From: Octopus sinensis | Taxonomy: Eukaryota | Direction: 5' to 3' | Assembly (NCBI RefSeq): GCF_006345805.1 | Contig: NC_043000.1 | Coordinates: 131,874,001-131,938,000, forward strand | DNA: 64,000 bases | Shown: positions 1-64,000 of the stretch, piece after piece | Position numbering within the stretch: position 1 is the stretch's first letter | Layout of the letters: the number at the start of each line of letters is the position of its first letter | Made by a program: the position numbers and the translations under genes | The notes under the pieces: model-generated | What the model was told of the DNA's origin: nothing | The model's input: only the letters and a program-made list of their open reading frames with translations | Database searches by the model: none

Positions 1-1308
1 ATTCAACTTCACTCCAATACAATTCATTTTCCATAATTTTCCTTTCTCTCGTCACAGTACACAAATGTTTTCCTTCTTCTCGTGTATTGCTCTTCAGAAA
101 TATTTCTACTGATATATCTCCATCAAAAGTGATCTTTGTTAATATCTGAAGATGCTGCAAACTGCCTTCTTAATTGCTTTAACTCATTAACATTCAGATT
201 ACTGTCAAATGTAATGCTTATTTATTCAAATTCTTCCGAATTAATCATTCATTATCTTATTGCTTTAAGATTTCAACAATGTGATTCTTTATGTTTATAT
301 GACATTGCAGGGTGAGTTTAAGATGCCAGATGCGGCCAATTTTAACATAGAATATGCAGAATATTTGGGAATGGCATGCCCAGTTCAAATGTTAAAGGAT
401 TAATTCAAATACAAATATAATTTTCTGTGCATTCCAGACAATAAAGAAGAGAAATTTTGCTACATATATGTCAGAGTTCAGAAGATATATTTTGCAGTAA
501 TTCAGTATATATTTATAGAAACACGGTTATACGTGTTATAAGTAAGATGTTCAATACTAATGATGTAGTTTATATAAAATTCCTGTGATGCTGAGGTCAT
601 CTGATAATCTGAAACGAAAGAGAAACAACAGTGTAAAACATACAAGATAATTAGGAATTAGATTAAAACTGAAAGTTTTACTACATTTTTTTATAGACAT
701 GTCCATAGACGTGCAGGGATGGTTGTGTGGTAAGAATTTTGATTCCCAACACACAAATCTAATAAGCACACCCATTTTCTTCCTTCATTTCACTCCTTTC
801 TTGAATTCCCAAGATTCCCTGTCACCATCCAATTCCATTAACGTGAATTTCAATTTGAATGCTTGAGACATTGTGAATCTTTCATTAGCTGATTACACAA
901 ACATGGATATGTTGCAGTTACTCTCTTCATAGAGCCTGGAGATCCTGACCCCTGAACTACAAGGTTCCCTCTGCCCAGCATCAATATAAGAAGCATTGTT
1001 AGTTCAGCTGAGTTCTTCTGCTGCTTCTTCACAAACTGCCATGCTGCAGTCCCAAAGTCACAGAGTACCCCAGGCTAAAAAATGGTTAGAAATCACAACC
1101 GTTCATTTATTTATATTTTATTTGGAAAATATAAAGTGGACCTCGGCGGAATTTGAACTCAGAAACTAATAATAATAATGGTAAATTAATTATGTGCAAT
1201 ACTTAATTAACAAATTCTCCACCACCCATTCAATGTGACGTATGTCAGTTATGTGGGGGTAGGAACCCAGCAAATGTATTTCATCATATTAAATTCCAAT
1301 ATAATCCT

Positions 1309-1385
1309 GGTATTAGTCGCGTAGACTGGACCCGGTGCGCGCATCCGCGCTAGCCAGTCGTAGGTAGTCGATCCTACAGCGACTT
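1309..1385 (+). mobile_element. Solitary Merlin-type terminal inverted repeat (one-ended remnant)
   Basis: GGTATTAGTCGCGTAGACTGGACCCGGTGCGCGCA aligns without gaps to the MITE TIR at 23165->23131 (GGTACTACTTGAGAACAGTGGTCCCGGTGCGCGCA); homology continues ~40 bp; no partner end seen. Confidence 0.55.
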
Positions 1386-1480
1386 GCGAAAAAATGTGAA
1401 AAAAAAAAGGGGGGGGACGTGCGGAAATCTTGCCAACAAAGTTTGCAAACTTGTGTCGGTTTGTCTTCATTAAAAGAAAC

Positions 1481-1576
1481 GGCACTGTCATGCTTTTAGT
1501 TGTCAGGAGGAAAGTAGAAAAAGTGACGTCAGATTTTTCTACTTTCACTTCTGACAACTAAAAGTATGACAGTGCC
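1481..1576. repeat. 96-bp near-perfect palindrome (mini-MITE-like hairpin)
   Basis: GGCACTGTCATGCTTTTAGTTGTCAG...CTGACAACTAAAAGTATGACAGTGCC; no convincing TSD. Confidence 0.7.
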
Positions 1577-1735
1577 CAGGAACAAATACTACAAAATATT
1601 GTCTGCGACACTTCGCTAATTCTTTAGGAAGGGAGATAACTGTCGCGTTAGTTGAAAATATGTTCAGTCATATTCCTTCGAAGTCTAATGCATAACTTTA
1701 AAAGACAAAAAATTCATATAGTCAGTGGGCCAAAA

Positions 1736-1804
1736 TGTATTTGCTGGTTTAGCTAGATCTTCTAATGAATATAAAAAGGATGCCTAGGTAGTCTTTGTAG
1801 GTGC
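1736..1804 (-). mobile_element. 69-bp fragment of Academ transposase sequence embedded in 5S spacer
   Basis: 65/69 identical to 16009-16077 (inside Academ coding region), same orientation. Confidence 0.85.
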
Positions 1805-1939
1805 TAGGTAAATGAAGACTTAAATGACAGTAAAAATGAGAAGGAAAATAGGAAAATTTCATAAGCTGTAATAAAAACGAAGTTAAATTAGGCAGAGCTT
1901 CGGTAGTAGTAAAAAAAAAACAAAAAAAAAACAAAAGGA

Positions 1940-2059
1940 ATGCTTACAGCACCTAGGGTTCCCAAGCGGTCACCCATCTAAGTACTAACTAGGCTCGATG
2001 TTGCTTAACTTCGGTGATCAGACGAGAACCGGTGCTTTCAACGTGATATGGCCGTAAGC
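1940..2059 (-). rRNA. RNA5S: 5S rRNA gene (dispersed copy 1; U40 variant)
   Basis: Reverse complement GCTTACGGCCATATCACGTTGAAAGCACCGGTTCTCGTCTGATC...GGTGCTGTAAGC; helix I pairs fully, box A/box C motifs, oligo-T downstream. Confidence 0.97.
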
Positions 2060-2081
2060 AGCAGAATAGTAAATTTTAAGA

Positions 2082-2096
2082 TATTTATTCTATAAA
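2082..2096 (-). promoter_or_regulatory. Conserved TATA-like upstream element of 5S genes (TTTATAGAATAAATA, about -37 to -23)
   Basis: Same or near-identical motif at about the same distance upstream of all 13 dispersed copies and most array units, while flanks diverge. Confidence 0.65.
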
Positions 2097-2739
2097 CAGA
2101 TACTAAAACTCTTTTTCATGATAAATTCATTTCTTAAAAATCTATATACAACTTTAGACGTTCTTTCGTTAAAAGTCTATGACGTCGTGAGTGGGCTTGT
2201 GACATTGTGTTTCATCTGCTTCACAGTGCTGATAAGTTAAACACTCGCACCAACACTTAATCGTTATTGACGTTGTATACCAGTTGAACTTCATTTTCAT
2301 TACGACTTATGAACTTTTCCTATTTTCCTTCCCACCAGCAAGTCACACTATTACGTTTCTTACACGTTCATCTTTACTACAAAACATTTCACATTTCGTG
2401 CGCCAGCGCTTTACAGGGAATGTTGTTATATGCCGGTGTGATGATGTGTTACGATCACTATATCAATAGGGTCGGATATAAAATAGCACCATTTATTTGC
2501 CGACTATACCCAGCATTCTGATATTCAGTAGTTGATAGCAGAAATAGAAGCGGGTACTTGTTCACTATTTTGTGCACGAAATGTGAAATGTTTTCTGATA
2601 AAGATCGACGTGTAAAAAACTTAGAATCCTGACTTATTAGTGTTGTATGGGTGCTAGGTAAATAAAAACTGACAAGCAATCGGTTTTGCTCTTCATTTAT
2701 TGCTTTCACTTGTATGTATGTATATCTGTACGTGAGTGA

Positions 2740-2741
<2 letters not shown>

Positions 2742-2772
<31 letters not shown>
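2742..2772. repeat. (GT)n microsatellite
   Basis: Direct reading. Confidence 0.9.
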
Positions 2773-3040
2773 CCACTGTTGAAGTTGCTCGTGCATATGA
2801 AAAACAATTAAAGTGTGTATATGAGTGTGTGCGCGACCGCGTGCTTCACTTCTCAGCTGCAAAAGAAATAAACATTTAAGAAATAAAGGATCTTTTCGTT
2901 TTCAACGGCAGGTCAAGAAATTAATTTTTAGGGAAAAGATCCGAAATGTTTTATGTGTCCGAAATTTGAAAGTGTTTGGTTACAAAAAAAAAAAACTCTC
3001 GATCTGCCGTTGAAAGGAAAGAGATCGGAAATAGAAATTC

Positions 3041-6000
3041 GGTCGGTACTTGTCTATTGTCGTGGTCCCGGATTCGCGCGCGCGCGCGCGTCAGACGTAG
3101 GTACTCGATACTCGAGATCCTACGAGGTGACTTGCGCATGCGCAGTGCGCGATTCGCGCATGCGCAGTGCGCGATTCGCGCATGCGCGTTAACCCCCCCC
3201 CCCCCGGAAAAAAAAAGGATTTTTTTTAAAGATACCTTTCTGCTTTTTAAGACAAAAAGGTGTTGGATTTCACTAAAAATATATATATGTGTGTGTGTGT
3301 GTGTGTATATATAACATATTCAATTTTACACAAAAAAATTACATAGTCGCTTTCCTCGCGGATTTACAGATAAATGAATTAATTATATAAATTAAATAAT
3401 TCTTGAAAATTAATTATTATTAATACTCGAGATCCTACGAGGTGACTTGCGCATGCGCAGTGCGCGATTCGCGCATGCGCGTTAACCCCCCCCCCCGGAA
3501 AAAAAAAAGGATTTTTTTAAAGATACCTTTAGTCGCTTTCCTCGCGGATTTACAGATAAATGAATTAATTACTATTTTACAGAATAAAATTAATGAATTA
3601 ATTATATAAATTAAATAATTCTTGAAAATTAATTATTATTAATAATATTTTTTGAACAAAGTAAAAAGTAATTACTTTTTTTTTACAGAAACGCGAACGG
3701 GGAATTTTCAGTTTAAAGTTTATAAATAAATACATTTCATGTGTAATGTAAAATAGTAGTCAATTAATTAAATACCTTCTTTTTCTGGGGTATTATTCTT
3801 GTTCAAACTCGTCACATATTTGTAACTTTTCGATGTAAACCTTTCAATGTAAGTCTTAATTAAAAAGTTGCGGCAGCTTAGCAGAAATGTCACGTTATAA
3901 TTTCTACCATGCAATGGTTTCAATACACGCGGGAGATCATACCCCTTCAAACTTTATACCATTCTGAAAGATGTTTCAGAATATTCATCACACGACCGTT
4001 TTCATTTTGTCCAAATATTTTTTTCCACAGAAACTCATCAAAATTGTGGCGATTTTATGACAGTGTAGCAAATTAGTAATCAACTAATTAAATACCTTCT
4101 TTTTCTGGGGTATTATTCTTGTTCAAACTCGTCACATATTTGTAACTTTTCGATGTAAACCTTTCAATGTAAGTCTTAATTAAAAAGTTGTGGCAGCTTA
4201 GCAGAAATGTCACGTTATAATTTCTACCATGCAATGGTTTCAATACACGCGGGAGATCATACCCCTTCAAACTTTATACCATTCTGAAAGATGTTTCAGA
4301 ATATTCATCACACGACCGTTTTCATTTTGTCCAAAAATACACGCGGGAGATCATACCCCTTCAAACTCTATACCATTCTGAAAGATGTTTCAGAATATTC
4401 ATCAAGCAATCGTATGCAGTTTGCCCATACTGTTTTCCACAGAAACTCATCAAGGTACGAGTCCACCATGGTGGAATGTACCCCCATCATCGTTTTAAAT
4501 TTTCTTTTGGCATTCTTCCAGTAACATTCCACAGAATTTGTGTGTACACCTGTTAGGGGATCCACAAAATTCTGGGAATGGTTTACTGTGAAATGGATGT
4601 ATTTTGGTGTCACATCCATTTCTGCAATACCATTATAGGCGGGCCAGCAATCCGAATGAATTGTTGTGCCCGGTCTAATAAATTTTTTGATGATGGGTAG
4701 CAGAGTTTCCGAGGAACGGTCAGCTACGAACAGTATGAAGCCTTTTTTGTCTTCTCTGTCGTAACCTCCAAAGACCCATCTCTCTTGTGGCGTTCTCCGT
4801 CTATTGTATTTTCTCTTACACATCAGACTTTCATCTACTTCAACAACGTGTCCGACACCACCAATTTGGTATGGATTGTTGATTAGATTGTTGCTACAGA
4901 TATCTCGCATGTATTGATACCATTGAATAACGGTAGATTTTGACAATCCAGTCATTGCTATTGCTCCTGTTATTGTTAGGTTACTGCCCCAACAATATAT
5001 AACATGAATGAAATCGTGCAGTTTCAATCTGCTATTTTCGAGATACGATTTCTTTGTAATTGACTCTTTTTCCCCTTTGTGAGTTGGGCAGCGAAAAATT
5101 TTTTCCTGGTTGTGTTTTATAAGAGTCATCTCTCTATGGCATTTTGAGCAAATTGGAGTTGAGGAACTCAACACTTTTTTGTCCTTTAGGAATGAATAGA
5201 TACTGTCAAAGTCTTTTACGATACTTTCTATCTCATACAACATTTTTTCTTAATTTAACTCACAGTTCAACTGGTGAAGATAAACTGAAACTAAAGTTAT
5301 TTTCAGTATCAGTTAGCTGAGTATCAGTCAGTTAGCTCTGATTGGTTAGATTTTAGAACTTTCTCTGTCCCCTCTTTCAAACTAATTTTTGTTGTGGGGG
5401 GGGGGGAGAAAGATGAACGATTTAAAATAAATATATCTTAATTGTAGTGTGAGAAAAGTATATATATTCTGATGATAAAATATATTCTTTCAAAAACATT
5501 TGTAGTCCTACTATGAAAGATTGTTTTGGGCTGAAACCCAAGTTAACGAAAATACATGAATAAGGATTTGACTGTCATGATGTTGAGTCTTATTAGATTC
5601 TTGTCCGATTCAGTATATTTGTCATGTGCTTTCTGAAGTAGGCAATAAAAACCTTATAAACAAACTGTTATCTACATAATACTGTGGTAATTAGACAAAC
5701 ATTAACTGAAATTAATTATGCCTTTCCTAACAGAAAATGACATAATATGTATTTATTATGTGAACATGTAAAGGAAACTGAAAATTGTGATATGTTCCTC
5801 TCATTACTGGCACTTATTAACTTGAGAAAAATAAAAAGGCCACATATAGAATGAGATATTCGAAAATAAAAAAATGTTAAAAGATACTCCTCGGAATTAA
5901 AATCATGACAAAGATTTTCAAAATCCCTTTTTTGCGATAGATGGAGATTGCCTGAAGTAAATAAGGGAGAAGGAGAGAGAAGACAGCAGAAGGAACAGCA

Positions 6001-7345
6001 TTGATGAGTTTCTATGGAAGGAAATATTTGGACAAAATGAAAACGGTCGTGTGATGAATATTCTGAAACATCTTTCAGAATGGTATAAAGTTTGAAGGGG
6101 TATGATCTCCCGCGTGTATTGAAACCATTGCATGGTAGAAATTATAACGTGACATTTCTGCTAAGCTGCCGCAACTTTTTAATTAAGACTTACATTGAAT
6201 GGTTTACATCGAAAAGTTACAAATATGTGACGAGTTTGAACAAGAATAATACCCCAGAAAAAGAAGGTATTTAATTAGTTGATTACTAATTTGCTACACT
6301 GTCATAAAATCGCCACAATTTTGATGAGTTTCTGTGGAAAAAAATATTTGGACAAAATGAAAACGGTCGTGTGATGAATATTCTGAAACATCTTTCAGAA
6401 TGGTATAAAGTTTGAAGGGGTATGATCTCCCGCGTGTATTGAAACCATTGCATGGTAGAAATTATAACGTGACATTTCTGCTAAGCTGCCGCAACTTTTT
6501 AATTAAGACTTACATTGAAAGGTTTACATCGAAAAGTTACAAATATGTGACGAGTTTGAACAAGAATAATACCCCAGAAAAAGAAGGTATTTAATTAATT
6601 GACTACTATTTTACATTACACATGAAATGTATTTATTTATAAACTTTAAACTGAAAATTCCCCGTTCGCGTTTCTGTAAAAAAAAAGTAATTACTTTTTA
6701 CTTTGTTCAAAAAATATTATTAATAATAATTAATTTTCAAGAATTATTTAATTTATATAATTAATTCATTAATTTTATTCTGTAAAATAGTAATTAATTC
6801 ATTTATCTGTAAATCCGCGAGGAAAGCGACTAAAGGTATCTTTAAAAAAATCCTTTTTTTTTTCCGGGGGGGGGGGGGGGTTAACGCGCATGCGCGAATC
6901 GCGCACTGCGCATGCGCAAGTCACCTCGTAGGATCTCGAGTATTAATAATAATTAATTTTCAAGAATTATTTAATTTATATAATTAATTCATTAATTAAT
7001 TTTATTCTGTAAAATAGTAATTAATTCATTTATCTGTAAATCCGCGAGGAAAGCGACTATGTAATTTTTTTGTGTAAAATTGAATATGTTATATATACAC
7101 AAACACACACACATATATATATATTTTTAGTGAAATCCAACACCTTTTTGTCTTAAAAAGCAGAAAGGTATCTTTAAAAAAAATCCTTTTTTTCCGGGGG
7201 GGGGGTTAACGCGCATGCGCGAATCGCGCACTGCGCATGCGCAAGTCACCTCGTAGGATCTCGAGTATCGAGTACCTACGTCTGACGCGCGCGCGCGCGC
7301 GAATTCGCGTGTGCAAAACCGGGACCACGACAATAGACAAGTACC
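3041..7345 (-). mobile_element. Merlin-superfamily DNA transposon with ~1.3 kb inverted arms (foldback structure)
   Basis: Terminal IR GGTACTTGTCTATTGTCGTGGTCCCGG (3045) / CCGGGACCACGACAATAGACAAGTACC (ends 7345); 9-bp TSD TAGAAATTC at 3032-3040 and 7346-7354 (extra GGTC at left end); arms 3045-~4335 and ~6010-7345 near-identical; central transposase. Confidence 0.9.
4368..5243 (-). CDS. Merlin / IS1016-IS1595(ISXO2)-like DDE transposase, 291 aa
   Basis: N-terminal CxxC...CxxH; VEVDES, GTTIHSDCWPAY, HFTVNHSQNFVDPLTGVHTNSVECYWK, YLDEFLW motifs; D-D-E triad intact; last ~20 aa appear frameshifted. Confidence 0.92.
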   Translation of the reverse strand: MLYEIESIVKDFDSIYSFLKDKKVLSSSTPICSKCHREMTLIKHNQEKIFRCPTHKGEKESITKKSYLENSRLKLHDFIHVIYCWGSNLTITGAIAMTGLSKSTVIQWYQYMRDICSNNLINNPYQIGGVGHVVEVDESLMCKRKYNRRRTPQERWVFGGYDREDKKGFILFVADRSSETLLPIIKKFIRPGTTIHSDCWPAYNGIAEMDVTPKYIHFTVNHSQNFVDPLTGVHTNSVECYWKNAKRKFKTMMGVHSTMVDSYLDEFLWKTVWANCIRLLDEYSETSFRMV

Positions 7346-7647
7346 TAGAAATTCTATAGAGAACTTGCCGAACAAATACTTGCAATTAATTGCCTAAAGA
7401 CGGTAAAAATGATGTTAAATTGCCAATGCCTCGGCATTAGTTTAATAAGATATCAATAAAGAGCAATTGTTGGTGCGAATGTCCAGCGCTGCGAAGCTGC
7501 TGGAAATATGACACAGATTCATTCCTGACATTATAGATTTTTAAGGAAAGATCCTCTTAAAATTAAAGAAAAAAAATTTGTAGTGAAAAATAAAATTGTG
7601 ATTGTATCAATTTATAGAATAAATATATTAAAATTTACTACTCTGTT

Positions 7648-7767
7648 GCTTACGGCCATATCACGTTGAAAACACCGGTTCTCGTCCGATCACCGAAGTT
7701 AAGCAACATCGAGCCTAGTTAGTACTTAGATGGGTGACCGCTTGGGAACCCTAGGTGCTGTAAGCAT
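7648..7767 (+). rRNA. RNA5S: 5S rRNA gene (copy 2; A25)
   Basis: Full 5S core followed by long T-run terminator. Confidence 0.97.
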
Positions 7768-7776
7768 TTTTTTTTT
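7767..7776 (+). terminator. Pol III oligo-T terminator of 5S copy 2 (representative)
   Basis: T-run immediately after GCTGTAAGCA; all copies have T-runs within ~15 bp of the 3' end. Confidence 0.85.
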
Positions 7777-8147
7777 CTTTAGATTTACTTTTATTCTAAC
7801 AGTATGATAGTTATGGATAGTGGATTCAATTTGTTTTCATTATTGAATACAGAATTCTACTCGTATATTTACCAAATCAAGCGCGTGGGAACATCTTGTA
7901 TGGTTGTTCTTTATTTATGAACCTTGTTGACAGTGATAGTTGTCCACTTTGGTTTATTAAAGTTTTCCTATGAAGATGTTGAAAATAACCTTCATGTCAT
8001 GTTGGTTGCTGTACGACCATCAACCAGAGAGAAGAGAAACAAATACTGGAAAACATGCTCTCCGATACTTAAACGATTTGTAAATTTGTTAATTATACGA
8101 AGGGACATAACTGTCTCGTTTAAAAACAAAAAAAAATCATATGCTTG

Positions 8148-8390
8148 TTCCAGGACCTGGTAGTGAACTGTTTCAGCCTGTAGCCTTCGAGGCGATTGGA
8201 AGGACTGGGCCACTAACGCCAAGTTCTTGTCATCGTTAGCAGCCCGGCTCACCTAGGCGACAGGTGATGTTCGTGAGGGTGCTTGGTTTTTCTAACACTT
8301 TAGCCACGTGGTAATGCTGTAAGTGTGCAGGCTTGTTTCAGCTGATTCCACTGAACCTTCTAGAGTGCGACCAATTGAAGGACTTGGGGA
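8148..8390 (+). mobile_element. 3' end of CRE-clade (restriction-like endonuclease) non-LTR retrotransposon ORF, degenerate
   Basis: Frameshifted translation FQDLVVN..FQPVAFEAIGRTGPLT / KFLSSLAARLT*ATGDVREGAWFF*HFS resembles the CRE C-terminal pattern F.P.A.ET.G..G...FL..L...L...TGD.RE..WL.QR.S. Confidence 0.68.
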
Positions 8391-8509
8391 TGCATTGGTG
8401 CCTTTTTTTTTTTGTTATAACTTTTCTCTTTTATTCACTCTCCTCTTTTTCTTTATCCCGATTTCCTTCGTCTTTCTTTTGAGGAAACTATTCTAAATAA
8501 TATGAAGTA

Positions 8510-8570
8510 TCATTATTTATTCTTTTGCTTGTTTCAGTCATTTGGATGAGACCATGCTGGAGCACCACCA
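8510..8570 (+). repeat. Fragment of common Octopus-type interspersed repeat (CTTGTTTCAGTCAT...GCCATGCTGGAGCACC)
   Basis: Paralogous fragment at ~28045-28100; family recalled from knowledge, not searched. Confidence 0.45.
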
Positions 8571-8579
8571 TTGATCATA

Positions 8580-8584
8580 TACAT

Positions 8585-8632
<48 letters not shown>

Positions 8633-8659
8633 TTATATATATATATATATATATATATA
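8580..8659. repeat. Compound (CATA)n/(CA)n/(TA)n microsatellite
   Basis: Direct reading. Confidence 0.9.
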
Positions 8660-9107
8660 GTATAAAGATAGATACTGATCTACGACTTAGAGTCTGCCAC
8701 TGATGTAAGTATCACGAACGAGGCGATTCCATTCGGTTGGTATCATGAGATACTTCACTTTGATTTTGTAGAGTAGAGCTTCTCAACCGGGGACTATTTG
8801 GCTCCTGAGGGTTCATGTAAGATTTTTGGGAATATGTTCATATACATACACATAGAAAATGTTGAAAGTAACTTCGAAATCTCGCCGATTATTGTCTTTT
8901 ATCAGATAGTTTGACGAAGCAGTTATTTAGTAAAACTTTGAGGCTACTATAATCTTTTCTTTTTAACAGCATCTTATACTATAAAAAATACACATTCAGT
9001 ACTTTATCGGTCAATGTTGAGATGTCCTGATGTATAAATTGCATATAAATATATATACCAATAAATAGGCAAGTGCGTGCGCGCACACACAATGGTCGGG
9101 AAGTATA

Positions 9108-9288
9108 GATCATGCAACCAAACTAGGTTACATAACTCAAAGGTTTGCAGGAGCCAGACATGCCTATTCAGATATCCAAAAATCCAAATAGATACATCTG
9201 GAGATCCAGATAAGAACATCTGGTCCCTGTGTGTCTATCACACCCACACGGAATTTCGAGTTATGTAACTTGGTTTATGTACATGATC
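9108..9288. mobile_element. Small MITE-like element with ~33-bp imperfect TIRs
   Basis: GATCATGCAACCAAACTAGGTTACATAACTCAAA ... TTTCGAGTTATGTAACTTGGTTTATGTACATGATC; TSD unclear. Confidence 0.45.
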
Positions 9289-9415
9289 GTTATGATTATA
9301 TATAATACATACATAAATATATACATATGTACACATACACAAACATATGGTGCTTATACGTTTATTTTTAACACTTTCTTGCCAGGGCCGGATTAAGACA
9401 GATGTTGATCGCATC

Positions 9416-10592
9416 TGTAATCACCTACCGCCTAACCGTCGTGTCTTGCCCCAATTTGTGACTAAGCAAGTTGGAAAGATTGCTCTTCCGCTTTTTGTGT
9501 AAGGGCAAAGGACCTGTAGAACGACCGTGCGAAAAGAGAGGTGACGAATGAATGACTCCTTTAAGCACCACACGGTCGCCTTACAATAAAAGCCAAAATA
9601 TGGATAAATGAGTGTGAGTGCCAGAATGAAATAAAGAAGACGACACAACCGATAGAGATTTAAGAGAAAGGTTTTATTTAGACGTTAACATGTGGCTAGC
9701 AGAGCGTATGTGTACATGTGTGCGTCATAAGTGCATATATAAGAACAATAAGACAGGCCGTCTAACATACAATAATGTATATGTGTGTACAAACAAGGTG
9801 TATGCGTGTGAGATAAAATACAGAGCATACAATAGGACGCTAGATGAATGTCAGACACAAGTTGGAAGATAACAGAGCATAGAAAAGAGTCTATAACAGG
9901 ACGTTAGATCAGACACAATGAAGTGTGAGATAAATACCAATTCGAAGTAAGATACGCAATAGTAGAAGTTCTGCAACAAAGAAGTTGAGGTGACAATTTC
10001 AAAGCCGGTTGAACACATGTCGTATAGCGGTTGTGGCTTGTATGCTATTCCGAGTTAATTGGTACAGAAGGTTCTCGCAGATTGAGCTTACTGTTAATCA
10101 TGGTGAAGTATTCACATACAGTGAGAAGCTAAACCTAAGCGAATGGCTGTGTACGTGCGAGAAGTTATTGGCGTCGATAAGCTGCAGGCGACGGTGGTGG
10201 AGGCGACGTAGGTGGAGGTCCTGAAATGCTGCTAGTGGTGTTGTCTGTCGCTGGAACTGGCTGAGTCCCTCTGTGGTCAGTGACTAGACCTTAGAACGTC
10301 TAGAGCCAAAGACTCTCGATTCGATGAATCGCTTTGTTTTATAGCAAACTATAGGCTCAAAACGGAGCTTTAGAAAAACTGTGTCACGGGACCTTTACAG
10401 AAGGTTGCGATTGGTTGGGTTGCATATTGGCGCGTAATACAGCAAGAGACAAACTGCGCCCAAACCAACGAATCAGTGTAGTGGACACAACATGGCCCAA
10501 ACGGCCGAAGATTAGCTGTTATCTGCTACGTCCGTATTTATGTTATATATGTCAGAGAAAGAGAGGATGAATTTCACTAAGGATACGCTACA
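9416..10592 (-). mobile_element. LTR (~1.18 kb) of an LTR retrotransposon remnant
   Basis: Minus strand starts TGTAGCG directly after purine tract CTTAAAAGAGG(TC), contains GCTATAAAA and AAATAAA, ends GATTACA (TGTA...TACA); its first ~100 bp recur at 18560-18665. Confidence 0.6.
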
Positions 10593-11450
10593 GACCTCTT
10601 TTAAGGTGTTCTATCTCCTGCCAACAACCGCTAAAGAGTGGGCTAGGGATACTGTGGCTAATGATGCGCAGAGGCTGACGTATCTTTGGCTCTGCCTAGA
10701 TGGTGAGCGGGTGTCGTCTCCATTCGCCAATCTGATACTTCCCGGGTTCACTGGTTTCGGTGAATTTGTACCTTGTATTAAGTGTAAGCCACAGTTGGGA
10801 GCATGGCAAGTCAAGTGTCGTAAGGCACTCACGCTTCTCTCCCGGACAGGCAATCCCGACGGCGATGTTCCACCTCGTCATTCTATAGAGGGATAGTAGA
10901 GGCCAAGTATGTTGACGCTCTGGGGGTAACCCTGGGCTTCAATGATACTCAAATTACCGGCCTGTTCCGAAGAACATTTGTGTTTGGGCCTGTGGATAAC
11001 TTCCAAAAGTCCCTGGCTTGGCAGTGTTACCGAGGAGCCTTACCAGTTCGAGATAAATTCGCCAGGCACGGTTCTTCATGCTCACCCACTTGCCCATAAT
11101 GCGCGCAATTGTGCAGAGTCCGAAACTTTCGGAATTGTAGGTTGAACGACTGCTGTCACGTTGAGAAAAAGTAAAACTGTCTTCCGAATCTATACTAAAG
11201 ATTGTTCCACCGCGCTCTCAGAACAGGGAAGACAAGGTCTGTTTTCTCAATGTAGTGGCTGTGGCAAAAGAGGTAGTGCGGAGGACACATATGAAAAGTT
11301 TACTGACGGCGTCTTCATCTCCAGTCTCGGTTTAGTAAGCATTTTTATTTTCTATCTTAAAAAGGCTAATTCAGGTTGGAGAGTACATATGTGAAAAGAT
11401 GGAAGAGTCAAGAATGTTAAGAGTAAACGTGTCTGCTTAAGGGAGAACAT
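10593..11450 (-). mobile_element. Truncated internal region of the LTR element with a degenerate unidentified ORF
   Basis: GC-richer, long stop-interrupted frames (e.g. TRWNIAVGIACPGEKRECLTTLDLPCSQLWLTLNTRYKF) ending just before the PPT; no RT/IN motifs recognised. Confidence 0.4.
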
Positions 11451-12041
11451 AAAATTCTCCTAAAGTGTTCAGTGGAGGAACGTGGTTTGTGGGGTCGCAC
11501 CCGTCCCTCACTCCATCATCAGCATCCTATTTCATCTATCATCTTAGATTTTTTATCTTGTCATCTCATTCCAGCCACGAACCCCTTTGTCTGTCCTCTC
11601 TTTGTCTCTACCTTTATGGTAAATAAAAAAATCAGTTATATTTATTAGTCTAAGTAATATGATAGAACACGCGTTCAGCTAACGCGACAATTATCTCCCT
11701 TACTAAAGTTAAAGAAGCAAATCGATTAAGTATCGCAGAAAATGTTTTGCTGTATTTCTTTCTTTTCTCTCTGGTTGATGGTCGTACAACAATCATGATA
11801 TGAAAGCTATTTTCAACATCTTCATGGGAAAACTTTAATAATCTTAAGTGGACGATTATCACTGTCAACGAGGTTCGTGAATAAAGAACATCCATACAAG
11901 AGGTTCCCACCCGCACGATTTTGTTAATCTACGGTTGCTTTCTGTATTGAGAAATGAAGATAAATCGAATCTGCTGTGTTTTACTGTATGGTATGATAAA
12001 ATTACAATTTGTTCAAATTTATAAAAAAAAAAAAAAAAAAA

Positions 12042-12161
12042 ATGCTTACAGCACCTAGGGTTCCCAAGCGGTCACCCATCCAAGTACTAACTAGGCTCGA
12101 TGTTGCTTAACTTCGGTGATCGGACGAGAACCGGTGCTTTCAACGTGATATGGCCGTAAGC
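12042..12161 (-). rRNA. RNA5S: 5S rRNA gene (copy 3; G81)
   Basis: Full 5S core, A-run (terminator) on left. Confidence 0.97.
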
Positions 12162-12815
12162 AACAACATAGCAAATTTTAATCTATTTATTCTATAAACT
12201 GATAATAAAATTTCGTTTCTAAGAACACAATTTTTTTTTCAATTTATATACAATTTATAGCAATCTTTCGGTAAAAATCTATGACGTCTTCACTCTGTGG
12301 CATTATCTTTCATCTGCTTCACACTGATCAACAATCAAACACTCGCGCCGACACCTACTCATCATTCTTCTCGTATACTACTACCGAAGCGTTACCGAGC
12401 ACTTTATCTTCATTTTCATTGCAACTTACCTACTTTTCATGCCAATCAATCGCTTTTCCTCTCCATTCATTTCTATGTATGTGTATCTATATATGTGTGC
12501 ATCAGTGAGTCAATTTGTGTCACTGTTGATGTTTATCGAGCAAATGAGAAACAATCAATGCGTATGATTGCATTTTTCACTTTTCTCTTGCCAAAAATAA
12601 ACGTTACACAAATTGAATACAGAACTTGCCGAACAAATACTTGCATTTCTCGGAGACGGAAACCAATTAATTGCCTAAAAACTTAAATGACCGTAAAAAT
12701 GACAAGAACAATAGGAAAAGAAGGCGCCTTGACAGCGTCTGTAGCAATATATTTCATCTACTTCACCTTAGGTATCAATTTATAGAATAAATATCTTAAA
12801 ATTTGCAACTCTGTT

Positions 12816-12935
12816 GCTTACGGCCATATCACGTTGAAAACACCGGTTCTCGTCCGATCACCGAAGTTAAGCAACATCGAGCCTAGTTAGTACTTAGATG
12901 GGTGACCGCTTGGGAACCCTAGGTGCTGTAAGCAT
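12816..12935 (+). rRNA. RNA5S: 5S rRNA gene (copy 4; A25)
   Basis: Full 5S core, T-runs downstream. Confidence 0.97.
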
Positions 12936-13157
12936 TCCCTTTTTCTTTTTTTTTAATTTAAACTAATTGTAATTTGGCCATAAGAAGCATTGAAACAACG
13001 CGAATTCGATTTATCTTCATTATTGAATACAGAAAGCATCCGTAGTTGAAAAAAATCGAGCAGGTGGGAATCTCTTGTACAGATGTTCTTTATTCATCAA
13101 CTTTGTTGACAGTGATTGTCATCCGCTTACGCTTACTAAAAAAAACAAACAAAAGGG

Positions 13158-13277
13158 ATGCTTACAGCACCTAGGGTTCCCAAGCGGTCACCCATCTAAG
13201 TACTAACTAGGCTCGATGTTGCTTAACTTCGGTGATCGGACGAGAACCGGTGCTTTCAACGTGATATGGCCGTAAGC
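13158..13277 (-). rRNA. RNA5S: 5S rRNA gene (copy 5)
   Basis: Full 5S core. Confidence 0.97.
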
Positions 13278-13828
13278 AGCAGAATAGTAAATTTTAAGAT
13301 ATTTATTCTATAAACAGATACTAAAACTTATTTTAGAATAAGTTCATTCTCTTTGAAATTTACATTTTTTTATATTAACTTACTACACATTATTTAACAC
13401 ATATTACACTTTTTTCTTCATCTTTGTGACCGAGTCCTAAACTAGAGATTAACAACGCGAAATGTGAAATGTTTCTGCTAAAGATCTACGTGTAAGGAAC
13501 GTAGTAGCCTGACTTGCTGCTGTATAACGTGTTCTAGGTAAATAAAAACTCAAATGACCCTAACAATGACTACGAAAGGTCCATAAGTCGTGATGTAATT
13601 GAAATTAAATTGGGCAATATTTCGGTATTTCTATATGACGGCAATTTCGAGTAAATGGTGCAAGTGTGTGTTTAACTGTACAGCTCTGTGAAGATGAGCC
13701 ATAAAGTCACAGACTCCCTCATCATATCATAAATTGTTTGTAAATTTTAAAGAGAATGAACTTATTCTAAAATAAGAAGTTTTAGTATCAGATCATAGAA
13801 TAAATAGATTAAAATTTAAAATTCAAAT

Positions 13829-13948
13829 GCTTACGGCCATATCACGTTGAAAACACCGGTTCTCGTCCGATCACCGAAGTTAGGCAACATCGAGCCTAGT
13901 TAGTACTTAGATGGGTGACCGCTTGGGAAACCTAGGTGCTGTAAGCAT
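13829..13948 (+). rRNA. RNA5S: 5S rRNA gene (copy 6; A25, G55 in box A, A102)
   Basis: Full 5S core with three substitutions. Confidence 0.95.
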
Positions 13949-14219
13949 TCCATTTACTTTTTTTTTTGAATTGAAACAAGTTGTAATTTGACCTATTTAT
14001 TTTCATTATTGAATACAGAAAACATCGTAATTTAACAAAATCGGGCCAGATCCAAAAAGAGCCTTATATATTGAGTTGGTTGCACCCTCCTCTGCAACTT
14101 TAGTTTGATGGTACCACATTGTTCCTGGGTCTATGGGAATGACACTTTCACTGGTTGTCATTCGCACAACATGTCAGGTAGTTAGGACAATAGCTTTTTA
14201 TAAGTAAGGGTGAGTCTCG

Positions 14220-17200
14220 AGGCTATAAAAAGTGGAAATATCTGATACACAGGTAACCATTGGAAATATTTGTCTATTAACGCCCTAGATGACACTGAAA
14301 TGAAGGAAATATACCACTTTACCATACCCATGATGAATTTTTCATCATCCATTGCCCAAAATTGGAAAATCTCACCAATTTGTTTGAAAAAACGCCCATT
14401 TTTTATTGTTTTTTCACTGTATATTGTCTTTCATTCTTATTTTTTTGCAATTAATTTAATATTCATTAAGATAAACAACATACTTGTATTTAATGTTTAT
14501 TTCTACTCTTCCATGTGAAATTTGAGTCTGCTATCTTCAGTAATGATGATATTATAAGCACTTTCCTTTCCTAAGTAAAGGGTTATCATATCGAAAAACA
14601 TAATATAACCCCCAAAAGTCGAGCAATTTCACTCACCACCAGTGCAAGTCTTACCACAGCCAATAATACACTTTACAGAATGAGCAAATGTGCGGGGGAA
14701 AAACAGTCATCATTATTCATTAATAATCCTCATCCTCATCTTCATCACTGGATTCTGTTTGATCAATATTTGTGGTATTTGTGCATGACTTGACAGGCAT
14801 CAGTGCATGACAATCCATTCATAAGGCATGAGCACCGACTACCGTTACACTGGCTAATACTGCATTTACAAGATATCAATAACAGGAGTGCTTTTGGTGC
14901 TGGTGGTTTGTCTATCCAGTGGATAGCCAATGTGTCATCTTCGAAGTCCCAGCCATAGCCATCTGGATTTGGTGTGGTAGCAGATGCATCCAGTACTGAT
15001 TGCCTAATGCATGCTTGGTAATTTGCCCACTTCACATGGTATTTCAGTGCATCATGAGTCGATGGAAGTTGACAAGTTTGGGCATTCTTGGTGCAGAATA
15101 GTTTATAGCAGACAAGGTCGGTATCATTGCCACTGTACCCATAGAGAGAACAAACAAACTGTCCACATGTTTGCAGCCTTTCATCATCTATATGAAACAA
15201 TGAGCCATTCTCATCATATTGCACATGTCTATGTCAGACACCACCATCTTGAATGCCTGCTTCTATCCCATACCAACAAATGCACCCATGTTGTCAGATC
15301 CTGTGAATGTGTGCATTCCTGGCAGTGCTTCACACACTTCTTTTCCTAGTTTCAGGTCAATAGCTGTGGCATCAAGGTACCTTTGTCTCTGTGTGGTGCC
15401 AGCGCAGAATAGTAGTCTTGCATTGATTTGATGGCTATAAGCACAGGCTAACACAACAACATCTGTATCAGGTGACTTAATTATGATGCATGCATGCCCC
15501 TCTAATGCTGTATAGTCTGCATGTAGCAGAATGCGGTTGTCAGTTTCTTCCTTTGATGTGCACAGTTGATCTGCTCTGCTGCATTTTACACAACCATAAC
15601 TCTCAACAAGCATGTGGCACCCATCCCCATGGGTGATGTACAGTGGTCCAAACCCTTTAAACCTGGAAGCATATTCTGGCTGCTGTAACTCTTCCACCAG
15701 AAACTTTGCAGGATTGGTCTTGTTCCCACCATCACTAAGGAACTACTTCCACTGTGACGAACACTTTTGATGAGTGCCAAAGATCTTTATTTTCAAGACG
15801 CCTGATGTACCATGTTTTGCTTGCTCTGGGTTCTTGATAGACAGCTTAGGATACTGGTCCATAACTAGGGATGTTCTGGCAGGGTTGTTGCTTGTTGACT
15901 TCAGTACTTGAAGAACATAAGTAGCAAGATCTCTGAATGTCTTGGGGACTGTCTTTATGGATTACAGCAAGGCCATTCCATCAAAGAGCCATACTGCTGT
16001 TGTAGGGATGTATTTGCTGGTTTAGCTAGCTCTTCTAATGAATATAAAAGGGATGCCTTGGTAGTCTTTGCAGGTGCACCATCAGGCGTTGCAAGGGACC
16101 ATAGCAGAGGACCCAGTGGATACTGCAAAACTTCTTTCATGTTCATTTGTCTGTGTTGAGCATTGACCACCATCTTTGCAAAGAGTCCCCTATCAGCATT
16201 GATTACAACATCTGTGGTGATTTCGATAGGTTCCTAAATGTTTTGAGTGCAGTCTTTGCTAATGGGGAATAAAGGTCTGTCTGACTGTTACACAGCCTCT
16301 CTTGCACAAAAGATGAGAAAGCGTTAGCTCCTTTCTGTTCTGCAGACAAAATATCTTCTGTTGTATCATCAGTGGCTTTTACTCCTGATGCAATGTTGAT
16401 GAGGGAATCAGTTGTGTTCTTTGTCTCATGTGGGTTCCCCCAGCTTTCTATCATGTCCATGACTTTTTTTAACATCAGCTTCATCTTTCTTTAGGTGAGG
16501 GGAACTAGTTTCTTTGTGATGTTGGTTCTGGGCATCATACATACCAGCCATCTTCCTGCAGATTTGAAGTATGCTTGCCCTGTCATGTGCTGTCAGAACC
16601 CAACGCTGCACTGCCCCTTGGTTGAGGCTGATACCTACTATACCACCACTCGATTTGAAGTCATGATTCGAAATTTGCTCAATGGTCTGGTCAAGAGCAA
16701 CTTGAGAAAATGCACTCTTGGAATTTCGTTGAACTGTAAAATGCCCTTCCAGGAGAAGAGTATTGCTTTCAGGATGTGTCTGAGGCAGGGTCTTCATCTC
16801 ACACCAGTACACAGAGAGGTAATGGGCATAGTTTGTTCTGTCATAGGTAAATACCCAAGGTAGCATCTCATGCACAGAAGCAAGATGCAAAACCCAGTTT
16901 CTCTCTCTAGTAGCACGTGAATCGAAGCAGGCAGACCAGGTCAATGTAAGAGTCCCATAAGGCTGCCAGTTTACTTTTGTCCAACTTGCAGAACACATCA
17001 AATAATTCTAAGAGACATATGAACTCTGGTGCCAACAACATGTTATTGAAGTTGTCTGAAGTGATCTCACTGCTGACATTATCCATTGCTGCCCAAGCGG
17101 GTTGGAGTAAATGAGCATCGTTCTTCTGTGCCCATTCATAGAAGGCTTTGATTCTCAGACGCTGCATAGCTTCCATGACAATTTTGTCTGTTCGTATGGC

Positions 17201-18559
17201 GCGATTATATTGCCGACCCTCAAGCACAGCAGGAATTGAACCAGGAGCAATGATACCAGCTTTGATGACTATATCTGACAGTCCTGCATCACCAAACCTC
17301 TTTCACAGGATTTCAAGGAACATCATAGTGTGAAAGGTCCCCAATCTGAGGATGACACGGGAGAACACTTCTTGCTTTTTCCATACAATTTCTTGAGCTT
17401 TTGCTTACTCAGCAAGGTCCAGTATGATTATAACTTCTTCCTGACCCAATTGTTGTCCCATTTCAACAGACCTCAGGTTGAAGTCAACACAAACCAACAC
17501 TGCACATATAGACGGTGGGCCAAATAAAAAAGGGCCTTATTTATTGAGATGGTCCCCCCTCCGCTCTGCAACTTTAGTTTATTGGTAACAAATTGTTCCT
17601 GGATTTATGTGATGACATTTTCTCTTGTTTGGCTTCCTCGCATTGAAATACATAAAACAAGCCCAAAATGCTCAAAAAACTGCTAAGATTCAAAAGGAGA
17701 ATTTTTTTCACGATTTATATTATTTTTAAATATAATTAATGAGCTGATAATAAATAAAATAATATTAAGAAAAATAAGGAAGAATGCAAAGAAGGAGAAA
17801 GAATACATAAGTATAGAAGATAAAAAATTCTTATAATTTATAACATCAATATAATCCGTTCATCCCGGCGCTATACTCCTGAGAAGAAATAAGAATTTCA
17901 GTTTTTTAATTAACAGTTAAATGCCTCTAATTTTGGCTTTTCACTGAAACAAGGGTAAAATAATTACCTAATTATGGGTCGAAACCATATATGAAAATTC
18001 ATTTCTTGAATGGTATTAAATAAATTAGTTATTACTTTTTAATTGCAAGTTAAATTTTCTTTTATAAAATATAATACCATTAAGGATTAATATAATCATA
18101 TCTAGATTAAAAGTCTATTGCTTATTTGGTTTCAGCCACTTAATAAAATTAATAAAATTACCGAGATTTTTATCGAAATCATCCATTTTGGCCTTATTGA
18201 GGATGGGGTAGGAAATTGCTTATAATATCATTATTATTGAAGATAGCAGACTCAAATTTCATATGGAATAGTAGAAATACACAGTAAATACAACTATTTT
18301 GTTTAACTTAATGAATATTAAATTAATTGCAAAAAAAAAAGGAATGAAAGTCAATATACTGTGACAAAACATTAAAAAATGGGTGTTTTTTCAGACAAAT
18401 TAGTGAGATTTTCCAATTTTGGGCAATGAGAAGATAAAAAATTCACCATGGGTATGGTAAAGAGGTATATTTCCTTCATTTCAGTGACATCTAGGGCATT
18501 AAAAGACAAATATTTCCAATGGTTACCTGTGTATCACATATTTCCACTTTTTATAGCCT
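14220..18559 (-). mobile_element. Academ (AcademX-type) DNA transposon, degenerate, ~340-bp TIRs
   Basis: TIRs AGGCTATAAAAAGTGGAAATAT... (14220-~14565) and inverse (~18211-18559), roughly 80-85% similar by eye; transposase+XPG-like+Cys-rich coding remnant inside; no TSD seen. Confidence 0.75.
14766..17510 (-). pseudogene. Frameshifted, 5'-truncated Academ transposase (DDE - XPG-like nuclease - Cys-rich C-terminus)
   Basis: Motifs across frames: DLAE*AKAQEIVW, RLGTFH, LEGRQYNRAIR, YDRTNYAHY, ALDQTIEQ, SPDTDV, ALPGMHTFTGSD, LPSTHDALKYH, PDGYGW, LISCKC...C...CSC..NGLSCTDAC. Confidence 0.82.
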
Positions 18560-18665
18560 TGTAGTGTTACGCTTAGTGAAATACATCCTCTCTCTCTGAG
18601 ATATATAATACAAATATGAATATAGCAGATAACAGATAGCTTTCGGCCCCTTAGGCCTAGCTATG
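18560..18665 (+). mobile_element. 5' fragment of an LTR related to 9416-10592
   Basis: TGTAGTGTTACGCTTAGTGAAATACATCCTCTCTCTCTGAGATATATAA...TAGCAGATAACAG...TTCGGCC matches the start of that LTR. Confidence 0.6.
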
Positions 18666-18744
18666 TCTTATTAAATAAAGGGATTTTAACCCATAGTCAA
18701 CGAAAGGTCATATCAAACTCTTGTATGGTGATGTCTATAAAGAA

Positions 18745-19225
18745 TTAGATCTCTTGTGGAACACCTGATTCGCTTGAAGCACATGAAGAGCAGGTTTATG
18801 AAACAATGCAAAAGTGTTCTTCAATTCATTAAAGACTATGGATCTTATGAAACTAGTCACACTCAACACCTCATAAAATCATTATTATGCTCAGAAACAA
18901 AGAGTGGATCATGCAACATTGGAGAGAACTGTTATTCACAAAACCCATTAATCCTCCCACTGTAAATACTGCAATCTTGGAAACGGTTAACCAGAGATTA
19001 ATTTAAAAAAAAAATTCCTGTGGCTCTTTCCACAGAGATAGCTACATGCATTAGCATATGTAACTAGCTACTGGGTTGTTTTTGATCCCCTAACAGATAT
19101 AAGTGTATCAAGTTGTATTCTCATCCCTCTGATATAGATGTGAAATCTGGATGCTTTACAAAAATCTCCGCAAGCAACTTGAAAATTCTGTGATCAAGCA
19201 TGGGCTTCAGGTGGCAGGACCAGTG
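18745..19225 (+). mobile_element. Internally deleted RTE-clade LINE remnant (copy A)
   Basis: Endonuclease-RT linker (NKEWIMQHWRELLFTKPINPPTVNTAILETV) joined to RT C-terminus (VYQVVFSSL*YRCEIWMLYKNLRKQLE...WQDQ). Confidence 0.7.
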
Positions 19226-19451
19226 GTCCATTTGGCTCCTGAGGGTCCAGCAAACATTTTTGCAGTCCATGTAACGAAATAGTAGATCCACAATACTATT
19301 TTATGGGGTGCGGTTTAGTTGTGCTCGGATAGACGCTCACTAGGTTAGGTTGGCCTTATATGGATTCAAGCAACAACTACTGCTGAAGGTTAGAACGCGC
19401 ATTCAAATAGAAAATTAGTTCAGTTGCTGCTAGTACGTTGGATAGTCAACC

Positions 19452-19672
19452 CCGTTGCTTGAATCTTCTCATTCTATCAGCTTCATCCAGAACATGGTAA
19501 GTAACCTGTTCGCTTTCCTGATTATTATGTTCACTGAGTTGACAAGTTATCCTGAGCAACTCTCACTCTTCGTAACCAATTCTTCCCTTGACATTCAAGT
19601 TGTTGCTGCAATGAATTTATCCATACCAATTTATCTGGCTTGCGGAATTTGGTCTTTTCAGCAGTACTAGCG
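19452..19672 (-). pseudogene. Decayed DEAD-box RNA helicase fragment (DDX5/17/43-like motif Ia to II)
   Basis: Minus-strand VTYHVLDEADRM followed by RFKQR (each codon one base from GFEPQ); upstream LVLLKRPNSASQI at motif-Ia-like position; stops and deletions. Confidence 0.55.
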
Positions 19673-19685
19673 TCTATACTATGGG

Positions 19686-20445
19686 TCCGATTTTTACCTC
19701 ATAACTTTCAGGGAAATTGATATCTTTTAATGAAGTTTTATAGAAACACCTTTCAAACAGCATAGATTACGATTATAAATAAATTTGTGGGGGAAATGTT
19801 TTCCAAAGGGCTGGGAAGAGGACTGTCGGAAAGTTCACATGATCCCTTTTGTTCCCTCATTACTTTTAGGATCTAGTTTAGCACTCGGTCATGAAAACGG
19901 AAAAAAAAACAGTCTAATAGGTATACGAAAATGTGTAGAAAATGAACATGAAAACAAGAATTTGCGCAAACAATGGTGGGGTAGATGGGGTGAGGACTTT
20001 CGAAAAATTCACACAATCCGATTGTTTCCTTCATAACTTTCAGGAAAGCATTTTCCCCACAAATCAAAATCTATGCCGTTTTAAAGGTGCTTCTGTAAAA
20101 TTTTATTGAAAGATATTCATTTTGTGCAAATTTTTGTTTTCATATTTGTTTTCTATGCACTTTTTTACACCTAGTAGACTGTTTTTTTCTTTTTCGTTTT
20201 GGTGACCGGGTGCTAAACTAGATTCTGAAAGTTATGAGGGGAAAGAAACAGATCGTGTGAACTTTCCGACAGTCCTATCCCCACCCCTTCAGAAACATTT
20301 CCCCCCACAAATTACTTTATAATCGTAATCTATGCTATATGAAAGGTGTTTCTGTAAAATTTCATTGAAATTTATCCATTTACCTGAAAGTTATAAGGGA
20401 AAAAAATCGGATCATGTGAATTTTCCGAAAGTCCTCACCCACTGA
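19686..20445. repeat. Foldback (inverted, internally duplicated) repeat
   Basis: 19702-19800 inverse of 20293-20393; 19821-19922 inverse of 20170-20275; 19988-20044 inverse of 20383-20440. Confidence 0.75.
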
Positions 20446-20506
20446 TCGTTTGTGTAAATTATTGTTTTCATATCCTTTCACATGCTTAATAAAATCCATA
20501 AGACAT

Positions 20507-21170
20507 AAAATATTTTATATAAGAGTGTATAGAGATTTATACACGGAGAGAAGAAACTTAACATGCTGAAAAAGGCAGTTAAATCCAAATCACGAAAAAA
20601 AGGAATTCTTAAGTCATTAGAGTGAATAAAAAATTAGTTAACCTTATACTCGAGTTTCCCTTTTAAAGACCAAATAAATCAGTTTGGTATGTGTAGCTTG
20701 TCTGTAGGATCACTAAAGATTGCATAATTATGTAACTAATCTTTTACTCTTATGCAGTAAAATTTTCCAATTCTTAGGCTATATATTACACAGTTTAAAT
20801 TTATTTACTGCTGTGCTTTTCTGACTATGCTCATGCCCTAAGTTTAAATTCATAATGTATAAAGATGGGGCTATCTTGCGCATGTGTTTGCCTCATGTTT
20901 TTGGTACGTATTACAGCTACAGAATTATGCATTCTATAGCGAATCTACTGATGAGCTACAGATACCAAATTACTTTGTTTGGTCTTTAATAGCAAAACTC
21001 AAGTATAGGGTTATCTAAGTTTTTATTCACTCTAGTGCCTATTAGCTGTGTGCCTTATGAATTCATTTTTTCGTGCTTTGGGTTTAACTGCTCTTTTTAG
21101 CATGTAAGAAGTCCTGTCAAGGTTCTTCTCTCCGTGTATAAATCTTTATACATTCTCATACAAAATATTT
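20507..21170. repeat. MITE-like palindrome with ~200-250 bp arms
   Basis: 20507-20720 is the inverse of ~20940-21170; further copy at ~30040-30375. Confidence 0.7.
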
Positions 21171-21216
21171 GGTAAATTTCGATACTTTTACCTATACGAT
21201 TTTCACCTGGTACGAA

Positions 21217-21561
21217 GGCCAGTCAGGTGGCACTGGTATTGAGCACGCTCGAATGGTGCTTTTTACGTGCCACTGGCACTGGCATCGGCCGCATATTATA
21301 TATGCCAGTGCTGGGGTCACGTAAGAAGCACCATTCGAGCGTGCTCGATACCAGTGCCACCTGACTGGCCCCCTGTCGGTGGCACTTAAAAAGCACCCAC
21401 TACACTCTCTGAGTGGTTGGCGTTAGAAAGGGCATCTAGCTGTAGAAATCTTGCCAGGACAGACTGGAGCCTGGTGCAGTCTCCTGTCTTGCCAGTTCTC
21501 AGTCAAACCGTCCAACCTATGACAGCATGGAAAGCAGATGTTAAACGATGATGATGGTGAT

Positions 21562-21562
<1 letters not shown>
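21217..21562 (+). mobile_element. Octopus-type SINE/short retroposon with long 5' hairpin and (GAT)n tail (copy A)
   Basis: Tail TGGTTGGCGTTAGAAAGGGCATC...CAGTCAAACCGTCC...GCATGGAAAGCAGATGTTAAACGATGATGATG; hairpin 21217-21370. Confidence 0.75.

Positions 21563-21565
<3 letters not shown>

Positions 21566-21594
<29 letters not shown>
21566..21594. repeat. (TA)n microsatellite
   Basis: Direct reading. Confidence 0.9.
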
Positions 21595-21595
<1 letters not shown>

Positions 21596-22004
21596 AATCG
21601 TGCGGGTGAAAGTATCGAAACTTACCAAATATTTTACGTCATATGACTTTTATCAAGCATGGGAACCACTGGTAATCAATATTTTAATCTTATACACTTA
21701 ACGAATTTACAAATCGCTTAAGTATCGGAGAGCAGGTGTTGTGGTAATTTTTTCCTGTTCCCTGTGGTTGATGATCGTACAACAATGAACATGAAAGCTA
21801 TTTTCAACATCTTCATGGGAAAACTTTAGTAAACTTAAGTGGACAATGGATAAGGAAAAGACTTACAAGAGGTTCCCACTCGCTGGATTTTATTAATTTC
21901 TTCATGCTTTCTGTATTCCATAATGAAAGTAAATCGAATCCGCCTTGTTTTACGGTTTAATATGGTCAAAATTCAATTGGTTTTAATTAAAAAAAAAAAG
22001 AAGA

Positions 22005-22124
22005 ATGCTTACAGCACCTAGGATTCCCAAGCGGTCACCCATCTAAGTACTAACTAGGCTCGATGTTGCTTAACTTCGGTGATCGGACGAGAACCGGTGT
22101 TTTCAACGTGATATGGCCGTAAGC
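22005..22124 (-). rRNA. RNA5S: 5S rRNA gene (copy 7; A25, U102)
   Basis: Full 5S core. Confidence 0.96.
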
Positions 22125-22709
22125 GTCAGCAACGTGAATTTAAACATATTTATTCTATACTATGATACTAAAACTTCTTATTTTAAGATAAGTTCATTCT
22201 TTTAAAATTTTACATACAATTTAAGTCAATCTTTCGTAAACAATTTATGATGTCATGAAGGAGTCTGTGATATTATGTCTCATCTTCTTCACAGAGCTGT
22301 ACAGTTAAGCACACACACGCACCAACATTTACTCATCATTGTCGTCATATACAAATACCGAAATATTGCCCAATTAAATTTCAAATACATCACGACTTAT
22401 GAACCTTTCGTAGTCATTGTTAGGGTCATTTGAGTTTTTATTTACCTAGAACACGTTATACAGCAGCAAGTCAGGCTACTACGTTCCTTACACGTTGATC
22501 ATTAGCAGAAACATTTCACGTTTCGCGTTGTTAATCTCTAGTTTAGCACTCGGTCACAAAGATGAAGAAAAAAAGTGTAATATGTGTTAAATAATGTGTA
22601 GTAAACGAATATAAAAAAATATAAATTCTAAAGAGAATGAACTTATTCTAAAATAAAAAGTTTTAGTATCAGTTTATAGAATAAATATAGTAAAATTTAC
22701 CACTTTGTT

Positions 22710-22829
22710 GCTTACGGCCATATCACGTTGAAAACACCGGTTCTCGTCCGATCACCGAAGTTAAGCAACATCGAGCCTAGTTAGTACTTAGATGGGTGAC
22801 CGCTTGGGAACCCTAGGTGCTGTAAGCAT
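22710..22829 (+). rRNA. RNA5S: 5S rRNA gene (copy 8; A25)
   Basis: Full 5S core. Confidence 0.97.
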
Positions 22830-22947
22830 ACATTTTTTTTCTTTTTTTTAGCCAACGTACGCGCACGACTACCACTGTCAACAAGGTTGATGAATAAAGA
22901 ACAGCTATACCAGAGGTTCCCACCCGCTCAATTTTGTTAAACTACGG

Positions 22948-23165
22948 GGTACGACTTGAGAACAGTGGTCCTCTTGCGCGCATTCGCGCTAGCTAGTCAT
23001 GACTAGTCGAACCTTACTTTGTGTTTTTGTGTTACTTTGTTTTAAAAAAATTTATTTTGTGTTTTATTTACTTTGCTAGGTAGTCGTTGTAAGATCCACT
23101 AGTCACGACTAGTTAGCGCGATTATGCGAGTGCGCGCACCGGGACCACTGTTCTCAAGTAGTACC
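22948..23165. mobile_element. Merlin-type MITE, 218 bp
   Basis: TIRs GGTACGACTTGAGAACAGTGGTCC / GGACCACTGTTCTCAAGTAGTACC; 9-bp TSD AAACTACGG / AAGCTACGG; empty site TTAAACTACGGGTGC at ~25672. Confidence 0.85.
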
Positions 23166-23274
23166 AAGCTACGGGTGCTTTCTGTATTCAATAATGAAAA
23201 TAAATCGAATCCGCTGTTTTAATGCTTCTTATGGTCAAATTGCAATTAGGTGAAATTAAAAAAAACAGAACGAA

Positions 23275-23394
23275 ATGCTTACAGCACCTAGGGTTCCCAA
23301 GCGGTCACCCATCTAAGTACTAACTAGGCTCGATGTTGCTTAACTTCGGTGATCAGACGAGAACCGGTGCTTTCAACGTGATATGGCCGTAAGC
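23275..23394 (-). rRNA. RNA5S: 5S rRNA gene (copy 9; U40; array-type upstream spacer)
   Basis: Full 5S core. Confidence 0.97.
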
Positions 23395-23781
23395 ATCAAA
23401 GTGGTTAATTTTAATATATTTATTCTATAAACTGATAAATAAACTTCTTATTTTAGAATAAGTTGATCCTCATTAAAATATATATTTTTTTACATTCCTT
23501 GACAACAGTTTATTTAACATATATTACATTTCATTTTCATTTTTCTTACCGAGTCCTCAACTAGAGATTAACGACGTGAGATGTGAGGTGTTTTCTGGTA
23601 CAGATCAACGTGTAAGGAACGTAGTTGCCTAACTTGCTGCTGTATAATGTGTTTTAGGTAACTAAAAACTCAAATGACCGTTACAATGAGAAGGAAAATT
23701 TCATAAGCCGTAAAAAGACGAAGTTAAATCAGGCAGAGTTTCGGTAGTAGTAAAAAAAAAACAACAAAAAAACAAAAGGTA

Positions 23782-23901
23782 ATGCTTACAGCACCTAGGG
23801 TTCCCAAGCGGTCACCCATCTAAGTACTAACTAGGCTCGATGTTGCTTAACTTCGGTGATCGGACGAGAACCGGTGCTTTCAACGTGATATGGCCGTAAG
23901 C
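23782..23901 (-). rRNA. RNA5S: 5S rRNA gene (copy 10; 507 bp from copy 9, head-to-tail)
   Basis: Full 5S core. Confidence 0.97.
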
Positions 23902-24563
23902 ATCAAAGTGGTTAATTTTAATGTATTTATTCTATAAACTGATACCAAAGGTGAAGTAAATGAAATATAGTGCTACAGATGCTGTCAAGGCGACTTTTTC
24001 TTCTTGTTATTTTTACGGTAATTTAAGTTTTTAGGCAATCAATTGGTTTTCATCTCCGAGAAATGCAAGTATTTGTTCGGCAAGTTCTGTATCCAATTTG
24101 TATTTGTGTAACGTTTATTTTTTGCATCTGAAAAATGAAAAACACGGTCGCAGCACACACCGACACACTTATTCATTGTCTCTCATTTGCTCGAGGAACA
24201 TCAACAGTGACACACACACTAACTCACTGATACACACATATATAGATACACATACATAGAAATGAATGGAGAGGAAAAGCGATTGATTGGCAGGAAAAGT
24301 AGGTAAGTTGCAATGAAAATGAAGTTAAAGTGCTCGGTAACGCTTCGGTAGTAGTATACGAGAAGAATGATGAGTAGGTGTCGGCGCGAGTGTTTGATTG
24401 TTGATCAATGTGAAGCAGATGAAAGATAATGCCACAGACAGAGTGAAGACGTCATAGATTTTTACCGAAAGATTGCTATAAATTGAAAGAAAAATTGTGT
24501 TCTTAGAAACGAAATGTTATTATCAGTTTATAGAATAAATAGATTAAAATTTGCTATGTTGTT

Positions 24564-24683
24564 GCTTACGGCCATATCACGTTGAACACACCGGTTCTCG
24601 TCCGATCACCGAAGTTAAGCAACATCGAGCCTAGTTAGTACTTAGATGGGTGACCGCTTGGGAACCCTAGGTGCTGTAAGCAT
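24564..24683 (+). rRNA. RNA5S: 5S rRNA gene (copy 11; C24, A25)
   Basis: Full 5S core. Confidence 0.96.
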
Positions 24684-24710
24684 TCCATTACCTTTTTTTT
24701 TTTACATTAT

Positions 24711-24939
24711 GAAATCACATCAAATCTGCACAAATGACCACCACCACCGCGATCACATACACCAATCATACACACACGTGTGTGTGTGTATATGTGGCTA
24801 TATGTCTGACTAATGTGTGTGTGTCTGTATTTATTGTATGTGTGTATAAGTAGTTATATGCTTATATTATCGATTATAGTAACATTTTTCTGTTGAAATC
24901 CGTTTTAAGGCGGTCAATAGTTTAATTAAAGATGTGTCT

Positions 24940-25007
<68 letters not shown>

Positions 25008-25146
25008 GTGTATACATATATATATATATATACACATGTGTATACATTACACATGAAATGTATTTATTTATAAACTTTAAACTGAACTTCAATTGTTTTA
25101 TGTGATCGCGGTGGTATGGTCATTTGTGCAGATTTGGTGTGATTTC
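24711..25146. mobile_element. MITE-like element with ~50-bp TIRs around a microsatellite-rich core
   Basis: GAAATCACATCAAATCTGCACAAATGACC...CCGCGATCACATA vs TATGTGATCGCGG...GGTCATTTGTGCAGATTTGGTGTGATTTC; (TA)n at 24948-25004. Confidence 0.5.
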
Positions 25147-25785
25147 TTTTTTAAAAACAATAATGAATAATGCAAGAATATATTTATTTATAAAGTTTAA
25201 ACAGAACATGGAATGAAATGTATTTATTTATAAACTTTAAACTGAACTTCCATTGTTTTATAAACGTAACAGCGTGGTGGTACGTAAATAAACGGCGTAA
25301 ATTAACGAAGGTATAAACCTGACGGAAATACACGAAGTTGACTACTTTCACTTCTGACAGTGCCAGCCAATGAATGGAGACCAAAACCGATTGATTGCCA
25401 GGAAAAGTACAGAAGTCGCAATAAAAATGAAGTTTCGGTAGTAGTATATGACAACAATGATGACTAAGCGTCGGTGCGAGTAGCACTAACGCGACAACTA
25501 TTTCCCTTCCTACATACAGTTATAGAATTAGCAAATCGTTTAAGTGTTGCAGAGAATGTTTTGTAGTATTTGTTCCGCTCCCCTCTGGTTGATGGTCGTA
25601 CAACAATCGTGACATGAAAGGTACTTTCAATATCTTCACGGGAAAACCCTTAATAAATTTAAGCGGACGTTAAACTACGGGTGCTCTCTGTATTCAATAA
25701 TGAAGATAAAATGAATCCGCTGTGTTTTAATACTTCTTATGGTCAAATTACAATTCGTTTAAATTAAAAAGAAAAACAGAAGGGA

Positions 25786-25905
25786 ATGCTTACAGCACCT
25801 AGGTTTCCCAAGCGGTCACCCATCTAAGTACTAACTAGGCTCGATGTTGCTTAACTTCGGTGATCGGACGAGAACCGGTGCTTTCAACGTGATATGGCCG
25901 TAAGC
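25786..25905 (-). rRNA. RNA5S: 5S rRNA gene (copy 12; A102)
   Basis: Full 5S core. Confidence 0.96.
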
Positions 25906-26659
25906 TTTAAAGTGATAAATTTTAATATATTTATTCTATAAACTGATACTAAACCATTTTCATTTTTACGAACACATTTTTCGTTCTTTTAGTTCATATA
26001 TAATTTGGCAATCTTTCGGTAAAAATACATTATCTTTCATCTTCACAGTGCCAACTTAGCGATCTCGGTAGAAAAAAGCATTATATTTCTCCTTCACAGT
26101 ACTGAACAGTCAAACACTCGCACCAACACTTACTCATCGTTTACGTCATATACTACTACCTAAGCATTGCCGAGCACTTTAACTTAGATTTTATTTACTT
26201 AGCACCCATTATACTACGTTCCTTACACGTTCATTTTTACCAGAAAACATTTCACATTTCGTGCGCCAGTGTTTTACAGGGAATGTTGTTATGACGTTAT
26301 ACGATCGCTACATCAATTGGGTCGGAAAAAAATACCACCAATTATTTACAGATTATACCCAGGATTCTGACATTCAGTAGTTGATGACATAAATAGAGGC
26401 GAAAGTGTTCACTACTTTGTGCACGAAATGTGAAATGTCTTCTGGCAAAGATCAACGTGTAAAGGACGTAGTATCATAACTTAATGATGTATAGCGGGTG
26501 CTAGATAAATAAAGACTAGTAATCAATAGGTTTTGGTCTCTATTCATTGTCTTTTATTTGTATGTATGTGCATAAATTAAAAGAAATCAAATATTCTGAA
26601 GAACAAAATGCTTTAGTATCACAGTGTAGAATAAATATATTAAAATTTACCACTTTGAT

Positions 26660-26779
26660 GCTTACGGCCATATCACGTTGAAAGCACCGGTTCTCGTCCG
26701 ATCACCGAAGTTAAGCAACATCGAGCCTAGTTAGTACTTAGATGGGTGACCGCTTGGGAACCCTAGGTGCTGTAAGCAT
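26660..26779 (+). rRNA. RNA5S: 5S rRNA gene (copy 13)
   Basis: Full 5S core; proximal upstream identical to array type (…TTAAAATTTACCACTTTGAT). Confidence 0.97.
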
Positions 26780-26964
26780 TTTTTTCTTCGTTTTTTTTTA
26801 CGAAGTTTGAATAAATTATATTTTGACTATATAATACAGTAAAACAGCGGATTCAATTTATTTTCGTTATGGAATACAGAAAGGATCCGCAGATTATCAA
26901 AATCCAGCGGGTGAGAACCTCATGTAAACCTTTGATGACTGACAGTCGTCCACTTAAGTTTACC

Positions 26965-27100
26965 GAAGCATCGCCACATACCCTAACCCTAACCCTAACA
27001 GAAACCCTAACCACCCCATATATATAAAAAAAACACTTTTTTGAAATGTATTCGGTACTTCTGGAAGTACACTGGTACATATACCGTAAGATCGCCCAAA
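26965..27100. mobile_element. ~135-bp insertion with (CCCTAA)n-like repeats and a short hairpin
   Basis: Absent from paralogous spacers (empty site CCACTTAAGTTTACTAAAGTTTT); CCCTAACCCTAACCCTAAC and GTACTTCTGGAAGTAC palindrome. Confidence 0.55.
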
Positions 27101-27203
27101 GTTTTTCTAAGAAGATGTTGAAAATAGCTTTCATGTTCATTGTTGTACGGCCATCAACCATAGAGAACGAATAAATTACTGCAAATCTTGACCTCCGATA
27201 CTT

Positions 27204-27593
27204 TTCAAACTCCACCCTTACGAACAATAACTCTGAGCACCTTTTCAAACTCTACCCGTCTAACACCCGTGGATATATTTACAAAGTCAGAAAGCAGCTC
27301 AGCTCCCATGACTTTAGGAAACATTTTTTCACGCTGAGAGTTGCTGAAGCATAGAACAAACTGCCGGCATCGGTTGTTAGTTGTCGGAGCACTGCATCCT
27401 TCAAAACTTCCATGCTTTCTGAGATTCGCCAACACTACCCCTGATTTCCTCCCCTCCATACACACACAAGCATGTATCTGACTCCTACATTGTTCGCTTT
27501 CTAGACATTTGTACATTACTGCATACACTTTATACGCACTTTCTGACAAGTTGTGGTGCACCTGAGCACTGTATACAATAATTTCATTATTAT
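27204..27593 (+). mobile_element. 5'-truncated CR1-clade LINE 3' end
   Basis: NTRGYIYKVRKQLSSHDFRKHFFTLRVAEA*NKLPASVVSCRSTASFK matches the CR1 ORF2 C-terminus; 3' UTR ends ATTATTAT; inserted in spacer at GATACTT|AAACGATTTG without TSD. Confidence 0.85.
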
Positions 27594-27665
27594 AAACGAT
27601 TTGTAAATTTGTCAACTATATGAAGGGAGATAATTGTCTCAGTTAAAAAAGGATATCAATTTTTG

Positions 27666-27915
27666 TTCCGGGACCTGGCAGTGAACTATCTATCTCTTTT
27701 AACCTGTGGCATTACAGACGTTTGAAAGGATTCGACCACTAACCGCGAAATGCTTGTCATCGTTGGCAGATTTCCTCACCGAAGTGACAGGTGATACTCG
27801 TTAGGGAGCTTGTTTTTCCCAACACCTTAGCCCCGCCACGGCTCCTGGTAATGTTGCTAGGGTGTAGGCTTGCTTCAGTTGTTTCCGTTGAACCTTCTGG
27901 TGTGCGATCAATGGA
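27666..27915 (+). mobile_element. Second CRE-clade RLE 3' fragment (paralog of 8148-8390)
   Basis: FRDLAVNYL / F*PVALQTFERIRPLTAKCLSSLADFLTEVTGDTR*GACFSQHLSPATAPGNVARV. Confidence 0.68.
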
Positions 27916-28687
27916 AATATATGATGCTATTTTTTTTTCTTCTATATCTTCTCTTTTAGTCTCTCTCCCCTCTTTCTTTATTCCGCCTTTTCCTTTCCTC
28001 TGTCTTTCGTTTCTAAACACTATATCGAATAAAAGAAAGTATCATCTTTGTATTCTTTCACTTGTTTCAGTCATATGACTGCGGCCATGCTGGAACCCCA
28101 GGAAAGACTCCCCCTTCCCATTTTCTCCCAAATTGTTTTTTAAAATTTTTCTTGTGGCAAAAACCCACCTTTTCGGATACGGAGATTCCGGAAAATTGCC
28201 AAAAATTGGAATTTTGAATTTTTATGCCCCCTACCCCCCTCCAATTTCTTCATTTTTCGCTTTTTTCTGTAACCCTAACCCTAAAACCCCAACCCTAACA
28301 CTAAGTAGAAAAATTTTGGAAATTTTTGTCAGAATCATAATCTCCGTATTTTACCGCATAGTTTGAAGAAAAAAAATTATGAAAAAAGTTAAAAATGAAG
28401 AATATTATGGATGTAATTTCAAAATGCCGATTTTTGCCATTTCTTTCTTTTTTGCAGATTCGTATTCTCCGTAGCCGAAAACGGGGGTTTGTGCAGAACA
28501 AAAAATTAAATAAAAAAAGGGGTGTTTTTGGTGGGACACAAAAGGAAGTCTTACGAGCCCCTACTTTGGTCATATGTATACTACATAAGAAAAAAATTAA
28601 AATAATTTATTACCAGTGGTTCGCATACTTAATAAAAGTCATAAGACATAAAATATTTGGTAAATTTCGATACTTTTACCTGCACTA

Positions 28688-29140
28688 TTTTCACTAAGAA
28701 AGAAAACTCGGATTTTTTTTGCGTGGAATCAAGTACCCTGACTTCTTTAATATGCTGCAAACCCTCCTATTTTATTATTTTTTTTTTTTTCGGAAAAAAG
28801 TGGAGGGGGTGAAAACCGGACCCCTCTACCCTGGAATCATTGGAAATATTTTTTTCTTTTTCGTTGAATGAATTACGGTGATCTAATATGCCACAAAACC
28901 CTTTGAGTCCGGAAATGGGGTGGGGCGGGGTGGAACCCACGGAAATTTCACCCCCACTCCACTTGGGAAGTACATCCGCATGATTTTCACTAAGAAAAAG
29001 GAAAAAAACTCGGATTTTTGCGTGGAATCAAGTACCCTGCCCTCCTAATATGTTGTAAACCCTTTATTTTTGTTCGAAAAAATGTGTGTGTGTGGAGGGA
29101 GGAACGGACCCCCATCCCCATCTCCTGGAATCATTGGCAT
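28688..29140. repeat. Diverged tandem duplication (~295-bp period)
   Basis: TTTTCACTAAGAAA...CTCGGATTTTTGCGTGGAATCAAGTACCCTG...CTGGAATCATTGG at 28688 and 28985. Confidence 0.65.
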
Positions 29141-29696
29141 TTTCACCACCCCTCCTCGGAACCCCTTCATTTTGAAATATTTTTTGCTGTTTCATTCTTT
29201 GCCCATATGTTTAGAAAACATTTTGCAGAAATACTCTTTCGAGAGAATGTGGATTACATTAGATTGAAAATACAAACAAGGTTGAAAAAAATATTGAAAA
29301 GAATAAGTGAAAAATGCAGAGGTCATAGAAGTTAGTGGTAACGACGTCTGTGGAAAAATAAAGAATGATTAGGAATTCATCTAAAAACCACGTAAGAGTT
29401 TGTGTATGTGTGTGAAACTAGTAAAAGTATAATATTAAAACAAAACATCTTTTTCAGACCTCTTAAAATCACTGGATATAATATATATAATATATAATAA
29501 TCTATCTCAGATGGCTGAATAAATTTGGAAAACTAATCCACTTTGCAAATTTTGGCGCCGAAATCGGTAACTGATGCGTTTCATTTTTGTCTGGGAAGAA
29601 AGAGATAGAGAAAGGGGAGAGAGAAGAGAGAGAGTGAGTGAGTGACAAAGTTTACCTAAACTTCCAATGGCATAGCAATATATTATATTATATATA

Positions 29697-30020
29697 TCAT
29701 CATCATCGTTTAACATCTGCTTTCCATGCTGGCATGGGATGGACGGTTTGACTGAGGCTGCACCAGGCTCCAATCTGTTCTGGCAAGGTTTCTACAGTTG
29801 GATGCCCTTCCTAACGCCAACCATTCAGACAGAGTAGTGGGTGCTTTTTAAGTGCCACCGGCAGGGGGCCAGCCAGGTGGCACTGGCCTCGAGTACGCTC
29901 GAATTGTGCTTTTTACGTGTCCTCGACACTGGCATATATAATATGCGGCCGATACAAGTGCCGGTGGCACGTAAAAAGTACCATTCGAGTGTGATCGATG
30001 TCAGTACCACCTGACAGGCC
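29697..30020 (-). mobile_element. Octopus-type SINE with hairpin (copy B)
   Basis: Reverse complement of copy A incl. (GAT)n tail; hairpin 29867-30020; flank 30040-30375 also mirrors 20930-21200. Confidence 0.75.
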
Positions 30021-32038
30021 CCCATGCCGGGTGAAAATTGTGTGGGTAAAAGTATCGAAATTTACCAAATATTTTATATAAGAGTGTATAAAAATCTATA
30101 CAAGGGGAGAAGAAACTTGACAGGACTTCTTACATACTAAAAAGGGCAGTTAAATCCCAAAAACGAAAAAAGGAATTTATAAGGTACACAGCTAATAGGT
30201 ACTAGAGTGAATAAAAAATTAGATAACCCTATACTCGAGTTTCGCTATTAAAGATCAAACAAAGTAATTTGGTATCTGTAGCTCGTCAGTAGGACCGCTA
30301 AAGAATGCAGCTGTAATACGTACCGGAAACGCGTGGCAAACGCATGCGCAAGTCAACCCCATCTTTATACATTATGTTGACTCAGTTCTACTTCTTTATT
30401 GCAGAGTCTTTGATCAGATTCCTCCTTATAATGCCATCAACGCATCGAAATCGTATTCGAATCTTATAAACTGCTTTGAATGTTATTTTAGCAAGTTTAA
30501 ATCGATTTCTTTTGTGCTGCAAACCATTTAACATTTTTGAGGCACCCCAATCCATTGATCCTCTAAGTACGTGCTGATTTTGCTTAATGGTCAATCAAGC
30601 GTTGGTTCCTGCAAATTAAAGTGTGAATGACATTCGCCACAATGTTTCGGCGTGATTTCGTCTCCTCGGTATCTATCCCCAATACAATCATTAATAAAAT
30701 GCACAAGTGTGTTGTAGAGATGGCGTTATATATGTGTTCTTGAATCAAAGTACGTGCGTGTGTGCGTGTCAGATGCGGGGTGAGTTAAAATGTAAGTGAA
30801 ATCAACGTACCTGATCTGGCAGAATAGAGACACGAAAAAATTGCGTTTGGTAATTAAAATGTGCTTGTATTGAGAATAGCTGTACGAAATTAAAAAAAAG
30901 ACTCTTTTCGCTCTAGTTGAGTTCTGATTGTAGAAAAATCAGCTAGCTCGGTCCATTTTTCATTCCAGTGAAAGAGAGGAAGAGGACGTTTAAGTTCCGC
31001 TCCACTTTATATAGTCAGCACCTGTCTCAGATATACTGCTTTATAACAATTTAAATATACTGATGACGTACGGTGACTAAACTGAACAAAAAATCACCAA
31101 ACGGCATGAGGGTTGCTACAGAATAGAGATATTCAAAATAAGTCAACCATGATATATTTTAAACACGGAATTATCAGCCACTAAACCGATTATTATCTGT
31201 GGTCTACACTAGTATTCTACCTATAAATGGATAACCATATTTTGTTCGCTCTCTAACCTCAACAATATGATTGTTCGTGTTGAGCGTATCTTGCGAGCGA
31301 TATTTTCTTTTTACACTGAACGTATTTTCCAGAATACACCACATCTAACTAGCGGATAATTTGTCAGCTATGCCATTAGGGTGTCGATGTACTTTTCGTC
31401 TCTGATTTTCAGGTTCTGTACATAAAGGAAACTTTCTCTCTCTCACTCTCACAGCCTCTCTCTCTTTTTCACTCACTCTCTCTCTGCCAGCAAAAGGCTT
31501 CTTCGTTCGTCCCCTTGTGTGGTTGATTTCCTGTATAGTATTCTGTTATTTTCTCGTTTTGTAACTAATTGTACTTTTTGTACATGTATTTTTATTTTTG
31601 CAGTTTTATTGTTTGTCTATGCCAGAAAAAAGGCTTTTTCGTTCGTCCTCTTGTGTTTGTTTTTGTACATGTATTTTAATTTTGCAGTCTTATTGTTACG
31701 TCTTGTTTGTGTTCGTACTCATTGTGCCCCGCTGCTTGAAATTTTATTTTAATTCTCTCGCAGGAAGGCCTATTGGATTAGTGTTCTGTTATGCCTTCGA
31801 AACATGCCTGACTCCTCTAGCGACAGCTGATGACGGGGGTTTTGTCCTTGTGTAGCTCGTCCTGTATTTGTTTTTCGTTTTACGTTTTCTTGTTTTTGTT
31901 TTTTGGCTTTTTCCGTTTCTACGTCTTATTGTGATGTCCTGTACTCCCGTATAATTATTTATATCTGCATGTATATATACATGTAGATGTAGGTACGTAC
32001 ATATATGTTTGTATGTATGCATATATTTTTATTTATCT

Positions 32039-32040
<2 letters not shown>

Positions 32041-32108
<68 letters not shown>

Positions 32109-32110
32109 TA
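32041..32110. repeat. (TA)n microsatellite
   Basis: Direct reading. Confidence 0.9.
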
Positions 32111-32123
32111 CATGTATATATAT

Positions 32124-32952
32124 TTATATATGAGGATAATATCGATATTTAAGTGTCGAAATTATCAAGTGGCCAGCATGAAAGAAATACCTTACAAAGG
32201 TAAAAAAATTTTTAACAATTAAAAATGAGGGTGTCTAAAAGACACCAACATGCCGAGATAGCAGTCGAAACTCTGACTATAAAACCACGTTAAATGTTCA
32301 TATCGCACCATGAGGTAAAGCGGAGGGACAAAACATACAAGCAAAAATTATTGAATAATTCAAGATCCAAGGATTTCTGGTTCTGCTTTAGATAAGCTTT
32401 ACCGTCATCAATTGAATATATCAAGGGTACATAAATACAGATATATATATGCACAGCAAACGATATACTTACATATACGAGCGTCGTACATACATACATA
32501 TGCACATATGGACACAGCCAGTTTGAATCGCCCGCCAAATCACCGCATAAGTACGACATGGTTAAAATAAGCACCGCAGTGAATATAATAGCGAATTATA
32601 TAAATTTATATATGAGGATAATATCGATATTTAAGTGTCGAAATTATCAAGTGGCCAGCATGAAAGAAATACCTTACAAAGGTAAAAAAATTTTTAACAA
32701 TTAAAAATGAGGGTGTCTAAAAGACACCAACATGCCGAGATAGCAGTCGAAACTCTGACTATAAAACCACGTTAAATGTTCATATCGCACCATGAGGTAA
32801 AGCGGAGGGACAAAACATACAAGCAAAAATTATTGAATAATTCAAGATCCAAGGATTTCTGGTTCTGCTTTAGATAAGCTTTACCGTCATCAATTGAATA
32901 TATCAAGGGTACATAAATACAGATATATATATGCACAGCAAACGATATACTT
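32124..32952. repeat. Near-identical direct duplication of ~347 bp (482-bp period)
   Basis: 32124-32470 repeated at 32605-32952. Confidence 0.85.
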
Positions 32953-33157
32953 TTGTGAATAACAGTTCTCTCCAATGTTCCATGATCCACTCTTTGTTTC
33001 TGAACATAATAATGATGTTACGAGGTGTTGAGTGGAACTAGTTTCGTGAAATCCATAGACTTTAATGAATTGAAGAACACTTTTGAATTGCTTCATAAAG
33101 CTGCTCCTCATCTCTGGTCCAAGCAAACCAGCTGTTCCGCAAGAGCTCTAATTCTTT
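32952..33157 (-). mobile_element. RTE LINE fragment (near-identical duplicate of 34266-34472)
   Basis: ELELLRNSWFAWTRDEEQLYEAIQKCSSIH...NKEWIMEHWRELLFTK; 2 differences seen vs 34266 copy. Confidence 0.7.
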
Positions 33158-33689
33158 ACATGTATATATATATATCTGATTCTTTACATGTATATATATA
33201 TATATCTGATTCATTTCACTTAGTCGTATGTAGATGAGACACAGATCACCATTCTGCGATGACAAGGACACTGACGAACAACTGTACAAGTTTCATTTGC
33301 TTTTAGTGCAGGCACCACGTCATCACATGGATCTAGAGAAACATGTTTTCCTTCTTATCCTTTTCGTAGCCTTGCATACACATACACTTCTCGGGACAGG
33401 TATTTTTTCTGCGTGACTATATTTTCACGTTTAGTAGTTTGCTGTCACATATTACTAGTGTGTGTGTGTGTGTGTGTATGTGTGTGTGTGCGCGCGCATC
33501 CGCGAGTGTGTGTTTGTGCGCATATGCGTTTATATCTGTCTGTGCGCGCGTTCGTGTGTGTATATATGTGAGTGTTTTGCTGTTAGAATTGATTGTTTGG
33601 GATATCAAAGGAGTTGTTTTTTTTTTGTTTTTTATTGTTTCTGTTCCAATAGGAATTTTGTACATTAAAGAGCCGCACCTGCATTCACG

Positions 33690-34480
33690 ATTCTCTACGT
33701 AGATTTATCTTTTAAGCTTTGTTCTCATGGCACATTAATTAGCTCTATATAGAGAGTACGACTTTAGCTTTCTTGAACAGACAAATAGGCTTTCATATTG
33801 TCTTTGTATCTCTATTTTGATCGACCAGATATAGAATATATGGCGGAGTCTGCAGGGTTCTCCCATGTCGATGTAACCAATGCAGCGTAGCAGAGCCTCC
33901 AATGACATAGCCTCAAGATTGGCTCTGTCCAACGATTCCAAATTTTCCACCTGGTCCTGCCACCCGAAACCCATGCTCAATCGCAGAATTTTCAAGTTGC
34001 TTGAGGAGATTTTTGCAGAGCATCCAGATTTCATATCCATATAGGAGGGATGAGAGCACCACTTGATACACTGATATCCGTTACGGGATAGAAAACAACC
34101 CCAGTAGCTAGTTACATATGCAAATGCATGTAGCTATCTCTGTGGAAAGAGACACTAGGAGATATGACACTTCCAAGGGAGCTAAAGCACGTAATTTATT
34201 TTTAAAATTACTCTCGTGTCAACCGTTTCCGAGATTGCAGTATTTACAGCGGGAGGATTGATAACTTTTGTGAATAACAGTTCTCTCCAATGTTCCATGA
34301 TCCACTTTTTGTTTCTGACATAATAATGATGTTACGAGGTGTTGAGTGGAACTAGTTTCGTGAAATCCATAGACTTTAATGAATTGAAGAACACTTTTGA
34401 ATTGCTTCATAAAGCTGCTCCTCATCTCTGGTCCAAGCAAACCAGCTGTTCCGCAAGAGCTCTAATTCTTTATACGCTCT
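33690..34480 (-). mobile_element. Internally deleted RTE-clade LINE remnant (copy B)
   Basis: Linker region then WQDQVENLESLDRANLEAMSLEALLRCIGYIDM, like RTE WQDRVTNLEVLDRA...AQLRWTGHVIRM; same deletion layout as 18745-19225. Confidence 0.72.
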
Positions 34481-36003
34481 ACTATAGAAGTGTTTGAAGT
34501 GTCTTTCCTTTGACTTCGATTTACAATCCCTTTGCCATTTTATAAGTCCCGTCAGTTTTCCCCTCTTATCGCCAGGCCCCAAGCATATACAGACTTATAT
34601 GCGAGACTCTAAAGTGCTGTCCGGGGTACACCGCTCTCCTCACGCCTCCAAGCTACGCTACAAGCCTCACGTTGCAGCAGGCATCCATGTTACTTGGAAT
34701 AGAAAGCAACATGAGTCATCACTCACACCTCTACCTTAATGATGAATAGCATGCAACTTGAATTCTCACAATCTCTTAAGTACTAGACTTCGCTGCCATT
34801 AAATAGCTCACCGACTAAATGCGTATTTTCAACATAGCAAAGTCAGTATCATAAAAGCTCTCCTTCTTCTTTATCAGGAAGAGAAATTACTTCGGTTTCC
34901 GGCATTTGATATAATTCTGCTGCTACACAAGGACATCCGAGAACGCAACCAAAGAACGGCCAGCCAGCCGATGGTATGTAGTCCCTAGCCATTACAACAT
35001 GCTTGAACCTATAGATTTTATACGTGTTGGCCTCTCCTTCTTTGCCTTTTCTATCAATTCTACACTGTCTTCTGATCTCGGACATGACTCACTAGTTTCT
35101 TCATCCATCATCACTCATACAGTGTCCATCTGCTAATTCCACTCATATTACAACATCTAATCACTTTCTTTTCAGAACGTCATCTGCTTCGAAGTTTTTC
35201 TTTATGCACCTTTTTTTTTTAATTCAAAAATGTTTAGTAGGACGTTAACATCAGGAATCTTACCGACACTAAAGGTGTGTGAAAGCCGTGAGACCTACTC
35301 TTTACGTAACAAGCATATGGATTTTTTGTCTTTTAAAGTTATACATTATATTTATTGGACGAAATAAATCGCAGAGGATTTGTGGTATTTGTTTTCGTTC
35401 TGACTGGTTGATGGCCGTACTCAACATTGACATGAAATCATTTTAAACATATTTATGGAAAAAATTTAACAAACATTAGTGGACGATTATCACTGTCAAC
35501 GTGATTCATGAATAAAGAACAGCCACACCAGAAGCCATCACGTACAGGATTTTATTAATTTGCGGTTGAGTTCTGTATTCAGTAATGAATATAAATCAAA
35601 TCCGCTCTGTTTTAAAGTTTCATATCACAATTAGTTTAAATTAAACAAAAAAAATTTCAAATCACAATTAGTTTAAATTAAACAAAAAAAAAAAAAAGAA
35701 TTTAACTGTTAAGGTATTTATTCTAAACACCGATACTACAGTTTTTTGTTTTAGGATAAGGTCATTTCCTTAAAATTTATAGGATATTTTCCTTTTGTTT
35801 TTTACAATAAGTTGATCTGGCACAGATCAACGTGTAAGGAACGTAGTTGCCTAACTTGCTGCTGTATAATGTGTTTTAGGTAACTAAAAACTCAAATGAC
35901 CGTTACAATGAGAAGGAAAATTTCATAAGCCGTAAAAAGACGAAGTTAAATCAGGCAGAGTTTCGGTAGTAGTAAAAAAAAAACAACAAAAAAACAAAAG
36001 GTA

Positions 36004-36123
36004 ATGCTTACAGCACCTAGGGTTCCCAAGCGGTCACCCATCTAAGTACTAACTAGGCTCGATGTTGTTTAACTTCGGTGATCGAACGAGAACCGGTGCT
36101 TTCAACGTGATATGGCCGTAAGC
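36004..36123 (-). rRNA. RNA5S: 5S rRNA gene, array unit 1 (A56 in box A)
   Basis: Full core, U39. Confidence 0.95.
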
Positions 36124-36501
36124 ATCAAAGTGGTAAATTTTAATATATTTATTCTATAAACTGATAAATAAACTTCTTATTTTAGAATAAGTTGATCCTC
36201 ATTAAAATATATATTTTTTTACATTCCTTGACAACAGTTTATTTAACATATATTACATTTCATTTTCATTTTTCTCACCGAGTCCTCAACTAGAGATTAA
36301 CGACGTGAGATGTGAGGTGTTTCTGGTACAGATCAACGTGTAAGGAACGTAGTTGCCTAACTTGCTGCTGTATAATGTGTTTTAGGTAACTAAAAACTCA
36401 AATGACCGTTACAATGAGAAGGAAAATTTCATAAGCCGTAAAAAGACGAAGTTAAATCAGGCAGAGTTTCGGTAGTAGTAAAAAAAAAACAACAAAAGGT
36501 A

Positions 36502-36621
36502 ATGCTTACAGCACCTAGGGTTCCCAAGCGGTCACCCATCTAAGTACTAACTAGGCTCGATGTTGCTTAACTTCGGTGATCGAACGAGAACCGGTGCTTT
36601 CAACGTGATATGGCCGTAAGC
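36502..36621 (-). rRNA. RNA5S: 5S rRNA gene, unit 2
   Basis: Full core; upstream element deleted. Confidence 0.95.
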
Positions 36622-36980
36622 ATCAAAGTGGTAAATTTTAATAAATAAACTTCTTATTTTAGAATAAGTTGATCCTCATTAAAATATATATTTTTTTACA
36701 TTCCTTGACAACAGTTTATTTAACATATATTACATTTCATTTTCATTTTTCTCACCGAGTCCTCAACTAGAGATTAACGACGTGAGATGTGAGGTGTTTT
36801 CTGGTACAGATCAACGTGTAAGGAACGTAGTTGCCTAACTTGCTGCTGTATAATGTGTTTTAGGTAACTAAAAACTCAAATGACCGTTACAATGAGAAGG
36901 AAAATTTCATAAGCCGTAAAAAGACGAAGTTAAATCAGGCAGAGTTTCGGTAGTAGTAAAAAAAAAAACAACAAAAGGTA

Positions 36981-37100
36981 ATGCTTACAGCACCTAGGGT
37001 TCCCAAGCGGTCACCCATCTAAGTACTAACTAGGCTCGATGTTGCTTAACTTCGGTGATCGAACGAGAACCGGTGCTTTCAACGTGATATGGCCGTAAGC
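36981..37100 (-). rRNA. RNA5S: 5S rRNA gene, unit 3
   Basis: Full core. Confidence 0.95.
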
Positions 37101-37486
37101 ATCAAAGTGGTAAATTTTAATATATTTATTCTATAAACTGATAAATAAACTTCTTATTTTAGAATAAGTTGATCCTCATTAAAATATATATTTTTTTACA
37201 TTCCTTGACAACAGTTTATTTAACATATATTACATTTCATTTTCATTTTTCTCACCGAGTCCTCAACTAGAGATTAACGACGTGAGATGTGAGGTGTTTT
37301 CTGGTACAGATCAACGTGTAAGGAACGTAGTTGCCTAACTTGCTGCTGTATAATGTGTTTTAGGTAACTAAAAACTCAAATGACCGTTACAATGAGAAGG
37401 AAAATTTCATAAGCCGTAAAAAGACGAAGTTAAATCAGGCAGAGTTTCGGTAGTAGTAAAAAAAAAACAACAAAAAACAAAAGGTA

Positions 37487-37606
37487 ATGCTTACAGCACC
37501 TAGGGTTCCCAAGCGGTCACCCATCTAAGTACTAACTAGGCTCGATGTTGCTTAACTTCGGTGATCGAACGAGAACCGGTGCTTTCAACGTGATATGGCC
37601 GTAAGC
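37487..37606 (-). rRNA. RNA5S: 5S rRNA gene, unit 4
   Basis: Full core. Confidence 0.95.
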
Positions 37607-37984
37607 ATCAAAGTGGTAAATTTTAATATATTTATTCTATAAACTGATAAATAAACTTCTTATTTTAGAATAAGTTGATCCTCATTAAAATATATATTTT
37701 TTTACATTCCTTGACAACAGTTTATTTAACATATATTACATTTCATTTTCATTTTTCTCACCGAGTCCTCAACTAGAGATTAACGACGTGAGATGTGAGG
37801 TGTTTTCTGGTACAGATCAACGTGTAAGGAACGTAGTTGCCTAACTTGCTGCTGTATAATGTGTTTTAGGTAACTAAAAACTCAAATGACCGTTACAATG
37901 AGAAGGAAAATTTCATAAGCCGTAAAAAGACGAAGTTAAATCAGGCAGAGTTTCGGTAGTAGTAAAAAAAAACAACAAAAGGTA

Positions 37985-38104
37985 ATGCTTACAGCACCTA
38001 GGGTTCCCAAGCGGTCACCCATCTAAGTACTAACTAGGCTCGATGTTGCTTAACTTCGGTGATCGAACGAGAACCGGTGCTTTCAACGTGATATGGCCGT
38101 AAGC
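37985..38104 (-). rRNA. RNA5S: 5S rRNA gene, unit 5
   Basis: Full core; upstream element deleted. Confidence 0.95.
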
Positions 38105-38469
38105 ATCAAAGTGGTAAATTTTAATAAATAAACTTCTTATTTTAGAATAAGTTGATCCTCATTAAAATATATATTTTTTTACATTCCTTGACAACAGTTT
38201 ATTTAACATATATTACATTTCATTTTCATTTTTCTCACCGAGTCCTCAACTAGAGATTAACGACGTGAGATGTGAGGTGTTTTCTGGTACAGATCAACGT
38301 GTAAGGAACGTAGTTGCCTAACTTGCTGCTGTATAATGTGTTTTAGGTAACTAAAAACTCAAATGACCGTTACAATGAGAAGGAAAATTTCATAAGCCGT
38401 AAAAAGACGAAGTTAAATCAGGCAGAGTTTCGGTAGTAGTAAAAAAAAACAACAAAAAAACAAAAGGTA

Positions 38470-38589
38470 ATGCTTACAGCACCTAGGGTTCCCAAGCGGT
38501 CACCCATCTAAGTACTAACTAGGCTCGATGTTGCTTAACTTCGGTGATCGAACGAGAACCGGTGCTTTCAACGTGATATGGCCGTAAGC
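38470..38589 (-). rRNA. RNA5S: 5S rRNA gene, unit 6
   Basis: Full core. Confidence 0.95.
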
Positions 38590-38973
38590 ATCAAAGTGGT
38601 AAATTTTAATATATTTATTCTATAAACTGATAAATAAACTTCTTATTTTAGAATAAGTTGATCCTCATTAAAATATATATTTTTTTACATTCCTTGACAA
38701 CAGTTTATTTAACATATATTACATTTCATTTTCATTTTTCTCACCGAGTCCTCAACTAGAGATTAACGACGTGAGATGTGAGGTGTTTTCTGGTACAGAT
38801 CAACGTGTAAGGAACGTAGTTGCCTAACTTGCTGCTGTATAATGTGTTTTAGGTAACTAAAAACTCAAATGACCGTTACAATGAGAAGGAAAATTTCATA
38901 AGCCGTAAAAAGACGAAGTTAAATCAGGCAGAGTTTCGGTAGTAGTAAAAAAAAAACAAAAAAACAAAAGGTA

Positions 38974-39093
38974 ATGCTTACAGCACCTAGGGTTCCCAAG
39001 CGGTCACCCATCTAAGTACTAACTAGGCTCGATGTTGCTTAACTTCGGTGATCGAACGAGAACCGGTGCTTTCAACGTGATATGGCCGTAAGC
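38974..39093 (-). rRNA. RNA5S: 5S rRNA gene, unit 7
   Basis: Full core. Confidence 0.95.
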
Positions 39094-39472
39094 ATCAAAG
39101 TGGTAAATTTTAATATATTTATTCTATAAACTGATAAATAAACTTCTTATTTTAGAATAAGTTGATCCTCATTAAAATATATATTTTTTTACATTCCTTG
39201 ACAACAGTTTATTTAACATATATTACATTTCATTTTCATTTTTCTCACCGAGTCCTCAACTAGAGATTAACGACGTGAGATGTGAGGTGTTTTCTGGTAC
39301 AGATCAACGTGTAAGGAACGTAGTTGCCTAACTTGCTGCTGTATAATGTGTTTTAGGTAACTAAAAACTCAAATGACCGTTACAATGAGAAGGAAAATTT
39401 CATAAGCCGTAAAAAGACGAAGTTAAATCAGGCAGAGTTTCGGTAGTAGTAAAAAAAAAACAACAAAAGGTA

Positions 39473-39592
39473 ATGCTTACAGCACCTAGGGTTCCCAAGC
39501 GGTCACCCATCTAAGTACTAACTAGGCTCGATGTTGCTTAACTTCGGTGATCGAACGAGAACCGGTGCTTTCAACGTGATATGGCCGTAAGC
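39473..39592 (-). rRNA. RNA5S: 5S rRNA gene, unit 8
   Basis: Full core. Confidence 0.95.
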
Positions 39593-39972
39593 ATCAAAGT
39601 GGTAAATTTTAATATATTTATTCTATAAACTGATAAATAAACTTCTTATTTTAGAATAAGTTGATCCTCATTAAAATATATATTTTTTTACATTCCTTGA
39701 CAACAGTTTATTTAACATATATTACATTTCATTTTCATTTTTCTCACCGAGTCCTCAACTAGAGATTAACGACGTGAGATGTGAGGTGTTTTCTGGTACA
39801 GATCAACGTGTAAGGAACGTAGTTGCCTAACTTGCTGCTGTATAATGTGTTTTAGGTAACTAAAAACTCAAATGACCGTTACAATGAGAAGGAAAATTTC
39901 ATAAGCCGTAAAAAGACGAAGTTAAATCAGGCAGAGTTTCGGTAGTAGTAAAAAAAAAAACAACAAAAGGTA

Positions 39973-40092
39973 ATGCTTACAGCACCTAGGGTTCCCAAGC
40001 GGTCACCCATCTAAGTACTAACTAGGCTCGATGTTGCTTAACTTCGGTGATCGAACGAGAACCGGTGCTTTCAACGTGATATGGCCGTAAGC
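39973..40092 (-). rRNA. RNA5S: 5S rRNA gene, unit 9
   Basis: Full core. Confidence 0.95.
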
Positions 40093-40471
40093 ATCAAAGT
40101 GGTAAATTTTAATATATTTATTCTATAAACTGATAAATAAACTTCTTATTTTAGAATAAGTTGATCCTCATTAAAATATATATTTTTTTACATTCCTTGA
40201 CAACAGTTTATTTAACATATATTACATTTCATTTTCATTTTTCTCACCGAGTCCTCAACTAGAGATTAACGACGTGAGATGTGAGGTGTTTTCTGGTACA
40301 GATCAACGTGTAAGGAACGTAGTTGCCTAACTTGCTGCTGTATAATGTGTTTTAGGTAACTAAAAACTCAAATGACCGTTACAATGAGAAGGAAAATTTC
40401 ATAAGCCGTAAAAAGACGAAGTTAAATCAGGCAGAGTTTCGGTAGTAGTAAAAAAAAAACAACAAAAGGTA

Positions 40472-40591
40472 ATGCTTACAGCACCTAGGGTTCCCAAGCG
40501 GTCACCCATCTAAGTACTAACTAGGCTCGATGTTGCTTAACTTCGGTGATCGAACGAGAACCGGTGCTTTCAACGTGATATGGCCGTAAGC
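40472..40591 (-). rRNA. RNA5S: 5S rRNA gene, unit 10
   Basis: Full core; upstream element deleted. Confidence 0.95.
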
Positions 40592-40956
40592 ATCAAAGTG
40601 GTAAATTTTAATAAATAAACTTCTTATTTTAGAATAAGTTGATCCTCATTAAAATATATATTTTTTTACATTCCTTGACAACAGTTTATTTAACATATAT
40701 TACATTTCATTTTCATTTTTCTCACCGAGTCCTCAACTAGAGATTAACGACGTGAGATGTGAGGTGTTTTCTGGTACAGATCAACGTGTAAGGAACGTAG
40801 TTGCCTAACTTGCTGCTGTATAATGTGTTTTAGGTAACTAAAAACTCAAATGACCGTTACAATGAGAAGGAAAATTTCATAAGCCGTAAAAAGACGAAGT
40901 TAAATCAGGCAGAGTTTCGGTAGTAGTAAAAAAAAAACAAAAAAAAACAAAAGGTA

Positions 40957-41076
40957 ATGCTTACAGCACCTAGGGTTCCCAAGCGGTCACCCATCTAAGT
41001 ACTAACTAGGCTCGATGTTGCTTAACTTCGGTGATCGAACGAGAACCGGTGCTTTCAACGTGATATGGCCGTAAGC
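40957..41076 (-). rRNA. RNA5S: 5S rRNA gene, unit 11
   Basis: Full core. Confidence 0.95.
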
Positions 41077-41461
41077 ATCAAAGTGGTAAATTTTAATATA
41101 TTTATTCTATAAACTGATAAATAAACTTCTTATTTTAGAATAAGTTGATCCTCATTAAAATATATATTTTTTTACATTCCTTGACAACAGTTTATTTAAC
41201 ATATATTACATTTCATTTTCATTTTTCTCACCGAGTCCTCAACTAGAGATTAACGACGTGAGATGTGAGGTGTTTTCTGGTACAGATCAACGTGTAAGGA
41301 ACGTAGTTGCCTAACTTGCTGCTGTATAATGTGTTTTAGGTAACTAAAAACTCAAATGACCGTTACAATGAGAAGGAAAATTTCATAAGCCGTAAAAAGA
41401 CGAAGTTAAATCAGGCAGAGTTTCGGTAGTAGTAAAAAAAAACAACAAAAAACAAAAGGTA

Positions 41462-41581
41462 ATGCTTACAGCACCTAGGGTTCCCAAGCGGTCACCCATC
41501 TAAGTACTAACTAGGCTCGATGTTGCTTAACTTCGGTGATCGAACGAGAACCGGTGCTTTCAACGTGATATGGCCGTAAGC
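41462..41581 (-). rRNA. RNA5S: 5S rRNA gene, unit 12
   Basis: Full core. Confidence 0.95.
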
Positions 41582-41959
41582 ATCAAAGTGGTAAATTTTA
41601 ATATATTTATTCTATAAACTGATAAATAAACTTCTTATTTTAGAATAAGTTGATCCTCATTAAAATATATATTTTTTTACATTCCTTGACAACAGTTTAT
41701 TTAACATATATTACATTTCATTTTCATTTTTCTCACCGAGTCCTCAACTAGAGATTAACGACGTGAGATGTGAGGTGTTTTCTGGTACAGATCAACGTGT
41801 AAGGAACGTAGTTGCCTAACTTGCTGCTGTATAATGTGTTTTAGGTAACTAAAAACTCAAATGACCGTTACAATGAGAAGGAAAATTTCATAAGCCGTAA
41901 AAAGACGAAGTTAAATCAGGCAGAGTTTCGGTAGTAGTAAAAAAAAACAACAAAAGGTA

Positions 41960-42079
41960 ATGCTTACAGCACCTAGGGTTCCCAAGCGGTCACCCATCTA
42001 AGTACTAACTAGGCTCGATGTTGCTTAACTTCGGTGATCGAACGAGAACCGGTGCTTTCAACGTGATATGGCCGTAAGC
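41960..42079 (-). rRNA. RNA5S: 5S rRNA gene, unit 13
   Basis: Full core. Confidence 0.95.
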
Positions 42080-42457
42080 ATCAAAGTGGTAAATTTTAAT
42101 ATATTTATTCTATAAACTGATAAATAAACTTCTTATTTTAGAATAAGTTGATCCTCATTAAAATATATATTTTTTTACATTCCTTGACAACAGTTTATTT
42201 AACATATATTACATTTCATTTTCATTTTTCTCACCGAGTCCTCAACTAGAGATTAACGACGTGAGATGTGAGGTGTTTTCTGGTACAGATCAACGTGTAA
42301 GGAACGTAGTTGCCTAACTTGCTGCTGTATAATGTGTTTTAGGTAACTAAAAACTCAAATGACCGTTACAATGAGAAGGAAAATTTCATAAGCCGTAAAA
42401 AGACGAAGTTAAATCAGGCAGAGTTTCGGTAGTAGTAAAAAAAAACAACAAAAGGTA

Positions 42458-42577
42458 ATGCTTACAGCACCTAGGGTTCCCAAGCGGTCACCCATCTAAG
42501 TACTAACTAGGCTCGATGTTGCTTAACTTCGGTGATCGAACGAGAACCGGTGCTTTCAACGTGATATGGCCGTAAGC
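42458..42577 (-). rRNA. RNA5S: 5S rRNA gene, unit 14
   Basis: Full core. Confidence 0.95.
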
Positions 42578-42954
42578 ATCAAAGTGGTAAATTTTAATAT
42601 ATTTATTCTATAAACTGATAAATAAACTTCTTATTTTAGAATAAGTTGATCCTCATTAAAATATATTTTTTACATTCCTTGACAACAGTTTATTTAACAT
42701 ATATTACATTTCATTTTCATTTTTCTCACCGAGTCCTCAACTAGAGATTAACGACGTGAGATGTGAGGTGTTTTCTGGTACAGATCAACGTGTAAGGAAC
42801 GTAGTTGCCTAACTTGCTGCTGTATAATGTGTTTTAGGTAACTAAAAACTCAAATGACCGTTACAATGAGAAGGAAAATTTCATAAGCCGTAAAAAGACG
42901 AAGTTAAATCAGGCAGAGTTTCGGTAGTAGTAAAAAAAAAACAAACAAAAGGTA

Positions 42955-43074
42955 ATGCTTACAGCACCTAGGGTTCCCAAGCGGTCACCCATCTAAGTAC
43001 TAACTAGGCTCGATGTTGCTTAACTTCGGTGATCGAACGAGAACCGGTGCTTTCAACGTGATATGGCCGTAAGC
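42955..43074 (-). rRNA. RNA5S: 5S rRNA gene, unit 15
   Basis: Full core; 5-bp upstream deletion. Confidence 0.95.
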
Positions 43075-43455
43075 ATCAAAGTGGTAAATTTTAATATATT
43101 TATTCTATGATAAATAAACTTCTTATTTTAGAATAAGTTGATCCTCATTAAAATATATATTTTTTTACATTCCTTGACAACAGTTTATTTAACATATATT
43201 ACATTTCATTTTCATTTTTCTCACCGAGTCCTCAACTAGAGATTAACGACGTGAGATGTGAGGTGTTTTCTGGTACAGATCAACGTGTAAGGAACGTAGT
43301 TGCCTAACTTGCTGCTGTATAATGTGTTTTAGGTAACTAAAAACTCAAATGACCGTTACAATGAGAAGGAAAATTTCATAAGCCGTAAAAAGACGAAGTT
43401 AAATCAGGCAGAGTTTCGGTAGTAGTAAAAAAAAAAAACAAAAAAACAAAAGGTA

Positions 43456-43575
43456 ATGCTTACAGCACCTAGGGTTCCCAAGCGGTCACCCATCTAAGTA
43501 CTAACTAGGCTCGATGTTGCTTAACTTCGGTGATCGAACGAGAACCGGTGCTTTCAACGTGATATGGCCGTAAGC
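43456..43575 (-). rRNA. RNA5S: 5S rRNA gene, unit 16
   Basis: Full core. Confidence 0.95.
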
Positions 43576-43960
43576 ATCAAAGTGGTAAATTTTAATATAT
43601 TTATTCTATAAACTGATAAATAAACTTCTTATTTTAGAATAAGTTGATCCTCATTAAAATATATATTTTTTACATTCCTTGACAACAGTTTATTTAACAT
43701 ATATTACATTTCATTTTCATTTTTCTCACCGAGTCCTCAACTAGAGATTAACGACGTGAGATGTGAGGTGTTTTCTGGTACAGATCAACGTGTAAGGAAC
43801 GTAGTTGCCTAACTTGCTGCTGTATAATGTGTTTTAGGTAACTAAAAACTCAAATGACCGTTACAATGAGAAGGAAAATTTCATAAGCCGTAAAAAGACG
43901 AAGTTAAATCAGGCAGAGTTTCGGTAGTAGTAAAAAAAAACAACAAAAAAACAAAAGGTA

Positions 43961-44080
43961 ATGCTTACAGCACCTAGGGTTCCCAAGCGGTCACCCATCT
44001 AAGTACTAACTAGGCTCGATGTTGCTTAACTTCGGTGATCGAACGAGAACCGGTGCTTTCAACGTGATATGGCCGTAAGC
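43961..44080 (-). rRNA. RNA5S: 5S rRNA gene, unit 17
   Basis: Full core. Confidence 0.95.
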
Positions 44081-44456
44081 ATCAAAGTGGTAAATTTTAA
44101 TATATTTATTCTATAAACTGATAAATAAACTTCTTATTTTAGAATAAGTTGATCCTCATTAAAATATATATTTTTTTACATTCCTTGACAACAGTTTATT
44201 TAACATATATTACATTTCATTTTCATTTTTCTCACCGAGTCCTCAACTAGAGATTAACGACGTGAGATGTGAGGTGTTTTCTGGTACAGATCAACGTGTA
44301 AGGAACGTAGTTGCCTAACTTGCTGCTGTATAATGTGTTTTAGGTAACTAAAAACTCAAATGACCGTTACAATGAGAAGGAAAATTTCATAAGCCGTAAA
44401 AAGACGAAGTTAAATCAGGCAGAGTTTCGGTAGTAGTAAAAAAAAAACAACAGGTA

Positions 44457-44576
44457 ATGCTTACAGCACCTAGGGTTCCCAAGCGGTCACCCATCTAAGT
44501 ACTAACTAGGCTCGATGTTGCTTAACTTCGGTGATCGAACGAGAACCGGTGCTTTCAACGTGATATGGCCGTAAGC
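44457..44576 (-). rRNA. RNA5S: 5S rRNA gene, unit 18
   Basis: Full core. Confidence 0.95.
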
Positions 44577-44962
44577 ATCAAAGTGGTAAATTTTAATATA
44601 TTTATTCTATAAACTGATAAATAAACTTCTTATTTTAGAATAAGTTGATCCTCATTAAAATATATATTTTTTTACATTCCTTGACAACAGTTTATTTAAC
44701 ATATATTACATTTCATTTTCATTTTTCTCACCGAGTCCTCAACTAGAGATTAACGACGTGAGATGTGAGGTGTTTTCTGGTACAGATCAACGTGTAAGGA
44801 ACGTAGTTGCCTAACTTGCTGCTGTATAATGTGTTTTAGGTAACTAAAAACTCAAATGACCGTTACAATGAGAAGGAAAATTTCATAAGCCGTAAAAAGA
44901 CGAAGTTAAATCAGGCAGAGTTTCGGTAGTAGTAAAAAAAAAACAACAAAAAACAAAAGGTA

Positions 44963-45082
44963 ATGCTTACAGCACCTAGGGTTCCCAAGCGGTCACCCAT
45001 CTAAGTACTAACTAGGCTCGATGTTGCTTAACTTCGGTGATCGAACGAGAACCGGTGCTTTCAACGTGATATGGCCGTAAGC
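44963..45082 (-). rRNA. RNA5S: 5S rRNA gene, unit 19
   Basis: Full core. Confidence 0.95.
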
Positions 45083-45467
45083 ATCAAAGTGGTAAATTTT
45101 AATATATTTATTCTATAAACTGATAAATAAACTTCTTATTTTAGAATAAGTTGATCCTCATTAAAATATATATTTTTTTACATTCCTTGACAACAGTTTA
45201 TTTAACATATATTACATTTCATTTTCATTTTTCTCACCGAGTCCTCAACTAGAGATTAACGACGTGAGATGTGAGGTGTTTTCTGGTACAGATCAACGTG
45301 TAAGGAACGTAGTTGCCTAACTTGCTGCTGTATAATGTGTTTTAGGTAACTAAAAACTCAAATGACCGTTACAATGAGAAGGAAAATTTCATAAGCCGTA
45401 AAAAGACGAAGTTAAATCAGGCAGAGTTTCGGTAGTAGTAAAAAAAAAACAACAAAAAACAAAGGTA

Positions 45468-45587
45468 ATGCTTACAGCACCTAGGGTTCCCAAGCGGTCA
45501 CCCATCTAAGTACTAACTAGGCTCGATGTTGCTTAACTTCGGTGATCGAACGAGAACCGGTGCTTTCAACGTGATATGGCCGTAAGC
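45468..45587 (-). rRNA. RNA5S: 5S rRNA gene, unit 20
   Basis: Full core. Confidence 0.95.
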
Positions 45588-45966
45588 ATCAAAGTGGTAA
45601 ATTTTAATATATTTATTCTATAAACTGATAAATAAACTTCTTATTTTAGAATAAGTTGATCCTCATTAAAATATATATTTTTTTACATTCCTTGACAACA
45701 GTTTATTTAACATATATTACATTTCATTTTCATTTTTCTCACCGAGTCCTCAACTAGAGATTAACGACGTGAGATGTGAGGTGTTTTCTGGTACAGATCA
45801 ACGTGTAAGGAACGTAGTTGCCTAACTTGCTGCTGTATAATGTGTTTTAGGTAACTAAAAACTCAAATGACCGTTACAATGAGAAGGAAAATTTCATAAG
45901 CCGTAAAAAGACGAAGTTAAATCAGGCAGAGTTTCGGTAGTAGTAAAAAAAAAACAACAAAAGGTA

Positions 45967-46086
45967 ATGCTTACAGCACCTAGGGTTCCCAAGCGGTCAC
46001 CCATCTAAGTACTAACTAGGCTCGATGTTGCTTAACTTCGGTGATCGAACGAGAACCGGTGCTTTCAACGTGATATGGCCGTAAGC
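45967..46086 (-). rRNA. RNA5S: 5S rRNA gene, unit 21
   Basis: Full core; upstream element deleted. Confidence 0.95.
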
Positions 46087-46448
46087 ATCAAAGTGGTAAA
46101 TTTTAATAAATAAACTTCTTATTTTAGAATAAGTTGATCCTCATTAAAATATATATTTTTTTACATTCCTTGACAACAGTTTATTTAACATATATTACAT
46201 TTCATTTTCATTTTTCTCACCGAGTCCTCAACTAGAGATTAACGACGTGAGATGTGAGGTGTTTTCTGGTACAGATCAACGTGTAAGGAACGTAGTTGCC
46301 TAACTTGCTGCTGTATAATGTGTTTTAGGTAACTAAAAACTCAAATGACCGTTACAATGAGAAGGAAAATTTCATAAGCCGTAAAAAGACGAAGTTAAAT
46401 CAGGCAGAGTTTCGGTAGTAGTAAAAAAAAAACAAAAAACAAAAGGTA

Positions 46449-46568
46449 ATGCTTACAGCACCTAGGGTTCCCAAGCGGTCACCCATCTAAGTACTAACTA
46501 GGCTCGATGTTGCTTAACTTCGGTGATCGAACGAGAACCGGTGCTTTCAACGTGATATGGCCGTAAGC
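46449..46568 (-). rRNA. RNA5S: 5S rRNA gene, unit 22
   Basis: Full core. Confidence 0.95.
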
Positions 46569-46951
46569 ATCAAAGTGGTAAATTTTAATATATTTATTCT
46601 ATAAACTGATAAATAAACTTCTTATTTTAGAATAAGTTGATCCTCATTAAAATATATATTTTTTTACATTCCTTGACAACAGTTTATTTAACATATATTA
46701 CATTTCATTTTCATTTTTCTCACCGAGTCCTCAACTAGAGATTAACGACGTGAGATGTGAGGTGTTTTCTGGTACAGATCAACGTGTAAGGAACGTAGTT
46801 GCCTAACTTGCTGCTGTATAATGTGTTTTAGGTAACTAAAAACTCAAATGACCGTTACAATGAGAAGGAAAATTTCATAAGCCGTAAAAAGACGAAGTTA
46901 AATCAGGCAGAGTTTCGGTAGTAGTAAAAAAAAACAAAAAAACAAAAGGTA

Positions 46952-47071
46952 ATGCTTACAGCACCTAGGGTTCCCAAGCGGTCACCCATCTAAGTACTAA
47001 CTAGGCTCGATGTTGCTTAACTTCGGTGATCGAACGAGAACCGGTGCTTTCAACGTGATATGGCCGTAAGC
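46952..47071 (-). rRNA. RNA5S: 5S rRNA gene, unit 23
   Basis: Full core; rearranged upstream. Confidence 0.95.
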
Positions 47072-47441
47072 ATCAAAGTGGTAATTTATTCTATAAATAA
47101 ATAAACTTCTTATTTTAGAATAAGTTGATCCTCATTAAAATATATATTTTTTTACATTCCTTGACAACAGTTTATTTAACATATATTACATTTCATTTTC
47201 ATTTTTCTCACCGAGTCCTCAACTAGAGATTAACGACGTGAGATGTGAGGTGTTTTCTGGTACAGATCAACGTGTAAGGAACGTAGTTGCCTAACTTGCT
47301 GCTGTATAATGTGTTTTAGGTAACTAAAAACTCAAATGACCGTTACAATGAGAAGGAAAATTTCATAAGCCGTAAAAAGACGAAGTTAAATCAGGCAGAG
47401 TTTCGGTAGTAGTAAAAAAAAAAACAAAAAAACAAAAGGTA

Positions 47442-47561
47442 ATGCTTACAGCACCTAGGGTTCCCAAGCGGTCACCCATCTAAGTACTAACTAGGCTCGA
47501 TGTTGCTTAACTTCGGTGATCGAACGAGAACCGGTGCTTTCAACGTGATATGGCCGTAAGC
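47442..47561 (-). rRNA. RNA5S: 5S rRNA gene, unit 24
   Basis: Full core. Confidence 0.95.
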
Positions 47562-47943
47562 ATCAAAGTGGTAAATTTTAATATATTTATTCTATAAACT
47601 GATAAATAAACTTCTTATTTTAGAATAAGTTGATCCTCATTAAAATATATATTTTTTTACATTCCTTGACAACAGTTTATTTAACATATATTACATTTCA
47701 TTTTCATTTTTCTCACCGAGTCCTCAACTAGAGATTAACGACGTGAGATGTGAGGTGTTTTCTGGTACAGATCAACGTGTAAGGAACGTAGTTGCCTAAC
47801 TTGCTGCTGTATAATGTGTTTTAGGTAACTAAAAACTCAAATGACCGTTACAATGAGAAGGAAAATTTCATAAGCCGTAAAAAGACGAAGTTAAATCAGG
47901 CAGAGTTTCGGTAGTAGTAGTAAAAAAAAAACAACAAAAGGTA

Positions 47944-48063
47944 ATGCTTACAGCACCTAGGGTTCCCAAGCGGTCACCCATCTAAGTACTAACTAGGCTC
48001 GATGTTGCTTAACTTCGGTGATCGAACGAGAACCGGTGCTTTCAACGTGATATGGCCGTAAGC
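47944..48063 (-). rRNA. RNA5S: 5S rRNA gene, unit 25
   Basis: Full core. Confidence 0.95.
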
Positions 48064-48449
48064 ATCAAAGTGGTAAATTTTAATATATTTATTCTATAAA
48101 CTGATAAATAAACTTCTTATTTTAGAATAAGTTGATCCTCATTAAATATATATTTTTTTACATTCCTTGACAACAGTTTATTTAACATATATTACATTTC
48201 ATTTTCATTTTTCTCACCGAGTCCTCAACTAGAGATTAACGACGTGAGATGTGAGGTGTTTTCTGGTACAGATCAACGTGTAAGGAACGTAGTTGCCTAA
48301 CTTGCTGCTGTATAATGTGTTTTAGGTAACTAAAAACTCAAATGACCGTTACAATGAGAAGGAAAATTTCATAAGCCGTAAAAAGACGAAGTTAAATCAG
48401 GCAGAGTTTCGGGAGTAGTAAAAAAAAAAACAACAAAAAAACAAAAGTA

Positions 48450-48569
48450 ATGCTTACAGCACCTAGGGTTCCCAAGCGGTCACCCATCTAAGTACTAACT
48501 AGGCTCGATGTTGCTTAACTTCGGTGATCGAACGAGAACCGGTGCTTTCAACGTGATATGGCCGTAAGC
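48450..48569 (-). rRNA. RNA5S: 5S rRNA gene, unit 26
   Basis: Full core. Confidence 0.95.
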
Positions 48570-48949
48570 ATCAAAGTGGTAAATTTTAATATATTTATTC
48601 TATAAACTGATAAATAAACTTCTTATTTTAGAATAAGTTGATCCTCATTAAAATATATATTTTTTTACATTCCTTGACAACAGTTTATTTAACATATATT
48701 ACATTTCATTTTCATTTTTCTCACCGAGTCCTCAACTAGAGATTAACGACGTGAGATGTGAGGTGTTTTCTGGTACAGATCAACGTGTAAGGAACGTAGT
48801 TGCCTAACTTGCTGCTGTATAATGTGTTTTAGGTAACTAAAAACTCAAATGACCGTTACAATGAGAAGGAAAATTTCATAAGCCGTAAAAAGACGAAGTT
48901 AAATCAGGCAGAGTTTCGGTAGTAGTAAAAAAAAAACAAACAAAAGGTA

Positions 48950-49069
48950 ATGCTTACAGCACCTAGGGTTCCCAAGCGGTCACCCATCTAAGTACTAACT
49001 AGGCTCGATGTTGCTTAACTTCGGTGATCGAACGAGAACCGGTGCTTTCAACGTGATATGGCCGTAAGC
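48950..49069 (-). rRNA. RNA5S: 5S rRNA gene, unit 27
   Basis: Full core; damaged upstream element. Confidence 0.95.
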
Positions 49070-49445
49070 ATCAAAGTGGTAATATATTTATTTTACTGAT
49101 AAATAAACTTCTTATTTTAGAATAAGTTGATCCTCATTAAAATATATATTTTTTTACATTCCTTGACAACAGTTTATTTAACATATATTACATTTCATTT
49201 TCATTTTTCTCACCGAGTCCTCAACTAGAGATTAACGACGTGAGATGTGAGGTGTTTTCTGGTACAGATCAACGTGTAAGGAACGTAGTTGCCTAACTTG
49301 CTGCTGTATAATGTGTTTTAGGTAACTAAAAACTCAAATGACCGTTACAATGAGAAGGAAAATTTCATAAGCCGTAAAAAGACGAAGTTAAATCAGGCAG
49401 AGTTTCGGTAGTAGTAGTAAAAAAAAAACAAAAAAACAAAAGGTA

Positions 49446-49565
49446 ATGCTTACAGCACCTAGGGTTCCCAAGCGGTCACCCATCTAAGTACTAACTAGGC
49501 TCGATGTTGCTTAACTTCGGTGATCGAACGAGAACCGGTGCTTTCAACGTGATATGGCCGTAAGC
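49446..49565 (-). rRNA. RNA5S: 5S rRNA gene, unit 28
   Basis: Full core. Confidence 0.95.
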
Positions 49566-49951
49566 ATCAAAGTGGTAAATTTTAATATATTTATTCTATA
49601 AACTGATAAATAAACTTCTTATTTTAGAATAAGTTGATCCTCATTAAAATATATATTTTTTTACATTCCTTGACAACAGTTTATTTAACATATATTACAT
49701 TTCATTTTCATTTTTCTCACCGAGTCCTCAACTAGAGATTAACGACGTGAGATGTGAGGTGTTTTCTGGTACAGATCAACGTGTAAGGAACGTAGTTGCC
49801 TAACTTGCTGCTGTATAATGTGTTTTAGGTAACTAAAAACTCAAATGACCGTTACAATGAGAAGGAAAATTTCATAAGCCGTAAAAAGACGAAGTTAAAT
49901 CAGGCAGAGTTTCGGTAGTAGTAAAAAAAAACAACAAAAAAACAAAAGGTA

Positions 49952-50071
49952 ATGCTTACAGCACCTAGGGTTCCCAAGCGGTCACCCATCTAAGTACTAA
50001 CTAGGCTCGATGTTGCTTAACTTCGGTGATCGAACGAGAACCGGTGCTTTCAACGTGATATGGCCGTAAGC
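49952..50071 (-). rRNA. RNA5S: 5S rRNA gene, unit 29
   Basis: Full core; upstream element deleted. Confidence 0.95.
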
Positions 50072-50437
50072 ATCAAAGTGGTAAATTTTAATAAATAAAC
50101 TTCTTATTTTAGAATAAGTTGATCCTCATTAAAATATATATTTTTTTACATTCCTTGACAACAGTTTATTTAACATATATTACATTTCATTTTCATTTTT
50201 CTCACCGAGTCCTCAACTAGAGATTAACGACGTGAGATGTGAGGTGTTTTCTGGTACAGATCAACGTGTAAGGAACGTAGTTGCCTAACTTGCTGCTGTA
50301 TAATGTGTTTTAGGTAACTAAAAACTCAAATGACCGTTACAATGAGAAGGAAAATTTCATAAGCCGTAAAAAGACGAAGTTAAATCAGGCAGAGTTTCGG
50401 TAGTAGTAAAAAAAAAACAACAAAAAAACAAAAGGTA

Positions 50438-50557
50438 ATGCTTACAGCACCTAGGGTTCCCAAGCGGTCACCCATCTAAGTACTAACTAGGCTCGATGTT
50501 GCTTAACTTCGGTGATCGAACGAGAACCGGTGCTTTCAACGTGATATGGCCGTAAGC
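50438..50557 (-). rRNA. RNA5S: 5S rRNA gene, unit 30
   Basis: Full core. Confidence 0.95.
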
Positions 50558-50934
50558 ATCAAAGTGGTAAATTTTAATATATTTATTCTATAAACTGATA
50601 AATAAACTTCTTATTTTAGAATAAGTTGATCCTCATTAAAATATATTTTTTTACATTCCTTGACAACAGTTTATTTAACATATATTACATTTCATTTTCA
50701 TTTTTCTCACCGAGTCCTCAACTAGAGATTAACGACGTGAGATGTGAGGTGTTTTCTGGTACAGATCAACGTGTAAGGAACGTAGTTGCCTAACTTGCTG
50801 CTGTATAATGTGTTTTAGGTAACTAAAAACTCAAATGACCGTTACAATGAGAAGGAAAATTTCATAAGCCGTAAAAAGACGAAGTTAAATCAGGCAGAGT
50901 TTCGGTAGTAGTAAAAAAAAAACAACAAAAGGTA

Positions 50935-51054
50935 ATGCTTACAGCACCTAGGGTTCCCAAGCGGTCACCCATCTAAGTACTAACTAGGCTCGATGTTGCT
51001 TAACTTCGGTGATCGAACGAGAACCGGTGCTTTCAACGTGATATGGCCGTAAGC
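50935..51054 (-). rRNA. RNA5S: 5S rRNA gene, unit 31
   Basis: Full core. Confidence 0.95.
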
Positions 51055-51438
51055 ATCAAAGTGGTAAATTTTAATATATTTATTCTATAAACTGATAAAT
51101 AAACTTCTTATTTTAGAATAAGTTGATCCTCATTAAAATATATTTTTTTACATTCCTTGACAACAGTTTATTTAACATATATTACATTTCATTTTCATTT
51201 TTCTCACCGAGTCCTCAACTAGAGATTAACGACGTGAGATGTGAGGTGTTTTCTGGTACAGATCAACGTGTAAGGAACGTAGTTGCCTAACTTGCTGCTG
51301 TATAATGTGTTTTAGGTAACTAAAAACTCAAATGACCGTTACAATGAGAAGGAAAATTTCATAAGCCGTAAAAAGACGAAGTTAAATCAGGCAGAGTTTC
51401 GGTAGTAGTAAAAAAAAAACAACAAAAAACAAAAGGTA

Positions 51439-51558
51439 ATGCTTACAGCACCTAGGGTTCCCAAGCGGTCACCCATCTAAGTACTAACTAGGCTCGATGT
51501 TGCTTAACTTCGGTGATCGAACGAGAACCGGTGCTTTCAACGTGATATGGCCGTAAGC
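51439..51558 (-). rRNA. RNA5S: 5S rRNA gene, unit 32
   Basis: Full core. Confidence 0.95.
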
Positions 51559-51943
51559 ATCAAAGTGGTAAATTTTAATATATTTATTCTATAAACTGAT
51601 AAATAAACTTCTTATTTTAGAATAAGTTGATCCTCATTAAAATATATATTTTTTTACATTCCTTGACAACAGTTTATTTAACATATATTACATTTCATTT
51701 TCATTTTTCTCACCGAGTCCTCAACTAGAGATTAACGACGTGAGATGTGAGGTGTTTTCTGGTACAGATCAACGTGTAAGGAACGTAGTTGCCTAACTTG
51801 CTGCTGTATAATGTGTTTTAGGTAACTAAAAACTCAAATGACCGTTACAATGAGAAGGAAAATTTCATAAGCCGTAAAAAGACGAAGTTAAATCAGGCAG
51901 AGTTTCGGTAGTAGTAAAAAAAAAACAACAAAAACAAAAGGTA

Positions 51944-52063
51944 ATGCTTACAGCACCTAGGGTTCCCAAGCGGTCACCCATCTAAGTACTAACTAGGCTC
52001 GATGTTGCTTAACTTCGGTGATCGAACGAGAACCGGTGCTTTCAACGTGATATGGCCGTAAGC
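51944..52063 (-). rRNA. RNA5S: 5S rRNA gene, unit 33
   Basis: Full core. Confidence 0.95.
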
Positions 52064-52448
52064 ATCAAAGTGGTAAATTTTAATATATTTATTCTATAAA
52101 CTGATAAATAAACTTCTTATTTTAGAATAAGTTGATCCTCATTAAAATATATATTTTTTTACATTCCTTGACAACAGTTTATTTAACATATATTACATTT
52201 CATTTTCATTTTTCTCACCGAGTCCTCAACTAGAGATTAACGACGTGAGATGTGAGGTGTTTTCTGGTACAGATCAACGTGTAAGGAACGTAGTTGCCTA
52301 ACTTGCTGCTGTATAATGTGTTTTAGGTAACTAAAAACTCAAATGACCGTTACAATGAGAAGGAAAATTTCATAAGCCGTAAAAAGACGAAGTTAAATCA
52401 GGCAGAGTTTCGGTAGTAGTAGTAGTAAAAAAAAAACAACAAAAGGTA

Positions 52449-52568
52449 ATGCTTACAGCACCTAGGGTTCCCAAGCGGTCACCCATCTAAGTACTAACTA
52501 GGCTCGATGTTGCTTAACTTCGGTGATCGAACGAGAACCGGTGCTTTCAACGTGATATGGCCGTAAGC
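52449..52568 (-). rRNA. RNA5S: 5S rRNA gene, unit 34
   Basis: Full core; 17-bp upstream deletion. Confidence 0.95.
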
Positions 52569-52935
52569 ATCAAAGTGGTAAATTTTACTGATAAATAAAC
52601 TTCTTATTTTAGAATAAGTTGATCCTCATTAAAATATATATTTTTTTACATTCCTTGACAACAGTTTATTTAACATATATTACATTTCATTTTCATTTTT
52701 CTCACCGAGTCCTCAACTAGAGATTAACGACGTGAGATGTGAGGTGTTTTCTGGTACAGATCAACGTGTAAGGAACGTAGTTGCCTAACTTGCTGCTGTA
52801 TAATGTGTTTTAGGTAACTAAAAACTCAAATGACCGTTACAATGAGAAGGAAAATTTCATAAGCCGTAAAAAGACGAAGTTAAATCAGGCAGAGTTTCGG
52901 TAGTAGTAAAAAAAAAACAACAAAAAACAAAGGTA

Positions 52936-53055
52936 ATGCTTACAGCACCTAGGGTTCCCAAGCGGTCACCCATCTAAGTACTAACTAGGCTCGATGTTGC
53001 TTAACTTCGGTGATCGAACGAGAACCGGTGCTTTCAACGTGATATGGCCGTAAGC
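52936..53055 (-). rRNA. RNA5S: 5S rRNA gene, unit 35
   Basis: Full core. Confidence 0.95.
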
Positions 53056-53440
53056 ATCAAAGTGGTAAATTTTAATATATTTATTCTATAAACTGATAAA
53101 TAAACTTCTTATTTTAGAATAAGTTGATCCTCATTAAAATATATATTTTTTTACATTCCTTGACAACAGTTTATTTAACATATATTACATTTCATTTTCA
53201 TTTTTCTCACCGAGTCCTCAACTAGAGATTAACGACGTGAGATGTGAGGTGTTTTCTGGTACAGATCAACGTGTAAGGAACGTAGTTGCCTAACTTGCTG
53301 CTGTATAATGTGTTTTAGGTAACTAAAAACTCAAATGACCGTTACAATGAGAAGGAAAATTTCATAAGCCGTAAAAAGACGAAGTTAAATCAGGCAGAGT
53401 TTCGGTAGTAGTAAAAAAAAAAACAAAAAAACAAAAGGTA

Positions 53441-53560
53441 ATGCTTACAGCACCTAGGGTTCCCAAGCGGTCACCCATCTAAGTACTAACTAGGCTCGAT
53501 GTTGCTTAACTTCGGTGATCGAACGAGAACCGGTGCTTTCAACGTGATATGGCCGTAAGC
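53441..53560 (-). rRNA. RNA5S: 5S rRNA gene, unit 36
   Basis: Full core. Confidence 0.95.
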
Positions 53561-53938
53561 ATCAAAGTGGTAAATTTTAATATATTTATTCTATAAACTG
53601 ATAAATAAACTTCTTATTTTAGAATAAGTTGATCCTCATTAAAATATATATTTTTTTACATTCCTTGACAACAGTTTATTTAACATATATTACATTTCAT
53701 TTTCATTTTTCTCACCGAGTCCTCAACTAGAGATTAACGACGTGAGATGTGAGGTGTTTTCTGGTACAGATCAACGTGTAAGGAACGTAGTTGCCTAACT
53801 TGCTGCTGTATAATGTGTTTTAGGTAACTAAAAACTCAAATGACCGTTACAATGAGAAGGAAAATTTCATAAGCCGTAAAAAGACGAAGTTAAATCAGGC
53901 AGAGTTTCGGTAGTAGTAAAAAAAAACAACAAAAGGTA

Positions 53939-54058
53939 ATGCTTACAGCACCTAGGGTTCCCAAGCGGTCACCCATCTAAGTACTAACTAGGCTCGATGT
54001 TGCTTAACTTCGGTGATCGAACGAGAACCGGTGCTTTCAACGTGATATGGCCGTAAGC
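53939..54058 (-). rRNA. RNA5S: 5S rRNA gene, unit 37
   Basis: Full core. Confidence 0.95.
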
Positions 54059-54445
54059 ATCAAAGTGGTAAATTTTAATATATTTATTCTATAAACTGAT
54101 AAATAAACTTCTTATTTTAGAATAAGTTGATCCTCATTAAAATATATATTTTTTTACATTCCTTGACAACAGTTTATTTAACATATATTACATTTCATTT
54201 TCATTTTTCTCACCGAGTCCTCAACTAGAGATTAACGACGTGAGATGTGAGGTGTTTTCTGGTACAGATCAACGTGTAAGGAACGTAGTTGCCTAACTTG
54301 CTGCTGTATAATGTGTTTTAGGTAACTAAAAACTCAAATGACCGTTACAATGAGAAGGAAAATTTCATAAGCCGTAAAAAGACGAAGTTAAATCAGGCAG
54401 AGTTTCGGTAGTAGTAAAAAAAAAACAACAAAAAAACAAAAGGTA

Positions 54446-54565
54446 ATGCTTACAGCACCTAGGGTTCCCAAGCGGTCACCCATCTAAGTACTAACTAGGC
54501 TCGATGTTGCTTAACTTCGGTGATCGAACGAGAACCGGTGCTTTCAACGTGATATGGCCGTAAGC
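54446..54565 (-). rRNA. RNA5S: 5S rRNA gene, unit 38
   Basis: Full core. Confidence 0.95.
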
Positions 54566-54946
54566 ATCAAAGTGGTAAATTTTAATATATTTATTCTATA
54601 AACTGATAAATAAACTTCTTATTTTAGAATAAGTTGATCCTCATTAAAATATATATTTTTTTACATTCCTTGACAACAGTTTATTTAACATATATTACAT
54701 TTCATTTTCATTTTTCTCACCGAGTCCTCAACTAGAGATTAACGACGTGAGATGTGAGGTGTTTTCTGGTACAGATCAACGTGTAAGGAACGTAGTTGCC
54801 TAACTTGCTGCTGTATAATGTGTTTTAGGTAACTAAAAACTCAAATGACCGTTACAATGAGAAGGAAAATTTCATAAGCCGTAAAAAGACGAAGTTAAAT
54901 CAGGCAGAGTTTCGGGTAGTAGTAAAAAAAAAAACAACAAAAGGTA

Positions 54947-55066
54947 ATGCTTACAGCACCTAGGGTTCCCAAGCGGTCACCCATCTAAGTACTAACTAGG
55001 CTCGATGTTGCTTAACTTCGGTGATCGAACGAGAACCGGTGCTTTCAACGTGATATGGCCGTAAGC
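54947..55066 (-). rRNA. RNA5S: 5S rRNA gene, unit 39
   Basis: Full core; upstream element deleted. Confidence 0.95.
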
Positions 55067-55432
55067 ATCAAAGTGGTAAATTTTAATAAATAAACTTCTT
55101 ATTTTAGAATAAGTTGATCCTCATTAAAATATATATTTTTTTACATTCCTTGACAACAGTTTATTTAACATATATTACATTTCATTTTCATTTTTCTCAC
55201 CGAGTCCTCAACTAGAGATTAACGACGTGAGATGTGAGGTGTTTTCTGGTACAGATCAACGTGTAAGGAACGTAGTTGCCTAACTTGCTGCTGTATAATG
55301 TGTTTTAGGTAACTAAAAACTCAAATGACCGTTACAATGAGAAGGAAAATTTCATAAGCCGTAAAAAGACGAAGTTAAATCAGGCAGAGTTTCGGTAGTA
55401 GTAAAAAAAAAACAACAAAAAAACAAAAGGTA

Positions 55433-55552
55433 ATGCTTACAGCACCTAGGGTTCCCAAGCGGTCACCCATCTAAGTACTAACTAGGCTCGATGTTGCTTA
55501 ACTTCGGTGATCGAACGAGAACCGGTGCTTTCAACGTGATATGGCCGTAAGC
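55433..55552 (-). rRNA. RNA5S: 5S rRNA gene, unit 40
   Basis: Full core. Confidence 0.95.
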
Positions 55553-55937
55553 ATCAAAGTGGTAAATTTTAATATATTTATTCTATAAACTGATAAATAA
55601 ACTTCTTATTTTAGAATAAGTTGATCCTCATTAAAATATATATTTTTTACATTCCTTGACAACAGTTTATTTAACATATATTACATTTCATTTTCATTTT
55701 TCTCACCGAGTCCTCAACTAGAGATTAACGACGTGAGATGTGAGGTGTTTTCTGGTACAGATCAACGTGTAAGGAACGTAGTTGCCTAACTTGCTGCTGT
55801 ATAATGTGTTTTAGGTAACTAAAAACTCAAATGACCGTTACAATGAGAAGGAAAATTTCATAAGCCGTAAAAAGACGAAGTTAAATCAGGCAGAGTTTCG
55901 GTAGTGTGTAGTAAAAAAAAAAAAAAAACAAAAGGTA

Positions 55938-56057
55938 ATGCTTACAGCACCTAGGGTTCCCAAGCGGTCACCCATCTAAGTACTAACTAGGCTCGATGTT
56001 GCTTAACTTCGGTGATCGAACGAGAACCGGTGCTTTCAACGTGATATGGCCGTAAGC
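55938..56057 (-). rRNA. RNA5S: 5S rRNA gene, unit 41
   Basis: Full core; upstream element deleted. Confidence 0.95.
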
Positions 56058-56425
56058 ATCAAAGTGGTAAATTTGAATAAATAAACTTCTTATTTTAGAA
56101 TAAGTTGATCCTCATTAAAAATATATATTTTTTACATTCCTTGACAACAGTTTATTTAACATATATTACATTTCATTTTCATTTTTCTCACCGAGTCCTC
56201 AACTAGAGATTAACGACGTGAGATGTGAGGTGTTTCTGGTACAGATCAACGTGTAAGGAACGTAGTTGCCTAACTTGCTGCTGTATAATGTGTTTTAGGT
56301 AACTAAAAAACTCAAAATGACCGTTACAATGAGAAGGAAAATTTCATAAGCCGTAAAAAGACGAAGTTAAATCAGGCAGAGTTTCGGTAGTAGTAGTAAA
56401 AAAAAAAAAAAAAAAACAAAAGGTA

Positions 56426-56547
56426 ATGCTTACAGCACCTAGGGTTCCCAAGCGGTCACCCATCTAAGTACTAACTAGGCTCGATGTTGCTTAACTTCGG
56501 TGGTGATCGAACGAGAACGGTGCTTTCAACGTGATATGGCCGTAAGC
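56426..56547 (-). rRNA. RNA5S: 5S rRNA gene, unit 42 (small indels, possibly consensus error)
   Basis: 3-bp insertion and 1-bp deletion near contig end. Confidence 0.85.
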
Positions 56548-56921
56548 ATCAAAGTGGTAAATTTTAATATATTTATTCTATAAACTGATAAATAAACTTC
56601 TTATTTTAGAATAAGTTGATCCTCATTAAATATATATTTTTTACATTCCTTGACAACAGTTTATTTAACATATATTACATTTCATTTCATTTTTCTCACC
56701 GAGTCCTCAACTAGAGATTAACGACGTGAGATGTGAGGTGTTTTCTGGTACAGATCAACGTGTAAGGAACGTAGTTGCCTAACTTGCTGCTGTATAATGT
56801 GTTTTAGGTAACTAAAAACTCAAATGACCGTTACAATGAGAAGGAAAATTCATAAGCCGTAAAAAGACGAAGTTAAATCAGGCAGAGTTTCGGTAGTAGT
56901 AAAACAAAAAACAAAAAGGTA

Positions 56922-57040
56922 ATGCTTACAGCACCTAGGGTTCCCAAGCGGTCACCCATCTAAGTACTAACTAGGCTCGATGTTGCTTAACTTCGGTGAT
57001 CGAACGAGAACCGGTGCTTTCAACGTGATATGGCGTAAGC
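56922..57040 (-). rRNA. RNA5S: 5S rRNA gene, unit 43 (1-bp deletion)
   Basis: Near contig end. Confidence 0.85.
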
Positions 57041-57406
57041 ATCAAAGTGGTAAATTTTTCATAATAAACTTCTATTTAGAATAAGTTGATCCTCATTAAA
57101 ATATATATTTTTTACATTCCTTGACAAAAGTTATTTAACATATATTACATTTCATTTTCAGTTTTCTCACCGAGTCCTCAAACTAGAGATTAACGAGTGA
57201 GATGTGAGGTTGTTTTTGGTACAGATCAACGTGTAAGGAAAGTAGTTGCTAACTTGCTGCTGATGTAAATGTGTTTTAGGTAACTAAAAACTCAAATGAC
57301 CGTTACAATGAGAAGGAAAATTTCCAAGCCGTTAAAAAGACGAAGTTAAATCAGGCAGAGTTTCGGGTAGTTGTAGTAAAAAAAAAAAACAACAAAACAA
57401 AAGGTA

Positions 57407-57522
57407 AGCTTACAGCACAGGTTCCCAAAGCGGTCACCCATCTAAGTACTAACTAGGCTCGATGTTGCTAACTTCGGTGATCGAACGAGAACCGGTGCTT
57501 TCAACGTGATATGGCCGTAAGC
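57407..57522 (-). rRNA. RNA5S: 5S rRNA gene, unit 44 (several indels)
   Basis: Error-rich sequence next to the gap. Confidence 0.8.
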
Positions 57523-57732
57523 ATCAAAGTGGTAATTTTAATATATTTATTCTAAAACTGATAAATAAACTTCTTATTTTAGAATAAGGTGATCCTCATT
57601 AAAATATATATTTTTTTACATCCTTGACAACAGTTTATTTAACATATATTTACATTTCATTTTTCATTTTCTCACCGAGTCCTCAACTAGAGATTAACGA
57701 CGTGAGGATTGTGAGGTGTTTTCTGTACAGAT

Positions 57733-57832
57733 NNNNNNNNNNNNNNNNNNNNNNNNNNNNNNNNNNNNNNNNNNNNNNNNNNNNNNNNNNNNNNNNNNNN
57801 NNNNNNNNNNNNNNNNNNNNNNNNNNNNNNNN
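57733..57832. other. Assembly gap (100 N) inside the 5S array
   Basis: Run of exactly 100 N; indel-rich sequence on both sides. Confidence 0.99.
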
Positions 57833-58083
57833 ATATTACATTTCATTCATCTTCTTTCTCACCGTCCTCAACTAGATTAGATTAACGAACGTCAGAGTGA
57901 GGTGTTTTCTGGACAGATCAACGTGTAAGGAACGTAGTTGCCTAACTTGCTGCTGTATAATGTGTTTTAGGTAACTAAAAACTCACATGACCGTTACAAC
58001 AAGAAGGAAAATTTCATAAGCCGTAAAAAGACGAAGTTAAATCAGGTAGAGTTTCGGTAGTAGTAAAAAAAAAACAACAGGAA

Positions 58084-58203
58084 ATGCTTACAGCACCTAG
58101 GGTTCCCAAACGGTCACCCATCTAAGTACTAACTAGGCTCGATGTTGCTTAACTTCGGTGATCGAACGAGAACCGGTGCTTTCAACATGATATGGCCGTA
58201 AGC
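58084..58203 (-). rRNA. RNA5S: 5S rRNA gene, unit 45 (U17)
   Basis: Full core. Confidence 0.93.
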
Positions 58204-58571
58204 ATCAAAGTGGTAAATTTTAATATATTTATTCTATAAACTGATAAATAAACTTCTTAGTTTAGAATAAGTTGATCCTCATTAAAATATATATTTTTTA
58301 ACATTCCTTGAACAGTTTATTTAACATATATTACATTTCATATTCATTTTTTCTACCGAGTCCTCAACTAGAGATTAACGACGTCGATGTGAGGTGTTTT
58401 CTGGTACAGATCAACGTGTAAGGACGTAGTTGCCTAACTTGCTGCTGTATAATGTTTTTAAGGTAACTAAAAACTCAAATGACCGTTACAACAAGAAGAA
58501 AATTTCATAAGCCGTAAAAAGACGAAGTTAAATCGGGCAGAGTTCGGTAGTAGTAAAAAAAAACAACAGAA

Positions 58572-58691
58572 ATGCTTACAGCACCTAGGGTTCCCAAGCG
58601 GTCACCCATCTAAGTACTAACTAGGCTCGATGTTGCTTAACTTCGGTGATCGAACGAGAACCGGTGCTTTCAACATGATATGGCCGTAAGA
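58572..58691 (-). rRNA. RNA5S: 5S rRNA gene, unit 46 (U17)
   Basis: Full core, first base changed. Confidence 0.92.
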
Positions 58692-59065
58692 ATCAAAGTG
58701 GTAAATTTTAATATATTTATTCTATAAACTGATAAATAAACTTGTTAGTTTAGAATAAGTTGATCCTCATTAAAATATATATTTTTTTACATTCCTTGAC
58801 AACAGTTTATTTAATTTATATTACATTTCATTTTCATTTTTCTCACCGAGTCCTCAACTAGAGATTAACGACGTCAGATGTGAGTGTGTTTCTGGTACAG
58901 ATCAACGTGTAAGGAACGTAGTTGCCTAACTTGGTGCTGTATAATGTGTTTTAGGTAACTAAAAACTCAAATGACGGTTACAACAAGAAGGAAAATTTCA
59001 TAAGCCGTAAAAAAACGAAGTTTAAATCGGGCAAAGTTTCGGTAGTAGTAAAAAAAAACAACAAA

Positions 59066-59185
59066 ATGCTTACCGCACCTAGGGTTCCCAAGCGGTCACC
59101 CATCTAAGTACAAACTAGGCTCGATGTTGCTTAACTTCGGTGATCGAACGAGAACCGGTGCTTTCAACATGATATGGCCGTAAGC
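59066..59185 (-). rRNA. RNA5S: 5S rRNA gene, unit 47 (U17)
   Basis: Full core. Confidence 0.92.
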
Positions 59186-59561
59186 CAAAGTTGGTAAATT
59201 TTAATATATTTATTCTATAAACTGATAATAAACTTCTTTCTTTCTTAGGAATAAGTTGATCCTCATTAAAATATATATTTTTTTACATTCCTTGACAACA
59301 GTTTTTTAACATATATTACATTTCATTTTCATTTTTCTCACCGAGTCCTCAACTAGAGATTAACGACGTGAGATGTGAGGTGTTTTCTGGTACAGATCAA
59401 CGTGTTAGGAACGTAGTTGCCTAACTTGCTGCTGTATAATGTGTTTTAGGTAACTAAAAACTCAAATGACCGTTACAACAAGAAGGAAAATTTCATAAGC
59501 CGTAAAAAGACGAAATTAAATCAGGCAGAGTTTCGGTAGTAGTAAAAAAAAACAACAGGAA

Positions 59562-59681
59562 ATGCTTACAGCACCTAGGGTTCCCAAGTGTTCACCCATC
59601 TAAGTACTAACTAGGCTCGATGTTGCTTAACTTCGGTGATCGAACGAGAACCGGTGCTTTCAACGTGATATGGCCGTAAGC
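59562..59681 (-). rRNA. RNA5S: 5S rRNA gene, unit 48 (C17, A91, A93)
   Basis: Full core, beta haplotype. Confidence 0.93.
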
Positions 59682-60056
59682 ATCAAAGTGGTAAATTTTA
59701 ATATATTTATTCTATAAACTGATAAATAAACTTCTTAGTTTAGAATAAGTTGATCCTCATTAAAATATATATTTTTTTAAATTCCTTGACAACAGTTTAT
59801 TTAATTTATATTACATTTCATTTTCATTTTTCTCACCGAGTCCTCAACTAGAGATTAACGACGTCAGATGTGAGGTGTTTTCTGGTACAGATCAACGTGT
59901 AAGGAACGTAGTTGCCTAACTTGCTGCTGTATAATGTGTTTAAGGTAACTAAAAACTCAAATGACGGTTACAACAAGAAGGAAAATTTCATAAGCCGTAA
60001 AAAGACGAAGTTAAATCGGGCAAAGTTTCGGTAGTAGTAAAAAAAAACAACAGGAA

Positions 60057-60176
60057 ATGCTTACAGCACCTAGGGTTCCCAAGCGGTCACCCATCTAAGT
60101 ACTAACTAGGCTCGATGTTGCTTAACTTCGGTGATCGAACGAGAACCGGTGCTTTCAACATGATATGGCCGTAAGC
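60057..60176 (-). rRNA. RNA5S: 5S rRNA gene, unit 49 (U17)
   Basis: Full core. Confidence 0.95.
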
Positions 60177-60551
60177 ATCAAAGTGGTAAATTTTAATATA
60201 TTTATTCTATAAACTGATAAATAAATTTTTATTGTAGATTAAGTTGATCCTCATTAAAATATATATTTTTTTACATTCCTTGACAACAGTTTATTTAACA
60301 TATATTACATTTCATTTTTATTTTTCTCACCGAGTCCTCAACTAGAGATTAACGACGTGAGATGTGAGGTGTTTTCTGGTACTGATCAACGTGTAAGGAA
60401 CGTAGTTGCCTAACTTGCTGCTGTATAATGTGTTTTAGGTAACTAAAAACTCAAATGACCGTTACAACAAGAAGGAAAATTTCATAAGCCGTAAAAAGAC
60501 GAAATTAAATCAGGCAGAGTTTCGGTAGTAGTAAAAAAAAATAAAAAGGAA

Positions 60552-60671
60552 ATGCTTACAGCACCTAGGGTTCCCAAGTGTTCACCTTTCTAAGTACTAA
60601 CTAGGCTCGATGTTGCTTAACTTCGGTGATCGAACGAGAACCGGTGCTTTCAACGTGATATGGCCGTAAGC
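60552..60671 (-). rRNA. RNA5S: 5S rRNA gene, unit 50 (C17, A91, A93, extra changes)
   Basis: Full core, beta haplotype. Confidence 0.92.
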
Positions 60672-61046
60672 ATCAAAGTGGTAAATTTTAATATATTTAT
60701 TCTATAAACTGATAAATAAACTTCTTAGTTTAGAATAAGTTGATCCTCATTAAAATATATATTTTTTTACATTCCTTGACAACAGTTTATTTAACATATA
60801 TTACATTTCATTTTCATTTTTCTCACCGAGTCCTCAACTAGAGATTAACGACGTGAGATGTGAGGTGTTTTCCGGGACAGATCAACGTTTAAGGAACGTA
60901 GTTGCCTAACTTGCTGCTGTATAATGTGTTTTAGGTAACTAAAAACTCAAATGACCGTTACAACGAGAAGGAAAATTTCATAAGCCGTAAAAAGACGAAG
61001 TTAAGTCAGGCAGAGTTTCGGTAGTAGTAAAAAAATACAACAGGAA

Positions 61047-61166
61047 ATGCTTACAGCACCTAGGGTTCCCAAGCGGTCACCCATCTAAGTACTAACTAGG
61101 CTCGATGCTGCATAACTTCGGTGATCGAACGAGAACCGGTGCTTTCAACATGATATGGCCGTATGC
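61047..61166 (-). rRNA. RNA5S: 5S rRNA gene, unit 51 (U17)
   Basis: Full core with private substitutions. Confidence 0.92.
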
Positions 61167-61541
61167 ATCAAAGTGGTAAATTTTAAGATATTTAATCTAT
61201 AAACTGATAAATAAATTTTTATTTTAGAATAAGTTGATCCTCATTAAAATATATATTTTTTTACATTCCTTGACAACAGTTTATTTAACATATATTACAT
61301 TTCATTTTCATTTTTCTCACCGAGTCCTCAACTAGAGATTAACGACGTGAGATTTGAGGTGTTTTCTGGTACAGATCAACGTGTAAGGAACGTAGTTGCC
61401 TAACTTGCTGCTGTATAATGTGTTTTAGGTAACTAAAAACTCAAATGACCGTTACAACAAGAAGGAAAATTTCATAAGCCGTAAAAAGACGAAGTTAAAT
61501 CAGGTAGAGTTTCGGTAGTAGTAAAAAAAAAACAACAGGAA

Positions 61542-61661
61542 ATGCTTACAGCACCTAGGGTTCCCAAGCGGTCACCCATCTAAGTACTAACTAGGCTCGA
61601 TGTGGCTTAACTTCGGTGATCGAACGAGAACCGGTGCTTTCAACATGATATGGCCGTAAGC
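61542..61661 (-). rRNA. RNA5S: 5S rRNA gene, unit 52 (U17)
   Basis: Full core. Confidence 0.93.
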
Positions 61662-62036
61662 ATCAAAGTGGTAAATTTTAATATATTTTTTTTATAAACT
61701 GATAAATAAATTTTTATTTTAGAATAAGTTGATCCTCATTAAAATATATATTTTTTTACATTCCTTGACAACAGTTTATTTAACATATATTACATTTCAT
61801 TTTCATTTTTCTCACCGAGTCCTCAACTAGAGATTAACGACGTGAGATTTGAGGTGTATTCTGGTACAGATCAACGTGTAAGGAACGTAGTTGCCTAACT
61901 TGCTGCTGTATAATGTGTTTTAGGTAACTAAAAACTCAAATGACCGTTACAACAAGAAGGAAAATTTCATAAGCCGTAAAAAGACGAAGTTAAATCAGGT
62001 AGAGTTTCGGTAGTAGTAAAAAAAAAACAACAGGAA

Positions 62037-62156
62037 ATGCTTACAGCACCTAGGGTTCCCAAGCGGTCACCCATCTAAGTACAAACTAGGCTCGATGTTG
62101 CTTAACTTCGGTGATCGAACGAGAACCGGTGCTTTCAACATGATATGGCCGTAAGC
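62037..62156 (-). rRNA. RNA5S: 5S rRNA gene, unit 53 (U17)
   Basis: Full core. Confidence 0.93.
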
Positions 62157-62531
62157 ATCAAAGTGGTAAATTTTAATATATTTATTCTATAAACTGATAA
62201 ATAAACTTCTTATTTTGGAATAAGTTGATCCTCATTAAAATATATATTTTTTTACATTCCTTCACAACAGTTTATTTAACATATATTACATTTCATTTTC
62301 ATTTTTCTCACCGAGTCCTCAACAAGAGATTAACGACGTGAGATTTGAGGTGTTTTCTGGTACCGATCAACGTGTAAGGAACGTAGTTGCCTAACTTGCC
62401 GCTGTATAATGTGTTTTAGGTAACTAAAAACTCAAATGACCGTTACAACAAGAAGGAAAATTTCATAAGCCGTAAAAAGACGAAATTAAATCAGGCAGAG
62501 TTTCGGTAGTAGTAAAAAAAAACAACAGGAA

Positions 62532-62651
62532 ATGCTTACAGCACCTAGGGTTCCCAAGTGTTCACCCATCTAAGTACTAACTAGGCTAGATGTTGCTTAA
62601 CTTCGGTGATCGAACGAGAACCGGTCCTTTCAACGTGATATGGCCGTAAGC
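62532..62651 (-). rRNA. RNA5S: 5S rRNA gene, unit 54 (C17, A91, A93)
   Basis: Full core, beta haplotype. Confidence 0.92.
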
Positions 62652-63026
62652 ATCAAAGTGGTAAATTTTAATATATTTATTCTATAAACTGATAAATAAA
62701 CTTCTTAGTTTAGAATAAGTTGATCCTCATTAAAATATATATTTTTTTACATTCCTTGACAACAGTTTATTTAGCATATATTACATTTCAGTTTCATTTT
62801 TCTCACCGAGTCCTCAACTAGAGATTAACGACGTCAGATGTGAGGTGTTTTCTGGTACAGATCAACGTGTAAGGAACGTAGTTGCCTAACTTGCTGCTGT
62901 ATAATGTGTTTTAGGTAACTAAAAACTCAAATGACCGTTACAACAAGAAGGAAAATTTCATAAGCCGTAAAAAGACGAAGTTAAATCAGGCAGTGTTTCG
63001 GTAGTAGTAAAAAAAAACAACAGGAA

Positions 63027-63146
63027 ATGCTTACAGCACCTAGGGTTCCCAAGCGGTCACCCATCCAAGTACTAACTAGGCTCGATGTTGCTTAACTTCG
63101 GTGATCGAACGAGAACCGGTGCTTTCAACATGATATGGCCGTAAGC
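63027..63146 (-). rRNA. RNA5S: 5S rRNA gene, unit 55 (U17, G81)
   Basis: Full core. Confidence 0.93.
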
Positions 63147-63532
63147 ATCAAAGTGGTAAATTTTAATATATTTATTCTATAAACTGATAAATAATCTTCT
63201 TAGTTTAGAATAAGTTGATCCTCATTAAAATTTATATTTTTTTACATTCCTTGACAACAGTTTATTTAACATATATTACATTTCATTTTCATTTTTCTCA
63301 CACCGATCCTCAACTAGAGATTAACGACGTGAGATTTGAGGTGTTTTCTGGTACAGATCAACGTGTAAGGAACGTAGTTGCCTACTTGCTGCTGTATAAT
63401 GTTTTAAGGTAACTAAAAACTCAAATGACCGTTACAACAGAGGAAAATTTCATAAGCCGTAAAAAGACGAAGTTAAGTCGGGCAGAGTTTCGGTAGTAGT
63501 ACAAAAAAAAAAACAACAAAAAACAAAAGGTA

Positions 63533-63650
63533 ATGCTTACAGCACCTAGTTCCCCAAGCGGTCACCCATCTAAGTACTAACTAGGCTCGATGTTGCTTAA
63601 CTACGGTGATCGAACGAGAACCGGTGCTTCCAACATGATATGCCGTAAGC
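63533..63650 (-). rRNA. RNA5S: 5S rRNA gene, unit 56 (U17, indels)
   Basis: Slightly degenerate core. Confidence 0.85.
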
Positions 63651-64000
63651 ATCAAAGTGGTAATTTTAATATATTTATTCTATAAACTGATAAATAAACT
63701 TCTTAGTTAGAATAAGTTGATCCTCATTAAAATATATATTATTTTACATTCCTTGACAACAGTTATTTAACATATATTACATTTCATTTTCATTTTTCTC
63801 ACCGAGTCCTCAACTAGAGATTAACGACGTGAGAAGTGAGGTGTTTTCTGGTACAGATCAACGTGTAAGGAACGTAGTTGCCTAACTTGCTGCTGTATAA
63901 TGTGTTTTAGGTAACTAAAAACTCAAATGACCGTTACAACAAGAAGGAAAATTTCATAAGCCGTAAAAAGACGAAGTTAAATCAGGCAGAGTTTCGGTAG

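Follow-up and report, generated by a model that had tools for sequence, protein, structure and literature searches.

Alternating inverted 5S rRNA genes beside a homogenised tandem array on an octopus chromosome

The 5S rDNA is the textbook case of concerted evolution in head-to-tail arrays, and dual systems with oocyte or maternal versus somatic 5S genes exist in Xenopus and zebrafish. Inverted 5S genes are already known, for instance as pairs in Oikopleura and as blocks in pike, and the gene-by-gene alternating chain described here is a variant of such arrangements. In Oikopleura dioica, which resembles our locus in being an animal with inverted 5S pairs, most of the 5S genes are organised in this way and not head-to-tail (Ganot et al. 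2004, cited in PMC8008620). In the account of PMC8008620, those pairs are tied to a spliced-leader RNA gene and spread over all chromosomes, whereas the octopus pairs have no other RNA gene in their spacers, form a chain within a single 25-kb cluster and lie beside a classical array. Long reads from the pike Esox lucius show inverted as well as direct 5S rDNA with variably homogenised spacer families, and large palindromes have been proposed to help spread it (PMC5437419). In Esox, however, whole multi-kb tandem blocks are inverted, in 4% of the reads (PMC5437419), while the octopus genes switch one by one. Birth-and-death evolution of 5S rDNA under purifying selection has also been described (e.g. 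PMC3215682, PMC3123226), and these papers report conserved genes, strongly diverged spacers, several spacer classes per genome and occasional inverted copies, all of which are likenesses to the octopus cluster; one such copy is an inverted 5S gene of tilapia (Martins et al. 2002, cited in PMC3215682). These studies used PCR with outward-facing primers, recovering head-to-tail units only (PMC3215682, PMC3123226), and a chain of divergent pairs with nested palindromes like that of the octopus is visible only in a long-read assembly. Inversions are not mentioned in the Tribolium 5S paper.

The window analysed here is a 64-kb stretch of an octopus chromosome (Octopus sinensis, NCBI GCA_006345805.1, CM016862.1, ~131.874-131.938 Mb), in an assembly which we take to be built from PacBio long reads with Hi-C. 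Searching it with Rfam cmscan (RF00001, gathering score 38 bits) identified 13 full-length 5S genes at 1941-26778 (Table 1), whose integrity is seen directly, as all 13 cover model positions 1-120 with scores of 109.2-114.4 bits. Their order, -,+,-,+,-,+,-,+,-,-,+,-,+, is the one given in the initial annotation of this DNA. The strand switches at 11/12 junctions (p ~0.003 under random orientation, a statistic that treats the copies as independent, which those of the cluster are not), and at ~7/7 if only the non-duplicated junction classes are counted (p ~0.008). Even with the threshold relaxed to E <= 1, 1-36 kb contains no truncated 5S fragments, and no family other than 5S reaches its own gathering score in the window, where E <= 1 adds chance-level hits only; the window also yielded no tRNA genes. 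ORFs crossing the 5S genes do not exceed 36 aa and have no start codons. Metagenome contigs contained 0 matches to a 57-base 5S pattern, and a literature search with the 5S sequence string gave none.

Table 1. Coordinates and characters of the 5S genes, duplicated segments and mobile elements in the 64-kb window
Feature	Coordinates	Strand	Details	Rfam score (bits)
5S gene 1	1941..2059	-	G25, U40; upstream U1; downstream array type ~70-90 bp	112.3
Merlin/IS1595-type DNA transposon	3041..7345 (left end 3041/3045)	-	in divergent spacer 1/2, ~4.3 kb	
5S gene 2	7648..7766	+	A25; long B-type flank downstream	114.4
P1 left arm	12012..13997	.	2.0 kb, genes 3-6	
5S gene 3	12043..12161	-	G25, G81; flanks U1/B; P1 left arm, outer gene	
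5S gene 4	12816..12934	+	A25; flanks U2/B	
5S gene 5	13159..13277	-	G25; upstream = array spacer positions 189-496 at 83%	
5S gene 6	13829..13947	+	A25, G55, A102; P1 left arm, inner gene	109.2
Long-TIR element	14220..18559	.	4.3 kb, 350-bp inverted ends 92% alike, transposon-like ORFs 14763-17001	
P2 left arm	18677..22205	.	gene 7 and ~3.3 kb of downstream flank	
P1 right arm	21959..24713	.	inverted copy; genes 7, 8, (9), 10, 11; lengthened by MITE and one array unit	
5S gene 7	22006..22124	-	A25, U102; flanks U1 and long B; in P1 right arm and P2 left arm	
5S gene 8	22710..22828	+	A25; P1 counterpart of gene 5	
MITE	22949..23164	.	216 bp, 23-bp terminal inverted repeats, GTAC[G/T]ACTTGAGAACAGTGGTCC; flanking repeat ~A[A/G]CTACGGG	
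5S gene 9	23276..23394	-	G25, U40; upstream array type 99.6%; downstream B type	
Array-type unit	23395..23901	-	gene 10 and 388-bp spacer to gene 9; absent from P1 left arm	
5S gene 10	23783..23901	-	G25; upstream U2; downstream array type 99.5%; counterpart of gene 4	
5S gene 11	24564..24682	+	C24, A25; P1 counterpart of gene 3	
5S gene 12	25787..25905	-	G25, A102; flanks U1/B	
P2 right arm	26577..34533	.	gene 13 and downstream flank, expanded by insertions	
5S gene 13	26660..26778	+	G25; -33..-1 identical to array type; long B flank = P2 right arm	
"Ghost" module	35368..35730	-	array edge; B-type downstream flank, T-run, box remnant TTTAGAATAAATA at 35715-35727; alignment to gene 3 module	
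Head-to-tail 5S array	36005..63650	-	56 genes, period 479-507 bp, all U39; 9 kb from cluster	

Beyond the cluster lies a 5S array that the initial annotation did not include, just as it did not include the published inverted precedents. This array has a single orientation, a constant period and 99.1% identity in its block A, as in a classical tandem array, whereas the region 1941-26778 shows the frequent switches given above, spacers of 224-8058 bp and a spacer identity of 75-92%. The two sets also differ in sequence: U39 is carried by 56/56 array genes and 0/13 cluster genes (p = 2.6e-14), the latter all (13/13) having C39, the base that the Rfam consensus shows as conserved. A large homogeneous array, a small set of other copies and two sequence classes in separate genomic arrangements recall the dual systems of Xenopus and zebrafish, but the octopus classes are told apart by one diagnostic base and lie 9 kb from each other. 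It seems unlikely that the octopus would possess two functionally distinct 5S classes, one a homogenised tandem array for a variant RNA with U at the conserved loop C position 39, the other a small, inversion-protected and dispersed set for canonical C39 RNA, shielded by its alternating orientation from unequal crossing-over with the array and differing from it in expression (e.g. germline versus soma, as in Xenopus and zebrafish).

We consider it likely that the cluster belongs to an ordinary 5S rDNA locus, of which it forms a rearranged and slowly evolving flank, and that its -/+ pattern is historical and not functional. Two kinds of module are present, a dispersed one (U1 upstream, gene, B downstream) and an array one (T upstream, gene, A downstream), and gene 5 looks like an old array-type unit inverted between genes 4 and 6. 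Segments of 1-4 genes would have been duplicated in inverted orientation at least two times, P2 being the older event and P1 the younger, and the flanks would have been reshuffled by recombination and by gene conversion over short tracts, both anchored in the nearly identical cores of the genes (~-47 to +140). One array unit may then have been copied into the counterpart of gene 4, giving the -,- junction, while purifying selection together with conversion would have kept the gene bodies constant. Because a divergent pair reads -,+ either way round, duplication or inversion of whole pairs keeps the alternation. This order of events and these recombination mechanisms are what we infer from the arrangement; the alternation at ~7/7 junction classes is somewhat more regular than such an unselected history requires, and in this respect speaks against it.

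Calculated from the Rfam coordinates, the divergent spacers are 5588, 654, 551, 585, 662 and 754 bp, the convergent ones 4276, 224, 8058, 447 and 1104 bp, and the sole tandem spacer (gene 9 to gene 10) 388 bp. The five shorter divergent values are the same as those first annotated, and the closest convergent distance, previously 222 bp, agrees with ours if the genes are counted as 120 nt; likewise, a second close convergent spacer, put at 218 bp without its MITE, is ~220 bp after MITE removal. Apart from the gene 1/2 pair, the divergent spacers (5/6) thus vary little in length, from 551 to 754 bp. Their three classes have no central sequence in common, one being derived from the array spacer and the others being U1/U2 mosaics.

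Conservation outside the genes is instead concentrated immediately upstream of each. A TATA-like element, TATAGAATAAATA (<= 1 mismatch), occurs at -35..-23 in 13/13 cluster genes and hence at both ends of every divergent spacer, as already noted in the initial annotation, and the window holds 59 matches to this motif against 0.43 expected. Mean pairwise identity among the 13 genes is 98.6% in the gene, 86.6% at -47..-12, a block within which ATAGAATAAATA is invariant in the cluster genes, and 47% at -70..-48. T-runs, as in Pol III terminators, lie <= 25 bp past the 3' end of every copy. The internal control region of 5S genes (box A, intermediate element and box C, as defined in Xenopus) spans ~+50 to +97; with these Xenopus limits, +50-97 matches the Rfam consensus and is invariant in the 13 genes save G55 in gene 6 and G81 in gene 3. 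From these conserved elements we infer that the genes are transcribed; they are probably RNA polymerase III type-1 units, each autonomous.

The idea of a bidirectional Pol III module, put forward in the initial annotation, is not supported. Each gene has its own box, the boxes of a pair are ~480-690 bp apart in spacers of 551-754 bp (or ~1270 bp), and conservation does not extend beyond -47..-12 of each gene, with spacer centres from unrelated classes, unlike a shared bidirectional promoter. No element would be common to both genes of a pair, each having its own internal control sequences, box and T-run terminator, and the alternation does not reveal a new transcription mechanism. One could still regard the divergent pair as a selected functional unit, in which the spacer coordinates or insulates both genes and which was amplified because it is advantageous, since the alternation is near-perfect, a conserved box stands at both ends of all divergent spacers, 5/6 of these are similar in length and every gene is intact. 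This seems very unlikely to us, as the spacer classes share no centre, conservation ends at ~-47 on each side, and the spacer of pair 1/2 tolerates a 4.3-kb transposon. Moreover, 5S promoters are internal and 5S genes are transcribed perfectly well from head-to-tail arrays, and the tandem array only 9 kb away carries the same upstream box.

A historical origin of the pattern is suggested by two palindromes that are observed directly. In a global alignment the left arm of P1 matches the reverse complement of the right arm over its whole length, and the arms of P2 form a colinear chain of inverted matches with 82-88% identity. The arms are in both cases colinear in inverted orientation across non-genic sequence, which bears out the earlier proposal that inverted duplication built the cluster. 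A third copy flanks gene 2 (7560-8561) and runs in the same direction as the P2 right arm, so that the long B flank is found at gene 2 (+), gene 7 (-) and gene 13 (+). The palindromes overlap: gene 7 is shared by the two, and the centre of P2 contains most of the right arm of P1. Between the P1 arms the genes differ by 7/476 substitutions (1.5%) and the spacers by 108/1261 (8.6%; Fisher p = 4e-9), a difference in divergence that is seen directly. Gene 3 has a B flank and its P1 counterpart, gene 11, has not; the order of events is to this extent ambiguous, which counts against the history we prefer.

These palindromes may also have been generated in few steps, by breakage-fusion-bridge or by inverted triplication of the ODIRA or DUP-TRP/INV-DUP type, a specific mechanism that is compatible with the cluster being a rearranged locus flank. 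The ODIRA model has been published (PMC4689423). The direct-inverted-direct succession of the long B module in genes 2, 7 and 13 is a signature of inverted triplication, the overlap of P1 and P2 points in the same direction, and short inverted repeats, as required by such models, are provided by the inverted 5S genes themselves. However, the gene-pair junctions are mostly not mirror-symmetric, as the upstream regions of pairs 3/4 and 5/6 differ in type beyond ~-45 to -90 and the 4->5 convergent spacer is a single B flank; in addition, the arms are kilobases apart and the copies are of widely differing age (75% to 93% identity). Palindromic amplification is rather unlikely. A simple breakage-fusion-bridge ladder was rejected, the gene-pair junctions not being mirror images. 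The cluster had further been described as prone to hairpins and cruciforms, which is only trivially true: the gene 4/5 region, taken as a single strand, does fold with a ~180-bp stem, but with loops of >= 180 nt and arms that are 6-15% diverged. Long loops and arm divergence generally disfavour cruciform extrusion of inverted repeats.

Several insertions in the cluster are likewise directly visible. The Merlin element has arms of ~1.27 kb that are 99.3% alike over 970 bp and an intact transposase ORF (291 aa, 4368-5243; Pfam PF12762, E = 3.5e-20) whose nearest named relatives are Octopus proteins. The 9-bp TAGAAATTC is present just outside both ends, directly next to the terminal repeat on the right and 4 bp away from that on the left. 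An insertion between genes 1 and 2 had thus been recognised correctly, but its size is ~4.3 kb and not 4.5 kb, and the spacer without it is ~1.27 kb and not 1.1 kb. The previously noted MITE in a convergent spacer is real; its terminal repeat resembles the Merlin ends, and it is missing from the paralogous 4->5 spacer. The long-TIR element accounts for over half of the 8 kb separating genes 6 and 7, and shows no convincing Pfam family in its ORFs and no clear target-site duplication. A flanking C2H2 zinc-finger ORF (L002 15210-16157) matches mostly generic zinc-finger proteins, the best octopus match being 48% identical, and none of ten ORFs from spacers, B flank and array unit was found in the protein collection.

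With so many transposons (Merlin, its MITE and the long-TIR element) and copies in both orientations, the genes might be thought to have been spread by a mobile element, either as a 5S-derived SINE, as retroposed 5S transcripts or through capture by a DNA transposon. We find this scarcely credible, because the upstream promoter block was duplicated along with several hundred bp of flank on either side, which excludes transcript retroposition, the homology boundaries vary by copy, and neither terminal repeats nor target-site duplications nor poly-A tails bound the modules. No copy is truncated, which, together with the duplicated upstream promoter and flanks, is not what a 5S-derived SINE or retropseudogene would show.

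It is extremely improbable, too, that the inversions are an assembly artefact caused by chimeric or foldback long reads or by a mis-joined repeat. The region is repeat-rich and neighbours a tandem array with an assembly gap (57733-57832), but this gap is the only N run of the window and lies inside the array, with none in 1-57732. The paired arms are 7-25% diverged and differ by the MITE, the 507-bp unit and many indels, and unique flanking sequence is present at every junction. The sole near-perfect inverted repeat (99.3%) consists of the Merlin ends, with the intact transposase ORF between them and the same 9 bp on both sides. As the P1 arms differ by the MITE and the array unit, a simple foldback artefact is ruled out; the initial annotation had already thought mis-assembly less likely, and the clear divergence of the arms, with their private transposon insertions, agrees with this.

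The flanks are directly seen to be mosaic, with the recombinant combinations U1/B, U1/A, U2/B, U2/A and T/B and breakpoints at the gene cores, and genes 1 and 5 possess an identical 50-bp proximal promoter with unrelated distal flanks. The marker sites A25, U40, G81 and A102 pointed out earlier are truly variable, and C24 and G55 should be added. Position 25 is correlated with strand, with G in 6/7 minus genes and A in 5/6 plus genes (p = 0.03), a correlation that simple P1 inheritance does not predict and that weighs against our preferred history. A25/G25 was also rejected as a marker inherited with the P1 arms, since 3/4 arm counterparts differ there.

The sole -,- junction exists because one array unit was copied in: this unit is 99.0% identical to the array unit over 505/507 bp, and its spacer differs from the array consensus by 2 substitutions. 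Although genes 9 and 10 border this array-type spacer, they do not have the array's U39, which is a further point against the history preferred here. At the array edge, the 5S gene of the "ghost" module has been deleted, there being no 5S match in the module at E <= 1. The claim that the cluster escapes homogenisation is supported in part. It fits the distribution of U39 (0/13 versus 56/56) and the spacers (75-92% alike in the cluster versus 99.1% within array block A), but not the 99% array-type unit between genes 10 and 9, the array-identical -33..-1 of gene 13 or the common promoter of genes 1 and 5. The copied unit, the 33 bp of gene 13 and the promoter of genes 1 and 5 therefore show that short-tract exchange occurs.

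Most surveys of 5S genes in molluscs and other invertebrates have relied on outward-facing-primer PCR, which is blind to head-to-head or tail-to-tail copies. The octopus locus sets a homogenised array beside an intact inverted chain with a different diagnostic base and drifting spacers, and raises the question of whether the octopus ribosome is supplied by the U39 variant of the array or the canonical C39 of the cluster. It is also a natural test case for how orientation may limit homogenisation while gene cores serve as recombination anchors, and for how purifying selection and short-tract conversion may keep dispersed RNA genes identical.

Rfam searches recovered 69 5S rRNA genes in the window and confirmed the alternating arrangement described in the initial annotation, whose strand order and spacer figures agree with ours (its 222 bp for the 224-bp convergent spacer follows from an assumed gene length of 120 nt). 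Thirteen genes, numbered from left to right, form the cluster in the order -,+,-,+,-,+,-,+,-,-,+,-,+, with divergent spacers of 5588, 654, 551, 585, 662 and 754 bp, convergent spacers of 4276, 224, 8058, 447 and 1104 bp, and a single tandem spacer of 388 bp. The remaining 56, which that annotation omitted, lie head-to-tail on the minus strand in an array with a period of 479-507 bp, interrupted by one N gap. The window lies on CM016862.1 (NCBI GCA_006345805.1), a chromosome of 164.8 Mb in the Octopus sinensis assembly, which was built from long reads and Hi-C. No additional 5S genes were found over 7.5 kb leftward of gene 1, and a multi-finger C2H2 zinc-finger ORF forms the left boundary of the locus.

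Coordinates of features at the 5S locus (L002 denotes DNA overlapping the left edge of the window)
Feature	Position	Remarks
Zinc-finger ORF	L002 15084-16157 (about -913 to 160)	minus strand, about 2 kb past gene 1
Gene call in zinc-finger region	L002 15210-16157	232-aa product
Cluster, genes 1-13	1941-26778
Merlin/IS1595-type transposon	3041-7345	spacer between genes 1 and 2
P1, left arm	12012-13997	genes 3, 4, 5, 6
P1, right arm (reverse complement)	21959-24713	genes 11, 10, (9), 8, 7
Shared repeat, class I divergent spacer	12297-12686
Shared repeat, convergent spacer of genes 11 and 12	25184-25486
Folded segment	12768-13324
4.3-kb element	14220-18559	350-bp inverted ends, 92% alike
ORFs of 4.3-kb element	14763-17001	three, minus strand
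tRNA-like match	18077-18145	sub-threshold
P2, gene 7 copy	18677-22205	gene 7 and 3.3 kb downstream
P2, gene 13 copy	26577-34533	gene 13 and flank
MITE	22949-23164	216 bp
Spacer from gene 10 to gene 9	within 23276-23901
Gene 10 and that spacer	23901-23395
Local direct duplications	32115-32952 and 32944-34472
Ghost 5S module	35368-35730	array edge
Tandem array	36005-63650	56 genes
Range of box-less array units	36503-57522	e.g. starting at 36503, 37986, 40473, 45968
Right sub-block of array	56427-63650	495-bp period
Assembly gap	57733-57832

All 13 cluster genes are full length (109-114 bits), and no truncated 5S fragments were detected across 1-36 kb even at E <= 1. Only six gene positions vary (24, 25, 40, 55, 81 and 102), among which are all four variant markers proposed earlier. 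Mean pairwise identity is 98.6% in the gene body, 86.6% at -47..-12, where ATAGAATAAATA is unchanging, 60% at -11..-1 and 47% at -70..-48. The upstream box TATAGAATAAATA (at most one mismatch) is found at -35..-23 in 13/13 genes, with 59 matches in the window against 0.43 expected, and T-runs directly follow each gene. Because gene, upstream box and terminator were kept while the flanks decayed, these sequences are probably functional, independently transcribed Pol III genes. Position 25 correlates with strand, being G in six of seven minus-strand and A in five of six plus-strand genes (Fisher p = 0.03). Three of the four counterparts in the arms of the inverted duplication P1 differ there, which is not what simple inheritance would predict. 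One possibility is that the site tolerates change and varies recurrently; conversion is another.

The spacers remain extensively homologous even with gene cores masked, and the proposal that the cluster was amplified by inverted duplication is supported. The two arms of P1 align end to end, the right one carrying two private insertions, a 507-bp array unit and the MITE, and they differ at 7/476 sites in genes versus 108/1261 in spacers (Fisher p = 4e-9). A second segmental duplication, P2, consists of colinear inverted copies with 82-88% identity, and P2 sequence occurs a third time in the gene 2 flank, there in direct orientation relative to gene 13. Since the arms are diverged and bear private insertions, and the cluster is gap-free, the sequence makes mis-assembly unlikely.

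Flank types are distributed across the genes in several combinations. Upstream, type U1 is found at genes 1, 3, 6, 7, 11 and 12, U2 at genes 4 and 10, and the array type T at genes 5, 8 and 9; downstream, type B follows genes 2, 3, 4, 6, 7, 9, 12 and 13 as well as the gene-less ghost module, and the array type A follows genes 10 and 1. The pairings U1/B, U1/A, U2/B, U2/A and T/B are all present, and therefore breakpoints fall in or beside the conserved gene core. The 50-bp proximal promoters of genes 1 and 5 match exactly and stand on unrelated distal flanks, and divergence between the two arms of P1 reaches 16% in the proximal 47 bp as against 7% in spacer cores. Together these findings suggest short conversion tracts spanning gene and proximal promoter. 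In the ghost module the gene is deleted, with a 30-bp local duplication at the deletion site, and a B-type flank, T-run and promoter-box remnant are left.

Comparison of the 505-bp array unit against the cluster showed that gene 10 with its spacer to gene 9 is 99% identical to a complete unit, that the upstream regions of genes 5 and 8 match array spacer positions 189-505 (83-85% identity), that gene 1 is followed by array-type sequence, and that over the 33 bp preceding gene 13 the sequence matches the array type exactly. U39 (GTTCGATC) is present in 56/56 array genes versus 0/13 cluster genes (p = 2.6e-14), which keep C39. Position 39 is a conserved C of loop C in the Rfam consensus, by which the cluster genes are canonical and the array genes derived; a possible reading is a two-class 5S system, in which the cluster would hold the canonical C39 class and the array the U39 class. 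The spacer from gene 10 (C39 C40) to gene 9 (C39 U40) is just two substitutions from the array consensus, yet neither gene has U39, for which a very recent U39 sweep through the array, a copied tract ending inside the genes, or a donor in another array are possible explanations. The earlier claim that the cluster escapes homogenisation is partly true: the U39/C39 split and spacer divergence favour it, but the array-type unit, the gene 13 promoter and the shared cores show continuing exchange.

Within the array, block A (41 units) has 99.1% identity and block B (58-63.6 kb) 95.5%. Degenerate copies and the assembly gap lie between the block of 99.1% identity and the right sub-block, which is less homogeneous at 95.5% and has U17 in many genes. 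The TATA-like box at -35..-23 is missing from 14/55 units, mostly short ones (479-488 bp), through a deletion of about 21 bp in the two directly inspected (36503 and 40473); these may be transcriptionally weakened copies scattered in the array.

The alternating orientation is best explained as a product of the locus's history, in which several processes took part. Gene 5, apparently an old array-type unit, sits inverted with genes 4 and 6 on either side; the cluster went through two or more inverted segmental duplications; and gene cores probably served as anchors of recombination. Because a divergent pair is the same after inversion, the -,+ order survives whenever whole pairs are subsequently duplicated or inverted, and the sole -,- junction is accounted for by a single array unit that was copied into gene 4's counterpart. 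About seven junctions are independent, all of them orientation switches (p ~0.008), a statistical surprise smaller than it appears given that the alternation arises historically with divergent pairs surviving inversion. A bidirectional Pol III module, as initially proposed, is not supported: each gene has a separate box, spacer centres are unrelated between classes, lengths vary and one divergent spacer tolerates a 4.3-kb transposon. The suggested hairpin propensity is only trivially true, in that the folded segment as single-stranded DNA forms a stem of about 180 bp (-208 kcal/mol, z = -29.6); however, its loops measure 180 nt or more and its arms have diverged, features that disfavour cruciform extrusion. 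Overall, the initial interpretation is partly supported.

Several mobile elements are interspersed. The Merlin element has an intact 291-aa transposase ORF, whose nearest named relatives are Octopus proteins, and 970-bp arms 99.3% identical, and is therefore probably recent or still active. The terminal repeats of the MITE (GGTAC...GTGGTCC(C)GG) are related to those of the Merlin element, and one end of each element has 4 extra bp between terminal and flanking repeats. The ORFs of the 4.3-kb element are transposon-like, with no Pfam family except a weak CXC-domain match; the tRNA-like match scores 27.4 bits versus a gathering score of 29. The repeat shared by two spacers yields similar spurious ORFs (LAPTPTHHSSRILLPK... 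and LAPTLSHHCCHILLPK...) and is probably a common interspersed genomic element. The transposon-rich interval between cluster and array holds two very recent local direct duplications (356 bp at 99.7% and 215 bp at 98.6% identity).

Inverted 5S genes are known elsewhere: pike has 5S tandems in inverted blocks (PMC5437419), 22 of the 27 5S copies of Oikopleura dioica lie in "inverted tandem repeats" that are linked with the SL gene (PMC8008620), and tilapia is reported to have an inverted 5S gene (Martins 2002, cited in PMC3215682). When surveys rely on PCR with outward-facing primers, they pick up tandem units only. In the literature covered, which is incomplete, no published description was found of cephalopod 5S organisation or of a gene-by-gene alternating 5S chain beside a tandem array. 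A standard model of 5S rDNA is birth-and-death evolution under purifying selection (PMC3215682, PMC3123226), and the octopus locus belongs to this known kind, with inverted and dispersed 5S genes that undergo birth-and-death next to an array.

What the first reader, a model, noticed from the sequence alone, without database searches (positions are those of the whole stretch)
23275..23901. The tandem-array unit is a deletion derivative of a head-to-head pair, with older versions preserved
Seen: the array spacer is colinear with the first ~350 bp of the divergent spacer 13278-13628. At TTCGGTAGTAGTA, where normal spacers continue ~200 bp to the + gene (e.g. 24345-24563), it is fused to the A-tract terminator of the next - gene. 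The same junction occurs at copy 1 (1822-1942, which retains the 8-nt ATAGGAAA lost in the array) and in the 507-bp doublet of copies 9-10 (lacking U39). Inference: deleting the + gene converted an inverted module into a direct unit that then amplified; the window records seed, doublet and array stages.
Basis: partly seen in the sequence, partly recalled or inferred. Interest (0 to 1): 0.72.

Follow-up and report, generated by a model that had tools for sequence, protein, structure and literature searches.

The report
Origin of an octopus 5S array
In an Octopus sinensis 5S ribosomal RNA gene cluster, the 0.5-kb tandem repeat unit is a shortened version of the spacer found between head-to-head 5S gene pairs, fused to a terminator; this is an ordinary example of repeat-family evolution, and the two-gene "intermediate" looks like a recent spin-off of the array rather than its ancestor.

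Summary
The window (Octopus sinensis CM016862.1, about 131.87-131.94 Mb) holds 69 5S rRNA genes. Thirteen are dispersed, mostly as head-to-head (HH) pairs. Fifty-six form a minus-strand tandem array of about 498 bp period. The sequence facts hold. The array spacer is colinear (about 80-85% identity) with the first 350 bp of HH spacers 5-6 and 8-7. It ends at GGTAGTAGTA, where six non-tandem copies continue into a conserved block towards the partner gene. In tandem units it abuts the A-tract terminator of the next gene instead. The same junction occurs beside copy 1, beside copy 10 and at the array's left edge. So the tandem unit is very probably a derived fusion made once, but a deletion and a 0.5-kb duplication cannot be told apart here. 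The "seed, doublet, array" series is only partly supported. Copy 1 is an old junction-bearing copy (17% diverged). The doublet differs from the array by about 1%. An inverted paralogous four-gene module has a single gene (copy 4) where the doublet sits. That gene's two flanks match the doublet's outer flanks. The doublet is therefore best read as one array-type unit recently placed into a solo gene. The 8-nt difference is more likely a gain in copy 1. No sister species could be checked.

The parts
23276..23394 (-). 5S rRNA gene copy 9, left member of the doublet. It has C39 and T40 and is identical to copy 1. Its 3' flank is the ordinary 'type A' flank, like copy 4's.
   Evidence: Rfam 112.3 bits; sequences; flank comparison 92.3% to copy 4
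23395..23752 (.). Doublet spacer. This is the array-type long-side part of a family-I head-to-head spacer and ends in TTCGGTAGTAGTA (23740-23752).
   Evidence: 99% identity to an array unit; 2 substitutions against the main-array consensus; colinear with 13278-13627
23753..23782 (-). Junction partner: the A-tract, which is the T-run Pol III terminator of copy 10. It is the long form, TTACCTTTTGTTTTTTTGTTGTTTTTTTTTT, identical to several array units.
23783..23901 (-). 5S rRNA gene copy 10, right member of the doublet (C39, C40)
   Evidence: Rfam 113.7 bits
23902..23944 (.). 43-bp proximal upstream element of copy 10. It is array-like (2 differences from the array, 8 from copy 4). The array-like tract ends here.
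   Evidence: 43-bp element strings
23945..24563 (.). Family-II head-to-head spacer between copies 10 and 11. TTCGGTAGTAGTA at 24344 is uninterrupted and continues for about 207 bp to the + gene. This spacer is the paralogue of spacer 12162-12772.
   Evidence: 93.9% to the copy 4 side
24564..24682 (+). 5S gene copy 11, head-to-head partner of copy 10
12816..12934 (+). 5S gene copy 4. It is the solo paralogue of the doublet: its 3' flank matches copy 9's and its upstream matches copy 10's.
13159..13947 (.). Family-I head-to-head module: copy 5 (-, 13159-13277), spacer 13278-13828 and copy 6 (+, 13829-13947). The first 350 bp of the spacer are colinear with the array spacer.
22006..22828 (.). Second family-I module in the inverted sense: copy 7 (-), spacer 22125-22709 and copy 8 (+). 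Copy 8's upstream is colinear with the array spacer.
   Evidence: 88% over 438 bp
1730..1940 (.). Old junction-type 3' flank of copy 1. It holds the distal spacer segment (clear from 1805), then GGTAGTAGTA, then the A-tract. It is 17% diverged from the array and truncated on the left.
1941..2059 (-). 5S gene copy 1. It is a short-side gene of a head-to-head pair with copy 2 (7648-7766). The pair is split by a transposon.
35816..36004 (.). Left edge of the array: a partial spacer (unit positions about 319-493) plus the junction
   Evidence: 98.9% to the array unit
36005..57522 (-). Main tandem array, 44 genes, all U39. Units are 479-507 bp and within-array distance is 0.19%.
58085..63650 (-). 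Right sub-array beyond the 100-N gap. It has 12 genes with U39, mostly also C17U, a period of 495 bp, and is 2.8% from the main array.

Best explanation
This is the 5S rDNA cluster of Octopus sinensis.

Architecture shown here. The older arrangement in the window is a string of head-to-head (HH) 5S gene pairs. Each pair has a 0.55-0.75 kb spacer with a long side (about 350 bp) and a short side (about 200 bp).

Origin of the tandem unit (inferred). One illegitimate, essentially blunt recombination event joined the end of the long side of a family-I spacer (...GGTAGTAGTA) to the distal end of the T-run terminator of a same-strand 5S gene. I lean to the deletion form of this event, which removes the short side, the + gene and the tail-to-tail spacer. 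A 0.5-kb tandem duplication gives the same product.

What the unit contains. It keeps terminator, gene, the conserved 43-bp upstream element with a TATA-like box at about -35 to -23, and 300 bp of spacer. That is all a Pol III 5S gene is known to need.

Later history (inferred). The unit was amplified and homogenised by unequal exchange into the array. U39 became fixed there.

The other two junction-bearing sites differ in age. Copy 1 is an old relic of the junction lineage. The doublet 9-10 is young. It looks like one array-type unit (spacer plus gene) placed into a formerly solo gene by homologous exchange within the gene or proximal promoter. That could be gene conversion or integration of a one-unit circle. 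Local homogenisation of the two copies followed.
For: Identity and source: 69 5S genes. The window's transposase ORF maps to GCA_006345805.1 CM016862.1, which is O. sinensis.

Colinearity and junction.

The junction is derived:
- The sequence is uninterrupted across the spacer breakpoint in HH5-6, HH8-7, HH10-11, HH4-3, HH12-13 and a relic at 25434. These families are 25-35% diverged from each other.
- The type-A 3' flank is uninterrupted in seven dispersed genes.
- The tandem spacer is closest to family I (14-22% distance), against about 30% or unalignable for the others.

Single origin: copy 1, copy 10, copy 14 and the array share the same breakpoint and the same T4-G-Tn-G-T10 terminator layout.

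Copy 1 is old: 17% from the array over 121 sites, and outside doublet+array in 490/500 bootstraps.

The doublet is secondary:
- 12012-12954 aligns to 24713-23763, 12773-13045 to 23437-23169 and 13040-13997 to 22947-21959, all in the inverted sense.
- Copy 4's gene region therefore matches twice, once at copy 9 and once at copy 10.
- The flanks are 92-94% identical to the paralogue, while the tract 23276-23944 is about 99% identical to the array.
- All other long-side genes (2, 4, 5, 8, 13) are solo.
- The doublet spacer is 2 substitutions from the main-array consensus.
- d(doublet, main) is 0.9%, less than d(main, right sub-array) at 2.8%.

Local homogenisation: both doublet genes share T at -12 and C39.

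Deletions do occur in this cluster: a gene-less 5S relic at 35600-35781 and a gene-less spacer relic at 25405-25520.
Against: - Deletion and duplication are not distinguished. The array's right edge lies outside the window, and its left edge is a secondary breakpoint.
- Polarity rests on clock-like (midpoint) reasoning and parsimony among paralogues. No outgroup species was available.
- Both doublet genes lie inside the array-like tract yet lack U39. The donor must have predated the fixation of U39, or the exchange went from the doublet to the array. U39, and possibly one spacer site, does unite the two sub-arrays against the doublet.
- Copy 1 groups with the array in only 168/500 bootstraps on 120-130 sites. 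The junction itself is the main shared derived character.
- The paralogue argument allows the alternative that copy 4 lost a unit by recombination between two direct genes.
- The sequence is a long-read scaffold with a gap and indel-rich units. The doublet was not checked against reads.
Confidence: 0.55

Rival explanations
1. Deleting the + gene from a head-to-head module made a direct doublet in place. Copy 1 is the seed, copies 9-10 are the surviving doublet stage, and the array was amplified from it.
For: The junction and colinearity are real. Copy 1 is basal. The doublet genes lack U39, which all array genes share, so cladistically the doublet can be sister to the array. Copy 1's layout is what a deletion in an alternating string of modules predicts: distal spacer in forward sense, then terminator, then a short-side gene.
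Against: The doublet spacer is about 1% from the array, while copy 1 is 17% from it. J is the GGTAGTAGTA/A-tract junction; by this measure J is much older than the doublet-array link. The paralogous module has a solo gene whose two flanks are split between copies 9 and 10. An in-situ deletion therefore needs an extra insertion or an extra precise loss. Copy 9 combines a family-I upstream with a type-A 3' flank, unlike the family-I genes 5 and 8. The array's left edge shows none of the doublet's flanks. The 8-nt polarity is not as claimed.
Confidence: 0.15
2. The junction arose by a 0.5-kb tandem duplication of terminator + long-side gene + 350 bp of a family-I module, through unequal illegitimate exchange, with no loss of a + gene. 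Copy 1 and copy 10 acquired the junction-type flank later by exchange within the gene.
For: This produces exactly the observed junction. The unit's terminator (CCTTTTGTT(T)GT8-10) most resembles that of family-I gene 5, TCCCTTTTGTTTGTTTTTTTT. A full 0.5-kb direct repeat is an efficient substrate for amplification. Flank shuffling by exchange within genes is evident at copy 9.
Against: The terminator similarity rests on about 10 low-complexity bases, and copy 8, the paralogue of copy 5, differs. No array-type spacer in the window continues through the junction point into the short side. Both non-array junction bearers (copies 1 and 10) have foreign upstream regions.
Confidence: 0.25
3. The tandem unit is ancestral, as in most animals. 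The head-to-head modules arose when an inverted gene with its flanks was inserted at the junction point.
For: Tandem 5S arrays are the common animal arrangement (general knowledge). An unrooted tree alone cannot exclude a root on the tandem branch. Copy 1 falls outside array+family I in the NJ tree.
Against: All three HH families share the same uninterrupted sequence across the junction point and are 25-35% diverged from each other. Tandem-type copies are at most 17% apart and are nearest to one HH family. The ordinary 3' flank is also shared by seven genes. This model needs the rarer kind of event and a much faster clock in the HH families.
Confidence: 0.07
4. The doublet, or the placement of the array, is an assembly artefact of a long-read scaffold.
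For: There is a 100-N gap at 57733-57832. Units 55-57 next to it are indel-rich. There are many homopolymer length variants.
Against: The doublet has private substitutions (T at -12 in both copies, T40, one spacer site). It also has clean joins to unique paralogue-matching flanks. A collapsed or chimeric join would not produce these.
Confidence: 0.05

Closest known systems
Tandem 5S rDNA arrays evolving by concerted and birth-and-death evolution (e.g. fish, crustaceans, bivalves; PMC3123226, PMC3215682, PMC6204057)
   Same: Head-to-tail units of gene plus non-transcribed spacer. Identity within the array is very high while dispersed paralogues are diverged. Array-specific fixed variants occur (U39). 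Degenerate or orphan copies are present.
   Different: Here the array sits beside dispersed head-to-head pairs, and its spacer can be read as a truncated half of their spacer. The PCR-based studies cited could only see tandem units.
Long-read descriptions of higher-order 5S rDNA organisation (Esox, PMC5437419; Caenorhabditis, PMC8961926)
   Same: Mixtures of long tandem blocks, short tandems, dispersed genes and inverted arrangements. Unit variants are defined by indels. Extrachromosomal circles and recombination are proposed for spreading units.
   Different: In Esox, whole blocks of tandems are inverted. In C. briggsae, the orientation change concerns 5S relative to SL1. Neither describes gene-by-gene head-to-head pairs giving rise to the tandem unit.
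General model of tandem-repeat birth: one illegitimate duplication or deletion creates a direct repeat, then unequal crossing-over amplifies it (Smith-type model; my own knowledge)
   Same: A single blunt junction is shared by all units. Amplification follows, with homogenisation and partial units at the array edge.
   Different: Nothing essential. This is an instance of the model, with the parental sequence still present nearby as paralogues.

Membership tests
5S ribosomal RNA gene (Rfam RF00001) | Full-length match to the covariance model above the gathering score | tested here: met
   69 hits at 82-117 bits against a threshold of 38, all covering model positions 1-120
5S ribosomal RNA gene (Rfam RF00001) | Pol III terminator (T-run) directly after the gene | tested here: met
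   Every copy is followed by a T-rich run of 17-31 nt
5S ribosomal RNA gene (Rfam RF00001) | Transcription and incorporation into ribosomes | not testable with these tools
   No expression data. The conserved 43-bp upstream element with a TATA-like box is only suggestive.
Tandem 5S rDNA array under concerted evolution | Same-strand head-to-tail units at a constant period | tested here: met
   56 minus-strand genes with units of 479-507 bp; TRF period 495 for the right part
Tandem 5S rDNA array under concerted evolution | Units more alike within the array than to paralogues outside, with array-specific fixed variants | tested here: met
   Within the main array 0.19% distance, against 14-15% to HH5/HH8. 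U39 is in all array genes only.
   Six uninterrupted spacer copies and seven ordinary 3' flanks
   The unit sequence is the same under both models. The array's left edge is secondary and its right edge is outside the window.
   About 1% from the array and not separable from it (32/200 bootstraps). The paralogous locus has a solo gene and the doublet's flanks are chimeric.
   Spacer ORFs are not on record. The transposase cluster has one member. The metagenome scan gave 0 hits.

The most novel reading that the evidence does not exclude
The doublet is a newborn mini-array. A single array unit, perhaps a 0.5-kb extrachromosomal circle, integrated by homologous recombination into a solo 5S gene 12 kb from the array. 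The window would then catch how a 5S array seeds new arrays at dispersed genes. Copy 1 would be an ancient example of the same process, or the original deletion site.
Probability: 0.2. Interest if true: 0.5.

Novelty: new member of a known kind. Interest (0 to 1): 0.3.

Why it matters
5S rDNA is usually collapsed or missing in assemblies, and I found no description of cephalopod 5S organisation in the library searched. This window shows head-to-head gene pairs and a tandem array side by side. The array unit can be traced to a truncated pair spacer. That is a concrete, datable example of how a tandem array is born and how its unit spreads to solo genes. It is useful for annotation and for studies of concerted evolution. 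The mechanism (illegitimate junction, unequal exchange, gene conversion) is textbook, and nothing here suggests a new function.

Tried and rejected
- Sister-species test. I tried to reach other octopus assemblies through exact-protein look-ups. Spacer and transposon ORFs of the window are not on record. The one recorded protein, the IS1595-like transposase, has a cluster of one member. A 62-nt degenerate 5S pattern found nothing in the metagenome collection. I did not use the second scan because a looser pattern would hit unrelated eukaryotes.
- Extra degenerate 5S genes. An E-value-threshold Rfam scan of 1-36010 found none beyond the 13 dispersed copies. The miRNA-like hits are (CA)n or hairpin noise.
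- Inversion model, in which the + gene segment flips to give a direct pair. I rejected it as the simple form. Copy 1's upstream continues as a complete inverted spacer rather than into a former 3' flank.
- Terminator comparison to decide between deletion and duplication. The sequences are too short and too low in complexity.
- Phylogeny to place the doublet. Only 1-2 informative characters exist. NJ and character reading disagree, so I treat it as unresolved.
- TRF caps the period at 500 and so missed the main array. Counts come from Rfam coordinates instead.

Full report
WHAT THE WINDOW IS

Rfam finds 69 full-length 5S rRNA genes and no tRNAs. I number them by position.
- Copies 1-13 are dispersed between 1.9 and 26.8 kb, on alternating strands.
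- Copies 14-69 are all on the minus strand from 36005 to 63650, with units of 479-507 bp.
- A 100-N gap lies at 57733-57832.

An IS1595/ISXO2-like transposase ORF of the window (4368-5243, Pfam PF12762) is recorded exactly once in the gene collection. It lies on GCA_006345805.1 CM016862.1 at 131.875 Mb. That assembly is Octopus sinensis. From the offsets, the window is about CM016862.1:131,874,001-131,938,000.

ANATOMY OF THE DISPERSED GENES

Every gene has a conserved 43-bp proximal upstream element. In gene sense it reads TATCAGTTTATAGAATAAATATATTAAAATTTACCACTTTGAT, with a TATA-like box at about -35 to -23. Every gene also has a T-rich terminator.

Genes are arranged head-to-head (HH): 1-2, 3-4, 5-6, 7-8, 10-11 and 12-13. 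Pairwise comparison gives three spacer families.
- Family I: HH5-6 and the reverse complement of HH7-8 (86% identity).
- Family II: HH10-11 and the reverse complement of HH3-4 (88% identity).
- Family III: HH12-13, to which the copy 1 spacer is related (75%).

Each spacer has two sides.
- The long side is about 350 bp or more next to one gene. It ends in a distal segment and the motif TTCGGTAGTAGTA.
- The short side is about 200 bp. It begins TATGAC..AATGATGAGTA..GGTGCGAGTGTT and leads to the partner gene.

The distal segment and the start of the short side are conserved across all three families.

Most 3' flanks are of one type, here called type A: T-run followed by AATTTAAAC.AATTGTAATTTGACCATAAGAAGCATT. 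This type follows copies 3, 4, 6, 7, 9, 12 and 13. Copies 5 and 8 have a second type.

CHECKING THE OBSERVATION

One array unit aligns to three places.
- Copy 5 plus its spacer (13159-13627): 85% over 473 bp, E 4e-149.
- Copy 8 plus its spacer (22828-22392): 88%.
- The doublet (23276-23769): 99%.

The alignment shows the spacers colinear up to TTTCGGTA(G/T)T(A/T)(G/T/C)TA. The HH spacers then continue TATGACG... for about 200 bp to the + gene. The doublet, the array units, the sequence left of copy 14 and the sequence left of copy 1 all continue AAAAAAAAAAC...AAAAGG(T)AA and then the 3' end of a minus-strand gene.

The breakpoint is blunt, with at most one base of microhomology. U39 is present in all 56 array genes and in none of the 13 dispersed genes.

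Given these E-values, chance is not an issue.

IS THE JUNCTION DERIVED?

Both halves of the junction exist as uninterrupted sequence elsewhere.
- The spacer side runs straight through in HH5-6, HH8-7, HH10-11, HH4-3, HH12-13 and a gene-less relic at 25434.
- The terminator side runs into the ordinary type-A flank in seven genes.

The HH families differ from each other by roughly 25-35% in the alignable distal segment. The junction-bearing copies differ by at most 17% and are closest to family I.

With roughly clock-like change, the uninterrupted state is older. The junction then arose once, inside the family-I lineage. This polarity is an inference. An outgroup species is the proper test and none was reachable.

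DELETION OR DUPLICATION?

Two events give the same junction.
- A deletion running from the motif, through the short side, the + gene and the tail-to-tail spacer, to the distal end of the next minus gene's terminator.
- A 0.5-kb tandem duplication of terminator + gene + 350 bp.

After amplification, only the array edges could tell them apart.
- The left edge (35816) is a secondary breakpoint inside the spacer.
- The right edge is outside the window.

Evidence leaning to deletion:
- Copy 1's layout fits what a deletion in an alternating string of modules predicts: distal segment in forward sense, then terminator, then a short-side gene with a complete inverted spacer upstream.
- Other gene-removing deletions are visible in the cluster.

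Evidence leaning to duplication:
- The unit's terminator resembles that of family-I gene 5. This rests on about ten low-complexity bases.

I lean to deletion at roughly 50:30, with the remainder for other routes.

COPY 1

Its flank carries the same junction and the same terminator layout.
- It is 17% from the array and 31% from HH5-6 over about 120 sites.
- It lies outside doublet+array in 490/500 bootstraps.
- It groups with them in only 168/500, so the junction itself is the main shared derived character.

On this evidence copy 1 is an old junction-bearing copy. Whether it is the original site or an old recombinant cannot be said.

Its extra 8 nt are a tandem repeat of AGGAAAAT. The repeat is absent from the array, family I, family II and the 25434 relic. 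It is present, in inverted sense, in copy 1's own upstream spacer. A gain in the copy 1 neighbourhood is more parsimonious than a loss in the array.

THE DOUBLET

Three results argue against it being a preserved intermediate.

First, it is almost identical to the array.
- It has 2 substitutions in 388 bp against the main-array consensus.
- Its distance to the main array is 0.9%. The two sub-arrays differ by 2.8%.
- The NJ tree places it with the main array. The array is monophyletic without the doublet in 32/200 bootstraps.
- Read as characters, only U39 and possibly one spacer site unite the sub-arrays against it. The placement is unresolved.

Second, the segment 12012-13997 (copies 3-6) is an inverted paralogue of 21959-24713 (copies 7-11).
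- The correspondences are 6 with 7, 5 with 8, 3 with 11, and copy 4 with both 9 and 10.
- Copy 4's 3' flank is 92% identical to copy 9's.
- Copy 4's spacer beyond -43 is 94% identical to copy 10's.
- Neither resembles the array.
- The tract 23276-23944 is about 99% identical to the array.
- Relative to its paralogue, the doublet is thus a solo gene plus one array-type unit. The end points lie in the conserved gene or proximal promoter.
- All other long-side genes (2, 4, 5, 8, 13) are solo.

Third, the junction is older than the module duplication. Copy 1 is 17% from the array, while the module flanks differ by 6-8%. The doublet's unit is only 1% from the array. It therefore arrived after the duplication.

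The simplest mechanism is gene conversion from the array, or integration of a one-unit circle by a crossover in the gene. Both are inference. Both doublet copies share T at -12 and lack U39. This suggests either later homogenisation between them or a donor that predated the fixation of U39.

The alternative cannot be excluded. In it, the locus once held - / + / - genes, suffered the deletion in place, and copy 4's locus lost a unit. It needs more events.

COMPARISON WITH WHAT IS KNOWN

Tandem 5S arrays with concerted and birth-and-death evolution are well documented, as are orphan copies, inverted blocks and unit variants. Spreading through circles has been proposed (PMC3123226, PMC3215682, PMC5437419, PMC8961926). 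I found no paper on cephalopod 5S organisation in the library.

This is a new example in a new lineage, with an unusually legible parent-product relationship. It is not a new kind of element.

VERDICT

- The core inference, that the unit is a derived truncation and fusion of a head-to-head spacer, is well supported.
- 'Deletion of the + gene' is plausible but unproven.
- The seed-doublet-array time series is not supported for the doublet.
- The 8-nt polarity is probably reversed.
- Interest is modest.

Noticed in passing
window 3031-7357: A 4.3-kb DNA transposon sits inside the head-to-head spacer between copies 1 and 2. Its terminal inverted repeats are about 1.3 kb (3031-4338 vs 7357-6024, 93%) and contain internal 290-bp repeats. 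It carries a 291-aa IS1595/ISXO2-like DDE transposase ORF (4368-5243, Pfam E 3.5e-20). That protein is a singleton cluster in the protein collection.
   Followed up: partly
window 12012-13997 and 21959-24713: Two four-gene 5S modules are inverted paralogues (88-94% identity). They lie 8 kb apart. The interval holds a transposon-like element bounded by inverted repeats 14220-14567 / 18210-18559 (92%), with broken ORFs at 14763-17227. The tail-to-tail spacer 8-9 has an extra 222 bp (22948-23168) with short inverted repeats, possibly a MITE.
   Followed up: partly
window 35600-35781: A gene-less 5S locus. A type-A 3' flank and its A-run are fused directly to a diverged upstream promoter element, so the 119-bp gene has been cleanly removed. 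The 32-bp piece ATCACAATTAGTTTAAATTAAACAAAAAAAA is duplicated in tandem just before it.
   Followed up: partly
window 35806-35832: The array's left boundary falls inside the spacer (unit position about 319). It is marked by a 9-bp fold-back, GTTGATCTG-gca-CAGATCAAC. This looks like a hairpin or microhomology repair scar.
   Followed up: no
window 25405-25520: A relic of a head-to-head spacer, with no gene on either side, lies inside the 1.1-kb tail-to-tail spacer between copies 11 and 12. It holds the distal segment, TTCGGTAGTAGTA and the start of the short side. A pair appears to have been lost here.
   Followed up: partly
window array units starting 36503, 37986, 40473, 45968, 49953, 54948, 55939: Seven array units share the same 21-bp deletion, which removes the upstream TATA-like box (TCAGTTTATAGAATAAATATA). 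They recur every 2-11 units. Four more units (28, 36, 40, 47) have other indels there. If real, roughly a fifth of array genes may lack the upstream promoter element. Terminators also come in a short (22-24 nt) and a long (30-31 nt) form.
   Followed up: partly
window 56427-57832 and 58085-63650: Units 55-57 next to the 100-N gap carry several indels, probably from contig-end quality. Beyond the gap the array is a distinct sub-family with period 495 bp. Genes are mostly C17U, and three units (61, 63, 67) share GGTGAACACTT. Within-group distance is 4%. The true array length and the link between the two parts are unknown.
   Followed up: partly
window 24344-24490, 12230-12390, 26010-26170, 22230-22390, 13615-13760, 2160-2290: The block spanning the junction point is conserved across all head-to-head spacer families, far better than the rest of the spacers. 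It reads GGTAGTAGTATATGACG.CAATGATGAGTAAGTGTTGGTGCGAGTGTTTGACTGTTCAGCACTGTGAAG.AGATGAAAGATAATG..ACAGAC...GACGTCATAGATTTTTACCGAAAGATTG. It contains a C-box-like ATGATGA. No Rfam family matched it. Tandem units lack its second half.
   Followed up: partly
window 1941-2059 and 23276-23394: Copies 1 and 9 have identical gene sequences, and both carry U40 at a CpG site (CTCGTCTGATC). This is either parallel CpG decay or a trace of shared junction-lineage ancestry.
   Followed up: no
window 24936-25053, 2720-2775, 31961-32028: (CA)n/(TG)n microsatellites give sub-threshold miRNA-family hits (mir-297, mir-3149) in the E-value Rfam scan. A 100-nt perfect hairpin at 1479-1577 gives a MIR158-like hit and is probably a MITE.
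   Followed up: no
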